From Spirochaetia bacterium (GTDB lineage Bacteria > Spirochaetota > Spirochaetia > CAKZLE01), in the NCBI GenBank assembly GCA_963677595.1, contig OY782041.1, positions 4,128,001-4,192,000 of the forward strand: 64,000 bases of DNA, in the 5' to 3' direction. Shown here piece after piece: positions 1 to 64,000 of the stretch (within the stretch, counting starts at the first letter, position 1; the number at the start of each line of letters is the position of its first letter). Both the position numbers and the translations under genes were made by a program. The notes beneath the pieces were generated by a model that saw only the letters and a program-made list of their open reading frames with translations, made no database searches and had not been told where the DNA came from.

Positions 1-710
1 CCGGCGTTACCTGGCTGAAAGGGACCGGGATGAACATCAAGACTGCCGTCGACCTGATGGATCTCGATCTGAAATATATCCGCGAGGATGATGAGCATAT
101 CCATATCGGGACGCTCTCCACCCTCCGCATGCTCGAGACCAGCGAGATCATCGAACGTGAGTGTGGATCCCTGATCCAGGATGCCGTCTCTCACCTGATT
201 GGCATCCAGCTGAGGAACCAGATCACCATCGGAGCCCATGTCTATTCCCGGTTCGGGTTCTCCGACATCATCCCGACGTTATACGTACTCGATGCATCAG
301 TCAGGCTATTCAAGCATGGCGAGATGAAGCTCTCCGAGTTCCTCACCTGCGATATCAGGAAGGATATCCTCATAGAGGTGCTGATCCCGAAGAAAAACCG
401 GTCTGCACGCGTAAAGATGGTCAGGAACGCCTACAGTGACTATTCCATCCTCTGTGCTGCAGCATCAAGGACCGGGCATGCATGGATCATCTCCGTCGGG
501 GCCCGTCCAGGACGTGCCGTACCGGCAGTGAATGCGATGGCATACCTTGCAGGCAGGGAAGATGTCGATATCGACCCCCAGGCTGCGGCTAACCTTGCGG
601 CGGGGGAGTTGAGTTTCGCTACAAACCAGCGAGGCAGTTCCTCATACCGGAAGGAGCTGTGCAGGAACCTGATAAGACAGGAGATCGAGGAGATCATCAG
701 TGAAAGTTAA
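1..710 (+). CDS. Xanthine dehydrogenase/molybdenum hydroxylase family FAD-binding subunit (5'-truncated by window edge)
   Basis: Frame open from position 3 (GVTWLKGTG...); 'IGIQLRNQITIGA' and 'FGFSD' FAD-subunit motifs; overlaps the 2Fe-2S subunit gene. Confidence 0.85.
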   Translation, partial: GVTWLKGTGMNIKTAVDLMDLDLKYIREDDEHIHIGTLSTLRMLETSEIIERECGSLIQDAVSHLIGIQLRNQITIGAHVYSRFGFSDIIPTLYVLDASVRLFKHGEMKLSEFLTCDIRKDILIEVLIPKKNRSARVKMVRNAYSDYSILCAAASRTGHAWIISVGARPGRAVPAVNAMAYLAGREDVDIDPQAAANLAAGELSFATNQRGSSSYRKELCRNLIRQEIEEIISES

Positions 711-1155
711 CCTTTGGGTAAATGATAAGCAGGTGGAGTGGGATGTTGCTCCAGATGACTTCCTGGCAGATACGCTCCGTTCCCATGGATTCAAGAGCGT
801 GAAGACCGGCTGCGATGAGGGGGCCTGCGGGACCTGTACGGTCTGGATGGACGGCACCCCCATCCTCTCATGCCAGATGCTCACGGTGAAGGCTGCAGGC
901 AGCCGTATCACCACGATCGAGGGCGTGAAGGAAGAGGCGGAAGAGCTGGCGAGGTTCATGGTTTCGAAAGGTACGGAAGCCTGCGGGTACTGTGCCCCGG
1001 GATTCATCATGCAGGTCCTGGCCATGAAGCGGGAATTGAAAGACCCCACCTATGATGAGATACGGGAATACCTGAACGGGAACCTATGCAGGTGTACCGG
1101 GTATGCGAGCCGGAATGAATCGATTGATGAATACCTGAAACAGGTCAACCTGTAG
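700..1155 (+). CDS. Xanthine dehydrogenase family 2Fe-2S subunit
   Basis: GCDEGACGTC...SC and CGYC...GNLCRCTGY motifs; GAGGAG RBS before GTG. Confidence 0.92.
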   Translation: MKVNLWVNDKQVEWDVAPDDFLADTLRSHGFKSVKTGCDEGACGTCTVWMDGTPILSCQMLTVKAAGSRITTIEGVKEEAEELARFMVSKGTEACGYCAPGFIMQVLAMKRELKDPTYDEIREYLNGNLCRCTGYASRNESIDEYLKQVNL

Positions 1156-1172
1156 GAAGGAGACGAACAGCA

Positions 1173-2705
1173 GTGAACGTCATTGAGATGAAGGGCATCA
1201 GCAAGTATTTCGGGAACTTCGCCGCCAACGACCATGTCGATTTCAACCTGAAGAAGGGAGAGATCCACGCACTGCTCGGGGAGAACGGCGCGGGGAAGAC
1301 CACGCTCATGAACGTGCTGTATGGGCTGTACCACCCGAGCGAGGGGAATATCCTCGTGGATGGGGAGACCGTGTCCCTCACCAGTCCCAATGTGGCGATC
1401 AACCATGGGATCGGGATGGTACACCAGCATTTCATGCTGATCCCGCAGCTGACTGTTGCTCAGAACATCTTCCTGGGGATGAAGGGCAGCGGGTTCTTCT
1501 TCAATGCCGCGCGTAAGGCTGAGCGGGTCCGTAAACTGGAGAGCCGGTATGATTTCGATATCGACCCGAATGCCGAAGTGTCAGATCTCTCGGTAGGGAT
1601 GCAGCAGAAGGTAGAAATCCTCAAGGCTCTCATGCGCGATATCAACGTGCTCATCCTTGATGAACCGACCGCAGTCCTCACGCCGCAGGAGGTGGAGAGA
1701 CTCTTCACCTCCCTGAAGTCGATGACCCGTGAGGGGTATTCCATCATCCTCATCACCCACCGTATGGAGGAGGTCATGGCATACTGTGACCGTGTCACGG
1801 TCATGCGGGCAGGCAGGGTCGTTGCCACCGAGAACATCAAGGATGTGAACGAGGCAAAGCTTGCCAACATGATGATCGGCAGGGATGTGCTGCTGGAGAT
1901 CGAGAAAGAGGAGTCGAAACCGGGAGACCCTATCCTGAAGACCCACAACATCTGTGTATGCGGGAAACACGGCATCAATGCCGTGGAGGATGTCTCCTTC
2001 CAGGTCCATGCAGGGGAGATAGTCGGCATCGCGGGAGTCGACGGCAACGGCCAGCTTGAACTGGGCGAGACCCTTGCAGGCCTGCGCAGGATGGATTCTG
2101 GGATCCTCGAGATGAACGGGGAGACGGTCCACCTTCCCACGACAGCCAAGATGATGGGACACGGCCTCGGATATATCCCCGATGACCGCCAGAAGAAGGG
2201 CCTCGTGATGCCGTTCTCGATCAAAGAGAACATCCTGCTCGGTACCCACACATCACCCGATTACTGCAAGCGTAATTTCATCGACTACAAGTGCCTGAAC
2301 AGACGTGCCACCGATCTGGTGAACGCGTTTGACGTCCGGTACCAGAGTGTGGAGCAGAAAGCGCACGACCTGTCAGGAGGAAACCAGCAGAAGGTCATCC
2401 TGGCACGCGTCTTCTCACGGGACCCCAAGCTCATCCTCGCCATCCAGCCGACCCGCGGTCTCGATATCGGGGCGATAGAGTTCGTACGGCAGCAGCTCGT
2501 CCATGCGAGAGCCCAGGGCAAGGGCATACTGCTCATATCGACGGACCTCGACGAGATCATGAGCCTGAGCGATAGAGTACTGGTCATGTTCAAGGGGAAG
2601 ATATCCGAATCCTACCCCACACGTGAGATAACCGGGACGAAGATCGGGCTGCTGATGTCGGGGAAGAAACTGATCGATACTGAAGAAAAAGAATTGAGAG
2701 CGTAG
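1173..2705 (+). CDS. Nucleoside/simple-sugar (CUT2/Nup-type) ABC transporter ATPase with two NBDs
   Basis: GENGAGKT Walker A, LDEPT, LSGGNQQK, QPTRGLD. Confidence 0.93.
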   Translation: MNVIEMKGISKYFGNFAANDHVDFNLKKGEIHALLGENGAGKTTLMNVLYGLYHPSEGNILVDGETVSLTSPNVAINHGIGMVHQHFMLIPQLTVAQNIFLGMKGSGFFFNAARKAERVRKLESRYDFDIDPNAEVSDLSVGMQQKVEILKALMRDINVLILDEPTAVLTPQEVERLFTSLKSMTREGYSIILITHRMEEVMAYCDRVTVMRAGRVVATENIKDVNEAKLANMMIGRDVLLEIEKEESKPGDPILKTHNICVCGKHGINAVEDVSFQVHAGEIVGIAGVDGNGQLELGETLAGLRRMDSGILEMNGETVHLPTTAKMMGHGLGYIPDDRQKKGLVMPFSIKENILLGTHTSPDYCKRNFIDYKCLNRRATDLVNAFDVRYQSVEQKAHDLSGGNQQKVILARVFSRDPKLILAIQPTRGLDIGAIEFVRQQLVHARAQGKGILLISTDLDEIMSLSDRVLVMFKGKISESYPTREITGTKIGLLMSGKKLIDTEEKELRA

Positions 2706-2710
2706 AGCAT

Positions 2711-3787
2711 ATGATAAGACGAATACTTGATACGATGAAGAAACCGCTCCTGTCGGCAGTCCTCGCAGTCGCCGTGGTGGCATTGATCCTGATCGCTGCA
2801 GGCTATGATGCATCGAACGGGTTCTATGCCATGTTCTCTGCCACCTTCGGCAAGTTGAAGGGTTTCACCAACACCCTCAACAAAGCTACCCCCCTGATGC
2901 TCTGCGCCCTGGCTTTTGCCGTCGGGAGCAAAGGCAGCATCATGAACATGGGAATGGACGGACAGCTGCTGATCGGGGCAGTGCTCGCGTCAATCATCGG
3001 GATCAGTTTCGGAGGCCTCCCCTTCTATATCCTGATCCCCCTTGTCTGTATCGCCGGGGCAATAGGCGGAGCTATCTGGTCGTTCGTTCCAGGTCTGCTC
3101 AAGTCCCGGTTCGGTATTTCAGAGATCATCACGACCATCATGTTCAACTATATTGCCAGAGGCATCGTCGCATATCTTTGTGCCGGTCCGATGAAGAGTC
3201 CTGACACCTCACAGAATATCTCGCGGTATATCTCGGAGAACGCACAGTTCAGGAATCTCATACCGCATACCAAACTGCATGTGAGCTTCTTCATCGCTGT
3301 GGTGCTGGCGATCGGCTTGTTCATATTCCTCTACAAGACCCGCTACGGGTTCGAGATGCGGGCGGTCGGACTGAACAGGATCGCGGCTCAGGCCAATGGG
3401 ATCAGCACGGAACGGACAATGCTCACCACGATGCTGCTCAGCGGGGCCATAGCCGGGTTCGCAGGGTCACTGGAGGTCATGGGTACCACGCATTACATGA
3501 TCGAGACCCTCACCGACAGCTTCGGGTTCACGGGGATCGCCGTATCGATCCTGGTGAACAACAACCCGATCGGCATCATATTCAGCTCATTCATCTTCGG
3601 GATCCTGCGTACAGGAGCTACTGCCATGCAGCGGCTTGCTGATATCTCAAGCTCCTTCGTCGGTGTGTTCGAGGGCATGATCATCATCTTCATCGCCGTG
3701 GCGACCGTGAAGGACCCGAATAGGAAGGAAGCTGTTCTGAAACAGCCTGAGACACCAGAACCTGGTGATGAGGAGGTACTGTCATGA
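2711..3787 (+). CDS. Nucleoside-type ABC transporter permease
   Basis: Hydrophobic; NMGMDGQ, EIITTIMFNYIA, GFEMRAVG motifs. Confidence 0.9.
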   Translation: MIRRILDTMKKPLLSAVLAVAVVALILIAAGYDASNGFYAMFSATFGKLKGFTNTLNKATPLMLCALAFAVGSKGSIMNMGMDGQLLIGAVLASIIGISFGGLPFYILIPLVCIAGAIGGAIWSFVPGLLKSRFGISEIITTIMFNYIARGIVAYLCAGPMKSPDTSQNISRYISENAQFRNLIPHTKLHVSFFIAVVLAIGLFIFLYKTRYGFEMRAVGLNRIAAQANGISTERTMLTTMLLSGAIAGFAGSLEVMGTTHYMIETLTDSFGFTGIAVSILVNNNPIGIIFSSFIFGILRTGATAMQRLADISSSFVGVFEGMIIIFIAVATVKDPNRKEAVLKQPETPEPGDEEVLS

Positions 3788-4716
3788 CACTGGACTGGAT
3801 CATATCGTTCGCATCTTCAGTCATCCGTTTCTCGACCCCGCTCATGATCGCGACCCTGGCGTTGATCCTCTCGGAGAAGGCCGGGATGCTCAATATCGGG
3901 GTGGAGGGGCTCATGGCCACAGGGGCATTCTTCGCCTATGCATGTACGATCTTCTTCCATGACTCACCTGTGACGGGCTTGCTGCTCGCGATCCTTATCA
4001 CCGGTCTGATGAACCTGATCTATGCTGTGACCACCGTATCGTTCAAAGCCGAACAGGCGATCATAGGAATGGCCTTGAACATATTCTGCGTGGGTCTCGG
4101 GTCCTTCCTGTACCGCAGGATCTTCATGACCGGGGGACTGACGACTAAATGCTCGACCTTCCCGACTATCGAGATCCCCCTACTGTCAAAGATCCCGGTG
4201 ATCGGCCCCATCCTGTTCACCCAGTCCTGGTACGGGTACTTCGCCATCATCCTCGCGATCGCTATCTGGATCCTGCTAAAGAAGACGAACATCGGCAATT
4301 CGATCATCGCGATCGGGGAATACCCCGAGGCAGCGGACAGCCTGGCTATCCCTGTACGCCTCTACCGGTATGGCATCTGTTTCGTGAGCGGCGCGTTGTG
4401 GGGAGTGGCAGGGAGTGCCCTCTCCCTGAGCATCACCGGGTCGTATACCGACAACATCGTCAGCGGCCGCGGCTATATCGCCCTCGGACTGGTGATCCTG
4501 GGGAAATGGCATCCCCGTGGTGTCATCCTTGGGGCCCTGATCTTCGGGTTCTCCTATATCCTGCAGATCAATCTCCAGATCATCGGTATCAGCATCGACT
4601 ACAACCTCGTCAAGATTCTGCCGTACGTCCTGACTGTTTTCGTCGTTATCCTGGGTGGGCGGAAACGTATCGCATCCCCCAAGGCCCTCGGAGTCCCGTA
4701 TGTGAAGTCGAAATAG
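3784..4716 (+). CDS. Nucleoside-type ABC transporter permease
   Basis: EKAGMLNIGVEG, GRGYIAL, LPY...PKALG motifs. Confidence 0.9.
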   Translation: MTLDWIISFASSVIRFSTPLMIATLALILSEKAGMLNIGVEGLMATGAFFAYACTIFFHDSPVTGLLLAILITGLMNLIYAVTTVSFKAEQAIIGMALNIFCVGLGSFLYRRIFMTGGLTTKCSTFPTIEIPLLSKIPVIGPILFTQSWYGYFAIILAIAIWILLKKTNIGNSIIAIGEYPEAADSLAIPVRLYRYGICFVSGALWGVAGSALSLSITGSYTDNIVSGRGYIALGLVILGKWHPRGVILGALIFGFSYILQINLQIIGISIDYNLVKILPYVLTVFVVILGGRKRIASPKALGVPYVKSK

Positions 4717-4794
4717 ACACCCATTGGGATCCCGGGGTCCAATTACCTTAGAAGCTTTTTTTAGAAAATAGATAATTCATTGATGGAGGAAATT

Positions 4795-5913
4795 ATGAGA
4801 CTCAAAAAGCTACTTGTTCTTGTTCTGATCATGGGTTTGGCATGTTCAGTAGTATTCGCCGGTGGTACAAAAGAGACGACCGCAGCTGCTGCACCTACTG
4901 AAGAGACTGCTCTGACTCCAGCTTCTATCGCGAAAGCTGCGTCAAACGTGGTAGTTCCTGCGTCCTTCGATGGTCTTGCATATAAAGACCTGAAGGCAGC
5001 CATCCTGGTTCCCGATTCATACACCGAACCCGGCTGGAGCCAGACCGGTGCGTTGGGGATGGACAGTATCGAGGCGGCCCTCGGCTGTACAACGACCATC
5101 GTCGAAGCTGCATCGCCTGACCAGATGAAGACTGAGGCTGAAGCCCTCGCTGACGACGGCTACCAGCTGATCGTCGGTCACGGCAACCAGTACGAGGATG
5201 CGTTCAACGAGATCTGCGGTGACTATCCTGACACCCTCTTCGTCACGATGGGCGGTACTACCTTCAGCAGTAACCAGCTGCCGATCTACAGCGCACTGGG
5301 GCAGCCCTATTACCTGCTAGGTATCATCGCCGGCGCGATGACCGAATCAAACAAGACCGCATTCATCGCCGGAGCAAACTGGAACTCCTTCCTGAAGGAA
5401 GCATACTCCTATTATGAAGGTGTGAAGGCTGTCAATCCCGACTGTGAGTACTCACTGGTCGTCATGAACGACTACACCGATGCCAATGAGGCATACGAGA
5501 CTGCCGTGAGCCTTGTCAACTCAGGCTGCGACTACATTGCCGTCAGTGCCAATGCCTCGAACAGTTCCGTGATGCAGGCTTGTGAGGAGTATGGTGTGGC
5601 ATGTGCGTCAGATGGTGTCGACTACAGCTCTGATTATCCCAATGCCACCTTCGGGTCAGTCTATACCTCTTTCGAGAGCTGTTTCCCCGTATTCGCCAAG
5701 GAGCTCTGTGACGGTACCTTCGAGGTCGATCCTACCGGGAACACCTCATTCGGCTATTCCGACGGCTACTGGGAGGTGATCATGAACCCCAACTTCCCGC
5801 TCTCAGCTGAAGCACAGGCGAAGATCGATGAGATCATGGCTGATCCCGACAATGTACCGGAAGTCTCTGAGCTGGACATCACACTTGGGACCTATGTCTT
5901 TGATGGTTCATAA
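4795..5913 (+). CDS. BMP/PnrA-family solute-binding protein
   Basis: Signal peptide 'VFAGGTKE'; BMP-like 'GWSQ', 'VGHGNQY', 'YLLGIIAG'; GGAGGA RBS. Confidence 0.85.
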   Translation: MRLKKLLVLVLIMGLACSVVFAGGTKETTAAAAPTEETALTPASIAKAASNVVVPASFDGLAYKDLKAAILVPDSYTEPGWSQTGALGMDSIEAALGCTTTIVEAASPDQMKTEAEALADDGYQLIVGHGNQYEDAFNEICGDYPDTLFVTMGGTTFSSNQLPIYSALGQPYYLLGIIAGAMTESNKTAFIAGANWNSFLKEAYSYYEGVKAVNPDCEYSLVVMNDYTDANEAYETAVSLVNSGCDYIAVSANASNSSVMQACEEYGVACASDGVDYSSDYPNATFGSVYTSFESCFPVFAKELCDGTFEVDPTGNTSFGYSDGYWEVIMNPNFPLSAEAQAKIDEIMADPDNVPEVSELDITLGTYVFDGS

Positions 5914-5942
5914 GAAGTAGCGATATACACTCGTTCTAAAAG

Positions 5943-5972
5943 AAACCTTCGATCGTCAGTGATCGAAGGTTT
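5943..5972. terminator. Probable bidirectional intrinsic terminator
   Basis: 12-bp perfect inverted repeat AAACCTTCGATC-gtcagt-GATCGAAGGTTT between convergent genes. Confidence 0.75.
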
Positions 5973-5978
5973 CCTTGT

Positions 5979-8285
5979 TTATTCCCGGTTCAGGGACCTG
6001 ACAAGATCCTCGACATCCTCATAGCTGACACTTCCGTCAGTGTTCATGTCGATATAGGAGTAGATACCCCAGAAGGTCTTCAGGAGTGATGCCTTCACCA
6101 GGGACCTGTCCTCATCAGCCCCGATGAGGCCATGGTCGAGGAGAAAGGAAAAGACGAGATCGTCAGCCCCGGAGACCCTGAAGATCTCCGTGAACCCGCT
6201 CTCTGTCGTGAGCAACGGGTACTTCTCTACAGGGTTGATCCATGCGATCTCGGCAGTCAGCCTGATATCGCGGCTTGATGATGCAAGACTGATCGTATAG
6301 GTCCCGGATGGGGCATCCCAGGACCCGAGAAGCTCATCATAATAGGCAAAGTCGCGGTACTCAAGCTGGAATTCGACACTTTCTGTCTCGCCCGGCTCCA
6401 AGGAGACCCGGGTGAAGCCTTTCAGTTCCCTGACAGGCCTGGCAACCTCGGGACCAACCTGCCCCACATAGAGCTGGACTATCTCATCTCCGGTACTATT
6501 TCCGGTATTCCTGATGTCCGCACGTATCTGGTACACAACGTCCGTAGTTCCCGAGGCAATCGGTGTTAGTACCATGTGGGAATACTCGAAGTTCGTGTAG
6601 GAAAGTCCGAAGCCGAACGGGAACTGCGGTTCGGTTCCCCGGTAGTCGTAGTAGCGATACCCGACAAATACACTCTCCCCATAGTCCTGCTGGAACCGGT
6701 TTCCTGGGAAGCAGCCATACACTGGAGTGTCCTCCACCCGTGCAGGGAACGTCGCAGACAGCTTGCCTGACGGGGACCTCATCCCGAGCAGGATATCAGC
6801 GAGGGCCCATCCCAGTCCTTCCCCGGCGAACCCTGTGTACAGCAGTCCCTGCACATGGTCTATCCACGGCATCACGACCGCATCACCGGAAGCAAGGACC
6901 ACCACGACGGGGGTACCCCTGCCGGAGAGTTCCTCGATAAGCTCTGAATGGGCTGGTTCGATGGATAGGTCCGTCCTGTTATAAGTATCTGATTCCTCCG
7001 GCAGGCGGCAGCCGGCAAATATGATCACCGTATCGGCTTCCTGTATACGTTCGACTGCCTCAGCCAGATAGGTAGGATTTCTTGACAGGTCAGCGTTATA
7101 ACCGGGAAGGTAATCGATAGAGAAATCATCTCCGGCAGCAGACTGCAGCTCTCCCAGGGGAGAGTCCACCGCAGCAGCATTGATGATGGCACAGCCTGTC
7201 CCCTGGTAGAGCGGGTCCACTGCCAAAGTCCCTACAACACACACCTTCGTTCCGGGCTTCAATGGAAGGACACTCCCTTCATTCTTCAGGAGCACCAGTG
7301 AACGGATGGCCGCTTCCCGGGCAAGTTCATGGTTCCGGGTGAAATCAGCTGCAGCTTGCCGGGGCTGCTGTCCCTGCAGGGAGAAGACGACAGACAGGAT
7401 CCTTTCCACCCGCTCGTCCAGGGCCTCAAGGGAGAGCTCCCCACGTTCATATGCTTGCCTCAAGCGATTGAGTGAAGCATGTGATTCAGGCATATGCAGG
7501 TCCAGTCCGCCATCATGGGCCTTGAGAGGATGCGGCACACCGCCCCAATCACTTATGGTCATCCCCTCGAAGCCCCACTCACCTTTGAGGATATCACGCA
7601 GGATATGATGGTTCTCGGAGGCATATTCCCCGTTCACCTTATTATAGGCTGTCATGACCGCTTTCGGCCTGCCCTTTCTCACGACACGCTCGAAGGAGGA
7701 GAGATAGATCTCCCTGAGAGCCCGTTCATCTATACGGGCATCGACCCTGGTCCGGAAATCATCACTGGTATGGCAGACGAAGTGCTTCGGGCAGGCTCCG
7801 ATCCCCTTGGATGCTAACCCTGAGACCACCGCAGCTCCCAAGTCCCCCGATAGACACGGGTCCTCCGAGTAGTATTCGAAATTCCGTCCCGTGAACGGGT
7901 GACGTCGTATGTTCACACCTGGTCCAAGGAGCAGGGAGATCCCAAGGGTGTGGCACTCATCAGCTATGGCTTGACCAGTCTGCCTGATGAGATCCGTATC
8001 CCAGGAACAGGAGATCGTCGACCCGGAGGGGAAACAGGTTGCCTTATGGGTCTTAGCTAGGGCTTCAGCAGTATCGAACCCCTCGCTGCCGTCGATGAAG
8101 CCTGATGATGACTCACCACCAGACTCTATCTGGAACCGGATTCCGTTCGTCCCGTCGCTCATGATGATCGATGGTATCCCCAGATGGGGGAATGCTGCAG
8201 TCCTCCACAACCCGAGTCCTGTCGTCAGCCTGAGTTTCTCTTCCCATGACATGGCCTGGACCAGCGTTTTGATCGTACTGTCCAT
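5979..8285 (-). CDS. Glycoside hydrolase family 3 (beta-glucosidase-like) with Fn3-like C-terminal domain
   Basis: SDGTNGIR, GRNFEYYSEDP, KHF, SDW nucleophile motif, FVGYRYY, PFGFGLSYT; GAAGGAGG RBS. Confidence 0.92.
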   Translation of the reverse strand: MDSTIKTLVQAMSWEEKLRLTTGLGLWRTAAFPHLGIPSIIMSDGTNGIRFQIESGGESSSGFIDGSEGFDTAEALAKTHKATCFPSGSTISCSWDTDLIRQTGQAIADECHTLGISLLLGPGVNIRRHPFTGRNFEYYSEDPCLSGDLGAAVVSGLASKGIGACPKHFVCHTSDDFRTRVDARIDERALREIYLSSFERVVRKGRPKAVMTAYNKVNGEYASENHHILRDILKGEWGFEGMTISDWGGVPHPLKAHDGGLDLHMPESHASLNRLRQAYERGELSLEALDERVERILSVVFSLQGQQPRQAAADFTRNHELAREAAIRSLVLLKNEGSVLPLKPGTKVCVVGTLAVDPLYQGTGCAIINAAAVDSPLGELQSAAGDDFSIDYLPGYNADLSRNPTYLAEAVERIQEADTVIIFAGCRLPEESDTYNRTDLSIEPAHSELIEELSGRGTPVVVVLASGDAVVMPWIDHVQGLLYTGFAGEGLGWALADILLGMRSPSGKLSATFPARVEDTPVYGCFPGNRFQQDYGESVFVGYRYYDYRGTEPQFPFGFGLSYTNFEYSHMVLTPIASGTTDVVYQIRADIRNTGNSTGDEIVQLYVGQVGPEVARPVRELKGFTRVSLEPGETESVEFQLEYRDFAYYDELLGSWDAPSGTYTISLASSSRDIRLTAEIAWINPVEKYPLLTTESGFTEIFRVSGADDLVFSFLLDHGLIGADEDRSLVKASLLKTFWGIYSYIDMNTDGSVSYEDVEDLVRSLNRE

Positions 8286-8337
8286 CGTAGATCCCTCCTT
8301 CAATGTTTCATGTATGCATCAGCGAGACAGGGTTTTG

Positions 8338-10194
8338 TTATCTCGCAATATGATCGAGCAGCCCAAGTCTCCTCAGCGTACGCTCTTCAGGTTTCCCGCC
8401 CTCATCCCAGCCGCGCAGGGCGTAGTATTCAGATTTCATCCTCTCGAGCTGGTTCACGATTCCCATGTGCTCTCCGGTCGATTCCAGCCCAGTCAGACGG
8501 TCCCCTGTGAATTTCTCGATACTGACTGGTTCATGTAAAAACCGGTCAGGGAGGACATCATCCTCACCGGAAAGTCCCTCGCGCAGGTTGAACAGCCGCT
8601 CCATATTGATGATCCGCTCGCCGAGCGCCATCAATGAGTCGAGTGTGATCTGTTCGCCGAAGATCGCGTTATAGCCTTCCAGGAGATCATCAGGCATGAT
8701 CGCAAAGGTCTCTGGACAGGAGAACTTGCAGAGGCCGAATGAATCAGATAGAGCGTTGAATTCTTCCGAGAACTTCACCAGCTGCGGTTTATGCACCGGA
8801 CTTGTCACTTCCAGGATCTCAGGCAGGAGCTCAGGGAAGAGCTTCTCCGCTGCTTTCAGGTTGTGGGAGACATCCAGAGTCGGCAGTCCATAACCCCAGT
8901 CACCTCCCCAGTTGGATACAGCAAGAGAGAGGCCGAATGCCTGTGACTGGCGCGGTTCCTGGCCGGAGAGCTCGACACCCTTCACTTCCATGGCATATGG
9001 CCGTGTTTCGAGGTGATGCAAGGTAAACTCCCTGCTTCCGTCCCTCAACTCTCCGCCGAGACCTTCACCGGAGACTACTTCTGCAAGAAGGCGTCGTACG
9101 GCGTCTTTGTCTCCCCAAGGGAGTACTCGCCCTTCGAGGAGATCCCGCTGGGAACATTCCATGGCAAAAGCGGTTATTCCACCGAAACCGACCGGATCGA
9201 TCCCATACTTGAGGCACTCCTCATAGATTTCTATGATGAAGGGCAGGTCACCGTTCCCGATCCTGGGACCAAGGCCCCACAATGGTTCATAACCAAGAGC
9301 TTCTGTCACGGTGGTCCCCGTATCGACTCTCTTGATGCATTCGATAGCACATCCGGGACACGGCTTGTTCCCCACGACATACTTCCGCAGCTCTTCCACC
9401 CCGATGGTATCGAGCCCGTCGAAATGGGTGAGCTGGTGGTTGTTCGTCGCCAGGTCCCCCACCTGGTTCTTGCTCTCAAGCAGCATCGCTTTCCCGAGAT
9501 TCTTCAGCTTGACTGAAGCGGGATGCTCCATGACCTGTTTTCTTTTAACCTGTACCAGTCCCTGGAAATCCCTTGGGACCTGCGGATTCGGGGTATTGGG
9601 GTATATCGTCAGGGACTTGAGCTGCTTGCTCCCCATGACAGCTCCCAATCCTGTACGGGGGGAGGTGTGGTATTCGTCGAACACGATGGTCCCGAGCCCG
9701 GCAAGCTGTTCCCCTGCAGGGCCGATGATCGCTGTAGAGGCCCCGGGATATCTCTCCCGCAGGACTACGGAAGTTTCCCGCGTGTCCAACCCCCAGAGAC
9801 CTGCTGCATCCTCGAAATAGACAGAACCCTTCTCGATATGGCAGGAGACCGGCTCTGAGGCCTTTCCGGTGATCACGATCCCCGTAAGGCCTTGACTCGC
9901 AAGGTCCTTGCCAAAGCTTCCCCAGGTGAATGCACCTCCGAGAGCATGGGTGAGGGGAGACTTCGCCGTGATCTGGGTCTGTACGGAACTCGGCCAGTCG
10001 GTCCCGCAGAACGGGCCGATGGTCAAGATCAGGGGATTTGCAGGATCCAGAGCATCTATACCGCTCCTGCAGTATTCGAAGAGAAGCTCGATACCAAGCC
10101 CCCTGCCCCCGATCACCTGTTTCATGACTGCTTCATCGAGCTCCCGCACTTGAGCATCTCGCTTTCCAAGATCTATATGTACAATACGATTCAT
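8338..10194 (-). CDS. Aldehyde:ferredoxin oxidoreductase (tungsten AOR/WOR) family protein 1
   Basis: GGRGLG, KSPLT, GAVMGSKQLK, CxxCxxxC (CPGCAIEC), DSFGLCKF, ERLFNLREG...LPDRF, YYALRGWD; start codon uncertain. Confidence 0.92.
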   Translation of the reverse strand: MNRIVHIDLGKRDAQVRELDEAVMKQVIGGRGLGIELLFEYCRSGIDALDPANPLILTIGPFCGTDWPSSVQTQITAKSPLTHALGGAFTWGSFGKDLASQGLTGIVITGKASEPVSCHIEKGSVYFEDAAGLWGLDTRETSVVLRERYPGASTAIIGPAGEQLAGLGTIVFDEYHTSPRTGLGAVMGSKQLKSLTIYPNTPNPQVPRDFQGLVQVKRKQVMEHPASVKLKNLGKAMLLESKNQVGDLATNNHQLTHFDGLDTIGVEELRKYVVGNKPCPGCAIECIKRVDTGTTVTEALGYEPLWGLGPRIGNGDLPFIIEIYEECLKYGIDPVGFGGITAFAMECSQRDLLEGRVLPWGDKDAVRRLLAEVVSGEGLGGELRDGSREFTLHHLETRPYAMEVKGVELSGQEPRQSQAFGLSLAVSNWGGDWGYGLPTLDVSHNLKAAEKLFPELLPEILEVTSPVHKPQLVKFSEEFNALSDSFGLCKFSCPETFAIMPDDLLEGYNAIFGEQITLDSLMALGERIINMERLFNLREGLSGEDDVLPDRFLHEPVSIEKFTGDRLTGLESTGEHMGIVNQLERMKSEYYALRGWDEGGKPEERTLRRLGLLDHIAR

Positions 10195-10229
10195 GTGATA
10201 TGTGACTCCATGCAATAGGTCGAGCCGAT

Positions 10230-10439
10230 TCAGAGGTTCACTGAGACTCGGTACACGCGATGATCACCATGATCTATCGGTGCAGTGTTCATGAGAGCCT
10301 CATTAAGACATCTGACGAGGATACTTTCCTGAAGGTCCGGATGCAGATTCAGGATATCCAAAGGGAATTTCGGATGCTGTTCATTATACTGGTCCACAAG
10401 CAGCCAGGTGCTTACTTCATACTCAGGCACACGTTTCAT
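10230..10439 (-). CDS. Small hypothetical protein (69 aa)
   Basis: Strong RBS (AGAGGAG) before ATG; fills the gap between ADH and AOR on the operon strand. Confidence 0.6.
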   Translation of the reverse strand: MKRVPEYEVSTWLLVDQYNEQHPKFPLDILNLHPDLQESILVRCLNEALMNTAPIDHGDHRVYRVSVNL

Positions 10440-10462
10440 GTCTCACTCCTCTGGTCTGTACG

Positions 10463-11587
10463 CTATACTCCTGCAGCCTTCCTCAGCAGCGCTGAACAGG
10501 CTTCCGGGGAAGCCGGCTTGATGTTGTTCTTCATGAGGAACATCGCAGACCCGATCTTCCCGAGCGCATCGAAGTCCCCTTCTTCCTTCAGCTGGGCCCG
10601 GACCTTCTCCAAGGCTTCCTGCAGTCCCAGCTCCTCCTGCAGGCTTTGCAGGATCGGGATGCAATCTGTATGGTCCTTCCCTCCAAGCAGCACCGCCAGC
10701 TCATCATAGACAGCTTCATTCCCGGCAACATTGAACTCAAGGGCATACGGCAGCAGGAAGGTGTTTCCCAGCCCGTGCGAGACATGCAGCGCACTGCAGA
10801 ACGGCGCTGAGATCGAGTGCACGATCCCCAGACCTCCCAGGTCCATCGCGATCCCAGCCATCATGGCAGCCTTTGCCATATCGCTCCTTGCCTCAAGGTC
10901 ACTCCCGTCCTTCACCACCTTCGCGAGAGAGCCCATGACCAGCTTGATCGCTGATTCGGCCAAGCTCAGGATGATCGGGTTCCGGTTGACGCCCGTGAAC
11001 GCCTCGATCCCGTGCGTGAGCGCATCCATCCCGGTGATCGCCGTCAAAAACGGCGGCAGTCCCGCCATCAGTTCCGGGTCGATCACCGCAAGGTCTGCGA
11101 AGATCGCATCCTGCTTGATCCCCTTCTTCGTGTTCCTGCTCCCGATCACCGCGACCCCGGTAACTTCACTTCCCGTCCCGGCTGTAGTGGGTACGGCAGC
11201 CAATGGCAGCGGGGTGGTCTCAAAGACCCGGTTATTCCACTGGTAGTCTTCCATCGGCCCGTCATTCACCGCCAGGCAGCATGCTGCCTTCGCCGTGTCG
11301 ATCACGCTCCCGCCTCCAAGTGCCACTACTTGACGGTACCCACCATCACGCAGCACCTGTACTAAGGCCATGACCATATCCTCATCAGGGTCAGGCAGCA
11401 CTGCATCATAGATACCAGTCTCCAGCCCTGAATCCTCAAGGGTCTTTTGCATCGTTCCCGCGAGTCCTGCTGCTACCAGCCCCTTGTCGGTGACCAGCAG
11501 CGTCTTCCCATTCCCGAGCGCCTTCGCGATCTCCTTCGATGCCCCTGTTCCCTCTATGATCCGTACCGGAAGGTAAAAACTTGTCAT
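10463..11587 (-). CDS. Iron-containing alcohol dehydrogenase
   Basis: GGGSVID, PTTAGTGSEVT, GMDALTH, H...HG metal ligands. Confidence 0.93.
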   Translation of the reverse strand: MTSFYLPVRIIEGTGASKEIAKALGNGKTLLVTDKGLVAAGLAGTMQKTLEDSGLETGIYDAVLPDPDEDMVMALVQVLRDGGYRQVVALGGGSVIDTAKAACCLAVNDGPMEDYQWNNRVFETTPLPLAAVPTTAGTGSEVTGVAVIGSRNTKKGIKQDAIFADLAVIDPELMAGLPPFLTAITGMDALTHGIEAFTGVNRNPIILSLAESAIKLVMGSLAKVVKDGSDLEARSDMAKAAMMAGIAMDLGGLGIVHSISAPFCSALHVSHGLGNTFLLPYALEFNVAGNEAVYDELAVLLGGKDHTDCIPILQSLQEELGLQEALEKVRAQLKEEGDFDALGKIGSAMFLMKNNIKPASPEACSALLRKAAGV

Positions 11588-11597
11588 TTCTTCGCTC

Positions 11598-13079
11598 CTA
11601 TTTCGCGGTGTTGACCCATACCGATCGCAGTTCCGTCACCGCCTCGATCGCGGCCGTCCCGTTATCCCGTCCGTATCCGCTCTCCTTGAACCCGCCGAAC
11701 GGCACGTTCGCCGAGAACATATCATAGGTGTTCACCCAGACGGCTCCGGCCTCAAGCGCAGAGGAGACTCTCATCGCCTTCCCCACGTTTTCAGTCCATA
11801 CCGCAGCGGCCAGCCCGTATCTGGTGTCATTGGCCCGCTCGATCACTTCCTCTTCGGTCTTGAAGGAATAGATGCATACCACCGGCCCGAAGATCTCCTC
11901 TTTCGAGATCACCGCATCATCCGGTACATCCGTGAACACGGTCGGCTCGATATAGTACCCGCCAGACGGCAGGTCCCCGCCGCTCATGGCGTTGCCGCCT
12001 GTTACCAGCGTTCCCTCGTCTTTCCCCGTCTCGATATACTCCATCACTGTCTTGTACTGGTGCTTATCGATGATCGGTCCCAGCACGGTTCCCTCATCCA
12101 TCGCGATCCCCGTCTTGGCTTCCTCGATCTTCTTCAGCAGTCCAGAGAGCACCTGCTCATAGATCCCTTCCTGGACATACAGACGGCTCCCGGCCACGCA
12201 GCTCTGCCCGGTATTCCCGAAAGCTGCCAGAAACGCTCCGTTGACCGCTTTCTCGATATCGGCATCGTTGAAGACGATGTTCGGCGCCTTGCTCCCCAGT
12301 TCGAGGGTCACCCGTTTCAGGTCCTCTGCCCCCGCCTTGATGATCGCCTTCCCTACCGGCGTTGATCCCGTGATCTGTACTTTCCGGATTCCCGGATGAT
12401 GTGCGATCGCGTTCCCGATCACACTTCCCCTTCCCGTCACGATGTTCAACACTCCTGCCGGCATCCCAGCCTCGCAAGCCAGTTCCCCCAGCCTGAGGAT
12501 ACATAATGACGCCACTGATGCCGGCTTGATGATCACGCAGTTCCCTGCTGCCAGCGCAGGGCCCGCCTTCTGAGAGAAGTGGATCAACGGGTAGTTCCAC
12601 GGCAGGATGATACCTATCGTACCAAGCGGGTGCCGCGTCGAATAGACGAACAGGTTCGGGATAGAAACAGGGATCGTTTCTCCGTTGATCCTGCTCGGGA
12701 TCCCTGAGGCATGCATCATATTCCGCGATGATACCGGTGCGTCGATCTTCATCGTATGGTTGATCGGTTTCCCCGTCTCCAGCGATTCGAGCTGCGCCAG
12801 CTCATCCTGATGTACTTCGATCAGCTGCGCAAACTTCCGAAGAACACTCTCACGGTACCCCGGTGCCGCTTTTGACCAACCCGGGAAAGCTGCTGCTGCA
12901 GCTGCTACAGCCGCATCGACATCAGACGCATCTGACGATGCGGTCAGCCCCAACCGGCTCCCGTCCGAGGCATTCCTCGCTGCCGCCTGTCCCCCGCTTA
13001 TCGCCGGGACGAAGGCCCCGCCTATCAGGTTCCCTTTCGCTTCACGTAAGAAACCCTCTACCTGTTCCAACATCTCCAT
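11598..13079 (-). CDS. NAD(P)-dependent aldehyde dehydrogenase
   Basis: PWNYP, TGSTPVG, LELGSK, GQSC catalytic Cys, EEIFGP, PFGGFKESG. Confidence 0.95.
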   Translation of the reverse strand: MEMLEQVEGFLREAKGNLIGGAFVPAISGGQAAARNASDGSRLGLTASSDASDVDAAVAAAAAAFPGWSKAAPGYRESVLRKFAQLIEVHQDELAQLESLETGKPINHTMKIDAPVSSRNMMHASGIPSRINGETIPVSIPNLFVYSTRHPLGTIGIILPWNYPLIHFSQKAGPALAAGNCVIIKPASVASLCILRLGELACEAGMPAGVLNIVTGRGSVIGNAIAHHPGIRKVQITGSTPVGKAIIKAGAEDLKRVTLELGSKAPNIVFNDADIEKAVNGAFLAAFGNTGQSCVAGSRLYVQEGIYEQVLSGLLKKIEEAKTGIAMDEGTVLGPIIDKHQYKTVMEYIETGKDEGTLVTGGNAMSGGDLPSGGYYIEPTVFTDVPDDAVISKEEIFGPVVCIYSFKTEEEVIERANDTRYGLAAAVWTENVGKAMRVSSALEAGAVWVNTYDMFSANVPFGGFKESGYGRDNGTAAIEAVTELRSVWVNTAK

Positions 13080-13122
13080 CTTCTCCACCTCGTTATCTCT
13101 ATATCGTCTCTTCCGTATTCTG

Positions 13123-14463
13123 TTATGAGAAGTCCAGCGTACTCAAATCATAGGATGGGTACACCACTTTCTTCAAATCCTTCATATGGGCTTTCGATGT
13201 GGCATCGATCCCGGTCTTGTTCTGTACTCCCACTGAGTCGCTGCACGGATCGAGCTCATGCCCCTGCGAGTTCGGAATCACGAAGACATCCTCCCGCGGG
13301 TTCACCCGGTTGGTCACGGCCCACCAGACCTCTGCTGCGTTGTAGATATCTGTATCCTCATCTACCACGATCACGTTCTTGATGTTCACATGGCTCGTCA
13401 TCGCAGCCATCGCTACGTTCTTCGGTTCCCCGTCATTGGACTTCCGCATCTGCACGATCGCCAGGAACCCTGACCCGTACGGAGGGATATGGACATCCAG
13501 CACATTCGCGGACACGTAGGTGCAGTGTTTTTCCAGCAGTGGTTCCCTCGGCAGCACGTTCCCCAGGTTGATATGCTCGAACGAGCCCCCGTTCATCGTC
13601 TGCCAGATCGCCCCATCGCGTCGGCAGATCGCTTTCAACTTGAAGACAGGGCTCTCCCAGAGTTTACCGTAGTGTCCCGTGAACTCAGCGAGCGGGCCCT
13701 CTTTTTCCAGCGTATCGGGGAGGATCTCCCCTTCAAGCACAAACTCGGCATGTGCCGGCACCATGATATCGCTCGTCTGGCACTTCACCACCTTGATGGG
13801 CTGCTTCCTGATCGCTGAGGCGATCTCCATCTCATCCCCGTCATACCGGAAACCTGCCGCGATCAGGATCGCCGGGTCCACGCCGACCGCTACGGCGATC
13901 GGCAGTCCCTCACCCTTCGCCCAGGCCTTCTTCATCATCTCCCGCAGATGCCGCCACTCATTGATCATGATCCCCGAACGGTTTGCACTCTTGATGTGCA
14001 TCCGCTGGAAGGAGACGTTCTGGCGCCCGGTCTCGGGGTCCTTTGAGATACATGCCCCCGCGGTGATGAACGGACCCCCGTCAAGGGGTGCATGGGTCGG
14101 TATCGGCAACTCCAGCAGGGAAGCTTCAGTCCCTGTCAGGATGTTCGCATGGAATTCGGCTGTCGCCACTTCTTTCGGCTTCACCGGGTGCTCATAGGCT
14201 TCCATCAGCACCTTGGAGATCTCGTTCGTCTCACATCCAAGCGCCAGGGCGATCTTCTTATGGCTTGAGAGCAGGCCGCCAACCACTTCTCCGGGTCTCC
14301 CCTTCAGGTTCTTGAAATGGACTGCCGGCAGGCCGCCCTTCTCGACCGTTGCCAGAATACTTCCCAGCTCCTGCTCGAGGTCGACCGGGCTCTCCAGCAG
14401 GTTCAATTCCCCCTGCTTTCTGAGCAGCTCCATATATGTTCGTAAATCGCTTACCACAGGCAT
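13123..14463 (-). CDS. ubiD: UbiD-family prFMN-dependent (de)carboxylase 1
   Basis: DGGPFITAG, QRMH, EGPLAEFTGHY, VVDED, LDP, GIDAT; AAGGGG RBS before ATG 14463. Family-level call, not necessarily ubiquinone synthesis. Confidence 0.92.
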   Translation of the reverse strand: MPVVSDLRTYMELLRKQGELNLLESPVDLEQELGSILATVEKGGLPAVHFKNLKGRPGEVVGGLLSSHKKIALALGCETNEISKVLMEAYEHPVKPKEVATAEFHANILTGTEASLLELPIPTHAPLDGGPFITAGACISKDPETGRQNVSFQRMHIKSANRSGIMINEWRHLREMMKKAWAKGEGLPIAVAVGVDPAILIAAGFRYDGDEMEIASAIRKQPIKVVKCQTSDIMVPAHAEFVLEGEILPDTLEKEGPLAEFTGHYGKLWESPVFKLKAICRRDGAIWQTMNGGSFEHINLGNVLPREPLLEKHCTYVSANVLDVHIPPYGSGFLAIVQMRKSNDGEPKNVAMAAMTSHVNIKNVIVVDEDTDIYNAAEVWWAVTNRVNPREDVFVIPNSQGHELDPCSDSVGVQNKTGIDATSKAHMKDLKKVVYPSYDLSTLDFS

Positions 14464-14548
14464 CCCCTTATTCGTTATTCTTATCATGACCATTCTACCA
14501 AGCTGAATCAATAGATGCAAAAAGAATCAACCAGCATGCAATACCTGG

Positions 14549-14923
14549 TTAGAAATCAGAGGGTTCCCGTACGATGGAGACAGCAGAGTAATCGACCAGC
14601 CCTCCGATCGCCACTGACGGCTTCTTCACCGTGATCCGGATCTGTTTCACCGGGTATGCGGCATTGATCTCCTCAGCAATCCGGTATGCCAGACGCTGCA
14701 GCAGCTTATGCTCCTCGGTAGTCACGACTTTCTTCACGATGTTGAACACCGATACATAGCTGAATCCCTTCTCCAGGTCATCAGTCAGGCACATCTCGGT
14801 CATGTCGAGTACGACTTCCGCATCCACGATGAACTTCTGTCCCAGCGTGTTCTCCTCGGCGAAATGTCCATGAGTTGCCCACAGCTGGATGTTCTTCACG
14901 ATCAACACATCTTCTTTTACCAT
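14549..14923 (-). CDS. folB: FolB/dihydroneopterin aldolase-like T-fold protein (E74->Q variant)
   Basis: HGHFAEE..GQKFIVD, SY, LLQRLA..IA, ITVKKP; GAGGTG RBS. Family-level call. Confidence 0.85.
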   Translation of the reverse strand: MVKEDVLIVKNIQLWATHGHFAEENTLGQKFIVDAEVVLDMTEMCLTDDLEKGFSYVSVFNIVKKVVTTEEHKLLQRLAYRIAEEINAAYPVKQIRITVKKPSVAIGGLVDYSAVSIVREPSDF

Positions 14924-14996
14924 TGTATTCACCTCTTATTCATAAAATCATTCACGGTCATCGTTGTCCTCTATGATAACCGCCTCCATCCTGCAC

Positions 14997-16862
14997 CTAA
15001 ACGAATAGCTTTTCGCCCTCCAGGGCAGCCTCTTTCGCTTCACGGTCGGCAGGGATGCCTCCATCCCAGCCCCGAAGCGCGTAATATTCCTCTTTCATCT
15101 CATCCAGAAAACTGAGGCAGGTCCTCGTCTCCCCGGTCTTGACGAGTCCCTTCAGCCGGTCCCCGTCGTATATATCGACGGTGATGGGTTCGGTCAGGAA
15201 CCGCTCAGGGAGCCTGTCCTCCTCCGGGGAGATACCTTCCCGGAGATTGAATAACCGCTCCATTTCGATGATGCCGTCACCAAGTGTCATTATCCCCTTT
15301 GCATCCATGGGCTCCTTGAAGATATGGCTCCAGGCTTCAGCCAAGTCGGACGGCATGATGGCATAACTCTCCGGACAGGCGAACTTGCAGATCCCCAAAG
15401 AGTCTGAAAGGGCATTGACCTCTTCCGAGATGATCTGCACGGCCCCCTTATGGGTAGGCGTGTGGGTTTCCAATGCGTCCGGCAGCAGTTCCGGGGCAAT
15501 AACCTCCATTGCCGCTACATTGTTCGCCACGTCAAGGGTCGGCAGGGCGTACAGCCCGTCACCGCCCCAGCTGGAGACCGCATTGTTCAGCCCGAAGGTC
15601 TGCGACTGCCTCGGTTCCTGGGCTGAGAGCTCCACCCCTTTCACCTGCATGGCATACGGCAGGCATTCAGGGTGTGCTTCACAGAACTTTCTTGTCCCGT
15701 TCCGAAGCATACCCCCGAGTCCCTTGTCCTCGATCATCTCTTCCCAGAGCCTGTCGATATCTTCAGGGTTCCCCCACTGAACTCTATAGTCCCTGGGAAG
15801 GATCCCCCGCTGTGAGCATTCCATGGCAAAGGCTACGATCCCACCGAAGCCAGACGGGTCGACGCCGTCTTTCAGGCAGCGGTCATAGAGGTCAACCAGG
15901 TATGCCAGGTCTCCGTTGCCGATCCTCGCCCCCAGGGTCCAGATCGGTTCGAGTTCCAAGCCTTCGGTATCCACCCGCTCGGTCCGCGTCTTCCTGATAC
16001 AACCGATATCGCAGCTCTCACAGCTCTTCGTCCCCACCGTTATATCCTTGATCGCTTCCGCGTTGAAGTTCTCGATCATCTCGAAGGAGGGCTGCTGATA
16101 GTTCCTCGTCGGCCAGTCCCCACGCAGATTCTTACTGCTGATGAACAGGGCTTTCCCCACATCCCGCAGCCTCACCGATGTCTGGTGGGTAGCTACCTTT
16201 TCCCTGACGACTTCAGATAACGACAGCCATTCCTTTTCTTGAATCCATGAAGGAGTGTACTCGCCTGGTTCGGCTACGATCCCCTTGAGCCTCTTACTGC
16301 CCATTATGGTCCCGCAGCCACGCAAGGTCATCGAGTAACCATCCGCGATTGCCGCCGCAAGCCCCGTCATGGCTTCTCCTGCTCGCCCGATCGCAAGGCT
16401 TGAACTGCCTGTGTAGACTTCTGCCATCCGTGCGGCAAATACCTGCGTATCAGTTCCCTGATAGGCTTCCGCATTCTTGAACCGGACTTCCTTCCCTGCA
16501 AGGTGCAGATAGACTGGAGTCTCTGATCTCCCCTGGATGATCACCGCGGCATACCCGAGACTGTGCAATACGATACCAAACCGTCCCCACGCCAGGCTGC
16601 TCCGGATCCCCCCGGTCAGGGAGGATTTCTCCGTGACATGCCACTGTACCGCTGAGGGCCAGCCGCTGCCCGCTAGCAGCCCTGTGGTGATGATCATCGG
16701 TGATGATCCTGCAAGGGGATCCTCGCCTGCGGTGGTATATTCATACAGCAGCCGGGCCCCGAGACCGCGACCGCCGAGATACTGCTTCAGTACTTTCTCC
16801 TCAAGTGTCCTCGTCCTGAAAGTTTGTGTGTGCAGGTCTATTTCCAGGCAACGGTTATTCAA
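14997..16862 (-). CDS. Aldehyde:ferredoxin oxidoreductase (AOR/WOR) family protein 2
   Basis: Paralog of 8338-10194; CESCDIGC, DSLGICKF, YYALRGWD; TTG start with GGAGGGAG RBS overlapping the upstream stop. Confidence 0.9.
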   Translation of the reverse strand: MNNRCLEIDLHTQTFRTRTLEEKVLKQYLGGRGLGARLLYEYTTAGEDPLAGSSPMIITTGLLAGSGWPSAVQWHVTEKSSLTGGIRSSLAWGRFGIVLHSLGYAAVIIQGRSETPVYLHLAGKEVRFKNAEAYQGTDTQVFAARMAEVYTGSSSLAIGRAGEAMTGLAAAIADGYSMTLRGCGTIMGSKRLKGIVAEPGEYTPSWIQEKEWLSLSEVVREKVATHQTSVRLRDVGKALFISSKNLRGDWPTRNYQQPSFEMIENFNAEAIKDITVGTKSCESCDIGCIRKTRTERVDTEGLELEPIWTLGARIGNGDLAYLVDLYDRCLKDGVDPSGFGGIVAFAMECSQRGILPRDYRVQWGNPEDIDRLWEEMIEDKGLGGMLRNGTRKFCEAHPECLPYAMQVKGVELSAQEPRQSQTFGLNNAVSSWGGDGLYALPTLDVANNVAAMEVIAPELLPDALETHTPTHKGAVQIISEEVNALSDSLGICKFACPESYAIMPSDLAEAWSHIFKEPMDAKGIMTLGDGIIEMERLFNLREGISPEEDRLPERFLTEPITVDIYDGDRLKGLVKTGETRTCLSFLDEMKEEYYALRGWDGGIPADREAKEAALEGEKLFV

Positions 16863-17496
16863 GGGAGCTCCCTCCCTGGGACCGTCCATGCTCAAGGAGT
16901 ATAGCTGCCTTTCCCAGGCACCTGCCGATGTCCTGCATGCTGGTGATGCCGACCTCGTCCTCCCGGGCACCTTTCAGTCCCCGGTTCTGGGTCCACATCT
17001 TACCGCCGGTGTAGTTGAAGTTCGCGCTCGACCCGCCGACCACGAAGATATTCCTCGCCAGGCACAGGTTGATCATGCAGTTGATCGTCAACTCCTGGCC
17101 TCCTGCCCTGCTGCCGCCGACGGCCAGGGCAGATGCAGGCTTACCGAACAATCCGGGCACCTTCTCTCGCATGGCCCGCATCTTATTGAACAGGAGCAGC
17201 ATCGAAGGGGTCGGGTTATAGGAATAGACCGGGGATGCCAGAATGTAGCCATCCGCATCGAAGAACTTCGTCAGCATCGCTGCGGTATCGTCTTCATGAA
17301 TACACTTCCCGGGGTTCCTGAGACAGTAGTTGCACCCGTTGCAGGGCTTGATGTCATAGTCCCTCAGTTTCATCACATCGGTCACGATATCTTCATGGAC
17401 CTCCGCTGCAGCTTCTAGGGACAGGCCTAGCGCATAGTCAGTGACCCCCTTGGTATAGCTTGAGGAGATCCCTAGGATCTTGATCTTCTTACTCAT
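16855..17496 (-). CDS. Iron-sulfur flavoprotein (ISF / multimeric flavodoxin family)
   Basis: CxxCxxCx6C (CNGCNYCLRNPGKC), ASPVY, GGQE. Confidence 0.88.
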   Translation of the reverse strand: MSKKIKILGISSSYTKGVTDYALGLSLEAAAEVHEDIVTDVMKLRDYDIKPCNGCNYCLRNPGKCIHEDDTAAMLTKFFDADGYILASPVYSYNPTPSMLLLFNKMRAMREKVPGLFGKPASALAVGGSRAGGQELTINCMINLCLARNIFVVGGSSANFNYTGGKMWTQNRGLKGAREDEVGITSMQDIGRCLGKAAILLEHGRSQGGSSLE

Positions 17497-17540
17497 TGTG
17501 CACCTCGCATTTATCTTGGAGATTGTTCTCAGGATTCGAA

Positions 17541-18131
17541 TCAGGTAGAGAACCCGTCTCTCAGGATCTCTTCGGCTTCATCGAGCCAGGACTCCCTCTG
17601 GGCCTGGCTGCTCATGAACACCCGGCAGAAATCTTTCTTTATGACCTTCCGGGCACCACAGTTCCCGAACACCACGGTATCCCAGAACCGACCGATGGGA
17701 TCTCCCAGCTCCGCCAATTCCTCCTCGGGACAGTCAGAGGTATTGAATACTGTAACCAATCTGGTACGCAGCAGTGGGACGAATCTCCCGTCCTCACCCC
17801 GTTTCCCGATGAACTTGAAGGCAACACCGGCACGTATGATACGGTCTACCCACCCTTTCAGCACAGCTGGAGGCTGGTGCCTCCAGTTGGGATGCACGAT
17901 GACGACGCCATCTGCGCGTTTGAGCTCATCGCAATGTTCCTTCATCTGTCCGACCGGTACATAGCTGTCTTCCAACTCCTCCATTGAGAGGAGCGGGTCG
18001 AAGCCCTCAGCATACAGGTCATGATAGAAGACTTCGTGACCCAAGCTCTCAAGTACGGATACTGCCCGCCCGGCTATCCCATGGTTCAGGCTCCCCTGTT
18101 TGGGATGCCCGACCAATACCATAATATTCAC
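17541..18131 (-). CDS. NAD(P)H-dependent oxidoreductase, flavodoxin-like fold (KefF/MdaB/AzoR-like)
   Basis: GHPKQGSLN, DLYAEGFDP, HPNW..PPAVLKGWVDR; AAGGA RBS before GTG. Confidence 0.85.
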   Translation of the reverse strand: MNIMVLVGHPKQGSLNHGIAGRAVSVLESLGHEVFYHDLYAEGFDPLLSMEELEDSYVPVGQMKEHCDELKRADGVVIVHPNWRHQPPAVLKGWVDRIIRAGVAFKFIGKRGEDGRFVPLLRTRLVTVFNTSDCPEEELAELGDPIGRFWDTVVFGNCGARKVIKKDFCRVFMSSQAQRESWLDEAEEILRDGFST

Positions 18132-18204
18132 AACACGTTCCTTATAGCTTTCCAGGTGCCAAGTGATCAAAACACATCCTGTACGCAATCAGCCCTGAAG
18201 TATG

Positions 18205-18237
18205 AACAGCGGAAACTGCCAAGGCGTTTCCGCTGTT
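18205..18237. terminator. Stem-loop (terminator or mRNA processing/stability element)
   Basis: 12-bp perfect inverted repeat AACAGCGGAAAC...GTTTCCGCTGTT; no clear U-tract. Confidence 0.45.
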
Positions 18238-18391
18238 AGTATGTTCATGAACCGTTACTCAGCCAGTACCTTCTGCCTGGGAGACAGTCAGGTTGACACC
18301 CCTAAGCGGTCAGCACTTCCTACAGATACCGGTGATAACGGCAGTCAAGGTCTGTTCCTTCATCGATCGTTCTCTCAATACCTGCAATGGA

Positions 18392-19294
18392 TCAGGATTT
18401 GATCGCCCCGGCCATCACACCGTTCACGAATGCCTTCTGGGCCGTGAGAAACACAATCAGCGGCGGCAGCATCAGCAGTACCGCACCGGCAGCCTGTACC
18501 GTGATATACTCGCCATACCCGCCGGCAGAGTTTGCCAGGACAGCAGTCAGCGGCCTGATTGAAGAATCAGGGATGATGATCAAGGCTCGCAGGAGATCAT
18601 TCCAGACCCACAGGAAATCGAAGATAGCAAGGGATGCGATTGCAGGTCCTGAAAGCGGCAGTACGATGTTGAAGAGCATATGCCTCGTCTTGGCTCCGTC
18701 TATTTTGGCAGCATTCAGCAGCTCCCTGGGGATCTGTATCATGAAACTGCCCAGGAGGAAGACTCCGAACGGGACTGTCGATGCGATATAACTCATCCAT
18801 ACACCGGGATAGGTATTGACCAGATGGGTCATCTTCAGGATTACCAGCGTCGGGTACAGGGTAATCTCTGGCGGTATGATGATAAGGCCTGTAACGAAGG
18901 CGAACAGCATCAGGCGGCCAGGGAAATCTGTCAGGGTGAACACATATGCAGCTGATGCACAGACCAGTACAACCCCCAAGGTCGTTGGGAAGGTGATCAG
19001 CACACTGTTGATCAGTCCCGTTGAGAGGTTCTGCATCCCCAGCATGGCCTTATAGTTCGACAGGTCGAATTTCGGGTTTATGAACACAGTCCACCATCCG
19101 GATCCTGTCGCATCGGTGAACGGCCTGAACGAGTTTATCACTAGCCCGATGAGGGGGATGAGCCATACCAGCACGACGAAGAGGACTACGATCCTGATGA
19201 TAAGCACAGACGGCTTCAGTGCCGGTCTCTTCACGGGATACACCTGCGCGGTCCCCGCGGTCATATTACTATTTTGGAGAGTTCTCTGATTCAT
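18392..19294 (-). CDS. Carbohydrate (CUT1) ABC permease, alpha-glucoside AglG-like
   Basis: NSFRP, SGWWT, EAA-like loop 'ELLNAAKIDGA', FLWVWNDLL. Confidence 0.88.
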   Translation of the reverse strand: MNQRTLQNSNMTAGTAQVYPVKRPALKPSVLIIRIVVLFVVLVWLIPLIGLVINSFRPFTDATGSGWWTVFINPKFDLSNYKAMLGMQNLSTGLINSVLITFPTTLGVVLVCASAAYVFTLTDFPGRLMLFAFVTGLIIIPPEITLYPTLVILKMTHLVNTYPGVWMSYIASTVPFGVFLLGSFMIQIPRELLNAAKIDGAKTRHMLFNIVLPLSGPAIASLAIFDFLWVWNDLLRALIIIPDSSIRPLTAVLANSAGGYGEYITVQAAGAVLLMLPPLIVFLTAQKAFVNGVMAGAIKS

Positions 19295-20232
19295 TTTTCC
19301 TCCCCTATCTTTCTGGTTATACTGAACACGGTAACGATGATCAGACTCATGATAGTCACGATCGCTGCTCCGTATTGCGGTTTCATGAAACGGAACGTCT
19401 GCTCGAAAAACAGGAGCGCCATCGTCCGGCTCATGCCGGCAGGACCGCCCTCGGTCGTCACATAGACTACATCGAACACCTTCAATACTTGGACGAGCTG
19501 GGTCACGAGCAAGAATGATATCGGCTGCCTGATCGAAGGCACCGTTATATGCCAGAACCGCTGCCAGCTGGTAGTCCCGTCCACTTTTCCTGCATCAAGC
19601 AGGTCCTGGCTCACACCCTTCAGGGCTGCCGAGAGGATGATCACGGACATACCGCACTGGCTCCAGACCCACGCAGCGATCTGTGAGGGTATGACCAGTT
19701 CGGGGTCTCCCAGCCATGAGTAGGATCCATGCAGCACCGCATTGAGGAACCCGATCTTCGGGCTCGGTGCATACATGAACATCCAGATGATCCCGATGAC
19801 CGTTCCGGAGATGACCATGGGCAGGAAGAAGGTACTCCTGACCAGGGCCTGAAGCCTCCTGTTCCGTTTGTCTACGAACGACAGGTTCACATTATCTGCA
19901 ACGAGGGCAACGATCATCCCTATGATGATAACCGCCGGCACAGCCACGATTATCCACTTCAGACTGACAACAAGGGCACCGGTCGGGAATGATGCCGGGA
20001 AATCCTCAAGATTCAGGAATTTATTGTCAGAAAATAATTTGACGAAGTTCTCAAACCCGACATACCCTTTCAGCTTAAAACCTGTTGGTTCAGCGACACT
20101 CAACCTCAATGTATAGAGGACAGGTACCAGCTGAAAGGCTAACACTAAGATCAATGCCGGGGCGGCAAGAAGCAGCCCCGACAGGTTTGAACTACGTCTT
20201 TGTTTTCTTTTAAACAAGTAACGTAATTTCAC
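19291..20232 (-). CDS. Carbohydrate (CUT1) ABC permease, AglF-like
   Basis: FFLPMVIS, DLLDAGKVDG, LKVFD...GGP. Confidence 0.88.
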   Translation of the reverse strand: MKLRYLFKRKQRRSSNLSGLLLAAPALILVLAFQLVPVLYTLRLSVAEPTGFKLKGYVGFENFVKLFSDNKFLNLEDFPASFPTGALVVSLKWIIVAVPAVIIIGMIVALVADNVNLSFVDKRNRRLQALVRSTFFLPMVISGTVIGIIWMFMYAPSPKIGFLNAVLHGSYSWLGDPELVIPSQIAAWVWSQCGMSVIILSAALKGVSQDLLDAGKVDGTTSWQRFWHITVPSIRQPISFLLVTQLVQVLKVFDVVYVTTEGGPAGMSRTMALLFFEQTFRFMKPQYGAAIVTIMSLIIVTVFSITRKIGEEK

Positions 20233-20235
20233 TAT

Positions 20236-21510
20236 CTACATATCTCCATAGTTCTTCTGGAATTCAGCAAGAGAAGCTTCGATACCAGCAGGATTAAGGA
20301 TCGCTGACTGGATCACTTCCATCAGAGCCCCTCTCTTCTCGTTTGCAAGCATAGCCCCGTTTGAAGGTGCGATCTGTGCTGTAGGTGATGAAAGGTACTC
20401 AGCTGATCGTGCGGTAAGACCTGTGTAGAGTGAAGGGCTTACATTGTAGTTAGCTACAGTATACCCTGATGGTGCGAATAATGCCTGACCTTCAGCGCTG
20501 ATCAGGTATTCCATCAGCTGGGTTGCCTCAGAACTGTCTGAGAACTGTACTGCGACATCCGCTGCAGCGATGACAGCACCCTTTCCTGCGTCTGATCCTG
20601 GAGGGAATACGATGAAGTCGATAGTCTCGCCTTCAACGAGATTCTCATTGATAGCACTCTTAGCAATACCTGCTACCCAGCCGCCGCCGATAACGAACTT
20701 TGCATCTGCATCGGTACCGAAGACTCGGGAGATACCGCCTACAAGATCTGTACCCATAGCGCCTTCTCCGCCGCCTGCAACATAGGACCCACCGTAGTAA
20801 TCAGCGATCTTCTCGAATGCTGCCACGACCTTCGGGTCAGTCCAGGGAGTCTGATTCGTCATGAGCTTAACCCACTCGTCAACTCCGTAAGAACCGAGGA
20901 ACATATCCTCAATGAGACCGGTAAGGGTCCAGGATGTCTTCGCGATACTTGCAACAGGTTTCTCCCCTGCAGCTACCAGTTTATCAGCATAATCGGTGAA
21001 GTCATCATACATCCAGGTACTTGGGTCCCCGTCGATCTTAGAGGGATCGAACCAGAACAGGTTCGAGACACTTGCACGTGTCGGGATAGCCATGATCTCA
21101 CCATCGAAGGTGAACTGGTCTAACCAGCCCTGGCTGAAACTGGACTCGATCTCGCTCTTCATACTGTTCAAGCTGACAATAGCATCCTGAGCTACGAGTT
21201 CCTTGAGTCCATTAGCAACCGGAAGGATCGCCAGGTCAGGAGTCTCATCGGCTGCAAGCCTGGGTCCAAGGACCTTGATCACATCCTCAGCCGCCTCGTA
21301 TCGAACTTCGATACCGGTCTTCTCTGTGAATCCATCAAGCACTACCTGGAACGCTTCCTGTTCAGAAGCACTCCACGGCCCCATGATATCCAACACGACA
21401 GGTTCTGAACTTGCTTCCTTCTGACCGGCTGCAAAAACCATTGAACCAGACAATACCAACATGAAAACTGCAAACAACACACTGCATACATTCTTTCTCA
21501 GCACTTTCAT
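20236..21510 (-). CDS. Carbohydrate ABC solute-binding protein (AglE-like)
   Basis: Signal peptide 'VFAAGQKE'; 'GPWS..E...F..F.EKTGI.V.Y', PDLAILP; GGGAGG RBS. Confidence 0.85.
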   Translation of the reverse strand: MKVLRKNVCSVLFAVFMLVLSGSMVFAAGQKEASSEPVVLDIMGPWSASEQEAFQVVLDGFTEKTGIEVRYEAAEDVIKVLGPRLAADETPDLAILPVANGLKELVAQDAIVSLNSMKSEIESSFSQGWLDQFTFDGEIMAIPTRASVSNLFWFDPSKIDGDPSTWMYDDFTDYADKLVAAGEKPVASIAKTSWTLTGLIEDMFLGSYGVDEWVKLMTNQTPWTDPKVVAAFEKIADYYGGSYVAGGGEGAMGTDLVGGISRVFGTDADAKFVIGGGWVAGIAKSAINENLVEGETIDFIVFPPGSDAGKGAVIAAADVAVQFSDSSEATQLMEYLISAEGQALFAPSGYTVANYNVSPSLYTGLTARSAEYLSSPTAQIAPSNGAMLANEKRGALMEVIQSAILNPAGIEASLAEFQKNYGDM

Positions 21511-21626
21511 CTCTAGCCTCCCATTCTTATTGCGCAAGGTCTTGCCGTACTCGGCGAATCCCCTGCTTTGATTAACATGTATTTAACAACCTGTATCTCG
21601 AATGTGCACCTACTCGATACGGGTAA

Positions 21627-22646
21627 TTAACAGATTTTTGTAGAGTCCCTCACGACCAGCTTCGTTTCCAAAACCGTATGGAACGGGCCGGAAGCAGGGT
21701 CATCTATCAATTGGAGCAGCTGCGTGACGGCAGCTTCCGCGATCTCTTCTATAGGCTGATGGATCGTCGTCAACTGTGGGACGACCATCGTCGCATAGTA
21801 GATGTCATCGAAGCCTATGATCGAGACATCCTCGGGGACCCGCTTCCCTGACTGCCACACAGCACTGATCGCACCCATGGCAGTCTCATCAGTCTGGCAG
21901 AATATAGCCGTCATGTCCTTATTCACTGCCAGGAGATGCTTTGCTCCTTCATAGCCTCCATTGAACGATGCTCCACCAGTTTGCCCGCAAAGGTAAATCA
22001 GGTCCTCCTGGTTAGTCATCCCATTGGCAGACATAACATCCTCATAAGCCTTGAATCGCCTTATCGAATAATTGTAATCAGACTGCAGCAGGATGCATCC
22101 TACAGATGTATGTCCAAGAGTTGTGAGATACTTGACGGCATTCTCAGTACTCTTATAGTCATCAATCGCTACATATGAGATCTCAGGCTCCAGTTCTACC
22201 TGTCCTGGGTGGATGATCATGAACGGTATGTTGTTCTCCTTCAGGTAGGAGATCAGTTCTTCATTGATACCGGCTATGGTATCAAGGAGCAGACCTTCAA
22301 TCTGCTTCCCGCCGTATGCAGCCTTGACCAGGTCGATGACATGTTCATCAAGCTTGAACAGGCTCAAACGGTAATTGATCGACTGGCAGGTCGCCAGCAG
22401 GGCTTCCATCAGCGTTGCATAGAAGGCTGTCTGTATTCCCCAACCCATGACAATACCGATCGAAAGGGCCCGGCCCCTGGAGAAGATGGTCGCTACCTGA
22501 TTCGGGACGAAGTTAAGCTCATCAATGACTTTCTGTACTTTTGTCTTCGTTGTCGTGGAGACATTCACTTCCCCATTGACGACACGTGAAACGGTCTTAA
22601 GTGATACTCCAGCCCTGCTGGCAACATCCCGCATAGTAACAGCCAA
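21627..22646 (-). CDS. LacI-family transcriptional regulator
   Basis: TMRDVASRAGVSLKTVSRVVN HTH; VPEDVSIIGFDD; LTTIHQP. Confidence 0.95.
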   Translation of the reverse strand: MAVTMRDVASRAGVSLKTVSRVVNGEVNVSTTTKTKVQKVIDELNFVPNQVATIFSRGRALSIGIVMGWGIQTAFYATLMEALLATCQSINYRLSLFKLDEHVIDLVKAAYGGKQIEGLLLDTIAGINEELISYLKENNIPFMIIHPGQVELEPEISYVAIDDYKSTENAVKYLTTLGHTSVGCILLQSDYNYSIRRFKAYEDVMSANGMTNQEDLIYLCGQTGGASFNGGYEGAKHLLAVNKDMTAIFCQTDETAMGAISAVWQSGKRVPEDVSIIGFDDIYYATMVVPQLTTIHQPIEEIAEAAVTQLLQLIDDPASGPFHTVLETKLVVRDSTKIC

Positions 22647-22666
22647 AACGCATCCTCCTCTCTGAC

Positions 22667-22726
22667 TGACACCGGTGTCAATCAGTCTGTAATCAGATGG
22701 TAAGTCATATTGACACCGGTGTCAAT
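22667..22726. promoter_or_regulatory. Two LacI-type operators overlapping a predicted sigma70 promoter of the lacI/ABC operon
   Basis: Palindrome TGACACCGGTGTCA at 22667-22680 and ATTGACACCGGTGTCAAT at 22709-22726; minus-strand TTGACA(22725-22720)-17 nt-TACCAT(22702-22697). Confidence 0.8.
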
Positions 22727-22974
22727 GTTTTTTTTAATAACCCGATGAAATATATTATATTTCCCACATATATGTAGTTTTTATACGTTTCCCAGATAGT
22801 TATATTCTGCGTAAAAATGTGCTTAACTTCTTTTCAACACATAATTTATAAATACTTTCAAGAATCAAGCTGAAATGGAAGAAAAATCACTAAAAATATT
22901 ATCGCACCATAGCAGAACCTACTTAAATGTAGCTTTTGCATGAGAGTAATCAGGCAAATCGCGATACTCGGCAT

Positions 22975-24345
22975 CTAGGTTTTCGAGATTCCCATCTGCA
23001 TTCGATGCAATTCTTCAATTTTCCGGTAGTTCCTCAGCAGTGCGATCGTTGTGATCACGATCGCCAACCCATCCGCTGCAGGGACTGCAGCCCAGACACC
23101 GGTCAGGCCGAACTGGTAAGGCAGTACGGTCAGCAGCGGTACCAGACAGATGAACTGGCGAAGCATACTCAAGATGAGGGCCTTCTTGCCCTGGTCAGTG
23201 GCCTGGAAGAATGTGATCCCCAGGATGTTCAGACCCAGCAGGGGAAGCATGATGACATAGATCCTCAAGCCTCGTACTGCAACTCCCATGGTAGGTGATG
23301 ATGGGTTGATGAACATGCCCATGAAGAACTGCGGGAAGATCTGAAGGGCGAGGAAGATGAGCGTGGAGAAGCCTACAGCCCATAGGATCCCGAGCTTCAG
23401 GGTCCTGTTCACGCGGTCGTGCTTATCTGCCCCGAAGTTATACCCGATGATAGGCTGCATCCCCTGCTGCAGCCCCATCAGGGGAAGGAAGAAGAGGGTG
23501 AACAGGCCATTGATCGCCCCCATCGAGGTAATGGCTTCTGTCCCGCCGTAGATTGAGAGTCTCTGGTTCAGGAAGCCGAGGGCTATGCTGTTCCCCATGG
23601 TCCCGATGAAGGTCGCCATCCCGGTGATCATGATCTGCTTCACGATCACGGCATGGATGATGAAGTCGGAGATCGTGAGTTCGAGATGGCTCTTTCCCCG
23701 AAGATAGAAGGGTATCAGTATGAAGAATCCGGACATCTGGCCGATCGCCGTAGCTGCTGCCGCACCCATGACTCCCCATCCGAACACGATGATGAACAGC
23801 GCATCGAGAACAATGTTCACAACTGCAGAAGCCAGCATCGCCACCATCGGCAGGTGGGCGTTTCCCTCAGTCCGTATGGTATGGTTGAAGATGAAGGCGA
23901 TCATATTAAAGATGAACCCGCCAAGGATGATCTTCATGTAGATATTCGCCTGGCTCAGGATACTCTCATCGGCACCGAAGAGCTGCAGGATGTTGTCCAG
24001 CTGCCAGAAGAGTACGGCGACCAGAGCGATCACGATGATGATCCCGATGCTGATACCGTTGGCAAAATAGCGTCCGGCCTTCTTCACATCCTTCCTGCCG
24101 AACTGGATGGCCATGCAGGCAGACACACCGCCTGCGAGCAGCCCGCCGAGGGCGAAGAGGATCATCATCACGGGGAACGCTACCGTCAGGGCAGCAAGTG
24201 CGCCCTCCCCTACGAACCTCCCGATGAAGATCCTGTCCACCACGTTGTAGACTGCGTTCACCACCATGGCGAAGATCGAAGGGAATGAGAATGCCCAAAG
24301 GAGCTTACCGACCGGCTTCGTCCCCAGTTCTTCCTGTCTTTTCAT
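22975..24345 (-). CDS. MATE family efflux transporter (MepA-like)
   Basis: YNVVDRIFIG, IRTEGN, NIVLDALFI, GAAAAT, QPIIGYNFGA. Confidence 0.92.
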   Translation of the reverse strand: MKRQEELGTKPVGKLLWAFSFPSIFAMVVNAVYNVVDRIFIGRFVGEGALAALTVAFPVMMILFALGGLLAGGVSACMAIQFGRKDVKKAGRYFANGISIGIIIVIALVAVLFWQLDNILQLFGADESILSQANIYMKIILGGFIFNMIAFIFNHTIRTEGNAHLPMVAMLASAVVNIVLDALFIIVFGWGVMGAAAATAIGQMSGFFILIPFYLRGKSHLELTISDFIIHAVIVKQIMITGMATFIGTMGNSIALGFLNQRLSIYGGTEAITSMGAINGLFTLFFLPLMGLQQGMQPIIGYNFGADKHDRVNRTLKLGILWAVGFSTLIFLALQIFPQFFMGMFINPSSPTMGVAVRGLRIYVIMLPLLGLNILGITFFQATDQGKKALILSMLRQFICLVPLLTVLPYQFGLTGVWAAVPAADGLAIVITTIALLRNYRKIEELHRMQMGISKT

Positions 24346-24587
24346 AATTAACACCTATCTCTTTATCTTATGAGGATTTCTAACTAGCTAAAGAAGCGGT
24401 GTGTCTGTAGGGTTCTTTTTTAACATTCAGCGGATCTCCCGTCTTGGAGGGAGAACGATCTGTCTCTGTTTGTAGATCACGTACAGATACAATCTGCTGT
24501 CCCTGCAGAATTTCACGGCAGGAACAGTCATATATGTATCAGATTATGGAAGTTTAGCCAAGGCTAGAGTTGTATATACAACATAAT

Positions 24588-24956
24588 TTATGCAGTCAGG
24601 GTGAACCCGACATACTCAACATTCGAACCTGGGATGGCAGGATACGGCTCCTTCACGGTGACGGTGACCTGCTCGATGGGGGTGCCAGAAGCACCCCTGA
24701 CCTCATCAGCGATACGCTGGGCGACCCTCTGGATGGTCTTGTAATGCTCTTGGGTGATCACCTGCTGCGTGATCTGAAAGAGGTCCGTATAGGTAAGGCC
24801 GCTGGAGAGCTGGTCTTCGGCGAACTGGTTGGACATATCGAGGACCACCTCGATATCGATGATGAACTTGGTCCCCATGACGTTCTGCTCATGGGTGAGC
24901 CCGTGGTTCCCCCAAAAGATCATGCCGTTAGATTTCAATATATCCAGGTCTCTCAT
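24588..24956 (-). CDS. FolB-like T-fold protein, type B, copy 1
   Basis: HGLTHEQ..GTKFIID, LTY, TIQRVA..IA, VTVKEP.PAIPG. Confidence 0.8.
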   Translation of the reverse strand: MRDLDILKSNGMIFWGNHGLTHEQNVMGTKFIIDIEVVLDMSNQFAEDQLSSGLTYTDLFQITQQVITQEHYKTIQRVAQRIADEVRGASGTPIEQVTVTVKEPYPAIPGSNVEYVGFTLTA

Positions 24957-25384
24957 ATGCTCCCCTCTTCTCCACCAGGGAAGGTCCGTACCAGCGTCAC
25001 CCCGCAGCCCTCGTCATCGGGGAAGAAACCTCCCCCTCCGGGAACGGTACTGCAGTCACGATAGAATGAGCAGAGGGCCTTCCGTGCCGAGACACTGACC
25101 CTGCTTACGGCAGGGTACTCTTCCCTGATCTGCTCGATGATCCGCAATGCGAGCTTCTGCATGAGGTTGAACCGTTCCTTGGTCGTGATCCTCTCTATGA
25201 TCGCGAAGATCTCTGGATAATTCACGATCCCGTTGATGGAATCCTCATCGCAGGCTGCGCTCATGTCGGCGCTGACTTCGGCATCGATGACGAATCGCTG
25301 GCCTTGCTTGATCTGTTCCGGTGTCGCCCCGTGATAGGCATAGAACACCGCTCCCTGTACCAGTATGGTATATTGTGAACTCAT
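24953..25384 (-). CDS. FolB-like T-fold protein, type A, copy 1
   Basis: FYAYHGATPEQ..GQRFVID, VNY, FNLMQKLA, SARK; Cys/Gly-rich insertion. Confidence 0.82.
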   Translation of the reverse strand: MSSQYTILVQGAVFYAYHGATPEQIKQGQRFVIDAEVSADMSAACDEDSINGIVNYPEIFAIIERITTKERFNLMQKLALRIIEQIREEYPAVSRVSVSARKALCSFYRDCSTVPGGGGFFPDDEGCGVTLVRTFPGGEEGSI

Positions 25385-25413
25385 AGTCCCTCCAATCCTG
25401 TCGGATACCGGTG

Positions 25414-25608
25414 CTAATCCGGAAACTTGTCCGAAGCCAGGGATCCCCCGATCGCCCAGTCTGATTTCTTATAGTCACTGAACGAGATGATGACGCTCTC
25501 CCTAGGAACTTTCGCGATCTCCACCACGCTTTCAGTGATCTCGTTGGTGAGCTCCCGTTTCTGTTCCACGGTCCGGCCTTCCCATAACATGACATTGATG
25601 AACGGCAT
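25414..25608 (-). CDS. 4-oxalocrotonate tautomerase family protein, copy 1
   Basis: Pro-1, EGRT.EQK, W..GG; 64 aa; AAGGAG RBS. Confidence 0.9.
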   Translation of the reverse strand: MPFINVMLWEGRTVEQKRELTNEITESVVEIAKVPRESVIISFSDYKKSDWAIGGSLASDKFPD

Positions 25609-25635
25609 ATGTGACTTCTCCTTCGTAACGTATAT

Positions 25636-25667
25636 CTGTCCCTGCAGCCTCGTATCTGCAGGGACAG
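25636..25667. repeat. Intergenic 12-bp inverted repeat between the duplicated cassettes
   Basis: CTGTCCCTGCAG-cctcgtat-CTGCAGGGACAG; related hairpin with the same CTGTCCCTGC arm at ~24497-24527. Confidence 0.7.
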
Positions 25668-25681
25668 GGTAAGTCAGTACA

Positions 25682-26050
25682 TTATGTGGTCAGGGTGAAC
25701 CCGATAAACTCCACATTCGAGCCAGGTATAGCAGGATACGGTTCCTTCACAGTGACAGTGACCTGCTCTATGGGTGTGCTGGAAGCACCCCTGACCTCAT
25801 CAGAGATACGCTGGGCAACCTTCTGGATGGTCTTGTAGTGCTCCTGGGTGATCACCTGCTGCGTGATCTGGAAGAGGTCCGTATACGTAAGACCACTGGA
25901 GAGCTTGTCTTCGGCGAACTGGTTGGACATATCGAGGACGACCTCGATATCAACGATGAATTTGGTTCCCATGACGTTCTGCTCATGGGTGAGTCCGTGG
26001 TTCCCCCAGAAGATCATGCCGTTCGATTTCAATATATCCATATCTTTCAT
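25682..26050 (-). CDS. FolB-like T-fold protein, type B, copy 2
   Basis: 10 aa differences over 122 aa versus 24588-24956; GGAGG RBS favours ATG 26050. Confidence 0.8.
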   Translation of the reverse strand: MKDMDILKSNGMIFWGNHGLTHEQNVMGTKFIVDIEVVLDMSNQFAEDKLSSGLTYTDLFQITQQVITQEHYKTIQKVAQRISDEVRGASSTPIEQVTVTVKEPYPAIPGSNVEFIGFTLTT

Positions 26051-26065
26051 GTGTTCCATCCTCCC

Positions 26066-26479
26066 CTAGTTCTCGAAATTCCGTAGTAATGTGACACCGC
26101 TTCCCCCGTCATCGGAGATGAAGCCGCCGCCGCCGGGAATAGTCTTGCAGTCCCGGTAATAGGGGCACAATGACTTCCTGGCCGAGATCTTGACACTGCT
26201 CACATCCGGGAACTCTGCCTTGACCTGCTCGATGATCCGCAATGCGAGTTTCTGCATGAGGTTGAACCGCTCATTGGTCGTGATCTTCTCGACGATGTCG
26301 TAGATTGCCGGGTAGTTCACCAGCCCCTCTACGGAATCTTCCTCACAGGCCTTACTCATGTCAGCACTGACTTCAGCGTCGATGATGAACCGCTGGCCCT
26401 GCTTGATCTGTTCCGGTGTCGCCCCATGGTAGGCATAGAACACCGCACCCTGCACTAATACTGTATGCTTCATACTCAT
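26066..26479 (-). CDS. FolB-like T-fold protein, type A, copy 2
   Basis: Paralog of 24953-25384 (~73% identical by manual count). Confidence 0.82.
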   Translation of the reverse strand: MSMKHTVLVQGAVFYAYHGATPEQIKQGQRFIIDAEVSADMSKACEEDSVEGLVNYPAIYDIVEKITTNERFNLMQKLALRIIEQVKAEFPDVSSVKISARKSLCPYYRDCKTIPGGGGFISDDGGSGVTLLRNFEN

Positions 26480-26545
26480 AGTTTCCTCTTCCTCCTGTTC
26501 CTTATTTCATAGGTTACGTGTTATGTCTTAGCTTCAAACTGTATG

Positions 26546-26743
26546 TTATGAATGCATGATCTTGTCGGAGGCGAGATAGCCCCCCTCTGCCCAATCGGAT
26601 CTCCGGTAATCGGTGAACGCGATGATCACGCTCTCCCTGGGTACTTTCGCGATCTTCACCACACTATCGGTGATCGCTGTAGTGAGTTCCCGTTTCTGCT
26701 CCACGGTCCTTCCTTCCCATAACATGACTTCTACAAATGGCAT
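26546..26743 (-). CDS. 4-oxalocrotonate tautomerase family protein, copy 2
   Basis: Pro-1, EGRTVEQK; paralog of 25414-25608; AAAGGAG RBS. Confidence 0.9.
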   Translation of the reverse strand: MPFVEVMLWEGRTVEQKRELTTAITDSVVKIAKVPRESVIIAFTDYRRSDWAEGGYLASDKIMHS

Positions 26744-27022
26744 TGTGTGCTCCTTTCTGCATCATAAGTGCCAGAATGACGAACGGTTCTTCTTCTCATC
26801 CCATCCTCACATCTATTTTTCTCATATCATACATTTTAGTATGTTTTTAACATCATGCATCCTCTCCATCACATAAGCATGTATCTGGAAAAGCTTGCAA
26901 ATCACTTGGAAAAACTACGTATTATGCTCTATAAAAACAATTTATTCAAAATCATTGATAGCAGCTCACGTAGTGAGCTGGTGTTGCTGCATCTACAGTA
27001 TTATCTGTTTTCTACTCCAAGG

Positions 27023-27078
27023 TCAATCATAAATGAGAATTTATTTCATATATATTATTATTTATGAAATTTTTTCTC
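27023..27078. promoter_or_regulatory. Putative paired operator (copy A) upstream of the tautomerase/FolB operon
   Basis: 41/56 ungapped identity to 32142-32197; two GARAATnATTTTC-like boxes. Confidence 0.55.
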
Positions 27079-27125
27079 TTGCAGTATGACAAGTAACCCC
27101 CTTCACTAATAGAACCGGCTGCCCC

Positions 27126-28460
27126 TTACTGCTTCAGGAACGCATCCAGATCCACTGCAGGATAGGTGACTCGCTTGTAATCATCCTTGATCTTGAGGTC
27201 GATGGTCGCATCGATCGCGAACTTCGTCTGCATCCCCTCCTCATCAGTTGTTGGATCGTTCTCCATGCCCTGGGCATAGGGGATGGTGATGATGTCCTTC
27301 TTCGCATCCACCCTGGTAGACATGGCCCAGAGGATGTCGCTCGGCATGTAGATGTTCACATCGGGATCGACGATAACGGCGATCTTGATGTTCACATGCG
27401 TCATGAGCGCTGCAAGGGCAACATTCTTCGGTTCCCCCGAATTGGTCTTGTTCAGGGCGATGACCGCCATGAAGCCGCCGGTATAGGGGGTAAGATGAAC
27501 GTCCGTTACATTGGGTGAGACGTGAGTGACCATCCGTTTCAGCATGGGTTCTCGAGAAAGCACGTTGCCGACATTCACATGTTCGTTGGATGCAGGGACG
27601 ATGGTCTGGTAGATCGGGTCATTCCGGTATGAGATGGAAGTCACCTCGATGACCGGCATATCTCTATGCTCGCCGTAGTGCCCGGTGAACTCAGCCAGGG
27701 GACCTTCGTCCTCCCACTCCTTCACCTTCACATAGCCTTCGACGAGGATCTCGGTATCGGCAGGCACATTGATACCGACAGAGCCGGCAGCGACTTTCAG
27801 GGGTGCCCCGTTCAGTGCCCCTGCCAACATGGCCTCATCCTCATCGATACGGAACCCTGTGGACATCTCGACAGCCGGGTCCACGCCGATAGCGATCGCT
27901 ATGGGCATATTCTCCCCTTTTGCCTCATATTTCCGGAAGAACTGGAAGATATGCCGCCATTCGTTCATCATGAGACCCAGTTTCCTCGGCCCTTTCACCT
28001 GCAGGCGGTTGAACGAGAAGTTCTGCCGGCCTGTCTCGGGGTCCTTGGAGACGATGATGCCCCCCGTGATATAGGGGCCGGCATCGCCGGGATTATGATA
28101 GGGGATGGGCAGCTGTTCCCGGAGGTTGATATCATCACCAGTGATGCGGTTCTCCAAAAACGGAGGGTTCTCAACAAGTTCCGGCTCGATCAGGTTCCCC
28201 AGGGCGGCATCCACCTTCTGGTTGATCTCCGGTTCTCTACAGTCGAGTGCCAATGCGATACGCTTCATCGTACCAAGGACACCCCCGATCACCGGGATCC
28301 CCGAGGGGTGGTCGGTATTGGTGAACAAGCCTGCAGGCCTGCTCTCCTTCTCCATGGCATCCTCGATCGCCGCGAACTCGAAGTCGAGCTTCACACGTTT
28401 ATCTATCTCGAGCAATTGCCCGTTCTGTCTCAGTTTCTCCAGGAATGATCTCAATTCCAT
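27126..28460 (-). CDS. ubiD: UbiD-family prFMN-dependent (de)carboxylase 2
   Basis: DAGPYITGG, NRLQ, EGPLAEFTGHYG, VDPDV, KFAIDAT; paralog of 13123-14463. Family-level call. Confidence 0.92.
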   Translation of the reverse strand: MELRSFLEKLRQNGQLLEIDKRVKLDFEFAAIEDAMEKESRPAGLFTNTDHPSGIPVIGGVLGTMKRIALALDCREPEINQKVDAALGNLIEPELVENPPFLENRITGDDINLREQLPIPYHNPGDAGPYITGGIIVSKDPETGRQNFSFNRLQVKGPRKLGLMMNEWRHIFQFFRKYEAKGENMPIAIAIGVDPAVEMSTGFRIDEDEAMLAGALNGAPLKVAAGSVGINVPADTEILVEGYVKVKEWEDEGPLAEFTGHYGEHRDMPVIEVTSISYRNDPIYQTIVPASNEHVNVGNVLSREPMLKRMVTHVSPNVTDVHLTPYTGGFMAVIALNKTNSGEPKNVALAALMTHVNIKIAVIVDPDVNIYMPSDILWAMSTRVDAKKDIITIPYAQGMENDPTTDEEGMQTKFAIDATIDLKIKDDYKRVTYPAVDLDAFLKQ

Positions 28461-28519
28461 ATTCTTCTCCTCACCATGAATCGTTCGTTCCCTGTATAGA
28501 TCGACCGTAAGGGCTATCT

Positions 28520-29326
28520 CTATTTCAGGATCCCCTCTTTCACGAATGTCTGCCGAATCTCGGAGGCATGCTTCTGGAACTCCGGGGTATCCTGGATACT
28601 CAGGTCCCTCGGACGTTTCAGGTCAACAAGTTCTTTCTTGTACAGCACCTTGCCGGGCCGTTTCGACATGACCAGGACCCGGTCTGCCAGGAAGACAGCC
28701 TCGTATATATTGTGGGTGATGAACAGGAGCGTATTACAGTTTTTCTGCCAGATCTTGACCAGGTCGGCAGTCATCTGTTCCCGGGTGAGGGAATCGAGAG
28801 CTCCGAACGGTTCATCCATCAGCAGTAAGGGGGGGCTTGTTATCAGCGCCCTGCAGATCGACACGCGCTGTCTCATCCCCCCGGACAGTTCATAGGGGTA
28901 CCGGTTCTCGAAGCCAGCGAGCCCCACCATGTCGAGGAGCTCGAATGCCCGCTCACGATACTTCTCTGCCGGTCCGAGCTTCTTTATCTCTATTGGGAGC
29001 AGGATATTGTCCAGCACCGTCCGCCAGTCCATCAGGAAGTCCTGCTGGAAGACGAACCCGATATCGGTGTAGGGATTCTTCACCACCGTATCGGCGATCT
29101 TGATCTCCCCGGTTGTGCTCTTGATAAGCCCGCTGATGAGCATCAGCAGCGTACTCTTGCCGCAGCCGCTCGGGCCCACTATCGAGAGGAACTCTCCCGC
29201 CTTGATATCAAGGGAGATCTCATCAAGGGCCAGCAGCGGCCCGTCAGACGTATCATATACCTTGCTTACTCCTGAGATGCTTATAGGAAGGCCTTTTGAA
29301 CGGCCGTCTTTTTCAATGTCAGTCAC
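28520..29326 (-). CDS. NitT/TauT-family ABC transporter ATPase
   Basis: GPSGCGKST, YPYELSGGMRQRV, MDEPFGALD; GAGGAG RBS before GTG. Confidence 0.93.
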   Translation of the reverse strand: MTDIEKDGRSKGLPISISGVSKVYDTSDGPLLALDEISLDIKAGEFLSIVGPSGCGKSTLLMLISGLIKSTTGEIKIADTVVKNPYTDIGFVFQQDFLMDWRTVLDNILLPIEIKKLGPAEKYRERAFELLDMVGLAGFENRYPYELSGGMRQRVSICRALITSPPLLLMDEPFGALDSLTREQMTADLVKIWQKNCNTLLFITHNIYEAVFLADRVLVMSKRPGKVLYKKELVDLKRPRDLSIQDTPEFQKHASEIRQTFVKEGILK

Positions 29327-29399
29327 AGTTCTCTCCTCTTCAACACGTCGCCATGTGTTGTGATCCGTTGTCATCGTATGCTCTCATACGTAGATCGTA

Positions 29400-30236
29400 T
29401 TATTCTTTCCTGCTTGGGTCACCCTTGATGGCGACTCGTTCGATCATATTGACGATGTTAAACAGGACGATCCCCATCAGGGACAGCAGGATCAGTATGG
29501 CGAAGACCATGGGTGTGTCGAGGTTCCCCCCGGCTACTACCTGGTAATAGCCAAGTCCCTTGTTTGCCGCAACATACTCCCCTACTACGGCACCGACGAC
29601 CGAGAGGGTGATCCCGACCTTCAAGCCGCCGAAGATGTTCGGCAATGCCTGCGGTACACGGAACTTCCAGAACTGCTGCATCCCGCTCGCCCCGAGCGAC
29701 CTCGCAAGGTACAGCATTTCCCGGCTGATCGACTTGAGGCCGATGACCGTGTTCACGATGATCGGGAAGAAACAGACCAGGAACGCCACGAAGAGCTTCG
29801 GAAAAATGCTGAATCCCCACCAGGATACCAGGATAGGCGCTAATGCCACCTTAGGGATCGCCTGGGCGGAGACAAGCAGCGCATAAGCCGTCTTCTCGAA
29901 GAGGGGGACATAGACGATCAGGATCGCCAGGGGGAACCCGATACCCATGGCGATACCGAACCCGAGCAGCACTTCATACAGGGTCACCCAGCCATGTTTG
30001 GCCAGGACCTGCCAGTGCGCGGCAACAGCCTTGACGATCACTGAAGGTGCCGGGACCAGGTATTCAGGCGTATTGAGCACCCGGACCAGGACCTCCCACA
30101 GGATTACCAGGAAAACAACTGATAGGATCGTGTACATATTATTCTTGAAGAACGTGAGGAATATCCCGTTCTTCTTTTTCTTAGCCGCCTCACTTCGTTT
30201 ATCAGCGGTCACGTTAGTTCCTGATATCTCTGCCAT
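29400..30236 (-). CDS. NitT/TauT-family ABC transporter permease
   Basis: P.YLVPAPS, QAIPKVALAP, FFPIIVNT..GL, GAVVGEY. Confidence 0.92.
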   Translation of the reverse strand: MAEISGTNVTADKRSEAAKKKKNGIFLTFFKNNMYTILSVVFLVILWEVLVRVLNTPEYLVPAPSVIVKAVAAHWQVLAKHGWVTLYEVLLGFGIAMGIGFPLAILIVYVPLFEKTAYALLVSAQAIPKVALAPILVSWWGFSIFPKLFVAFLVCFFPIIVNTVIGLKSISREMLYLARSLGASGMQQFWKFRVPQALPNIFGGLKVGITLSVVGAVVGEYVAANKGLGYYQVVAGGNLDTPMVFAILILLSLMGIVLFNIVNMIERVAIKGDPSRKE

Positions 30237-30336
30237 AAAGCGTATCACCTCATATGTTGGATTTCAGTAGTGGGGCCAGACCCGTCATGTGTCCAGCCCC
30301 ATGCTGGATGTTTATCATCTCACGTTCTCTGCGTCC

Positions 30337-31368
30337 CTACATCTCTATGAATTCATTCGTGTAGTAGTTGCCGACCGGTTCTCGAGAGTCGATAGCACCA
30401 TTGTCATACAGGATCGAGATAGTCTGCTCGAGGCTGTCCTCAGAGATCCAACCCAATGGTTTGCCCTCGGTCTCCGGGGTAGTGAACAGTTCGATGGTCC
30501 TCTCGACCTGCTTTCGCGTGATCTCCTTCACGAGAGAATCAGGGAAGAGTGCAGACATGATATCTGCAGCTTCCACAGGATGTGCTACCGTGTATTCTGC
30601 ACCTCTCCGGACAGCCCGGTTGACAGCTGCGACGATCTCAGGATTCTCCTCGATATATTCTGTCGAAGCAACGATACCGTGGGCCATCATGTTGAACCCG
30701 TAATCGCCGAGGAAGAAATAGTTGAATTCCATCCCCATCTTCGCTTCCATGGTAGCGAGGTCATTGGTAGCGTATCCACCCATCATCTCTACGTCCCCGT
30801 TCAGGAAAGCAGCAGTCTTGGCACCCCAGTCTGCGATGACCAGTTCCACACTGTCAGGATCAACTCCATTGTATGACAGGAACGCATCCAGGACTACCGG
30901 CAGTGACCCTCCAGCTGTCTCAACAACCTTCTTCCCAGCCATATCGGCAGGCCCGTCCAGTTTCACGTCCGGCATCGCCATGACGACCTGGGGAAGCTTC
31001 TGCAGGATACAGGAGGTCATCTTGACATCCATGCCTTTCGTTCGTGCCACGATCATGTCATCAGCTGCAAGATAGGAGAACTGGTCATCCCCGGAGATGA
31101 GCAGCTGGATAGGAGTCGCTTTCTCAGAACCTTCGAGGATGTTGATGTCTATCCCCTCCTCCTCGAAGTACCCCTTCTCCTGGGCTACGAAGAGATGCGA
31201 ATATTCACCCTTAACCAGCCAGCTGAGCCTCAGGTTGATCGGGGTGAGCCCACCCTCTTCTTCGACTGTCTCTGCTGCCCCGCCTGCGAAACAGAGCGCT
31301 GAGACACTTAATACCATCAATACGACCATAGCCGTCTTCCAGAATCTTTTTCCTCGTACCATACTCAT
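30337..31368 (-). CDS. NMT1/THI5-like ABC solute-binding protein
   Basis: Signal peptide 'FAGGAAE'; 'LRLSW...EYSHLFVAQEKGYFEEEGIDI' typical of the Thi5/SsuA-like family. Confidence 0.88.
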   Translation of the reverse strand: MSMVRGKRFWKTAMVVLMVLSVSALCFAGGAAETVEEEGGLTPINLRLSWLVKGEYSHLFVAQEKGYFEEEGIDINILEGSEKATPIQLLISGDDQFSYLAADDMIVARTKGMDVKMTSCILQKLPQVVMAMPDVKLDGPADMAGKKVVETAGGSLPVVLDAFLSYNGVDPDSVELVIADWGAKTAAFLNGDVEMMGGYATNDLATMEAKMGMEFNYFFLGDYGFNMMAHGIVASTEYIEENPEIVAAVNRAVRRGAEYTVAHPVEAADIMSALFPDSLVKEITRKQVERTIELFTTPETEGKPLGWISEDSLEQTISILYDNGAIDSREPVGNYYTNEFIEM

Positions 31369-31445
31369 CTTCTCCTCCTGTGGAATATATATATGATCGG
31401 TCTTTCATATTGCCGTCACATACCAAACATCATAAGCCGTAAGGA

Positions 31446-32066
31446 TCACGACCTGCTCTCTACCCCTGCTTTCATGCACAAGGATACTTCCGCTAAGCGA
31501 TTACCGACATTGATAAGGCTCTCACAGCCGATCTCGTCATCGTCCACGCCCTTCCTACCATTGTCCTTCGACCAGACCATCGCCCCGGTGTAGTTCCCCG
31601 GTTCATTGCCTACGAAGATGATGCCTCGTGTCAGACACGCATGCGCGATAGCACTCACGGTCATCTCCTGACCCCCGTGGCGTGTCCCGCCGACCGAGAT
31701 CGCTGAGGCGAGCTTGTTCCGTAAGACCCCACCCTTCAGCTTATGCAGGCATCGCATCCTGGTGAACAGCGCATGGAGCTGCGGTGTCACACTCATCACA
31801 TACACCGGGCTTGCGAAGAGGAAGGCATCAGCCTCCTTCAGCTTGGGATACAGCTGCTGCATGTCATCATCGATGATGCAGAGACTGTCGTGCTTCTTAC
31901 AGTAGTTGCAGTGGTTGCATGGCGCTATATCCATGCCCTTCAATGCCACGATCTCCGTCTCCACTCCCTCATGCTTCGCAGCCTCTGAGAGGGCGATCTC
32001 AAGGGAGCGGTATGTCGACATGTTCCTGGGGCTTCCGCTCATCCCTAAAAGCTTGACTGTGGTCAC
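31446..32066 (-). CDS. Iron-sulfur flavoprotein (ISF family)
   Basis: SGSPR, CNHCNYCKKHDSLC, ASPVY, GGTRHGGQE. Confidence 0.9.
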   Translation of the reverse strand: MTTVKLLGMSGSPRNMSTYRSLEIALSEAAKHEGVETEIVALKGMDIAPCNHCNYCKKHDSLCIIDDDMQQLYPKLKEADAFLFASPVYVMSVTPQLHALFTRMRCLHKLKGGVLRNKLASAISVGGTRHGGQEMTVSAIAHACLTRGIIFVGNEPGNYTGAMVWSKDNGRKGVDDDEIGCESLINVGNRLAEVSLCMKAGVESRS

Positions 32067-32141
32067 ATTCCCCTTCCTTACCGATCGTACCTATGCATCC
32101 CTGTATGCATACCAAGTGTACTGCCTGATTCTCCCGTACCA

Positions 32142-32197
32142 TCAATTGTAAATGAGAATCATTTTCTTAACAATAATTTTTTAAGAAAATTATTTTC
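32142..32197. promoter_or_regulatory. Putative paired operator (copy B) in the divergent promoter region
   Basis: TGAGAATCATTTTCT and AGAAAATTATTTTCA boxes; matches 27023-27078. Confidence 0.55.
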
Positions 32198-32262
32198 ACC
32201 ACAATCGACAAGAGATCCCTACCTTCCAGATACCAAATCTGTACCTATCGCCAGTCTATAAA

Positions 32263-32277
32263 GCATAAACCATGCCA
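32263..32277 (-). promoter_or_regulatory. Possible sigma54 -24/-12 promoter
   Basis: Minus strand TGGCATGGTTTATGC (GG-N10-GC). Confidence 0.35.
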
Positions 32278-32612
32278 AAACATGCCAGAATACTTCAATT
32301 TACCACTAGGTAAGAGGTTATCCGGGGAGTTGTGCATAACGAAAGGCAATCTAGTGACCTAAATTCTTACATTTCTGTAGGATATACAGCATAAAATCTA
32401 CAATTTTGTGAATACCGACCTTGGGGAATAGGGATCGATATCGATCGCATCAGGGCGCTCATACCCGCCTGCATTGCCATCGCCTCGATTTCTGTATCTT
32501 GACTATGATGGGTTAACATGGTTTCATCAGAGGGACGGGGCCTTCGGCATAAACGGGGGACCGTTGCAAACCATGAAGAGACATGCAGCCAGCAGGCGGG
32601 GGAGTAAACAGT

Positions 32613-33251
32613 ATGGTCAAGATCATCGGCGTATCAGGCAGTCCCAGGAAGGGGGCGACATTGAGGATCCTGGAAGATGCGTTCTCACAGCTTACCCAGG
32701 AAGGGGTCGAGACAGAGATCATATCGTTGTTCGGGAATAAGATCGCCCCCTGCAACGGCTGCGGATCATGCAGGAAGAACAAGACCTGGTGTGTGTTCAA
32801 GGATGACATGCAGGAGTTGCTTGATACCTTCGTCACGGCTGATGCCGTCCTCATCGGGAGCCCCGTCTATGTCCACAGCGTTACACCGCAGCTCATGGCA
32901 TTCTTCTCACGGCTGCGGCCGGCAACGGTCATGCTCGGGTCGACGGTATTCCGGAGCAAGCTCGGTGCTGCGTTTTCCGTTGGGGGGACCCGTAACGGCG
33001 GACAGGAATCTGCCGTGAATACAGTACTCCACCTCCTGATGTCCAAAGGCTTCAATATCGTGAGCAATGAGGAACGGGGGTACATCGGGGGCAAGGTCTG
33101 GTCAAGGGATATCAAGGAGCTGTCGGCCAACGATGATGAATCCGGGTATAAGACCGTGTTCGACCTGGCCGGCAAGCTGGCTGAGACCGCATATATCTTC
33201 GATGCGGGAAAGAAAGTAATAGCGGCACAGGATGGGAACGAGCAGCCATGA
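32613..33251 (+). CDS. Iron-sulfur flavoprotein (ISF family)
   Basis: SGSPRKG, CNGCGSCRKNKTWC, GSPVY, GGTRNGGQE; GGGGAG RBS. Confidence 0.9.
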   Translation: MVKIIGVSGSPRKGATLRILEDAFSQLTQEGVETEIISLFGNKIAPCNGCGSCRKNKTWCVFKDDMQELLDTFVTADAVLIGSPVYVHSVTPQLMAFFSRLRPATVMLGSTVFRSKLGAAFSVGGTRNGGQESAVNTVLHLLMSKGFNIVSNEERGYIGGKVWSRDIKELSANDDESGYKTVFDLAGKLAETAYIFDAGKKVIAAQDGNEQP

Positions 33252-34102
33252 AGCACTATAACCTGATCGCACAGCTGGAGAACATGCAGAGCACCTTCTC
33301 CAAGACCGAACAACTGCTCAAGGAGTTCGTCTTGGCGAACCTGAAAGATATTGAGAACATCTCGATCGTCAGCCTTTCGGAGATGACCGGTGCGAGCAAG
33401 TCGACCATCTCCCGTTTCTGCAGGAAACTCGGCTATGAGAACTTCAGGGAATTCTCCGGGGCGATCGTTCAACAGGTAGCCATAAACTATTCCCTGATCC
33501 ACGAAGGGGTCAATGCCGAGGACTCCACCATGGGGATCGCGTCCAAGGTCTTCAACGAGGAGTGCAAGGCGTTGGAGAACACCCTGGGCCTGCTCGACCC
33601 CCTTCAACTGGATGAGCTGGTCGAGACCCTCCTCGAGCGGAGGAAGATCTACCTCTATGCAGTCGGCGGCTCGTCCGCCATCGCGGTAGACCTGGTGAAC
33701 AAGTTCACCAGGCTGGGGATCGAGTGCATCTACTATCCTGACCTTGTCTTCCAGAAGCTCTCCGCACGGACCAAGGCACGCCCTGATATCACCTGGCTGA
33801 TATCGTTCTCGGGATATGACACAGATATGCTGGAGATCGCAGAACATGCCAAGGCAGCTGGGTCAACCATCGTCAGCATGACCAACAACCAGGATTCGCC
33901 CCTGGCGGTGGCCGCTGACTACGCCCTGACAGGCAGCCGCCTTGATATCTATGCCTATACCGGCACGACCGAGTCACGGCTGTCCCTGCTCTATCTCGCT
34001 GATATCCTGTTCACCCTGATCGCGGTGAGCGGTTCACCGGATGCAACACGAAGCCTGACCACCACGAAAGACCTCCTCATGAAGAGGCTGGATTACCATT
34101 GA
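33248..34102 (+). CDS. RpiR/MurR-family transcriptional regulator (HTH + SIS)
   Basis: SKSTISRFCRKLGY HTH; VGGS, ISFSG, SPLA SIS motifs. Confidence 0.93.
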   Translation: MKHYNLIAQLENMQSTFSKTEQLLKEFVLANLKDIENISIVSLSEMTGASKSTISRFCRKLGYENFREFSGAIVQQVAINYSLIHEGVNAEDSTMGIASKVFNEECKALENTLGLLDPLQLDELVETLLERRKIYLYAVGGSSAIAVDLVNKFTRLGIECIYYPDLVFQKLSARTKARPDITWLISFSGYDTDMLEIAEHAKAAGSTIVSMTNNQDSPLAVAADYALTGSRLDIYAYTGTTESRLSLLYLADILFTLIAVSGSPDATRSLTTTKDLLMKRLDYH

Positions 34103-34121
34103 GCAGGAACTGGGAGGTCCT

Positions 34122-34691
34122 ATGGACATAAAGCATATCATAGTAGCGATAACCGGTGCCTCCGGTGCCGTCTACGGCATTCGCCTGCTGGAAGCCCTGC
34201 AGGCCACTGAGGGTATCGAGACCCATCTGGTTCTCAGCTCATGGGCGGAACGGACGATAGGGATCGAGACGACGTACTCAGTCGAAGAGGTTCGGGCACT
34301 GGCTGACCACCTGTATGACTACCATGACCTGGCTGCGAGGATATCGAGCGGCTCGTTCAGGACTCATGGGATGGTCATTGCCCCGTGCAGTATGAAATCT
34401 GTCGCCTCGATAACCTGCGGCTACTCGGAGAACCTGATCTCCAGAGCTGCGGATGTCATGATCAAAGAGCACCGCACGCTGGTCCTTGTCCCCAGAGAGA
34501 CCCCGCTGAACGTGATCCATCTTGAGAACATGACGAAACTCGCACAGCTTGGCGTGGTGATGCTCCCCCCCGTTCCGGGGTTCTATGCACGTCCCAAATC
34601 CATTGACGATATCGTGAACCATACCGTAGGCAAGATCCTTGACCAATTGGGGATCGAGCACTCACTCTTCACCCGCTGGGAAGGCTGCTAG
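34122..34691 (+). CDS. ubiX: Flavin prenyltransferase UbiX
   Basis: ITGASGA, ISSGSF, APCSMKS, RAADV..KE, PRETP, PGFY. Confidence 0.96.
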   Translation: MDIKHIIVAITGASGAVYGIRLLEALQATEGIETHLVLSSWAERTIGIETTYSVEEVRALADHLYDYHDLAARISSGSFRTHGMVIAPCSMKSVASITCGYSENLISRAADVMIKEHRTLVLVPRETPLNVIHLENMTKLAQLGVVMLPPVPGFYARPKSIDDIVNHTVGKILDQLGIEHSLFTRWEGC

Positions 34692-36091
34692 AACGCCAGA
34701 GATTTCCACCGGCGGTACTTGTTCTTATCGATGCCGGCCCGTTCTGCCAGGTTATCTGCCGCAGTCTGGCACTGCGTGATCGCCGCCTGCTCATCCACGA
34801 ACACGAACTCCCCATCCCGTAAGAGGATGTTCCCATCCACGATCACCGTCTCGACAGCCGCATGGGTCCCGGAATAGACCAGCGTGGAGACCGGATGGTG
34901 CAGGGGGATCGATTTCGGGGACAGTCCAGGATCATAAATGAAGAGGTCGGCCTTCTTCCCTACTTCCAGGGAACCTACCTGGTCCTCAAGGCCAACCGCC
35001 CGTGCCCCGTCGATAGTCGCCATCTCCAGCACCTTCTCAGCCGTGATGGCAGTCGGGTCCTTCGTATGGACCTTATGCAGGAGGGCAGTGAACTTCATCA
35101 GTTCGATCATATCCTGCGAGTTGTTGCTTGCCGGGCCGTCGCTGCCGAGGCCGACCGTGATGCCGCTGGAAAGCATGCGGGGAATCGGTGCCACACCGGA
35201 GGAGAGGTACATATTGCTCACCGTATTGTGTGATACCTTCATATCATAGTACTGGGCCATGCGCATGTCACGCTCAGTCAGGTAGACGCAGTGGACCATC
35301 AGAACGTTCGGTCCCACGATCCCGAGCTCCTCGAGTACCTCGGCATCCGGGAGGCCGTGGAGCTGCTCGGCCGCATCCCGGTCGAAGGGTGTCTCGGAGA
35401 TATGGATGGAGATCCCGCTCTCATAGGTGTTGACCAATTCCCAGACCTTCGAGAGGAGTTCTGCTGAACAGGACCAGACGGCTGCCGGAGCTGCCCAGAC
35501 ACGGATCCTCCTGTTCTCGGTGTCATGGTACTCCTCGAAGAGGCGCCGGAGGTCAGCGATGATCGTCTCAGTGTCCTGCATGATCGCAGGGAGCGTACCT
35601 GCATGCTCACCGGTATTCATCATGCCGCGGCCGAAGATACCCCTGATCTTCAGCTCCCTGAAGGCATCGATGACTCCATCGGAGAGCCCCTCGATTGGGT
35701 GGGGGTACATATAGTCGAGCATGGTCGTCGTCCCGCTTCTGATACCCTCGATGCAGCCCAGCTTCGCAGCGGTGTAGACATCATCACGTGTGAGGTTCGC
35801 CGCTCCTGGGAACGTCATGTCCTTCAGCCAGTCCTTGAGGACCTTGTCATCCCCGAGGCCTTTGAGGAGGGTCTGGAACAGGTGGTTATGGGTATTGATC
35901 AGTCCGGGGAACACGATCTTCCCCCTGCCGTCGATGATCTCGACACCGTCAGGCAGGTCCGCCTCAAGTTCTTCCCAGAGCGCGATCCTCGCGATGGAAT
36001 CTCCTGTTATGAGCAGGGAATGGCCATACAGGATCTCCCGCTGGGTATTCACTGTTACGATCGTTGTGTTCTTAATAACTATATCTGGCAT
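34688..36091 (-). CDS. Amidohydrolase (COG0402, AtzA/TrzA/guanine-8-oxoguanine-isoxanthopterin deaminase-like)
   Basis: THNHLFQ, HISET, VHC, GSDGPASN, GSLEVGKKADL. Confidence 0.9.
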   Translation of the reverse strand: MPDIVIKNTTIVTVNTQREILYGHSLLITGDSIARIALWEELEADLPDGVEIIDGRGKIVFPGLINTHNHLFQTLLKGLGDDKVLKDWLKDMTFPGAANLTRDDVYTAAKLGCIEGIRSGTTTMLDYMYPHPIEGLSDGVIDAFRELKIRGIFGRGMMNTGEHAGTLPAIMQDTETIIADLRRLFEEYHDTENRRIRVWAAPAAVWSCSAELLSKVWELVNTYESGISIHISETPFDRDAAEQLHGLPDAEVLEELGIVGPNVLMVHCVYLTERDMRMAQYYDMKVSHNTVSNMYLSSGVAPIPRMLSSGITVGLGSDGPASNNSQDMIELMKFTALLHKVHTKDPTAITAEKVLEMATIDGARAVGLEDQVGSLEVGKKADLFIYDPGLSPKSIPLHHPVSTLVYSGTHAAVETVIVDGNILLRDGEFVFVDEQAAITQCQTAADNLAERAGIDKNKYRRWKSLAF

Positions 36092-36119
36092 CTGTGCGTC
36101 CTCCCCCCTGATGTGTATC

Positions 36120-36791
36120 TTAATGGTCCCGCAAGGGGTCAGCCGATGCTTTTAACACCCCGTGTGAACTCAACAGCTGTTCGGTATGCTGTCTCCCGAG
36201 ACTCGTCACGAGCGTCGCTTCAGCGACGGCCTGCCCCAGCCTGATGACCGTATCCATCCCGACCGTATCTTCCTCAGCCCCATGTGCCCGGTTGTCCTTC
36301 GACCAGATCGTGCCGCCCGTATAGCAGCCGCCATAGCCGCCGGTCACCAGCATCTCATGCATCATGAAGAAGTTCGAGAGGGCAAGGAGCGTCATCTCCT
36401 GTCCGCCATGGCGGGTGCCGCCCACGGCGATCCCTCCCCCGACCTTGTTCCGCAGGTGGCCTGGGTAGACCAGGTACATCGGCCGAAGCCGGTTCAGCAG
36501 TGCTGCAAGCTGTGAGGTGATCGACATGTCATATACCGGGGTAGCGATCAGCAGCGCATCAGCCTCAAGGACCTTCGCCTCGATCTCCTGCAGGTCATCC
36601 TGGATGTGACACATGGTCTTCTCCCTGATGCACCGGTCACAGTGGACACAGGGGGCTATCTTCTTCCCCCGGATCGACCAGAGCTCGGTCTCTATCTCCG
36701 GGAAGGCAGCTGCAGCCTCCAACGCCGCTTCCAGCGCATAGAGTGTTGCCCCTTTCCGGGGACTCCCGCAAATTCCCAATATCTTTGCCAT
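36120..36791 (-). CDS. Iron-sulfur flavoprotein (ISF family)
   Basis: CGSPRKG, CVHCDRCIREKTMC, TPVY, GGTRHGGQE. Confidence 0.9.
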   Translation of the reverse strand: MAKILGICGSPRKGATLYALEAALEAAAAFPEIETELWSIRGKKIAPCVHCDRCIREKTMCHIQDDLQEIEAKVLEADALLIATPVYDMSITSQLAALLNRLRPMYLVYPGHLRNKVGGGIAVGGTRHGGQEMTLLALSNFFMMHEMLVTGGYGGCYTGGTIWSKDNRAHGAEEDTVGMDTVIRLGQAVAEATLVTSLGRQHTEQLLSSHGVLKASADPLRDH

Positions 36792-36806
36792 GTTGTCTGC
36801 TCCTTC

Positions 36807-39122
36807 TTACTGATTATTACGTTCGCAGGTTGTCTGCTCTGCCAGGAAGCCCAGTACATCGTCCGCGGTCACGGGAAGGGAGGTGAAATCACTTCCCAAT
36901 GCATCATTCACGGCATTGATGATCGCCCCCGCCCCCGGGACGGTTGCGCATTCACCGATACTCTTCCCGCCGTAGGGTCCCGGGTACTCTACCCCCTCGA
37001 TGAAGTCAAGGGAGATCGATGCAGGCATTTGAGCAGGCGAGACCATATGGTACCGCTTCAGGTGCCCGTTCTTCAGGGCACCTCCCTCATCGAAGACGAG
37101 CTGTTCTGACAGCGCATAACCTGCTGACATATGGATCCCGCCCTCGAGCTGCCCTTCGATGCCGAGTCGGTTGATCACCTTCCCGACATCATGGACCGCG
37201 GCATAGTCGGTCAGGGAGATGCGTCCGCTCTTCGGGTCGACCAGCACTTCGGCAAAGTGGGCCCCGTATGAGCAGCGTTCGGCCTCGTTCGCATGGGATT
37301 CGGTAAGGGAGAGCCATGTCTGCCTCTTGAGGTGGATCTGCCGCATGAGTTCGCTTCGGGAGAGCATGGCAGTCCCATCCTCTCGGGCATATACGGCATC
37401 CTCAGAGAGCTCGAGCCTGTCAGCATCCAATCCGAGCAGTTCTGCTGCTTCAGTGAGGATACGCTCCCTCATGGAGACGGCAGCCTTCCTGGCTGCTTCC
37501 CCGGAGACGAAGACACCACGGCTCGCATAGTCCCCGAGGTTCCAAGGGCAGAGTTCGGTATCGGAATCGACGGCACGAATCGAAGAGATTGGTACACGCA
37601 GTTCCTCAGCGATGATCATCTTCTGAACCGTCACGGACCCGTTCCCCATATCATGGGTCCCGGTGAAGAAGAGGACGGAACCGTCCTCATTCACCGTGAT
37701 GCGGATCCCGGTGTAGTCCACATGGGCAGGGAATACCCCATTCCCGTAGATCCCGACTGACATCCCTACCCCGCGCAAGTTCCCGTCGACAGGGGAGCTG
37801 CATCGTCGCAATCTATCTTCCCAGTCGAAGAGCTCAGCTCCCCGCTTTACACAGACTATCGGCTGCGGCCTGCCGAAGGAGTGGCCGTAGACGGGATGGA
37901 CACTCTCAGGGGTCACGAGATGCTTCAGCTGGTAGGCGACTGGGTCGATGCCATACGCCCTGGCGATGTTCGTCATATTCGTCTCCAGGGCGAAGTTCAA
38001 CTGGGGTGACCCGTATCCCCTCATAGCCCCGGCTACGGGCATATTGGTGTACAACGGCGTGATGTGAATCCTGTAGTTCGGGAACCGGTAGAGGTTGACG
38101 ATCTTGTGGGCAGTCGCGGCAGCGACATTATGGCTCTGGGTAGCGTAAGCTCCGGCATTGAGCAACATGCGGATATCCTGGGCAAGGATGTTCCCATCTG
38201 TATCGACAGCTGTACGTACCGTCACCGCTGATGCATGGCGGGTCCGTGTGGCGATGAAGGTCTCTTTCCTGGTAAGGACCAGTTTGACCGGTCTCCCGGT
38301 CGCCAGGGCACCGCACACGACGATCGGCTCAAGGATCATCGGGATCTTGGAACCAAAGGCCCCGCCGAGCGGCGGCTTGATGACCCGTATCTCATGACGG
38401 GGCCGGCCAAAGAGGTCGGAAAGCAGCATCCGAACCGCAAAGGTCGTCTGGGTCGTGCTCCATACCGTGATCTTCCCGCTGCTGTCCGTCTCGGCTATGG
38501 CCCCATGGGGTTCCAGGGCCAGGTGGTGGATCGCAGGGGTACTGGTCGTATGGGTGAACACCCGTTCAGCTTCAGAGAATGCGTCCTCAACCTCCCCATA
38601 CCCGACGATGACATCAGCGATATGGTTGGTACCAAGCTCAGGATGGACCAGCGGTCCATCATCATCGGCGAAGGTGGTCTGCGCCGGGAGGTCTCGGTAG
38701 TGCACGGTGATCATCCTGACCGCACGTTCTGCCTGCTCTACGGTGTCAGCCGCGACAGCGGCAACCCGGTCCCCGATGAACCGAACGGTCCGGGAGAATA
38801 CCTGCTCATCCTCGATGATCTCCTGCCCGTCGAACCGCTTCGCACTGTTATACTGCTGCTGAGGTGTGTTCTTCCAGCAGAACACAGCATGGACTCCCGG
38901 CGCCTGCTCAGCGGCAGTCGTATCGATCTCCTCGATGAAGGCATGGGCATGGTCAGAGAGCAGCAGCTTCATGTGCAGCATACCCGGCCGCTCCATATCG
39001 TCGATATACTCGAGCGTACCGAGGGCCTTGGCCTTCGCATCATGGACCGGAACACTGGTGCCGATCACCCTGAGAGCTTCATGGGATACAGCGTTCCTGA
39101 CTGATGCTTCTCTTCTTTCCAT
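36807..39122 (-). CDS. Xanthine dehydrogenase family molybdopterin-binding (large) subunit
   Basis: GGAFGSK, AMRGYGSPQ, DMGNG, ASRG, GQLEGG, GKSIGE catalytic Glu. Confidence 0.93.
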   Translation of the reverse strand: MERREASVRNAVSHEALRVIGTSVPVHDAKAKALGTLEYIDDMERPGMLHMKLLLSDHAHAFIEEIDTTAAEQAPGVHAVFCWKNTPQQQYNSAKRFDGQEIIEDEQVFSRTVRFIGDRVAAVAADTVEQAERAVRMITVHYRDLPAQTTFADDDGPLVHPELGTNHIADVIVGYGEVEDAFSEAERVFTHTTSTPAIHHLALEPHGAIAETDSSGKITVWSTTQTTFAVRMLLSDLFGRPRHEIRVIKPPLGGAFGSKIPMILEPIVVCGALATGRPVKLVLTRKETFIATRTRHASAVTVRTAVDTDGNILAQDIRMLLNAGAYATQSHNVAAATAHKIVNLYRFPNYRIHITPLYTNMPVAGAMRGYGSPQLNFALETNMTNIARAYGIDPVAYQLKHLVTPESVHPVYGHSFGRPQPIVCVKRGAELFDWEDRLRRCSSPVDGNLRGVGMSVGIYGNGVFPAHVDYTGIRITVNEDGSVLFFTGTHDMGNGSVTVQKMIIAEELRVPISSIRAVDSDTELCPWNLGDYASRGVFVSGEAARKAAVSMRERILTEAAELLGLDADRLELSEDAVYAREDGTAMLSRSELMRQIHLKRQTWLSLTESHANEAERCSYGAHFAEVLVDPKSGRISLTDYAAVHDVGKVINRLGIEGQLEGGIHMSAGYALSEQLVFDEGGALKNGHLKRYHMVSPAQMPASISLDFIEGVEYPGPYGGKSIGECATVPGAGAIINAVNDALGSDFTSLPVTADDVLGFLAEQTTCERNNQ

Positions 39123-39134
39123 CCTCTTTCCTGT

Positions 39135-39854
39135 CTAGAAATGATTGATCATGCTGAAGTCTATGATCGTGGGGTTGAACACGATCTCATTATAGCAGAT
39201 GAGATTGTCATGAAGATCATAGAACAACTCGTCCCATACGACCAGGGGGGTCAGTGACCCGATCTTGAACATCTCACTCGCCGCAAGGTCATGTGCCGCC
39301 CGCCACCAGATGGTGGTGAAGGCATACTCAAGGTTACACAGCTTCATAAACCGATCCTTCAGGGTCAATGGCGGGATGTTGTCATCGAAGGGATTCACCA
39401 CAAGGGCCTGCGGGGTCTCGACCCGGCAGATGATCGCCGGGGTATCATCGGCATAGTAGTTCCAGTCGAACGCATAGACATCCCCGCCCCGTATCTCGGG
39501 GATACGGTGTGCGAACAGCTCGGTCGCCTTCGCATTCCGGCTGTGGGACTGCGTCACGGATACCCGATACCCACAGCGTGCGAGGAGGGTCCTGAAATTC
39601 ATATCCTGGTCGATCCGCATCTCCATGTCACAGACTCTCGGATGGCCGAACACGCCCTTCCCCTGCCAGCGAGTAATATACCCGTCACCCACCAGGTCAT
39701 CCATGGCCTGCCTGACGGTGGCCCTGCTCGCCCCCAGTTCCTCGGCCAGCTCCTGCTCGGTCTTGAGCTTGTTGCTGCCGGGCTTCAGGGCGCAGATGGT
39801 CTTGAGGAGCTGTTTCTTGATCAACTGGTATTTCGGTACTCTTGGTTGCGTCAT
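39135..39854 (-). CDS. GntR-family regulator (HutC/UTRA-like)
   Basis: TEQELAEELGASRATVRQAM..L..GYI....GKGVF wHTH. Confidence 0.9.
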   Translation of the reverse strand: MTQPRVPKYQLIKKQLLKTICALKPGSNKLKTEQELAEELGASRATVRQAMDDLVGDGYITRWQGKGVFGHPRVCDMEMRIDQDMNFRTLLARCGYRVSVTQSHSRNAKATELFAHRIPEIRGGDVYAFDWNYYADDTPAIICRVETPQALVVNPFDDNIPPLTLKDRFMKLCNLEYAFTTIWWRAAHDLAASEMFKIGSLTPLVVWDELFYDLHDNLICYNEIVFNPTIIDFSMINHF

Positions 39855-39909
39855 AGGCTTTCCTTATTCCTGAAACGGTTCTGTAACATACAGTCCCAAT
39901 GGGATACCA

Positions 39910-41436
39910 TTAATGGACGATTTCTTCAAGACGTTCCCCGGCCATCATCAGGCCGACAGTCTCGATGGAGACCTCCTTCGGGTCGACCTCGCCCATGATC
40001 TCCCCGTGGCACAGCACGATCAGGCGGTCAGCAAGCGTCATCAGCTCATCGAGTTCCGTGGAGATGTACAGGACTGCCGTCCCCTGGTCTCGCTGGGTGA
40101 TGATCTGCTTGTGGACATACTCGATGGCGCCTACATCCAGTCCCCTGGTAGCATGCATCGCCGTGACAATGACCGGTTCGCCGTGCAGCTCACGGGCGAG
40201 GACCAGCTTCTGCTGGTTCCCACCGGAGAGGCTTGAGACCTTCACGTCGATACTGGGTGTCCTCACATCGAACTTCTCGATGTTCGTTTGGGTGTGCTTC
40301 CTGATGAAAGGCCAGTCGAGCCGACTCTTCCGTGAATGGGGCTCACGGTAGTAGTCATTGGACATGAAGTTCTCCTTGATATCGAGGTCGAGGACGAGGC
40401 CTCGCACATGCCGGTCCTCTGGTATATGGGCCAGCCCCTTCTCCAGGATACTCCTGGGAGTATGACCTGTGATATCCTCACCATTGAGGCAGACCTTCCC
40501 TTCCGTGGGGTTCCGCAAGCCGGTCACTACCTCGAGCAGTTCGCTCTGGCCGTTCCCGTCAACTCCAGCGACACCGACGATCTCCCCTGCATGGACACAC
40601 ATCGAGACCTGTTTGAGTGCCGGCAGTCCCTTGTTATTGTTGGCACAGAGGTTCTGCAGGGTCAGCACGTCCTTGCCTGCTTTACAGGTGCACTTCTCTA
40701 CCTCGAAGTTAACCTCCCTGCCGACCATCAGGCTGGCAAGCTCTCGTTTCGTGAGGTCAGGGGTATTGTCCAGGGTCTCGACGAGCCGGCCTCGGCGAAG
40801 GACAGAGATTCTGTCACTGATCTTGAGGACCTCATCCATCTTATGGCTGATGAAGATCACCGAGAACTCCTGGTCGAGGAACATCCGGATCATGCGGAAG
40901 AGTTCCGTGATCTCCCCCGGGGTAAGTACGGCAGTCGGTTCATCGAGGACGAGGACCCGTGCCCCGCGGTAGAGAGCCTTGATGATCTCCACCCGCTGCT
41001 GCTCGCCCACTGAGAGCTGCCAGACAGGGGTATGCGGGTCAAGGTGCATGCCGTAGGTCTTGGCGAACGCAACGATCTCGTCGGCTGCCTTGTTGATCTG
41101 GAGCAGCGGTTCATGCGCCCGCTTGATTCCCAGCATGATATTCTCGGCTACCGTCAGCTGCGGGACCAGCATGAAATGCTGGTAGACCATCCCGATCCCC
41201 TTCCTGATAGCATCCCGGGCAGTCTCGAAGGCAACATGCTCCCCGCCGAGCTCGATCGACCCGCCGGTCGGGCGGATGACCCCGGAGAGGATGTTCATCA
41301 GCGTGCTCTTCCCGGCACCGTTCTCACCGAGCAGGGAATGGACTTCCCCCTTTCTCAGCGTGAAGTTGATATGGTCGTTGGCGACGACTCCCGGGTAGAC
41401 CTTGGTGATATCTACCATCTTCAGTATGTCCTGCAT
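39910..41436 (-). CDS. Nucleoside-type (CUT2/Nup) ABC transporter ATPase
   Basis: GENGAGKS, LDEPTAVL, LSGGNQQK; paralog of 1173-2705. Confidence 0.93.
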   Translation of the reverse strand: MQDILKMVDITKVYPGVVANDHINFTLRKGEVHSLLGENGAGKSTLMNILSGVIRPTGGSIELGGEHVAFETARDAIRKGIGMVYQHFMLVPQLTVAENIMLGIKRAHEPLLQINKAADEIVAFAKTYGMHLDPHTPVWQLSVGEQQRVEIIKALYRGARVLVLDEPTAVLTPGEITELFRMIRMFLDQEFSVIFISHKMDEVLKISDRISVLRRGRLVETLDNTPDLTKRELASLMVGREVNFEVEKCTCKAGKDVLTLQNLCANNNKGLPALKQVSMCVHAGEIVGVAGVDGNGQSELLEVVTGLRNPTEGKVCLNGEDITGHTPRSILEKGLAHIPEDRHVRGLVLDLDIKENFMSNDYYREPHSRKSRLDWPFIRKHTQTNIEKFDVRTPSIDVKVSSLSGGNQQKLVLARELHGEPVIVTAMHATRGLDVGAIEYVHKQIITQRDQGTAVLYISTELDELMTLADRLIVLCHGEIMGEVDPKEVSIETVGLMMAGERLEEIVH

Positions 41437-41446
41437 GGTCACCTCC

Positions 41447-42385
41447 CTAGTTCTCGCCGCTGTCGAACGGCTTCCCGGAGGCCGCAGGGGCCTGGGACTT
41501 CCCTACCAGCCCGGAAAGGGCCAGGATCGTGAGGATGTACGGCACCATCATAAGGAACTGGTAGGGGATGGCACTCCCTGCTGTCTGCATCTTGATCTGT
41601 ACGGCATCCCCAAGGCCGAAGACCAGGGTCGCGGCAAGGATACCCCAGGGGTTCCATTTCCCGAAAATGACTGCTGCCAGGGCTATATACCCGCGACCGC
41701 TCACCATGTTCTCAGAGAAGAGGTTGAGCAGTCCGAGCGACATGAGCCCTCCCCCGGCCCCGACGAGAAACGAACCGCTGATGATCGTCGAATAGCGGAT
41801 GCCGACCACGCTGATGCCTGCCGTGTCTGCAGCATGGGGATGCTCCCCGACTGACCGGATCTTGAGGCCGGTCGTGGTCTTCTGGAAGATCCATTGGATG
41901 AGCGGTACGGCAAGCAGCCCAAGATAGACAGGGACCATCTGACCAAAGAGAATCTCCCCGATCACCGGTATATCGCTGAGCCATGGGATATGGATGTTGT
42001 TGAAGCCCGGAGCCCTCGCTGCCTGGCTCGATACCCCGAAGATCGTTCGGTTCAATGTCGAAGTCAGGCCAAGGGCGATGATGTTCAAGGCAATACCGGT
42101 CACGATCTGGTTCGCCCGGAGCGTGACGACGATATAGGCGAAGAGGATCCCGACGATCATCCCAGTGAATCCCGCGAAGAGGATCCCCATCCACGGACTT
42201 GCGAACACCCGGGCAAAGAAGACCGCTGAGAAGGTCCCGAAGAGCATCGTCCCCTCGCACCCGATATTGACGACACCGCTCTTCTCCATGATCACCAGCC
42301 CGAGGGCTGCGATCAGGATGGGAGCTGAGGTCCTTAGGTCAGTCGCGAGCAGGTAGGTGAAGACTTCCAGTATCCTATCCATCAC
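41447..42385 (-). CDS. Nucleoside-type ABC permease
   Basis: EKSGVVNIGCEG, GRGYIALAAVIFGKW. Confidence 0.9.
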   Translation of the reverse strand: MMDRILEVFTYLLATDLRTSAPILIAALGLVIMEKSGVVNIGCEGTMLFGTFSAVFFARVFASPWMGILFAGFTGMIVGILFAYIVVTLRANQIVTGIALNIIALGLTSTLNRTIFGVSSQAARAPGFNNIHIPWLSDIPVIGEILFGQMVPVYLGLLAVPLIQWIFQKTTTGLKIRSVGEHPHAADTAGISVVGIRYSTIISGSFLVGAGGGLMSLGLLNLFSENMVSGRGYIALAAVIFGKWNPWGILAATLVFGLGDAVQIKMQTAGSAIPYQFLMMVPYILTILALSGLVGKSQAPAASGKPFDSGEN

Positions 42386-43479
42386 TGAACCTCCTCATTC
42401 GCATGTTCCGTACTCGCAAGGAGCCGCCTCATGTTTCGCTTCTGGAAGAACTGCACATTCTGTCCGATGATAACGAACAGGATGACCAGCCCCTGAAGCA
42501 CGTAGATGACCGATACCGGGACCTTGGCAAGAAGCTGCATCCGGTTTCCCCCGGCACGGAGGAATCCGAAGAGCAGGGCTCCAAGCCCAATCCCGACCGG
42601 TGCATTCAACCCGACCAAGGATACGGCGACCCCGTCAAAACCGTAGCCTGGGGAGAATGCCTGGAGCAGGCGTCCCTGGATCCCCAGGATCTCGACTGCA
42701 CCCGCAAGTCCTCCCATGCTCCCAGCGAGGACCATCGCCAGCAGCATGGTCCGCTCTGGATGCATCCCGGCAGCCCGGGCAGCTTCCATATTATGCCCGA
42801 CGACCCGGATCTCATACCCTTGACGCATCTTCCAGATGAAGAAGTAGTAGAAGACCAGTGCCGCGACGGCGATGAAGAACCCTGCGTGGAGGCGTGTTCC
42901 TGGTATGATCCTGATGAGGGTGGCTGAGTCCAGGATAGGCCGGCTCTCCGGCATGGTGCCTTCAGGAGCCCGCATCGGTCCGGTTACCAGGTAGCTGACC
43001 AAGAAGAGTGCTATATAGTTCAGCATGACGGTCGTGATGATCTCATTTGCCCCGAATCGGACCTTGAGCCAGCCGACGAGGCCTCCCCAGGCGGCCCCGC
43101 CGAGGGCTGCAGCCAGGACGGCTAACGGGAGATGGATGACCATGGGCAGGCCGGCGAAGTTCGTGCCGACCAAAGTCGCCATGATGCCCCCTACATAAAG
43201 CTGTCCCTCAGCCCCGATATTGATCAGGCCGGCCTTGGCGGCGTAGGCATAGCTGAGTCCGGTCAGGATCAGCGGAGTCATCTTCACCAGGGTCTCACAG
43301 ACGGCATTCAGGTTCCCGAACGCCCCGCTGAGGAGGGCTTTATAAGCCTTTACCGGTGAGATCCCTATCATCTTGATGACCAGAGCACCTATAAGGAAAG
43401 CGATCAGGATCGATATTCCCTGTATCAGGATGGGGCGAAGGGTTATTGGGCGAAGTTTCTGCTGGTTGCTGGTATTCAT
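42382..43479 (-). CDS. Nucleoside-type ABC permease
   Basis: NIGAEGQ, NEIITTVMLNYIA, GYGFDG. Confidence 0.9.
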   Translation of the reverse strand: MNTSNQQKLRPITLRPILIQGISILIAFLIGALVIKMIGISPVKAYKALLSGAFGNLNAVCETLVKMTPLILTGLSYAYAAKAGLINIGAEGQLYVGGIMATLVGTNFAGLPMVIHLPLAVLAAALGGAAWGGLVGWLKVRFGANEIITTVMLNYIALFLVSYLVTGPMRAPEGTMPESRPILDSATLIRIIPGTRLHAGFFIAVAALVFYYFFIWKMRQGYEIRVVGHNMEAARAAGMHPERTMLLAMVLAGSMGGLAGAVEILGIQGRLLQAFSPGYGFDGVAVSLVGLNAPVGIGLGALLFGFLRAGGNRMQLLAKVPVSVIYVLQGLVILFVIIGQNVQFFQKRNMRRLLASTEHANEEVQ

Positions 43480-43544
43480 ACAATCCTCATATTCGAATCA
43501 TACCGTTTTGGGCATTCTCAGGTGAATACTGCATGGTCGCAGCT

Positions 43545-43573
43545 GCTCCACCTGTCCTGCAGGCAGGTGGAGC
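43545..43573. other. Intergenic stem-loop downstream of the BMP gene (probable mRNA stability element)
   Basis: GCTCCACCTG...CAGGTGGAGC 10-bp perfect inverted repeat. Confidence 0.5.
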
Positions 43574-43595
43574 TGTTGGTTATGGTAAGATTCCC

Positions 43596-44591
43596 TTATT
43601 CGTACTGTGAGACGTCAAGGGACCCGTCTACCAGCGCTGCAAGGATAGTCTCGATCTGCTCGAGCTGGTCTGCTGAAAGCTCATCAGCCTTCTCCCTGAA
43701 CGGGGCAAGGGCTACGGCATTCTCTGCGAAACCGATGAGGTAGTTCTTGGGTGTGAAGGTCCCGTCAAGGATCTCATTGATCACCAGTTCGTGGCCTGCA
43801 GGCATATCCTCGGTCACACTGGTGAGGATCACGTCCCGAGCCTCAGGTACGGTCTCGTACAGGTCACCGGAAGAACCGATCACGTATGCGCCAGCTTCCT
43901 CAACAGCCTCGATGATACCATGGTTGGTCTCATCAGCATCGGCAACGATGACATCAGCGCCCTCGGCGATGAGGGACTTCGTCATCTCCTTGCCCTTTGC
44001 GATATCGGTGAAGTCACCGGTAAGCAGGAACTTCGCATCGATGTCAGGGTTGACATATTTGGCCCCGGCAACGAATCCCTTCCCCTGGTTCACGATCGGC
44101 GGGATCTCCATCCCCCCGACGAAGCCAACGACACCGGTCTTGGAAGCGATAGCAGCGACAGCACCCTGTACGAACCCGCACTGGAAGTCATACACAAGGA
44201 AGGACCCGAGGTTAGGAGACTGGGAGATGTCAGTACTGTTGATGATGAAGGTGACATCGGGGAAATCAGGGGCGACTTTCTGTGCCGGTGCCCCAAACTC
44301 GAACCCGTGCCCGAAGATGACATCGTAGCCGCTCTCTGCGTATCCGCGGAAGATCTCTTCGTAATCAGAAGCAGGTGTCCGCTCGGTATACGCCATCTCA
44401 GCACCAAACGCCTCTTCCTGGTGCAGCAGTGAGTTATACATCAGGGTATTCCATCCACCGTCATTGATAGGTCCGGGGAGAAGTCCTGCGATCTTCAGCT
44501 GGTCATCAGCAGCTTCCTCTTTAGCACCTGCCGCGAAGACAGTCATACAAGCCAGAATAAGAACTGTTACAAGCAACAATGACTTTTTCAT
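43596..44591 (-). CDS. BMP/PnrA-family solute-binding protein
   Basis: Signal 'VFAAGAKE'; PGPINDGGWN, GHGFEF, GFVGG, GADVI. Confidence 0.9.
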   Translation of the reverse strand: MKKSLLLVTVLILACMTVFAAGAKEEAADDQLKIAGLLPGPINDGGWNTLMYNSLLHQEEAFGAEMAYTERTPASDYEEIFRGYAESGYDVIFGHGFEFGAPAQKVAPDFPDVTFIINSTDISQSPNLGSFLVYDFQCGFVQGAVAAIASKTGVVGFVGGMEIPPIVNQGKGFVAGAKYVNPDIDAKFLLTGDFTDIAKGKEMTKSLIAEGADVIVADADETNHGIIEAVEEAGAYVIGSSGDLYETVPEARDVILTSVTEDMPAGHELVINEILDGTFTPKNYLIGFAENAVALAPFREKADELSADQLEQIETILAALVDGSLDVSQYE

Positions 44592-44686
44592 TGTTTCCTC
44601 CTTGTGTGATTAATGGATTCATATTATCATACAAGTATATGGTTATCAAGATAAATATATATTTGTTTTAAATATTGAGGATTTGT

Positions 44687-45919
44687 ATGTATGAATTATT
44701 GATCACAAACTGTTCGATACCTAATCAGGGCACCAAGGATATTGCCTGTACCAATGGGAAGATCTCCCAAATCGCCGACGCTATTGAGCATACTGCGGCA
44801 AAACAGCTGTATGACGCAGGGGGGAACACGGTACTGCCGTCGTTCATCGACATCCATACCCACACCGACAAGACCCTGCTCTCAGACCGCCTGGAAAACC
44901 GATCCGGGACCCTGCCGGAAGCGGTGAAGCGTACGGGTGAGTACTTTCTGACGGCTGATGGGGAGGATTTCATAGAACGCGGGGAGAAGATGGTCCATAT
45001 GGCAGCAGATCACGGGACGCTCACGCTGCGGTCACATGTGTCAGTACAGGTCCCATTCGGGCTGAAGATCTGGGAAGCGACACGGGTGGTCCAGGAGCGC
45101 TGCAGGGGATTCGCTGACCTGCAGCTCGTTGCCTTTCCCGGGGCTGCAGATACCCTTGTCCCAGGCAATGAGACCTGGAAGCTGCTCGATGCAGCCCTCG
45201 ATGATAACGGAGCCGCCCTGGGCGGATGCCCCACCCTGAGCAATGATCATCGGGCATTCATCGATTCTCTCATCAAACTAGCCAAAGAACATGGGTGCAA
45301 ACTCGACCTCCATGTTGATGAGCATGACCGTCCCAATGCCTCGGTACTCGAGTACCTCGCCGATGCGACCATACGTGAAGGGATGCAGGGACGAGTCATA
45401 GCCGGGCACTGCACCTCACTGTCGGCAGCACCCCAACAGGATGCGGACCGCATCATCGGCAAGGTGCGAGATGCCGGCATCCATATCGTCACGCTCCCCT
45501 CCTGCAACCTCTTCCTGATGGGAAGGAATGATCGGGGGCTCATCCGACGCGGGATCACCAGGGTCTCTGAACTCCTCTCCGCCGGGGTCAATGTCTCTCT
45601 CGCCTCTGATAACATACGGGACCCGTTCAGGCCGTTCGGTAACGGCAACCTCCTCGAGGAGGCCTACCTGACCGGTCAACTCCTCCAGGCGGCTTCCAAA
45701 GAGGAGTTGCTGAAGGTGATCGACATGATCACGATCAACCCGGCGTCTGCCATGGGGCTGGAAGGATATGGTTTGAAGGAAGGGAACCCGGCGAACCTGG
45801 TCGTGCTGGGTCAGCCGGGATTGTATGAAGCCCTGCTCGCGCAGGATGCGGTTCAGGCAGTAGTCTCGAAGGGCAGGATCATCACCGAGCGGAAGAGTAC
45901 GATCACACGAAACCGCTAG
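44687..45919 (+). CDS. Cytosine-deaminase-like amidohydrolase (pterin/creatinine/AtzC-type motifs)
   Basis: HTHTDK, RSHV, DLHVDE, GHC, ASDNIRDPF; GAGGA RBS before ATG 44687. Confidence 0.88.
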   Translation: MYELLITNCSIPNQGTKDIACTNGKISQIADAIEHTAAKQLYDAGGNTVLPSFIDIHTHTDKTLLSDRLENRSGTLPEAVKRTGEYFLTADGEDFIERGEKMVHMAADHGTLTLRSHVSVQVPFGLKIWEATRVVQERCRGFADLQLVAFPGAADTLVPGNETWKLLDAALDDNGAALGGCPTLSNDHRAFIDSLIKLAKEHGCKLDLHVDEHDRPNASVLEYLADATIREGMQGRVIAGHCTSLSAAPQQDADRIIGKVRDAGIHIVTLPSCNLFLMGRNDRGLIRRGITRVSELLSAGVNVSLASDNIRDPFRPFGNGNLLEEAYLTGQLLQAASKEELLKVIDMITINPASAMGLEGYGLKEGNPANLVVLGQPGLYEALLAQDAVQAVVSKGRIITERKSTITRNR

Positions 45920-45950
45920 CTTCCGCTACCTTTAGTGGTTGTATCCGGGA

Positions 45951-47615
45951 CTACCGGTGATACTTGTTGTAGCCTCTCCGGCCGTCCCGGTACTTGCCGG
46001 GATGTTTCCGGTACGGGCGCTTTCTCTCGGATGTATTCTCTGAATCCTTCGCTTTCGTGACGATCGCCCGCTTCCCGGGCTTACTCCTCTTGAAGGATTC
46101 CAGGATCTTCTCCGCATCACGCAGGGACACGGAGACGAAGGAGAAGTCTGCCATGACCTGCACGTCATCGATGAACCTGCCGGGCACCGAGGAGACCTTC
46201 GAGATATACTCCACCAGGCTCCTCTTCGTCATATCGTGCTTCTTCCCCTTGGCGATGAAGAGCCGCGTTGACTTCTGGATGTTCGGGCCCCTCTGCTGAT
46301 CGTACTGACCGATCTCCTTGTAGTTTCCGGCATCGAGATCCTGCTTGTAGTTCGACCGCAGCAGCGAGGCTACCAGCTCTTGGGCCCCATACTGGTCGAT
46401 GAGCCGCAGGGCCATGGTGGAGAACTCGTCTATCTCGCTGCCGACCACTGCCTGGTCGATCTCCTGCATGATACGATCCCGTTTTACCTTGAGCAGTTCC
46501 TGTACTGTCGGGAGTTTCTTCTTCTGGATATCGGTACCGGTCGTCCTCTTGATATGCTGGAGCTTGCGGTACTCTTCCGGTGTGATGAAGGTGATCGCTG
46601 TACCCATGTTCCCGGCTCTTCCGGTCCGGCCGATCCTGTGGACATAGCTCTCGGCATTCTGGGGCAGCGAGTAGTTGATCACATGGGTCAGGTTCTGCAC
46701 GTCGATCCCCCGTGCCGCCACATCGGTAGCCACCAGGGTGGTGATCTGCTTCTCACGGAACCGGGTCAGGAACTTCTCACGCTGAGACTGGGACATATCG
46801 CCATGGAAGGCTTCAGCGGCATAGCCGCTGTTCGAGAGCTGCTTGGCTACATCATCGCAGTCGGACTTCGTCCTGCAGAAGACCAGCCCGTAGAAGTCCT
46901 CCTCGAGGTCGATGACCCGCCGGAGCGCCTCGATCTTCTCATAATGGCGCACCTCGAGGTATATCTGCTCGGTGAGGTCGCTGGTCAGGTCGTTATGCTT
47001 CACCACGACCTGCTCATAGTCTCCCATATACTGTTCTGCGAGCCGCAGGATGGGCTTGGGCATGGTAGCGGAGAAGAGGAGCGTGTTCCGCTCTGAGGGG
47101 ATCGCCTGGAGGATGGTCTCGACCTCCTCAATGAATCCCATGTTGAGCATCTCGTCTGCCTCGTCTAGGACGAGCATCGACACCTGGTCGAGCTGCAGCG
47201 TCTTTCGCTGTATATGGTCTATGACCCTTCCAGGGGTCCCCACCACGATGTGGCAGCCTCTCCTCAGCTGTCCGATCTGCATGCCGATCGACTGCCCGCC
47301 GTAGATGGCGGCTATCTGGATCGAACGTGAGCCGGTGAAGGAGTTTATCTCCTCTGCCACCTGGATGGCCAGCTCCCTGGTAGGTGTGAGTATCAGAGCC
47401 TGTACATGCTTGGAACGGGTATTGACCCGTTCGAGGATCGGCAGGCCGAAGGCTGCGGTCTTCCCCGTCCCGGTCTGTGCCTGGCCGAGGACATCGCGTG
47501 TCCCTGAAAGCAGCAGCGGTATACATCGTGCCTGTATCTCTGTTGGTTCCTCGAACCCTCTCTTCTCTAACGCTTTCAGCGTCTTGTCTGTTAATCCTAG
47601 TTCTGCAAAATTCAT
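45951..47615 (-). CDS. deaD: DEAD-box RNA helicase DeaD/CsdA-like with C-terminal DbpA RNA-binding domain and basic tail
   Basis: AQTGTGKT, PTRELA, DEAD, SAT, ARGID, HRIGRTGRAG. Confidence 0.93.
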   Translation of the reverse strand: MNFAELGLTDKTLKALEKRGFEEPTEIQARCIPLLLSGTRDVLGQAQTGTGKTAAFGLPILERVNTRSKHVQALILTPTRELAIQVAEEINSFTGSRSIQIAAIYGGQSIGMQIGQLRRGCHIVVGTPGRVIDHIQRKTLQLDQVSMLVLDEADEMLNMGFIEEVETILQAIPSERNTLLFSATMPKPILRLAEQYMGDYEQVVVKHNDLTSDLTEQIYLEVRHYEKIEALRRVIDLEEDFYGLVFCRTKSDCDDVAKQLSNSGYAAEAFHGDMSQSQREKFLTRFREKQITTLVATDVAARGIDVQNLTHVINYSLPQNAESYVHRIGRTGRAGNMGTAITFITPEEYRKLQHIKRTTGTDIQKKKLPTVQELLKVKRDRIMQEIDQAVVGSEIDEFSTMALRLIDQYGAQELVASLLRSNYKQDLDAGNYKEIGQYDQQRGPNIQKSTRLFIAKGKKHDMTKRSLVEYISKVSSVPGRFIDDVQVMADFSFVSVSLRDAEKILESFKRSKPGKRAIVTKAKDSENTSERKRPYRKHPGKYRDGRRGYNKYHR

Positions 47616-47733
47616 CTTCATTTCCTCATATCGAATTCAATGTGACTCTATACCTGAAACTGAAATAGTTCGCGAACTGCAAGACATGGATCATAACTAT
47701 CGAGTTAGGCACACTCATATTGACAAAAAAAAT

Positions 47734-47847
<114 letters not shown>

Positions 47848-47855
47848 CCCATATG

Positions 47856-47884
47856 GTTGTATCAGAATGAAGGAGCTGTGTCAA
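47856..47884 (-). promoter_or_regulatory. Predicted sigma70-type promoter of the stand-alone 5S gene
   Basis: TTGACA(47884-47879)-17 nt-TACAAC(47861-47856) preceded by TGn, ending 8 nt upstream of the 5S 5' end. Confidence 0.55.
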
Positions 47885-48042
47885 TACTGTTTGGCTGAAA
47901 AAGATACATCTCCCTCTTCTTTGATGAAAAAGATCATGTTCTTCTCTTCTCTCGATTTATACCGAAAATAGGGGTAGTATGATGATAGGGACTAAGCCTC
48001 CCACGTAGGGGTCTCAGCCCCCTGCAGTCCAAGGAGTTCAGG

Positions 48043-48888
48043 ATGGGAAGAGGCAATCCAGTCGGCAGTACGAACATTCACGGGAAGCCCTATGTTTGGG
48101 GAGTAACCGAGGAAGGGATTCCCTACATCATCAGGGAGACGGGCAGCCCTTCAGTCATCGTCTTCGAGCCCTCCCGCGACCTGCTGAAGAGCCTGGTCAC
48201 CAGGGTCGAGTACATCATCGGGAACATGAACAGGATCCTGCCTGAGGAGTGCTCGCTCTGCGTGCTTGGTTATGACCAAAACCTGCCAGAAGACCATTCA
48301 TATGAGGATATGGCAGCCTCGTATGCGGAGCTTATCAGGGAGAAGTTCCACCCGGGCACAGTCATCGGGGTCTCATACGGAGGGTTCCTCGCCATACCCT
48401 TTGCGGCAACCTACCCGGAACTCACCGAGAAACTCATCCTGATCGTCGCAGGCTATAAGGCCTCCCCGAAAGGAGTCCAGCTCGCAGAAGAGCTCATCGG
48501 GCTGATGCGGGAGGGAAAGACCTACGAGATCCTGCAGCAGTTCAACTCCCTGATCCACCGGAAGACGATACGAGGGATAGCCAGGTTCATGACCTGGCGG
48601 AAGAAGCATGCCATAAAAGCGGACAGCAATCCCCCCTCCACCTTCATCAATGCCTATGAGCATATAAGGAGAAATAACGGGGAGAACAGAACATACCTTT
48701 CACGAATACAGGCACCTGCATTGGTGATCGGGGGAGATCGCGACCTTTTCTTCTCGAAGGAGATCTTCGAGGAGACAGCTGCGCTGATACCAAACGGAAA
48801 ACTGGAACTGTTCGAGGGCGAGGGACACTATGTGATCCTGGAACGGATCAGGGAGATCAGGAGGATCCTGTCAGCATTCATTATTTGA
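48043..48888 (+). CDS. Alpha/beta hydrolase
   Basis: GVSYGG nucleophile elbow, GGDRD, GH; AAGGAG RBS. Confidence 0.88.
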   Translation: MGRGNPVGSTNIHGKPYVWGVTEEGIPYIIRETGSPSVIVFEPSRDLLKSLVTRVEYIIGNMNRILPEECSLCVLGYDQNLPEDHSYEDMAASYAELIREKFHPGTVIGVSYGGFLAIPFAATYPELTEKLILIVAGYKASPKGVQLAEELIGLMREGKTYEILQQFNSLIHRKTIRGIARFMTWRKKHAIKADSNPPSTFINAYEHIRRNNGENRTYLSRIQAPALVIGGDRDLFFSKEIFEETAALIPNGKLELFEGEGHYVILERIREIRRILSAFII

Positions 48889-48917
48889 GAGAACGGATTG
48901 AACGTATACGTATGACG

Positions 48918-48945
48918 TAAGGCTCCTGCGGGTGCAGGAGCCTTA
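48918..48945. terminator. Probable bidirectional terminator
   Basis: TAAGGCTCCTGC-gggt-GCAGGAGCCTTA 12-bp perfect inverted repeat between convergent genes. Confidence 0.7.
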
Positions 48946-48970
48946 TGAGATATATCGGAACGGGAACGGT

Positions 48971-49615
48971 CTACAGCAGGTTCAGCAGAACTGAGACACC
49001 CACAGTACCTTCCGGGGCGACTGCAGAAGGATCAAAATCTGCAATGTTCGCGAATGATGTCTGCGAATTGATCAGCAGGAATGTCCCGACAGAGACAGGT
49101 CCAAGCTTCAGGTCGGCCGTGGCTCTGAGATAGAGCGGCAGGGTGCTCAGGTCTTCCGGTGTCGTTATAGGTGTAGGGTCTTCCCCTTCAACCTGCGGGA
49201 TGCCGAACAGTTCGAATTCACCATTCACCGTCTTGTTCAGGGCAAGGTACGGACCGGCTGTGATCCCAAGGTCGAGGAACCCGAGGAGCTCGGTGGTAAG
49301 ACCGACTCCGACGTAGCTGTCTATCCAATAGACATCCTCGGTCTGCTCAGGATCCTCTGACTGTTCAGGAGTCGTGATCCCGGCAGTTGCAAGCATGGAC
49401 AGTTCTGCGAACAGGATATTCATTCTAAGGTCGATCCCGGGTGAGAAGTCTTCAAGACCGACACTCTCGAAATCGGGAAGAGGACCGTCAGGGAGGGCGA
49501 TCGGTGAATTCAGCTCAGCGGCAGCACCAACTGAGAGACCAAACAATCCGCCCGCGAAGACGGATGCAGAGATAAGCAGCAGGATACTGCTGATCAACAC
49601 TAGCTTACGTATCAT
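48971..49615 (-). CDS. Hypothetical exported protein (possible beta-barrel/outer membrane protein)
   Basis: Signal peptide ending SVFA; alternating beta-strand-like segments; AAGGAG RBS. Confidence 0.75.
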   Translation of the reverse strand: MIRKLVLISSILLLISASVFAGGLFGLSVGAAAELNSPIALPDGPLPDFESVGLEDFSPGIDLRMNILFAELSMLATAGITTPEQSEDPEQTEDVYWIDSYVGVGLTTELLGFLDLGITAGPYLALNKTVNGEFELFGIPQVEGEDPTPITTPEDLSTLPLYLRATADLKLGPVSVGTFLLINSQTSFANIADFDPSAVAPEGTVGVSVLLNLL

Positions 49616-49745
49616 CTCTTTACTCCTTCAAGGAAATGCTTACTCATGATACCCTATCGCCTTAGGGCAGACAAGACTTTTCACGTCAGTTTCTTGATCC
49701 CATTATCCATTCTACCCTGTCAGACCCGTTGCTGCATCAACCATC

Positions 49746-50699
49746 TTACCGGAACTCGTAGATATCGCGATCCACGACATTCTCCAGCTTCTCACCTTTC
49801 GTGAAAGCAGAAATATTCCGTTCTATCAGATCCAGGATCTTCGCATAGGTATGGGGGACGAAATCACCGCCTGCCGTATGCGGGGTCAGGATGATCTCAT
49901 CGATCCCCCAGACCCTGTGGTCTGCGGGGACTGGTTCCGGGTCGTAGACATCAAGGGCGGCCCCTGCTATCCTACCCTGCTCGACAGCATCACAGAGCGC
50001 CTCATTGTCCACGGTCATGCCCCGTCCTGTGTTCACGAGGACAGCATTGCTCTTCATCAACGCAATCCGCTCTCGGCTCATGAGTTTGTCGGTCTCAGGG
50101 GATGCCGGTATGACCATCGCGATGATATCGGCACGGGGGATGAGTTCATCCAGCTCTGTATAGGCGTGTACCTCATCGGCGTAGGCGTGGGGTTTCGTGC
50201 CATCCCTCCTGACCCCGATGATATAGGTCCCGAAGACCTTGAGCAGCCGGGAGAACTCGGTCCCGATATCGCCGAGGCCAATCATGAGGACGGTTGCCCC
50301 CCGTACCAGCGGTTCACTGCCCTCATCCTTCCATACGGCCTTGCGCTGGTTGTCCCGATAGAGGTGGAGCTTCTTCATCAGTGAGAGGAGCATGGCAAGC
50401 ATGAACTCAGACTGGGCTTCCCCGTAGGAACCGCTCGCATTGGTCAGGATCACCTGCTCATGCAGCAACCCCCGCTTTAGGTAGTAATCGACCCCTGCAA
50501 TAGTGGTCTGCAGCCATCTGAGCTTCTTAGCCCCAAGCAGTTCCTTCGCCTTCGGATTACCGATGACGATCTCGGCATCCTTGATCACCTCTTTTATGGT
50601 ATCCCGGTCGGTGGTATATACGAGATCAAGAACATCGCTGAACTGATCGATCCTCTTCTTCTGTTTCTCATCTAACGGTGTGATCACAAGTGTCTTCAT
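49746..50699 (-). CDS. D-isomer-specific 2-hydroxyacid dehydrogenase
   Basis: GLGDIG, NTGRG, ALDV..PEP, TPHTAG. Confidence 0.92.
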   Translation of the reverse strand: MKTLVITPLDEKQKKRIDQFSDVLDLVYTTDRDTIKEVIKDAEIVIGNPKAKELLGAKKLRWLQTTIAGVDYYLKRGLLHEQVILTNASGSYGEAQSEFMLAMLLSLMKKLHLYRDNQRKAVWKDEGSEPLVRGATVLMIGLGDIGTEFSRLLKVFGTYIIGVRRDGTKPHAYADEVHAYTELDELIPRADIIAMVIPASPETDKLMSRERIALMKSNAVLVNTGRGMTVDNEALCDAVEQGRIAGAALDVYDPEPVPADHRVWGIDEIILTPHTAGGDFVPHTYAKILDLIERNISAFTKGEKLENVVDRDIYEFR

Positions 50700-51082
50700 A
50701 GGGGTCCCGTCCTTCATTGGAATTTCTAGTCCTACTATACTGGACAGCCTTGATAAAGTCGAGCAGCACATAGCAGTGGAGTAAATCTGCTGTATCAAAC
50801 CGGGTATTTTCACTGATCTCATTACCCCTACCCAATTGGCCGTAGGAATTATTCCCGAATGCCCAATTGATAGATGCTTCCTGAAGATCTTACTACAAAC
50901 CCAGGCCTCCAAGTTTGTTGCAGCAAGTCATAAATATACCCCCATAATCAAATGAGGGTATATAGGAGGTTTGGAAAAATTCCAGTAGTGACATGTGGTG
51001 TTAAAAAAATTGATATATACAAAAAGCTTAACAGCTTTCTATAACCAGATTCGGGGAGGAGAATGATACTATCCCCTCACGT

Positions 51083-52564
51083 TTAAGTAATACTCCTTGG
51101 TTCAGTCTTTTGCCTGATCAGTAGATTGGTCAACTCTACTACAAGATCCATATTCTCCATGAATAGATTATTTGTTTCATATGGATCATCTTTCATATTA
51201 TAGAGCTGTCCCCTATATCCCGCCTGTGGTATCACTCTATCATCATCGCCAGAGCTTCCAGATCCCATGGTATCGTGTATCAATTTCCAATCACCTCTTC
51301 GGATCGAGAACACACCTGTCTGTGAATGATGAATGATATTCGGACGAGCAGTCATGATTCCAGAACTACCGAAAAGACCAGACCCAATATTGAAACTGTC
51401 CTCGGCTGCACTGAGAGGAAGTTCCTCCCCCACTAGAGCCGCAAGGGTAGCGAGCACATCGTTTAAACTGAAAAGGCCGTCATAGGTTGACCCAGCCTCC
51501 AGTTTTCCCGGCCAGTGCGCAATGAAGGGTTCTCGGTGTCCCCCTTCCCAGACATTGGCTTTATACCCACGCCAATCCCCACAGGATTTATGACCGTAGG
51601 TATGATACACAACCTGGCCCCGCGCAGAAACGACCCGGTCTCCAGGAAGGGCACCATTATCGCTTGTTATTAGAATCAACGTATTGTCAAGCTCCCCAGT
51701 TTCTTTGAGTGCATCAACAATCTCACCAACCATCCAGTCAAAAAGCCAGACAAGATCACCACGGGGCCCTGCAGCGCTCTTACCCCGGGCGAATTCAGGC
51801 ACTACTTCCTCAACACAAGGTTCATGTGCTGCAGAAGCTGCAAAATAGAGAAAAAATGGATTCTCGGCGTTCTTGCTTCGCAGTATATAATCACGAGCTT
51901 TCCTCGTGAACGTTGGATCAGCTTCCTTGGGATCCCAGCTCAAAGCAGTCATCCCTGGCCGCCCTGTATTCGGGAACCATTCATTATAGAAGCTCGGATC
52001 GATCACAAACCCCTCATTCTCTATGAATGCATAGGGTGGTTGAGCTGTAGAACATCCTGAAGTACCGAAGAAATAGTCAAACCCAAGCTCTGTCGGTCCC
52101 CCTGAAACACCTTTCGAGAAATCTATACTCTCTTCAAGATACCGGTCTCCCTCAGGCCAAGGCATCGTACGCTGAAAATCGACAAGTCTGTTTTGCTTGG
52201 ATGAATAATTTAAACCAAGGTGCCATTTACCAATACACGCTGTATTATATCCGGCATTCTTAAGCATCCTTGGAAGCGTCAAGCGTTCCGCCTCAATCAG
52301 AGGAGGCTCATAATTGAACAATACCTCCTTTGGCAAGCTTGACCTCCAGCAGTAGCGTCCTGTCAGGATACCGTATCTTGATGGAGTACATAATGCCGAA
52401 GCAGAATGGGCATCAGTAAAAGAAACACCATTTCTGGCTAGCTGATCTATATTGGGGGTTGGTATACGTGAATCGCTGTTATAGTGACCGACGTCCCCTA
52501 TTCCAATATCATCAGCTAGAATGACTATAATGTTTGGATGGTTTGCTGACTTAGGTGTTTTCAC
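51083..52564 (-). CDS. Arylsulfatase-family (Cys-type S1) sulfatase
   Basis: ILADD, CTPSR formylglycine motif, GKWHLG, TSDNG, WEGGHR. Confidence 0.93.
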   Translation of the reverse strand: MKTPKSANHPNIIVILADDIGIGDVGHYNSDSRIPTPNIDQLARNGVSFTDAHSASALCTPSRYGILTGRYCWRSSLPKEVLFNYEPPLIEAERLTLPRMLKNAGYNTACIGKWHLGLNYSSKQNRLVDFQRTMPWPEGDRYLEESIDFSKGVSGGPTELGFDYFFGTSGCSTAQPPYAFIENEGFVIDPSFYNEWFPNTGRPGMTALSWDPKEADPTFTRKARDYILRSKNAENPFFLYFAASAAHEPCVEEVVPEFARGKSAAGPRGDLVWLFDWMVGEIVDALKETGELDNTLILITSDNGALPGDRVVSARGQVVYHTYGHKSCGDWRGYKANVWEGGHREPFIAHWPGKLEAGSTYDGLFSLNDVLATLAALVGEELPLSAAEDSFNIGSGLFGSSGIMTARPNIIHHSQTGVFSIRRGDWKLIHDTMGSGSSGDDDRVIPQAGYRGQLYNMKDDPYETNNLFMENMDLVVELTNLLIRQKTEPRSIT

Positions 52565-52605
52565 TTCATTTCTCCTTGATTTCACTTTCTCATAGTAAAC
52601 TCATT

Positions 52606-53433
52606 TTATTTTAACGCGCCGAGAGTTAATCCTTTCACGACGAATTTCTGTCCAAAGAACATTAGGATGACACCTGGGATCGTTGCTAATACTGCAGAAG
52701 CTGCCATCTCACCATAGAGTAACTGGTATTGCTGTGCCAGTAATGATACTGCGACCGGTACGGTTGCAGTTGCTGTGCCCGTCAGGTTGAGGGCGATCGG
52801 GAATTCGTTCCAGCTGAAGATGAAAGCCAGTACGGCACTTGCGGCAAGACCCGGCTTGACCAATGGGACCACAACATTGAAGAAAACTTGCTGATGGGTG
52901 CATCCATCAAGGAATGCTGACTCCTCAAGCTCTTTCGGTACATCTGAAACAAATTTCAACATGAGCCAGATGGACATAGGCATGTTTATGAGCAGATGGA
53001 GGATAATAAGACCGGCGAGGGTATTATACAGGCCGATACTGCGAAACATCAAATACCAAGGACCAACAAGCGTTATTCTTGGAATCATATTCAGTAACAA
53101 GACAGCAGAAAGGAGCAAAGCTGGGAAAAAGCGAGGCCAACGGAAGCGTGTCAGGGCATGTGCAGCCAGTGTCGAAACAGCCACTGCAAGGAACGTACTA
53201 ATTGCTGCCACAATAATACTGTTCTTCAGATTATTCAGGAATCTTCCCTGTGCACTAAAGAGCAATGCATAGAAATTATCAAAAGTCGGTTTGAAGTCCA
53301 GTGTTCCAGAGTAAATGTCGACCGCATGCTTGAATGATATAATGACTATCCAGATAAATGGGAAAACGATAATCAAACAAGCTGCTATAATAACCAAATG
53401 TAATAAGATATGTGTTATGCCCTTATTTTTCAT
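52606..53433 (-). CDS. Carbohydrate ABC permease
   Basis: ELEESAFLDG EAA loop, FSWNEF. Confidence 0.92.
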   Translation of the reverse strand: MKNKGITHILLHLVIIAACLIIVFPFIWIVIISFKHAVDIYSGTLDFKPTFDNFYALLFSAQGRFLNNLKNSIIVAAISTFLAVAVSTLAAHALTRFRWPRFFPALLLSAVLLLNMIPRITLVGPWYLMFRSIGLYNTLAGLIILHLLINMPMSIWLMLKFVSDVPKELEESAFLDGCTHQQVFFNVVVPLVKPGLAASAVLAFIFSWNEFPIALNLTGTATATVPVAVSLLAQQYQLLYGEMAASAVLATIPGVILMFFGQKFVVKGLTLGALK

Positions 53434-54374
53434 GATAGATTCCCCTCTTTAGAATTTACTTTCTGATAGAGCAGAATCAGAACCAATACGATCAAGATCG
53501 TCGTTATCGATAAAGCAGCACCGTAGCCGAGACGATTTTGCTGGAAGAAAACTTTATAGGCATACAGACTGACCACCTCGGATGATGTCCCTGGTCCACC
53601 AGCAGTCAAGAGGAAGACCTCATCAAATACATTGAACGCTATAATAGTCCTAAACATCAGAGCAACCAGGACTGTAGGCCACATCAGAGGGAAAATAATC
53701 ATACGAAGCATCCCAAAACCCCTGGCACCTTCCAATTCAGCAGCTTCAAGGACATCAAGCGGCAAAGCCTCGAACCCTGCCAGACAAATGAGAAAAACGA
53801 AGGGGACCCAATGCCAAACATCAACAACAATGACTGACATCAATGCATAATCTGCTGAACCGAGCCATGAAACAGGATCCATCCCTAAAGCTATAAAGCT
53901 ATTATTGATAATGCCAAACTCATAGTTATACATCAGCGCCCAGATACTACCAATGGCAATAGGCGGTACAAGGATCGGAAGCATCATAAGTGTACGGTAT
54001 ATACCCTGAGTTGATTTGAGCTTGCTTGTTGCATAAGCAACAAAAAAACCTAAAAGCATCTCAGCTGTAACACTGACGACCACGAAGATAAGAGTGTTTT
54101 TGAGCGCAGCTCCATAAATATGATCAGTGAATATCTTCCTGAAGTGATCAAGCCCTGCAAACGACCAATGTTCCTGTCCCTGTGAGAATGTAATATTTGA
54201 AAACCCCATTCCAATGAGGTTGAGCAGCGGCCAACCAGCAACCACTACCAATAGCAACACGGCTGGTGCTATTGCAAGATATTTATAGTACGTATTCACA
54301 ACATTGGAGAATGATCCATGTATCGGTACTGCCTGTTGTGAAGTAACCGTGGTTTTGTTCTCCTTATCCGCCAT
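53430..54374 (-). CDS. Carbohydrate ABC permease
   Basis: DVWHWVPF, EAAELEGA, FDE...GGPG. Confidence 0.92.
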   Translation of the reverse strand: MADKENKTTVTSQQAVPIHGSFSNVVNTYYKYLAIAPAVLLLVVVAGWPLLNLIGMGFSNITFSQGQEHWSFAGLDHFRKIFTDHIYGAALKNTLIFVVVSVTAEMLLGFFVAYATSKLKSTQGIYRTLMMLPILVPPIAIGSIWALMYNYEFGIINNSFIALGMDPVSWLGSADYALMSVIVVDVWHWVPFVFLICLAGFEALPLDVLEAAELEGARGFGMLRMIIFPLMWPTVLVALMFRTIIAFNVFDEVFLLTAGGPGTSSEVVSLYAYKVFFQQNRLGYGAALSITTILIVLVLILLYQKVNSKEGNLS

Positions 54375-54407
54375 TTTCTTACAGACCTCCCCTAATCGAT
54401 ATGAATC

Positions 54408-54447
54408 CCGCTGCACAATCTATAATGCATCTTAGATTGTGCAGCGG
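54408..54447. other. 15-bp perfect stem-loop downstream of the SBP gene (probable mRNA stability element)
   Basis: CCGCTGCACAATCTA-10 nt-TAGATTGTGCAGCGG. Confidence 0.6.
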
Positions 54448-54480
54448 ATGTTATCCAAAAACAATTTTCAGTTTATCCGC

Positions 54481-55854
54481 TTAGTTCTCAGGAAGCGGAG
54501 AGAGCGTTCCGGTACTGCGTCCTGTCTCAACAAAGATCTCGTGAATCTCTTCTGCTGCGAGATTAAGAGCTTCAGCAGAACTCAATTCACCAGTTACAGC
54601 CTGATTCAATCTCAAACCAAGTATATCGACAACGCGGCTCTCTTCTTCGAACTGCCCTGTCAATCGCCCATACCCATTCACGATATTCTCCTGGTAAGAT
54701 TTGAAGAATCTGAAGCGGGATTCCTGAGCAAGTTCTGAATCAAGGACATCAGAGCGAATTGGTGAACCACCGGCTTTGAAATACGCATACTGTGCATCAT
54801 AGCCCATGAACCACTCACCGAAATTCATGGCGGCTTTCTTCCGTTCATCACTGAGGTTCTGAGGTACACCAAGCATCCAAAGACTTGCTGAAGAAGCATT
54901 CTCCCCATTACTTGGTTTAGGTAGTACAACTGCATCCAGTTTCCCAGGAACAGCAGATTGTTCTGGATTATCCATTGCTCCCCATCCCAGTGTTGCCCAT
55001 TCTGCATGCAGGACCTTACCACTGGTTAGATACTGGATTACTTGACTTGAGCCGATCGCACCTGGTTCAGGAGGTCCGATTTTGGCCAGCTTGATATAGA
55101 GGTCTAGAGCCTCCTTCACTTCCGGACTGTTGATCGTCACGGTGAAGTCTCCATTTGCAGAGTCACGTGTAATGCTTCCACCGAACATATACATAAACCC
55201 AAAGAAGTCAAAATAGATCGCATCTCCACGCTCGCCCCGTTTGATCATTCCATAAAGATTAGGAGGATCTGCCAGCTTCTCGGTAGCGGCAAACACATCA
55301 TCCCAGGTTTTAGGTGGATCCAACCCGGCTTCTTCATACAAGTCAGCTCGATAGTAGAGCACCTGAAAATTAGGAGTATGAGGGAATGCGAGAATGTCCC
55401 CTTCAGGGTTCATGGCTTCTGATGCAGCATCCCAGTAGATCGGACCACCTAATGGCCCCACTTCAGGATCAAAAGTAAAATTGGGATCGATCTCCTTCAA
55501 GGGCGTGAAGTAGCCACCTGCATAGAACTCACCTGCGTAATATGGGTGAATATTTATGAGGTCATAATCACTCTCGGGCCCTGTTATTGCCTGACGGCCT
55601 TTCACCGGGAGTCCATCAAATGGGACGATATCCAGATTGACGTTTATACCGGTTGTCTCAGTATATAGCTTAGTCACTTCCTCGAATGGTGCTGCCCAAG
55701 GGGATTGATTAATGATTATTGATATCGAATCTACCCCTCCTGCATCTTTGGATTCTTGTGCGCCCCCAGCAAACCCAAGCTGTGCTATAAGAGACATGAT
55801 CACAATGAGTATCATAGTGACTCTTATACTTCGCCTTGTAACATTGAATTTCAT
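54481..55854 (-). CDS. Carbohydrate ABC solute-binding protein
   Basis: Signal 'GFAGGAQE'; TGINVN, LYYRADL..AGL.PPKTWD; AAGGAGG RBS. Confidence 0.9.
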   Translation of the reverse strand: MKFNVTRRSIRVTMILIVIMSLIAQLGFAGGAQESKDAGGVDSISIIINQSPWAAPFEEVTKLYTETTGINVNLDIVPFDGLPVKGRQAITGPESDYDLINIHPYYAGEFYAGGYFTPLKEIDPNFTFDPEVGPLGGPIYWDAASEAMNPEGDILAFPHTPNFQVLYYRADLYEEAGLDPPKTWDDVFAATEKLADPPNLYGMIKRGERGDAIYFDFFGFMYMFGGSITRDSANGDFTVTINSPEVKEALDLYIKLAKIGPPEPGAIGSSQVIQYLTSGKVLHAEWATLGWGAMDNPEQSAVPGKLDAVVLPKPSNGENASSASLWMLGVPQNLSDERKKAAMNFGEWFMGYDAQYAYFKAGGSPIRSDVLDSELAQESRFRFFKSYQENIVNGYGRLTGQFEEESRVVDILGLRLNQAVTGELSSAEALNLAAEEIHEIFVETGRSTGTLSPLPEN

Positions 55855-55944
55855 ACTAACCTCCTTGAAATCCATTTATATTATTCTACTCTTTTGAGTA
55901 AAATTTCAAAAAGTTATATCGCTGAGAGCTATAGTTCCTTCCTC

Positions 55945-57519
55945 CTAGTGCACACCAAATGCAAATAATGAACGCCGGGTCTTTGGATAGTCCTGCATGA
56001 TCACTGCTTCTAACATCATATCCTTCAACTCTTGCTTCTTGTTCTCATATTCGGGAGTCATACAGAGGTTCCTCTGTTCTGCCCCATCATCCTCTAGGTT
56101 AAAAAGTTGTTCACCATTCGATCTTGGATAATAGGTATATCGATACTGCTTGGTCCTGATAGTACGCGCCCAATCACCTGGATCAAACTTCCTGATGGTA
56201 TTGAAGCTTTCAATGTAAGCATATGAACGTCGACGAAGAGGTTCTTCCTTGCGGCAGTATGGCAGCAGGGAGTTCCCGGGAAGAATTGGCAGTTGTTCAG
56301 GTGCCACCTGGAGATAGTCACCAATCTTCGGGAGGATTGGCATACTCGTTCCGGACATCTCCAGGACTGTTGGGCATACATCCTCAAGCTGCACTATCTC
56401 ATCCACGATCTGCCCTGACTCAAGATTCGGGTTCGAAATGATCAACGGGATCCTGATACATGCATCATAATGACGTTCCTCTTTCCCAAAGAAATGATGG
56501 TCATAAAGCAGATCTCCATGATCAGTCAACAAAACTATATAGGTGTTCTCAAGCTCACCAATCTCTTCAAGGGTATGTATAATCTTTCCAAGCTGCATAT
56601 CCAAGTGCACAAGGTCACCCAAATACACTGAGCGCTCCCACTTCCAGTTCGATACATCATCTTCTTCCTGCCGCTTGAAATATCCCGGCTGCGTTTCATC
56701 GTCAATCAGCCATTCCGCGTCATCTGGTTCGGGTATCCTGTCAACATCCACTTGATCTAAACATTCCTGGGGACAACAATAAGGTGGATGAGGTTGTACA
56801 TAACTGATATGAGCAAAGAATGGATGCCCCGCTCCATGAGCTTTCCTGATGAACTCGATCCCTTTTCGGGTGATCCAAGCCGTTTGACTGATCTCTTCCG
56901 GGAACGGCAGCGTATACGACCAATCACTGTTCTTCGGTGAAGCTTCAGTCTCCCACGTCATTTTATTAGATGCTTCCCTGCACATACCTTGAAGATCTTC
57001 CTGGTAAGGACCATAATTTGCGAATTCAGGAATCTTCCAGGCCCAGACCGTCGCAAGGACCTCAGAAAAATACTCCGGATGGTTCTCTCTCACCCACTCC
57101 AGCCACTCTCCTGCTCGAGAATCCTCTGTAACATGGGTAACATCAAAACCATATTGACGATAGTCAAAATCAAGCTTCTCAAAATGAGGACGGAAGTGAA
57201 TCTTCCCCATACCCCCAGTAAGATAACCACTTTCTTTAAGTACTTGCATGAAGGTTGGTAAGGTTTGGTCCAGATAATATCCATTCTCTAAAAGTCCATG
57301 CCCACGTGTATTTAATCCGGTTGCTATGGTCGCCCTAGCCGGCATACAAACAGGATTACTAGTAAAACAGTTGGGGAAATAGGTCCCCTGAGCTTTCAAC
57401 TTCCTCATGTTCGGTACATTGCACACCCCATCATCAACTGCAAGCTCAAACCACTTGGCAGCAAGCTGGTCTACCATAAAGAAGATAATATTTGCTGGTT
57501 TCCTTTCCTCACAAGACAT
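55945..57519 (-). CDS. Sulfatase-family hydrolase (choline-sulfatase/phosphonate monoester hydrolase-like)
   Basis: MVDQ, CMPAR motif, GKIH, PHPP, TDHG, RIPLI. Confidence 0.9.
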   Translation of the reverse strand: MSCEERKPANIIFFMVDQLAAKWFELAVDDGVCNVPNMRKLKAQGTYFPNCFTSNPVCMPARATIATGLNTRGHGLLENGYYLDQTLPTFMQVLKESGYLTGGMGKIHFRPHFEKLDFDYRQYGFDVTHVTEDSRAGEWLEWVRENHPEYFSEVLATVWAWKIPEFANYGPYQEDLQGMCREASNKMTWETEASPKNSDWSYTLPFPEEISQTAWITRKGIEFIRKAHGAGHPFFAHISYVQPHPPYCCPQECLDQVDVDRIPEPDDAEWLIDDETQPGYFKRQEEDDVSNWKWERSVYLGDLVHLDMQLGKIIHTLEEIGELENTYIVLLTDHGDLLYDHHFFGKEERHYDACIRIPLIISNPNLESGQIVDEIVQLEDVCPTVLEMSGTSMPILPKIGDYLQVAPEQLPILPGNSLLPYCRKEEPLRRRSYAYIESFNTIRKFDPGDWARTIRTKQYRYTYYPRSNGEQLFNLEDDGAEQRNLCMTPEYENKKQELKDMMLEAVIMQDYPKTRRSLFAFGVH

Positions 57520-57856
57520 ACTGGCTCCAACAGACATACACACATATATCCAGTCTTCAAATCATTGAGATACGTTATGAAAAACGAACTCACTGATTCA
57601 ACACTTTGATACTAATAAGTATAGCATAAAAATATATTTATACAATGTTTTTTTGTAACTTTGTTTCATATCTTATTTGCATACTATTTTTATCAGTTAT
57701 TTACCTTGTTAATACAGACGTTGTTTTTATGATTCGGGTATGATTACTTTGCCATCTCAGTAGGTCACGGGAAAAGGTATGAAGTACAATATCAAGGAGT
57801 GTGTGATCTCTATTCTCTACGAAAAGGCGTTTACAGAATCTCGATAGAATTGTGTC

Positions 57857-59131
57857 CTACCTACCATGAATCAATGCGTCAAAATGCTGTTCCTTGGCGA
57901 ACACTGCTTCACCAATCAGGGTTTTCTTCTGGCTGCATTCTGATAGGATGATCAATGGGGACTCTTTGAGTCCAAGTCGTGACAAGTTCACGATCTTTGA
58001 CTGAATCATCTCTAGGAACTTCTCCCCGAGTTGTGCATAATCACCTTCAAAGATAATCAGTTTCGGATCAAGGATAAGGTTCACATTCGTTATTGCTAAT
58101 GCAAACCAACCGCTAATTTCTTCTATGAGTTTATTTGCAAGTTCATCATCCTGCGAAAAAGCATACACGATATCTGAGAATGTAATCTGATAATCATCTC
58201 TGAAAAGTAAAGAATCCGGGAATATTGATTTTTGTCCTTTCACTCGGTCCAACAGACGCTCGATGGAGGTCATGCTCTCAAGACATCCGTACCCACCACA
58301 CTCGCAAACATTCTGATCACCAGGGGCAACAATGATATGCCCAATTTTCCCAGCAAGGTAGTGTTCCCCGCTGTAAAGCCTATTCTGGATAATACTACCT
58401 GATGTCACCCCATACTTACCAGCATTTATGATCATGAGCGAGTTTACACCCTGAGCCCCACCCATCGCTTTTTCCGCATGAACATTATAATGAATCCAGC
58501 TGTCAAGGTAGATAGGGATGTCTTTCCCTAGGGTTTTTATGGCAATATCTTTTATAGGGCTTTCAAACCCCCATGAAGGAAAGTGAATTGCACGAAGGCA
58601 TACCCCCCTTTCTGTATCTACAGCACCGTGAAGGGCAATAACGATTGCTATAGGTAATCTCTGATCGAATTTCTGCTCACACAGAAAGAGAAAACTTCTA
58701 ATTTCCTCAATGATATTCTCTATAGATATAGAATGAGCTATAGGTATCACACGTTCAAATTGGGATTGGATATTCATATTGAACGCTGATAGATATAAAT
58801 CACCTAAATCTATAAAACAGGAGATCACATATCCGTAATCGGGATTGAACCTGTAAATTTTTGGTTTTTTCCCACCTTCTGTCGTAGACTCCCCCTTTCC
58901 TTCAGGAAGAATGATCTGGTTATTCAGTAAGAACTCATTGATATTCAATACAGTTGTACGACTAACTTGAGCAAATTTAGCTATTTGTGTCACTGATACT
59001 ATTTGATGAGCCTGATATAAATCCAAGAGAATCTTAGAATTCCGTTCTCTGATGTTTCTTGGTCTTGCACTTTTCTTCTTCAACGAATACTCCCTGATTG
59101 TCTCAGATTTCAAACTATACAAAAGGTTCAT
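57857..59131 (-). CDS. ROK-family transcriptional regulator (XylR/NagC-like)
   Basis: N-terminal HTH, GGKKP, AGKIGH...CECGGYGCLE. Confidence 0.92.
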   Translation of the reverse strand: MNLLYSLKSETIREYSLKKKSARPRNIRERNSKILLDLYQAHQIVSVTQIAKFAQVSRTTVLNINEFLLNNQIILPEGKGESTTEGGKKPKIYRFNPDYGYVISCFIDLGDLYLSAFNMNIQSQFERVIPIAHSISIENIIEEIRSFLFLCEQKFDQRLPIAIVIALHGAVDTERGVCLRAIHFPSWGFESPIKDIAIKTLGKDIPIYLDSWIHYNVHAEKAMGGAQGVNSLMIINAGKYGVTSGSIIQNRLYSGEHYLAGKIGHIIVAPGDQNVCECGGYGCLESMTSIERLLDRVKGQKSIFPDSLLFRDDYQITFSDIVYAFSQDDELANKLIEEISGWFALAITNVNLILDPKLIIFEGDYAQLGEKFLEMIQSKIVNLSRLGLKESPLIILSECSQKKTLIGEAVFAKEQHFDALIHGR

Positions 59132-59334
59132 AGAATAACTGCATATAGGCTTTTTGTTACTTTTAAATAGAGATCTATTCTAGTTATTGTATCATAAACC
59201 TGAAACAATTAAAATACTTATATAACTTTGTTACATATCTAGCTATATATATGGCTCAACATAATTTCTTGTGAAATTTGTAGTGACGGCAGGATCTCCG
59301 GGTTTTTTGCTTCATCCCTCTCCCAGACGCAGCA

Positions 59335-59377
59335 AGACCTCCCGTGAAGGGAGGTCTGTGTTGAGGCCGAAGGGCCT
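59335..59377 (-). terminator. Stem-loops downstream of the rrn operon
   Basis: AGACCTCCC-gtgaa-GGGAGGTCT and AGGCC-gaag-GGCCT hairpins just 3' of the 5S gene. Confidence 0.5.
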
Positions 59378-59388
59378 GAAAAAGAAAA

Positions 59389-59502
<114 letters not shown>

Positions 59503-59584
59503 TTAATTATTGCTTCATCTCACCGGTACTGCATCGCTGCACATACCGATGTAACAAAACAACTAAAGAATTATAGAATAATAT

Positions 59585-62570
<2,986 letters not shown>

Positions 62571-62780
62571 ATATTATCCTATAATCCTTCTCTATTACCT
62601 TCTTCCAAAGGTCTACCATCCGTCACTCCCGTGACAAACAGGCTATGTCAATCGGCAAATTCTCATTTACCGTCTGGAGAATTCTCGTTGAGGATTCTTC
62701 CAAGCTGAGTACTCTCAGCAGAGTACCTTGTCATGAAGAATACTAAAAAAGTATTCTTCCAAGACTTGTACTCAAGTCAA

Positions 62781-62854
62781 TGGAGGCATGGGGATTCGAA
62801 CCCCAGACCCTCGGCTTGCAAAGCCGATGCTCTAGCCAGCTGAGCTATGCCCCC
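62781..62854 (-). tRNA. tRNA-Ala(TGC), CCA not encoded
   Basis: Cloverleaf GGGGGCA...TGCCTCCA with G3:U70, anticodon TGC, in the 16S-23S spacer. Confidence 0.96.
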
Positions 62855-63051
62855 GTATAGAAAAAGGAAAAGAGACGAGGTAACCGTAAGGGTTTGGCGA
62901 GATTACTCGCCTTGTGACAACCTGTTACGGCTGCCACTGTCCTACGGACATTGACAAGGATACTCGCAGTGCGAGTTTCCTCATCTTGGTTGAAGGTCAG
63001 GAGTGAAGCTCCTTCCCCTCTGGACTGTACATCGAGTCCACCCTTTCTTAC

Positions 63052-64000
<949 letters not shown>

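Follow-up and report, generated by a model that had tools for sequence, protein, structure and literature searches.

A candidate gene system for anaerobic pteridine breakdown in a Spirochaetia genome

All cells make pterins and folates, which end up in sediments, digesters and guts, and the only genetic route for their breakdown that we found in the literature is that of aerobic soil bacteria. Cluster I of Cupriavidus sp. LA-1 degrades pterin and lumazine with a deaminase, a xanthine oxidoreductase (XOR), UbiD/UbiX and nucleobase import, and its amidohydrolase-2 isomerase, DHLI, contracts the ring to xanthine-8-carboxylate (PMC12391406). There is precedent for pteridines as substrates of deaminase, XOR and prFMN enzymes (PMC12391406), which favours a pteridine reading of the locus described here. 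The reductive urate pathway through 2,8-dioxopurine (yanthine) comprises XdhD/XdhAC, YgfK or UacX, SsnA, HyuA, YgeW or UacY, YgeY as well as YgeX (PMC12507026, PMC12990295), and a YgeW/UacY swap is known within it (PMC12507026). The fin riboflavin neighbourhood of C. scindens has a class I aldolase, an alcohol dehydrogenase (ADH) and an aldehyde dehydrogenase (ALDH), and the terms 'FolB' and 'UbiD' do not occur in the paper on it (PMC13492142).

We analysed a window of 64,000 nucleotides, the whole stretch presented above, from genome G000. A first-pass annotation had proposed an anaerobic pteridine-catabolic island here and was aware of no published cluster for the anaerobic route. A pterin-degrading cluster with a deaminase, XOR and UbiD/UbiX has been described (PMC12391406); it comes from aerobic bacteria, and its UbiD-type and isomerase genes are non-orthologous to those of the island. 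We did not find an anaerobic route of this make-up described in the literature.

Gene content and borders of the region

The features of the window are as follows.

1..710, plus strand: XDH FAD subunit; the frame begins upstream at G000 4127916
700..1155, plus: XDH 2Fe-2S subunit
1173..5913, plus: BMP/PnrA-type ABC importer 1 (ATPase, two permeases, binding protein)
5979..8303, minus: GH3 glycosidase, 34 bp downstream of AOR1
8338..10215, minus: AOR1, aldehyde:ferredoxin oxidoreductase
10463..11587, minus: Fe-containing alcohol dehydrogenase (Fe-ADH)
11598..13088, minus: aldehyde dehydrogenase (ALDH)
13123..14520, minus: UbiD1, a prFMN decarboxylase from a clade of its own
14549..14932, minus: FolB0, Gln at the ring anchor
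14997..16970, minus: AOR2
16855..17496, minus: ISF1, iron-sulfur flavoprotein
17541..18188, minus: flavodoxin-2 family NAD(P)H oxidoreductase, with a 60% match in L235
18392..22646, minus: sugar ABC permeases, binding protein and LacI
22975..24354, minus: MATE exporter
24588..25608, minus: tautomerase-FolBa-FolBb, copy 2
25682..26743, minus: tautomerase-FolBa-FolBb, copy 1
27126..28460, minus: UbiD2, second subclade within the clade of UbiD1
28520..31368, minus: NMT1/THI5-type ABC importer, closest among solved structures to ThiY 3ix1
31446..33251: ISF2 (minus) and ISF3 (plus)
33248..34691, plus: RpiR regulator and UbiX prenyltransferase (UbiX 34122-34691)
34688..36091, minus: AmH1, AtzA/8-oxoguanine-deaminase-like amidohydrolase
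36120..39854, minus: ISF4, XdhA-like Mo subunit (36807-39122) and GntR regulator
39910..44591, minus: BMP/PnrA-type ABC importer 2
44675..45919, plus: CodA-like deaminase with an SDNI motif

The first-pass inventory is borne out in place: five FolB, two UbiD, UbiX, Fe-ADH, ALDH, two AOR, two amidohydrolases, an XDH Mo subunit, two tautomerases (4-OT family; 25414-25608 and 26546-26743), four ISF-type flavoproteins, in which the Cys motif is present, and GH3, together with the NMT1/THI5, BMP and sugar ABC importers. Its left border at 5979 was wrong, as the conserved system runs on through 1-5913 and about 20 kb further upstream (G000:C1:4107971-4128000). The XDH FAD subunit at 1..710, whose top NCBIfam match is the YgfM-like TIGR03312, below cut-off, pairs with the upstream Mo subunit XdhMoC, and importers resembling BMP/PnrA importer 1 adjoin Gln-type FolB genes in L007, L009 and L224. 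AOR1 is 47% identical to AOR2 and 48-53% to AORs adjoining fused FolBs; the listed start of AOR2 overlaps ISF1 by 116 bp, so its true start is probably later.

Several genes of the window show little or no conservation. The fetched regions of 17 related genomes contain no counterpart of the GH3 glycosidase, which leaves its island membership and the proposed deglycosylation step unsupported. The same regions hold no counterpart of the sugar ABC transporter, which is probably a passenger and drops out of the route in which it had been placed. LacI is not conserved in the related regions, the MATE exporter has a single match there (23%), and the NMT1/THI5 importer is conserved (76-86%) in L067 only.

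FolB and UbiD proteins and their distribution

All five FolBs (14549-14932, 24588-24956, 24953-25384, 25682-26059 and 26066-26479) exceed the PF02152 cut-off, and they are the only FolBs of G000. The earlier count of five stands, but only three kinds are present, the two tautomerase-FolBa-FolBb copies being a tandem duplication (75-90% DNA identity). At the ring anchor all five have Gln, against Glu in solved DHNAs. The canonical Glu reads the pterin 2-amino group, and a lumazine-type ligand would be the simplest reading of the Gln anchor, in support of the earlier proposal and of a pteridine substrate; against it, an anchor Gln in T-fold proteins should suit any 2-oxo ring (xanthine, uracil, flavin). 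In what we take to be S. aureus numbering, FolBa has Glu22 replaced by Gln, an anchor Gln, the Lys kept and a GGGGF loop; FolBb likewise has Gln for Glu22 and at the anchor, and Glu for Lys100. FolB0 keeps the equivalents of Glu22, Tyr54 and Lys100 and the FolB motif GxxxxExxxxQ (PMC2229834), its three aldolase residues are conserved across nearly all close homologues, and its predicted fold matches DHNA (TM 0.79 to 1dhn). G412, G416 and G417 have FolB-FolB fusions.

None of folE, folK and folP, noted earlier as missing from the window, was found genome-wide by tblastn in G000 (one contig, 95.4% complete). The HPPK family has no match in the genome, and the sole Pterin_bind match lies within a 1210-aa frame that is MetH-like by size. 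Among 164 surveyed FolB loci, a fol gene lies near 121 of the 152 Glu-type and none of the 12 Gln-type, which favours the pteridine reading; at least two island gene classes lie near 10/12 Gln-type and 1/152 Glu-type loci, the single exception, L004, being a member of the Gln clade. A catabolic rather than folate-biosynthetic role, as first proposed, is supported. Whatever their substrate, annotators of genomes should not infer folate synthesis from Gln-type FolBs.

UbiD1 and UbiD2 have the three UbiD domains, the catalytic Arg and EGP-x-x-E motifs and a UbiX partner; no second UbiX was found in G000 at E<1e-20. The island UbiDs group in a clade separate from those of the xanthine-8-carboxylate, furan and purinolytic decarboxylases. 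Their identity is 28-30% to XCDC-like and 35-37% to HmfF-like proteins, which counts against the pteridine reading. Their nearest solved relative is 6h6v (E 8e-81), a five-membered-ring decarboxylase and presumably HmfF, and several database entries label the clade furan decarboxylase.

Conservation across genomes, which had been suggested as a check, was found: the gene block occurs in scattered bacteria of three phyla. Clade UbiD (>=47%) is in 10/13 Gln-clade genomes, 0/26 Glu-type controls and 0/5 relatives, and the SsnA-like orthologue described below is in 14/14 clade-UbiD genomes and 0/31 others, in a set of genomes picked partly by the feature itself and including kin that are not independent. 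Within one class of 28 genomes, all four Gln-FolB carriers fall among the six with clade UbiD. A single operon in G407 (L232) matches AmH1, XDH, YgeY, PreA, ALDH, UbiD, Fe-ADH, ISF, SsnA and YgeW. MCH-like pairs are common among carriers.

Other features of the distribution weigh against the pteridine reading. Three Gln-clade genomes, all small draft assemblies (G413-G415), have no clade UbiD; G464, G466, G919 and G1212 carry the ring module and no Gln-FolB, and Gln-FolB is in 0/6 Chloroflexota carriers of UbiD matches. The L003 Gln-FolB is surrounded by cobalamin-salvage-like genes, and Gln-FolB and UbiD are frequently distant or on separate contigs. A mosaic of catabolic operons that have nothing to do with one another, brought together in one genome, is a highly improbable account of the region. 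That description holds for GH3, sugar ABC/LacI and MATE, and agrees with the variable gene order, the modules split in many genomes and the system's presence in 0/2 same-genus genomes; yet the same orthologues regroup around UbiD in L005, L229, L232, L233, L234, L237, L257 and L302, and UbiD keeps company with the SsnA paralogue at the counts given above.

Putative ring-opening module and proposed route

The first-pass annotation had ended its route in ring hydroxylation and reduction. A module of this kind exists, but it is separate, better conserved and upstream of the window, where about 20 kb holds reductive urate pathway paralogues: XDH, PreA/UacX-like, SsnA-like, YgeW-like and YgeY. Two YgeY-family genes exceed the NF009555 cut-off, while the SsnA-like (217 of 444 bits), YgeW-like (203 of 453) and XDH-like genes fall far below their family cut-offs. 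Canonical urate genes over cut-offs and a canonical PreA sit elsewhere in G000, in favour of the pteridine reading. No HyuA- or YgeX-like gene was found in the island, and diaminopropionate lyase (TIGR03528) is not over cut-off in G000, which speaks against it. The PreA-like genes share Pfam family PF01180 with C. difficile UacX. The NxSCP loop of PreA is catalytic and its Asn binds uracil; the NxSCPH loop and the INT Asn are missing in 14/14 island-type PreA rows and kept in the canonical PreA of G000. In G418 an Amidohydro_3 protein lies between the SsnA-like and YgeY genes and YgeW is missing, which we read as the same swap as YgeW/UacY (PMC12507026).

Single pyrimidines substituted at C5 (5-hydroxymethyl-cytosine/uracil, glucosides of these, or the pyrimidine of thiamine) are very unlikely as the substrates; they would pass through deamination, a 5-carboxylate and decarboxylation to reductive pyrimidine breakdown. 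The top solved match of the CodA-like protein (4r7w) and that of the NMT1 protein (ThiY) point that way, GH3 could remove glucose, and neighbouring MCH and SHMT genes are suggestive of one-carbon handling. However, the island PreA-like proteins lack the NxSCPH loop and the INT Asn, GH3 and NMT1 are barely conserved, and several XDHs and FolB would be left without a role.

We see about an even case that the system imports, deaminates, side-chain-cleaves, oxidises and decarboxylates pterins and then opens the ring reductively, without oxygen. This reading draws on gene content, residues, clades and co-occurrence, from which the step order is inferred. Pterins would enter via the BMP and NMT1 ABC systems, and AmH1 or the CodA-like enzyme would remove the 2-amino group to give lumazines. 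Since FolB0 keeps the aldolase residues and has Gln in place of the Glu that reads the 2-amino group, it could cleave (dihydro)neo- or biolumazine to a 6-hydroxymethyl compound and an aldehyde, with ISF flavoproteins perhaps setting the ring redox state. ADH and ALDH/AOR would yield the 6-carboxylate, or alternatively act on the released aldehyde, and UbiD1 with UbiX would leave the bare ring. XDH-type enzymes may then add or remove ring oxygens, the PreA/UacX-like flavoenzyme reduce a ring C=N, and the SsnA-like hydrolase open the pyrimidine ring; removal of the ureido group by the YgeW-like transferase together with YgeY would give carbamoyl phosphate. Tau-FolBa-FolBb-UbiD2 with the NMT1 importer may be a second entry route for a different side chain, in which FolBa and FolBb would be non-equivalent subunits.

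No island enzyme is close to a characterised pteridine enzyme, which counts against this route. AmH1 (motifs HxHxxQ, HxSE and SDG; orthologues 54-63% in related clusters) is 32% identical to a PDA-like gene, whose top G000 match (38%) sits in the canonical purine cluster; both points are adverse. In favour of the route, the CDA-like gene of an LA-1-type cluster has the CodA-like deaminase as its top G000 match (36.5%), and the XDH Mo gene (LuDH-type XOR) of that cluster has its top match within the system (37.6%), values too low for orthology.

The substrate might instead be another fused pyrimidine, such as 8-substituted xanthines or guanines, or 7-deazapurines (preQ0, preQ1, 7-carboxy-7-deazaguanine), with UbiD taking a ring carboxylate, the urate paralogues opening the ring and Gln-FolB as a side-chain or binding accessory. 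We consider this unlikely. In its favour, the ring module has its paralogues among purine enzymes and is found without Gln-FolB, solved DHNAs bind guanine and 9-methylguanine (structure titles), 6h6v, a decarboxylase of five-membered rings, is the closest UbiD of solved structure, and TubF is a UbiD acting on a deazaguanine acid. We know of no natural purines that are abundant and bear a C8 polyol open to aldol cleavage, however, and FolB0 and nearly all its close homologues keep the three aldolase residues. The radical-SAM queuine lyase is not in the island, the canonical cluster already covers plain purines, and the UbiD of purinolytic L282 (34-35%) keeps company with isochorismatase, cyclase and FTCD, which are foreign to the island. 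TubF is named in the tree legend of PMC12391406.

It is quite unlikely that the entry substrate is a flavin or N8-ribityl-lumazine, already 2,4-dioxo, with the ribityl chain going to polyol enzymes and the dimethyl fragment to an acetoin-dehydrogenase-like complex. A 2,4-dioxo ring suits the Gln anchor, and the BMP and NMT1 families include riboflavin binders; FolB chemistry, however, requires a C-linked diol and not an N-ribityl chain. Near the system in L013, L227, L259, L288 and L302 lies a class I aldolase, in many cases accompanied by an FGGY kinase and Zn-ADHs, but neither it nor RibF is in the G000 island. E1/E2 genes recurrently adjoin Gln-FolB and MCH (L009, L015, L239), and lumazine synthase was not found in G000; against this, deaminase-type genes are conserved in the system and no FMN riboswitch was detected across five scanned regions. 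The fin neighbourhood offers a precedent in its class I aldolase, ADH and ALDH, but its paper names neither FolB nor UbiD (PMC13492142).

Returning to pteridines, we tentatively extend the proposal, at rather less than even confidence, to a complete O2-independent fermentation present in Bacillota, spirochaetes and Chloroflexota. Side chains would be stripped by a FolB subfamily specific for lumazines and by hetero-oligomeric FolBa/FolBb, the new UbiD clade would decarboxylate the ring acid, the duplicated urate-type module would open the ring with ATP gained via carbamoyl phosphate, and MCH-like pairs would be repurposed; the side chains would then come from neopterin, biopterin, folate or methanopterin remnants. 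For an anaerobic pterin/folate sink, the system offers enzymes that can be tested: the FolB subfamily, in which a single residue would have retuned the protein, the UbiD clade, and the second, urate-like module for ring opening. Parts of it are present in named records of Moorella/Neomoorella and Thermanaeromonas, so it should be testable in culture.

Comparison with described systems

Folate-biosynthetic FolB (PF02152, TIGR00525) shares with the island proteins the T-fold and DHNA structure, and with FolB0 also the motif, Tyr and Lys. The island FolBs differ by the Glu-to-Gln anchor and the lack of folK/folP/folE context, FolBa and FolBb also by loss of Glu22, and FolBb by loss of Lys100. The nearest solved relative of the island UbiDs, 6h6v, presumably the furan-dicarboxylate decarboxylase HmfF, lies on a separate branch (35-39% identity), and the island lacks the CoA ligase and enoyl-CoA hydratase found in hmf-type clusters.

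The Rabinowitz purinolytic pathway of the C. cylindrosporum type, reportedly described by Tong et al. in 2023, likewise breaks down N-heterocycles anaerobically with XDH, amidohydrolases and a prFMN decarboxylase. In L282, which we take to be a cluster of this type, the UbiD is 34-35% identical to those of the island, and isochorismatase, cyclase, FTCD and BMC genes are present, all four of which the island lacks. The RibF, class I aldolase and glycine-reductase subunits of the fin neighbourhood are absent from the island by Pfam/NCBIfam. The reductive pyrimidine pathway (PreA/PydA) differs in the NxSCP loop and uracil-binding Asn, absent from the island PreA-like proteins in 14/14 rows.

The 2,8-dioxopurine pathway shares XDH, a DHO_dh-family ring reductase, an SsnA-like hydrolase, a YgeW-like carbamoyltransferase and YgeY-family hydrolases. 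None of SsnA, YgeW, XdhD/XdhA and YgfK exceeds its family cut-off in the island, and HyuA/YgeX are lacking there; the island module is instead tied to UbiD, deaminases and Gln-FolB. LA-1 cluster I likewise groups UbiD/UbiX and nucleobase import with a pterin deaminase and an XOR-family Mo enzyme, of which the island has candidate counterparts, and in both the entry step is, or in the island would be, a deamination that yields lumazines. FolB is missing from LA-1 cluster I, and its XCDC-type UbiD, compared through the look-alike clusters L270 and L271, belongs to another clade (28-30%). DHLI, an amidohydrolase-2 pair accompanied by a GTP-binding maturase, has no counterpart in the island, the four Amidohydro_2 genes of G000 all lying outside it (best match 21-23%). 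Relative to LA-1 cluster I, the PreA, SsnA, YgeW and YgeY paralogues are what the island system has in addition.

Gene content and extent of the island

The genes that the first-pass annotation listed for the island are present in the sequence as it described them, in the stretch that it delimited (5979..45919); the left boundary was misplaced, as urate-type paralogues continue to the left of the window. A search of the source genome (G000) found five FolB genes, all in the island and of three kinds, FolB0, FolBa and FolBb. FolB0 sits within a tightly packed ISF–AOR–FolB–UbiD–ALDH–ADH run, with gaps of 10-34 bp from FolB0 to the ADH gene, and tautomerase–FolBa–FolBb is present twice as a tandem duplication, the copies being 75-90% identical in DNA. 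No folE, folP or folK was found in G000, a single contig that is 95.4% complete, and a role of the island FolBs in folate synthesis is therefore unlikely. Rfam found no riboswitches in the window or the upstream block, and one purine riboswitch in a compared region (L006), ahead of a permease on the other strand. Other features of the window are as follows.

10230-10439 (-): 69-aa ORF between Fe-ADH and AOR1, without a Pfam match
34122-34691: UbiX, the sole one found in G000
47734-47847: lone 5S rRNA gene; the rRNA operon (operon region 59389-64000) has a 5S of its own, 11.5 kb away
51083-59131: block of low GC (0.43-0.45; whole genome 0.55) that carries genes for two sulfatases, a sugar ABC importer and a ROK regulator, adjoining the rRNA operon

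Because a third, quinone-type UbiD lies elsewhere (G000:C1:2724821-2726266), the single UbiX may be shared between it and the island UbiDs.

The ring anchor of the FolB proteins

The Glu that anchors the ring in solved aldolases aligns with Gln in all five island FolBs. In structural work on the aldolases, this Glu is the residue that contacts N3-H and the 2-amino group of the pterin. Urate oxidase, which has the same fold, holds its oxo-substituted ring with Gln. Glu22 is replaced by Gln in both FolBa and FolBb, and Lys100 by Glu in FolBb. In the FolB0 alignment, which holds the 22 of 23 matches that could be aligned, the anchor is Gln in 21 of 22 (FolB0 counted) and Asn in one. The predicted FolB0 model matches DHNA (pLDDT 89, TM 0.79). 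The available part of PMC2229834 describes the T-fold common to FolB and urate oxidase and the GxxxxExxxxQ motif, which FolB0 keeps together with the Tyr and Lys.

The best 150 representative matches gave 148 typed domains, of which 12 are Gln-type. A quick tree was built from 129 rows, 58 of them non-Glu. The 58 require 4 changes, where shuffling gave 42.6 on average, and one branch takes most of them; FolBa is placed outside the main Gln clade, so that a single origin of the Gln anchor appears unsupported by this tree. The FolBb of one compared locus (L221) carries Glu at the anchor, and a protein record labelled Candidatus Ranarchaeia archaeon (P0006) is a Gln-type FolB0 homologue at 67%. 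Two-domain fused FolB–FolB forms occur in G412, G416 and G417, which suggests rings built of unequal subunits. Fused FolB–FolB proteins lie at L013:10001-10729, L222:9086-9844 and L227:5683-6417 with AOR, ISF and BMP importers, and DUF6506-like genes come after two of the three.

We typed 164 FolB loci for anchor residue and neighbouring genes. None of the 12 Gln-type loci has folE, folP or folK nearby, and 10 of 12 hold at least two island gene classes, transporter subunits being counted as classes. A fol gene is nearby in 121 of the 152 Glu-type loci (three of the 121 supplied queries, and 48 loci of the set are <5 kb), and two island classes occur in 1/152, the sole case, L004, belonging to the Gln clade despite its Glu. 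There (L004:9847-13171) FolB is followed by a serine hydroxymethyltransferase and a PALP enzyme. Several carriers of Gln-type FolB also have a canonical FolB. The Gln-type FolB at L003:9258-13730 has different surroundings from the rest, being flanked by CbiZ and a FecCD-type ABC importer.

The closest match to the G000 system is a locus of an Oceanispirochaeta assembly (L067, L235), at 65-88% for most shared genes. The system was found in 0/5 relatives of the same order, and no Gln-type FolB was found among 400 other genomes sampled from the phylum, of which four gave matches, all Glu-type. When metagenomes were scanned with the FolBa alignment, all the loci that came back were Glu-type (80/80), and the context of FolBa therefore rests on G000, L067 and L221.

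The UbiD clade and the urate-type ring module

UbiD1 and UbiD2 group with their orthologues on a single branch (SH-aLRT 100; quick tree, 50 rows); the XCDC-like, HmfF-like, purinolytic and quinone-type UbiDs fall outside it. The co-occurrence search proposed at first pass found the island genes conserved across genomes, with this clade UbiD in 10 of 13 Gln-clade genomes, 0/26 Glu-type controls and 0/5 relatives. In one class of 28 genomes it is present in six, which include all four with Gln-FolB, two of them not preselected. An SsnA-like orthologue accompanies it in 14/14 genomes vs 0/31 others in a set of our own choosing. That the region is a patchwork we consider very improbable. GH3, the sugar transporter and MATE have no real counterpart in regions from 17 genomes; the GH3 deglycosylation and sugar import once envisaged did not hold up, and the former step was dropped because GH3 is not conserved.

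MCH-family genes occur in 13/17 carrier genomes vs 1/28 others, often adjoining Gln-FolB, and none was found in G000. Pairs of one full and one divergent gene adjoin Gln-FolB at L006:7522-9340, L007:12014-13768, L009, L012, L015, L224 and L239, often with acetoin-dehydrogenase-like E1/E2 genes; G412 has 13 MCH matches. A DeoC/LacD-family aldolase recurs beside the system (L013, L227, L259, L288, L302, L008), frequently accompanied by an FGGY kinase and Zn-alcohol dehydrogenases; it may act on a polyol that is released.

The block to the left of the window encodes one YgeW-like carbamoyltransferase, PreA-like, SsnA-like and YgeY proteins (two of each), three XDH Mo subunits and a further ISF, the fifth. 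These genes resemble the reductive urate pathway as presented in the available parts of PMC12507026, PMC12990295 and bioRxiv 2025.04.24.650524. Within G000:C1:4107971-4128000 (L001/L002) they make up two parallel sets of urate-pathway paralogues, XdhMoB–SsnA1–PreA1–YgeW–YgeY1 (set 1) and XdhMoC–PreA2–AmH–YgeY2 (set 2). Set 2 stands with Gln-FolB and without clade UbiD in L012, and partly so in L010. The canonical YgeW, XdhD, SsnA, YgeY and YgfK of G000 sit apart from the island at 3.96-3.98 Mb, and the island SsnA-, YgeW- and XDH-like copies score below family cut-offs. The canonical 2,8-dioxopurine cluster spans G000:C1:3961492-3977109; no diaminopropionate ammonia-lyase scores over the family cut-off anywhere in G000. 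The island-type paralogues regroup around UbiD in other genomes, at L005, L229, L232, L233/L265, L234, L237, L257 and L302, and make a separate block in L288-L294.

A loop of canonical PreA, kept in the canonical PreA of G000, is missing in 14/14 island-type rows, which argues against uracil reduction and would fit reduction of a ring C=N; single pyrimidines are a quite improbable substrate. Some carriers have the PreA-like protein joined to a PreT-like part in one polypeptide. Beside some copies stand a carbamate-kinase-sized amino-acid-kinase gene (L237) and a serine dehydratase (L258), in keeping with an energy-yielding breakdown.

The ring module occurs without Gln-FolB (G464, G466, two Chloroflexota), and three Gln-clade genomes lack clade UbiD, two of which carry a second SsnA-like paralogue instead, one of these also with PreA2, XdhMoC and YgeY2. 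This pattern points to a core that acts on a ring acid, or on its precursor, with FolB apparently supplying it from the periphery. Strong UbiD matches were found in 6/401 sampled Chloroflexota, with Gln-FolB in 0/6 and SsnA/PreA neighbours in 2/6; in a clostridial order sample, the best UbiD reached 38% among 383 scored of 401 (18 unscored).

A candidate pteridine route and comparison with known systems

Pteridine catabolism accounts for every conserved part with the fewest assumptions, and we give it roughly an even chance. We infer a route in which an imported pteridine would be deaminated to lumazine, cleaved by FolB in a retro-aldol reaction at C1'-C2', oxidized to the 6-carboxylate and decarboxylated by the prFMN enzyme; urate-style C4 oxygen removal, reduction, hydrolytic opening and carbamoyl transfer would follow. 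Alternatively, the UbiD step might follow ring opening and use a pyrazine acid, or ADH/ALDH/AOR might act on the released aldehyde. Lumazine-6-carboxylate is a candidate folate catabolite according to the available part of PMC9513972.

On sequence, the island enzymes are all distant from the characterised pteridine enzymes. Identity to the look-alikes in LA-1-type lumazine clusters on plasmids of Sinorhizobium meliloti (L270) and Burkholderia (L271) is 28-30% for UbiD, 32% for AmH1, 36.5% for CodA and 37.6% for XdhMoA. AmH1 carries an HxHxxQ motif, which presumably places it among guanine/pterin/cytosine-type ring deaminases and no finer, and the transporter matches give no information on substrate. 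Degradation of other fused rings is unlikely, if the most plausible of the rivals to pteridines. A flavin or ribityl-lumazine substrate is slightly less likely again; the gene content of the riboflavin fin neighbourhood, as given in the available part of PMC13492142, differs from that of the island.

The plasmid UbiD matches that we inspected comprised two in hmf-type clusters, two ubiquinone-type, one unrelated, one in an unannotated record and two LA-1-like. Two plasmid CodA matches (H34, H41) lie outside pterin clusters. The UbiD match of the LA-1-type plasmid cluster recurs across many Sinorhizobium records. A purinolytic-type cluster (L282; G492:C2:53001-73000) holds UbiD, UbiX, isochorismatase, allantoinase-like, FTCD, cyclase, adenine deaminase and microcompartment shell genes.

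A full-text literature search, thin on subscription papers, found no Gln-type FolB, island UbiD clade or anaerobic pteridine cluster, in line with the earlier impression that none had been described. We regard the island as a genuine and conserved anaerobic system for degrading heterocycles, apparently not described before, with pteridines its most likely substrates. It resembles a hybrid of the aerobic pterin/lumazine cluster I of Cupriavidus LA-1 (PMC12391406) and the 2,8-dioxopurine pathway, and by membership tests it falls outside both.

Follow-up and report, generated by a model that had tools for sequence, protein, structure and literature searches.

The 64,000-nucleotide stretch of a Spirochaetia bacterium genome analyzed here (GCA_963677595.1; hereafter the window) encodes five small FolB-fold proteins that all carry Gln in place of Glu74 of S. 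aureus dihydroneopterin aldolase (DHNA). They are of three types, A (one gene), B (two copies), and C (two copies), and the Gln74 proteins are supported as one clade, a distinct subfamily outside folate synthesis. Our preferred reading of these sequences, in which we have about even confidence, is that they serve an anaerobic pteridine pathway as catabolic aldolases removing side chains from dihydrolumazines, with A forming a homo-oligomer and C and B a predicted alternating heteromer.

Active-site residues and the B-C pair

All five ORFs reported by the first-pass annotation are present on the minus strand (Table 1) and score 70-99 bits against the FolB profile PF02152 (cut-off 31.8). Alignment bears out its central claim of Gln at Glu74 in all five, the motif strings it cited match the sequence exactly, Tyr54 is present in 5/5, and the Glu22 position is occupied by Glu solely in type A and by Gln in both B and both C. 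Type A and a type C profile each align with S. aureus DHNA (1DHN) with Gln on Glu74 and an ungapped stretch from the Glu22 to the Glu74 position, ruling out a register shift that would bring an adjacent Glu onto either position; the register of type B is tied to 1DHN via a five-way alignment. Type A thus combines the complete catalytic set Glu22, Tyr54, and Lys100, common to it and DHNA, with the Gln anchor. The C proteins retain the Lys100 equivalent, and both B proteins have Glu there, a loss overlooked in the earlier description, which was otherwise right on Tyr and Glu22. As B has no catalytic Lys, the five are not equivalent enzymes. Pocket residues adjacent to Tyr also shift along with Gln: Gly replaces Thr51, and Ser/Thr replaces Asp/Asn53 in A and B. 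The NCBIfam folB equivalog TIGR00525 (cut-off 72.15) is exceeded by A (95.9) and C (74.6 and 77), with B below it (67.8 and 66), and the FolX epimerase profile NF008418 (cut-off 152) gives 23-34 bits where matched among the window proteins. The predicted structure of C (pLDDT 74) has the helices one would expect, along with four strands.

Table 1 Features of the window (positions counted from its first nucleotide).
Feature	Position	Strand	Remarks
Aldehyde:ferredoxin oxidoreductase (AOR) 1	8338..10215	-	
Iron alcohol dehydrogenase (ADH)	10463-11587	-	
Aldehyde dehydrogenase (ALDH)	11598-13088	-	
UbiD-family decarboxylase 1	13123..14520	-	directly downstream of type A; best solved relative 6H6V
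Type A FolB-fold	14549..14932	-	Glu27, Tyr59, Gln79, Lys104 = S. aureus E22, Y54, E74, K100
Aldehyde:ferredoxin oxidoreductase 2	14997..16970	-	upstream of type A
Flavoprotein with CxxCxxC motif	16855-17496	-	
Flavodoxin-fold NAD(P)H oxidoreductase	17541-18188	-	
Type B copy 1	24588..24956	-	Glu103 at Lys100 position
Type C copy 1	24953..25384	-	4-base overlap with type B copy 1
Tautomerase-family gene, copy 1	25414..25608	-	PF01361 57.4 bits
Type B copy 2	25682..26059	-	Gln27, Tyr59, Gln79, Glu106 (catalytic Lys lost); predicted Tyr donor
Type C copy 2	26066..26479	-	Gln24, Tyr56, Gln76, Lys102
4-Oxalocrotonate-tautomerase-family gene, copy 2	26546..26743	-	PF01361 51.8 bits; Pro after start Met
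UbiD-family decarboxylase 2	27126..28460	-	upstream of duplicated unit
ABC transporter with NMT1/THI5-type binding protein	28520..31368	-	
Two Isf-like flavoproteins	31446-32066; 32583-33251	-; +	
RpiR regulator and UbiX flavin prenyltransferase	33248..34691	+	UbiD cofactor supply
Amidohydrolase, AtzA / 8-oxoguanine deaminase group	34688..36091	-	
Isf-like flavoprotein, molybdenum hydroxylase large subunit (XdhA-like), GntR regulator	36120..39854	-	
BMP-family ABC transporter	39910..44591	-	
CodA-like deaminase	44675..45919	+	kept in related Oceanispirochaeta MAG cluster

The four downstream genes of the first-pass annotation are real and make up two copies of one unit, tautomerase plus C plus B, each headed by a small tautomerase gene, of which that of copy 2 had been missed. 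The copies are 77% identical in DNA, and the two B genes differ at 26 synonymous versus 10 amino-acid-changing codons; this identity and the many synonymous changes rule out an assembly artefact. Although all five window proteins have the catalytic Tyr, it is not a feature of the C family, where the 12 alignment rows show Cys in 8, His in 1, and Tyr in only 3. An inserted loop after Lys102 (copy 2 numbering) carries a Cys that is invariant across this family. Three C-B gene pairs, and likewise three proteins that fuse the two domains, show complementary losses of Tyr and Lys; the losses are not random, which argues for one complete Tyr/Lys site per C-B pair. Lacking the catalytic Lys, B likely acts only together with C, and the two are predicted to function only as a pair. 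Since both carry Gln for Glu22, they may not be aldolases.

The predicted C2B2 complex is an alternating ring with a score of 0.82 (best control 0.00), a level that 116 of 157 solved pairs attain, versus 2 of 215 mismatched ones; runs share at least 88% of contacts, and partner pLDDT is at least 85. This score may come from likeness to solved FolB rings. In such a ring, B would supply Tyr to the pocket of C. In DHNA, Glu74 and Tyr54 likewise belong to different chains, the site being formed by two neighboring ones (PMC11328599). The split Tyr/Lys site, if true, would be a clear case of subunit specialization in a T-fold ring. The fungal DHNA (Fol1/Fas) has two cooperating FolB domains and is biosynthetic, in contrast to the role proposed for the window family. 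FolX resembles the window proteins in being a FolB-fold paralog with a changed reaction; it, too, is biosynthetic.

A Gln74 clade outside folate synthesis

Conservation of Gln74 extends to 20 of 21 further type A homologs (Asn in one), to 12/12 rows of the C alignment, and to 5/5 rows of the B alignment, whereas the 175 FolB domains typed at retrieved loci outside the Gln set have Glu74; Gln is therefore not a chance exchange. Nearly all type A homologs carry Glu22, Tyr54, and Lys100. In a quick tree, 55 of whose Glu rows were drawn at random, the Gln74 proteins lie on one side of a branch with SH-aLRT 88. Glu74 recurs twice within the clade (loci L002 and L222), in L222 in a B homolog. Cultured carriers of the family are Moorella-group isolates (L004, L006).

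A metagenome scan with the C alignment yielded 80 loci (best 41% identity) with Gln74 in none, a plasmid search returned 20 distant matches (best 38%), and the ESM Atlas gave generic FolB clusters only. FolB was found in 0/5 family relatives; among 400 other genomes sampled from the phylum, 72 carry a single FolB, and the 27 typed among 29 fetched loci all have Glu. In the class of genome G412, 0/398 other genomes matched at E 1e-33, with 2 not scored. Riboswitches or other small RNA families near the genes were not detected at gathering thresholds.

With 1DHN, the B. cereus-type 5F3M, and the plant enzyme 1SQL, the window proteins share fold and sequence family (PF02152, TIGR00525); unlike DHNA, they have Gln74 and altered residues 51 and 53, occur in a two-gene or fused form with Tyr and Lys split, lack folP/folK neighbors, and sit in genomes lacking folate synthesis. 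A search of the source genome, assembled as one contig and 95.4% complete, did not find folE, folE2, folK, DHPS (folP), or PTPS, the sole pterin-binding match lying in a 1210-aa frame, which rules out a folate-pathway role there. A gene for folP or folK is nearby at 0/12 Gln loci versus 130/175 Glu loci (0/11 versus 69/92 when only loci of at least 8 kb are counted), and none lies within about 10 kb in the larger set of 24 other Gln74 loci. These counts and the missing genes support a place for the subfamily outside folate synthesis. FolK is absent from 11 of 18 Gln74 genomes searched, and five of the seven FolK-bearing ones keep a separate Glu74 FolB. Two genomes stand apart. In G407, which has folE and a folP-folK pair with no folB in between, the sole FolB is a Gln74-clade member bearing Glu74, which suggests that the clade pocket still fits a pteridine. 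In G406, the Gln74 protein is the sole FolB, beside a folP-folK pair without folB, and folE was not found.

Gene context and a possible lumazine pathway

The window genes around types A, B, and C are listed in Table 1. The best solved relative of the first UbiD, 6H6V, is the furan enzyme HmfF (listed in Fig. 4 of PMC12391406), and the CxxCxxC flavoprotein is presumably an iron-sulfur flavoprotein (Isf-like). An Oceanispirochaeta MAG holds a compact cluster of deaminase, Mo hydroxylases, two UbiDs, UbiX, ALDH, ADH, tautomerase, C, and B that corresponds to window 11-46 kb, its ALDH and iron ADH being 78-82% identical to those of the window. Upstream of the window, the island runs on with OTCase-like genes, M20 hydrolases, SsnA-like amidohydrolases, and further Mo hydroxylases; family content resembling the reductive 2,8-dioxopurine pathway, by family likeness, recurs at three other loci (L003, L005, L010). 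At the 24 other Gln74 loci, an Isf-like gene occurs at 16 (8 of them within 1.5 kb), a BMP transporter at 14, a full-length deaminase-like gene no more than about 10 kb away at only 6, and UbiD at 3, while 3 have no marker gene. Cyclohydrolase-like pairs occur at some Gln loci, and some have FGGY kinases, zinc alcohol dehydrogenases, and acetoin-dehydrogenase-like E1 pairs.

The two deaminases that the first-pass annotation had called nearby are present as deaminase-like genes, 8 and 18 kb off and below every named-family cut-off. The CodA-like one occurs in 10/12 Gln74 genomes versus 2/28 controls, a comparison in which control lifestyle differs and kin are not independent. It shares 37% identity with the deaminase from a lumazine-type cluster of Sinorhizobium, laid out like cluster I of Cupriavidus sp. 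LA-1, and scores similarly against a solved cytosine deaminase and that lumazine-cluster enzyme.

A gene-level account of pteridine breakdown appeared only in 2025, for an aerobe and for rings without side chains (PMC12391406); for anaerobes, an explanation of how compounds of the neopterin or biopterin type are processed was not found in the accessible literature. Cupriavidus cluster I comprises pterin deaminase, LuDH, DHLI, and XCDC/UbiX, and has in common with the window a deaminase, a Mo hydroxylase, and UbiD/UbiX in one cluster; the text of that paper does not mention an aldolase or folB. The window differs in its anaerobe-type AOR and Isf-like genes, in two UbiDs of a separate group (34-37% identical to HmfF-type enzymes, 30% to the lumazine-cluster UbiD), and in having no ortholog of the ring-contracting isomerase DHLI, whose best match in the genome is 21% identical and 620 kb away; the second DHLI subunit has no match in the genome. 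For the XOR-family hydroxylase, the window gene shows 34% identity, and 10 family matches occur genome-wide.

Candidate pathway and competing readings

In the favored lumazine pathway, transporters would take up a polyol-bearing pterin whose side chain is of the neopterin, monapterin, or biopterin type, a deaminase would convert its 2-amino to a 2-oxo group, and an Isf-like flavoprotein would provide the 7,8-dihydro form required for aldol chemistry. The FolB-fold enzyme would then cleave C1'-C2', giving 6-hydroxymethyl-dihydrolumazine and a small aldehyde, with type A as a homo-oligomeric retro-aldolase and the C-B heteromer drawing Gln and Lys from C and Tyr from B. ADH, ALDH, and AOR might oxidize the product to the 6-carboxylate, remove the small aldehyde, or both, and one UbiD could decarboxylate the 6-carboxylate. 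A Mo hydroxylase, a putative ring-contraction step, and the second UbiD might produce xanthine along the lines of Cupriavidus LA-1, and the upstream purine-degradation-like genes could complete breakdown. The subfamily put forward in the first-pass annotation is partly supported, as a distinct, non-folate Gln74 subfamily with CodA-like co-occurrence, lumazines being candidate ligands. A bolder version, tentative and rather doubtful, makes the proteins the marker family of an undescribed anaerobic pteridine-stripping pathway, in which C plus B would be a split-site T-fold enzyme with new chemistry (for example, a DHLI-type ring step, with tautomerases here and cyclohydrolase-like pairs elsewhere) and a single Glu/Gln change would switch between folate synthesis and lumazine breakdown.

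From Gln one would expect a ligand with an O=C-NH-C=O edge, a feature common to lumazines, xanthine, urate, flavins, and uracils. A study by Colloc'h in 2000 is said to have placed a Gln of the T-fold enzyme urate oxidase at the site equivalent to Glu74. The anchoring argument itself fits the accounts of DHNA Glu74 (PMC11328599) and of urate oxidase, which grips oxo-heterocycles with Gln228/Arg176 tweezers (PMC2490695, PMC2229834) and binds xanthine, urate, and diaminouracil through Gln228 (PMC2490695). That enzyme is oxygen-dependent, and PDB searches with the window proteins gave no sequence match to it. We consider it somewhat unlikely that Gln reads the imide edge of another heterocycle (a xanthine- or urate-type purine, 8-ribityl-lumazine, a flavin/deazaflavin fragment, or a substituted uracil), with isomerization, hydration, or ring contraction as the chemistry, above all of C plus B. 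Besides urate oxidase, the missing Glu22 of B and C, the invariant Cys in the new C loop, the closeness of the UbiDs to HmfF, and the kinase, dehydrogenase, and E1 genes at other Gln loci point that way, as does the resemblance of upstream genes to the reductive urate pathway (XdhD/YgfK/SsnA/HyuA/YgeW/YgeY/YgeX; PMC12990295), for which the accessible text names no FolB-fold protein, UbiD, or tautomerase. However, the nearly universal Glu22/Tyr54/Lys100 of type A is the set acting on the C6 side chain, the Glu74 member of G407 speaks for a pteridine pocket, and a term search of a riboflavin-degradation preprint found no folB, neopterin, or UbiD. The riboflavin-to-lumichrome fin cluster, compared by terms only, was rejected as it gave no match.

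Less probable still, and in our judgment clearly unlikely, are catabolic or salvage aldolases that still use 2-amino pterins, Gln74 merely weakening or broadening binding and any deamination coming later. G406, the three loci without a catabolic marker, the 18/24 without a full-length deaminase nearby, the scores of A and C above the equivalog cut-off, and the double recurrence of Glu are in keeping with such enzymes; against them stand the uniform Glu74 of the typed FolB domains with Gln held across three diverged types, the retention of both kinds in five genomes, and the occurrence of Glu in a clade member in the sole genome with folE, folP, folK, and no other FolB. That B and C, perhaps also A, are non-catalytic binding or scaffold proteins sequestering a pteridine intermediate for the flavoprotein, tautomerase, or UbiD seems very improbable: Glu22 is lost in B and C, Lys100 in B, and Tyr54 in most C, yet the losses are complementary, leave a full Tyr/Lys site per C-B pair, and go with mostly synonymous differences between the B copies.

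Databases name these Gln74 proteins dihydroneopterin aldolase, a label by which folate synthesis would be wrongly credited to genomes showing no such pathway. Since the proteins are small, the prediction concerns one residue, a natural Glu-bearing member exists, and carriers are in culture, the question is directly testable.

Five FolB-fold proteins with Gln at the Glu74 position

All five FolB open reading frames were confirmed on the minus strand at the positions given earlier. They exceed the Pfam FolB cut-off and are the complete set, with no FolB domain found elsewhere in the genome; all belong to the FolB structural family. The accessible text of PMC11328599 identifies four conserved residues for binding and catalysis in dihydroneopterin aldolase (DHNA; S. 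aureus numbering, 1DHN), namely Glu22, Tyr54, Glu74 and Lys100, and lists Glu74 and Tyr54 around the product from different chains. The 14549 protein aligns to 1DHN gaplessly from Glu22 through Glu74 with Gln on Glu74, the profile of the 26066 family does likewise, and a five-way alignment carries the assignment over to the remaining proteins. The Gln that the first-pass annotation had placed at the pterin-anchoring Glu in all five is thereby confirmed, and the four-position readout agrees with Tyr54 throughout and Glu22 in 14549 only. Replacement of Lys100 by Glu in both type B proteins had been missed in that reading. A tautomerase-family gene of 64-65 aa stands before each C-B pair, and the tautomerase-C-B unit is a duplication with 77% DNA identity between copies; the B copies differ at 26 synonymous versus 10 amino-acid-changing codons, the C copies at 37 versus 37.

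Features and their coordinates
Feature	Position	Strand	Glu22/Tyr54/Glu74/Lys100 read
FolB-fold type A	14549	minus	E-Y-Q-K
FolB-fold type B	24588, 25682	minus	Q-Y-Q-E
FolB-fold type C	24953, 26066	minus	Q-Y-Q-K
GH3 beta-glycosidase; sugar ABC transporter with LacI	window 5979-8303, 18392-22646		
Lone 5S rRNA gene	window 47734-47847		
rRNA operon	window 59389-64000		
PF02289 gene pairs	L004:7522-9337, L005:12014-13765, L224:17725-19433, L261:7252-9020		
Gln74 FolB between cbiZ and ABC transporter	L001:9258-13727		

With types A, B and C as queries, homologue searches returned 22, 4 and 11 further proteins, respectively, some being paralogues from the window itself. Of 21 other A homologues that were aligned, 20 carry Gln74 and one has Asn; Gln74 is also present in 5/5 B rows and 12/12 C rows; 175 typed FolB domains, from loci of genome and metagenome scans, carry Glu. 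In a quick tree of 110 rows (52 Gln/Asn, L002, and 57 other Glu, 55 of these randomly drawn), a branch of SH-aLRT support 88, under the starred level, sets the Gln rows apart, and L002, a clade member with Glu74, is nested among them. This topology supports the distinct Gln74 subfamily proposed initially, and by sequence the Gln74 proteins appear to be a clade rather than a product of drift. Beside the Tyr, types A and B change Thr/Ala/Ser to Gly at position 51 and Asp/Asn to Ser/Thr at position 53. Additional searches found Gln loci in six more genomes and extra copies in three. The clade is rare and patchy, occurring in 0/398 other genomes of the class of G412 (Bacillota), 6/210 genomes of the class of G408 and 0/5 family relatives of the source genome. 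G412 itself carries six clade FolB domains over four loci (L007, L224, L225, L226) and no FolK. One type A protein, P0006, bears an archaeal MAG label on a 7.5 kb contig, which a binning error may explain. The literature searched, where coverage of subscription papers is low, yielded no description of a FolB clade that is Gln-anchored or catabolic.

Genomic context of the Gln74 proteins

The source genome is a single contig, 95.4% complete with 6.3% contamination. Searches of it found neither type of GTP cyclohydrolase, no FolK and no PTPS, and the sole pterin-binding match falls in a 1210-aa frame, a size suggesting methionine synthase. folP or folK lies near 0/12 Gln loci versus 130/175 Glu loci, near 0/11 versus 69/92 when only loci of at least 8 kb are counted, and near 0/24 Gln loci in the larger set. 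FolK was not found in 11 of 18 Gln genomes searched, and 5 of the 7 bearing it also have a separate Glu74 FolB. By the defining Glu74 and by pathway, the five proteins fall outside folate DHNA.

The window cluster comprises two UbiDs, UbiX, ALDH, an iron ADH, two AORs, four CxxCxxC flavoproteins, a Mo hydroxylase, BMP-type and NMT1-type transporters and two deaminase-like amidohydrolases. A compact cluster in an Oceanispirochaeta MAG corresponds to 11-46 kb of the window, its genes being 44-88% identical, with lower values for regulators. It keeps the CodA-like gene together with C, B and the tautomerase but has no type A; hence the distant CodA-like deaminase (44675) belongs to the unit. In the Bacillota locus L226, UbiD, C, B, a flavoprotein and the tautomerase are consecutive. 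Among 24 Gln loci, several ending early at contig ends, an Isf-like flavoprotein gene occurs at 16 (8 within 1.5 kb), a BMP transporter at 14, cyclohydrolase-like genes at 8, a full-length deaminase-like gene at 6, UbiD at 3 and no marker at 3. CodA-like matches were obtained in 10/12 Gln genomes (8 at ≥38%) and in 2/28 controls (31-34%), Bacillota genomes hand-picked from Glu loci, with lifestyle a confounder of this comparison.

Several further arrangements were observed. Pairs of PF02289 methenyl-H4MPT cyclohydrolase-like genes, one full and one degenerate, lie near 8/24 Gln and 0/175 Glu loci, with none in the source genome; a ring-opening or ring-closing step is possible. At L001, a Gln74 FolB has cbiZ on one side and a corrinoid/iron-type ABC transporter on the other; catabolic markers are absent there. 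The type A run closes with a GH3 beta-glycosidase; just upstream is a sugar ABC transporter with LacI. These could release pteridines from glycosides, and both are absent from the Oceanispirochaeta cluster as fetched. The lone 5S rRNA gene stands ~11.5 kb from the rRNA operon.

Candidate substrates and pathways

The top plasmid UbiD matches checked lie in clusters whose layout we take to be that of furan (hmf) degradation. Window UbiDs share 30% identity with the UbiD of a Sinorhizobium plasmid cluster versus 34-37% with HmfF-type proteins, and UbiDs at Gln loci make up a separate group, with a His and Arg motif common with both references. The Sinorhizobium queries follow the layout published in PMC12391406, whose accessible part leads from pterins to xanthine by deaminase, Mo hydroxylase, isomerase and UbiD, with a CDA-like deaminase in alphaproteobacterial clusters and no aldolase or folB. 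The Sinorhizobium deaminase matches 44675 at 37%; the isomerase pair has no orthologue in the source genome. The five proteins thus stand apart from the Cupriavidus lumazine pathway by the absence of DHLI, its ring-contracting isomerase, while they likely work in an analogous role. The two nearby deaminases had been thought to match a lumazine substrate. The CodA-like gene is kept in the related cluster and may act on pterins; the 34688 amidohydrolase is closer to AtzA and 8-oxoguanine deaminase than to 2PAJ. About 20 kb before window base 1 the island goes on with an OTCase-like gene, two M20 hydrolases, two SsnA-like amidohydrolases, two PreA-like genes and three more Mo hydroxylases, similar to genes of reductive purine/urate breakdown in the available part of PMC12990295.

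Gln74 would predict an O=C-NH-C=O edge, because its side chain can give a hydrogen bond to a carbonyl and take one from a ring NH. The Gln of urate oxidase presumably occupies the Glu74-equivalent place. Urate oxidase is a T-fold protein (PMC2229834) in which Gln228 and Arg176 hold urate, xanthine and diaminouracil (PMC2490695), as far as the accessible texts go. Since its Glu22, Tyr54 and Lys100 are intact, type A would most simply perform FolB chemistry on a 2-oxo-7,8-dihydropteridine, and we give even chances to the five being dihydrolumazine aldolases. ADH with ALDH/AOR would then convert the hydroxymethyl to a carboxylate, one UbiD would decarboxylate it, and the other would perform a second decarboxylation, of xanthine-8-carboxylate; lumazine-6-carboxylate is named as a candidate intermediate in the available text of PMC9513972.

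Another imide-edge ligand or chemistry is rather unlikely. The lumazine (2-oxo) specificity first proposed is upheld only in part: Gln fits the imide edge, but with genes resembling reductive urate breakdown upstream the ligand may instead be of the purine type. Ordinary pterins are a less probable substrate still. In G406, the Gln protein is the only FolB and folP-folK lacks folB, which argues against a need for Glu in handling 2-amino pterins, although folE was not found in that genome; in G407, one small MAG with folE and adjacent folP-folK without folB, the only FolB is an in-clade Glu protein, which fits such a need (no PTPS or CodA-like match was found). That the FolB-fold proteins are non-catalytic seems very improbable. 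The accessible parts of PMC13197243 and preprint 10.64898/2026.02.13.705874 contain nothing deciding the ligand.

A predicted C-B heteromer

B rows keep Tyr and replace Lys by Glu or Gln, and C rows have Lys in 12/12 and Tyr in only 3. Because Tyr comes from the neighboring chain, an alternating C-B ring would hold one complete site for each pair. Prediction of C2B2 (two chains of each type) scored 0.82 versus 0.00 for the best of three controls, no homo-oligomer among them, with ≥88% contact agreement between runs and partner pLDDT ≥85; this mark was attained by 116/157 solved and 2/215 mismatched pairs. The pass may reflect likeness, because FolB rings are already solved. In the model, the first strand of C would lie next to one B's last strand, and its own last strand next to the first strand of the other B, with Gln76 of C predicted to face the other subunit type; the inserted loop of C has low confidence in the monomer model. 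In L222, a B homologue with Glu74, the Glu lies in the pocket without Lys. Three fused two-domain proteins carry Tyr in domain 1, and in domain 2 Glu22, Gln74 and Lys, with Phe, Val or Ile in place of Tyr. Fused Gln74 proteins at L203, L215 and L216 (L219 is degenerate) adjoin AOR or DUF6506 genes and BMP transporters.
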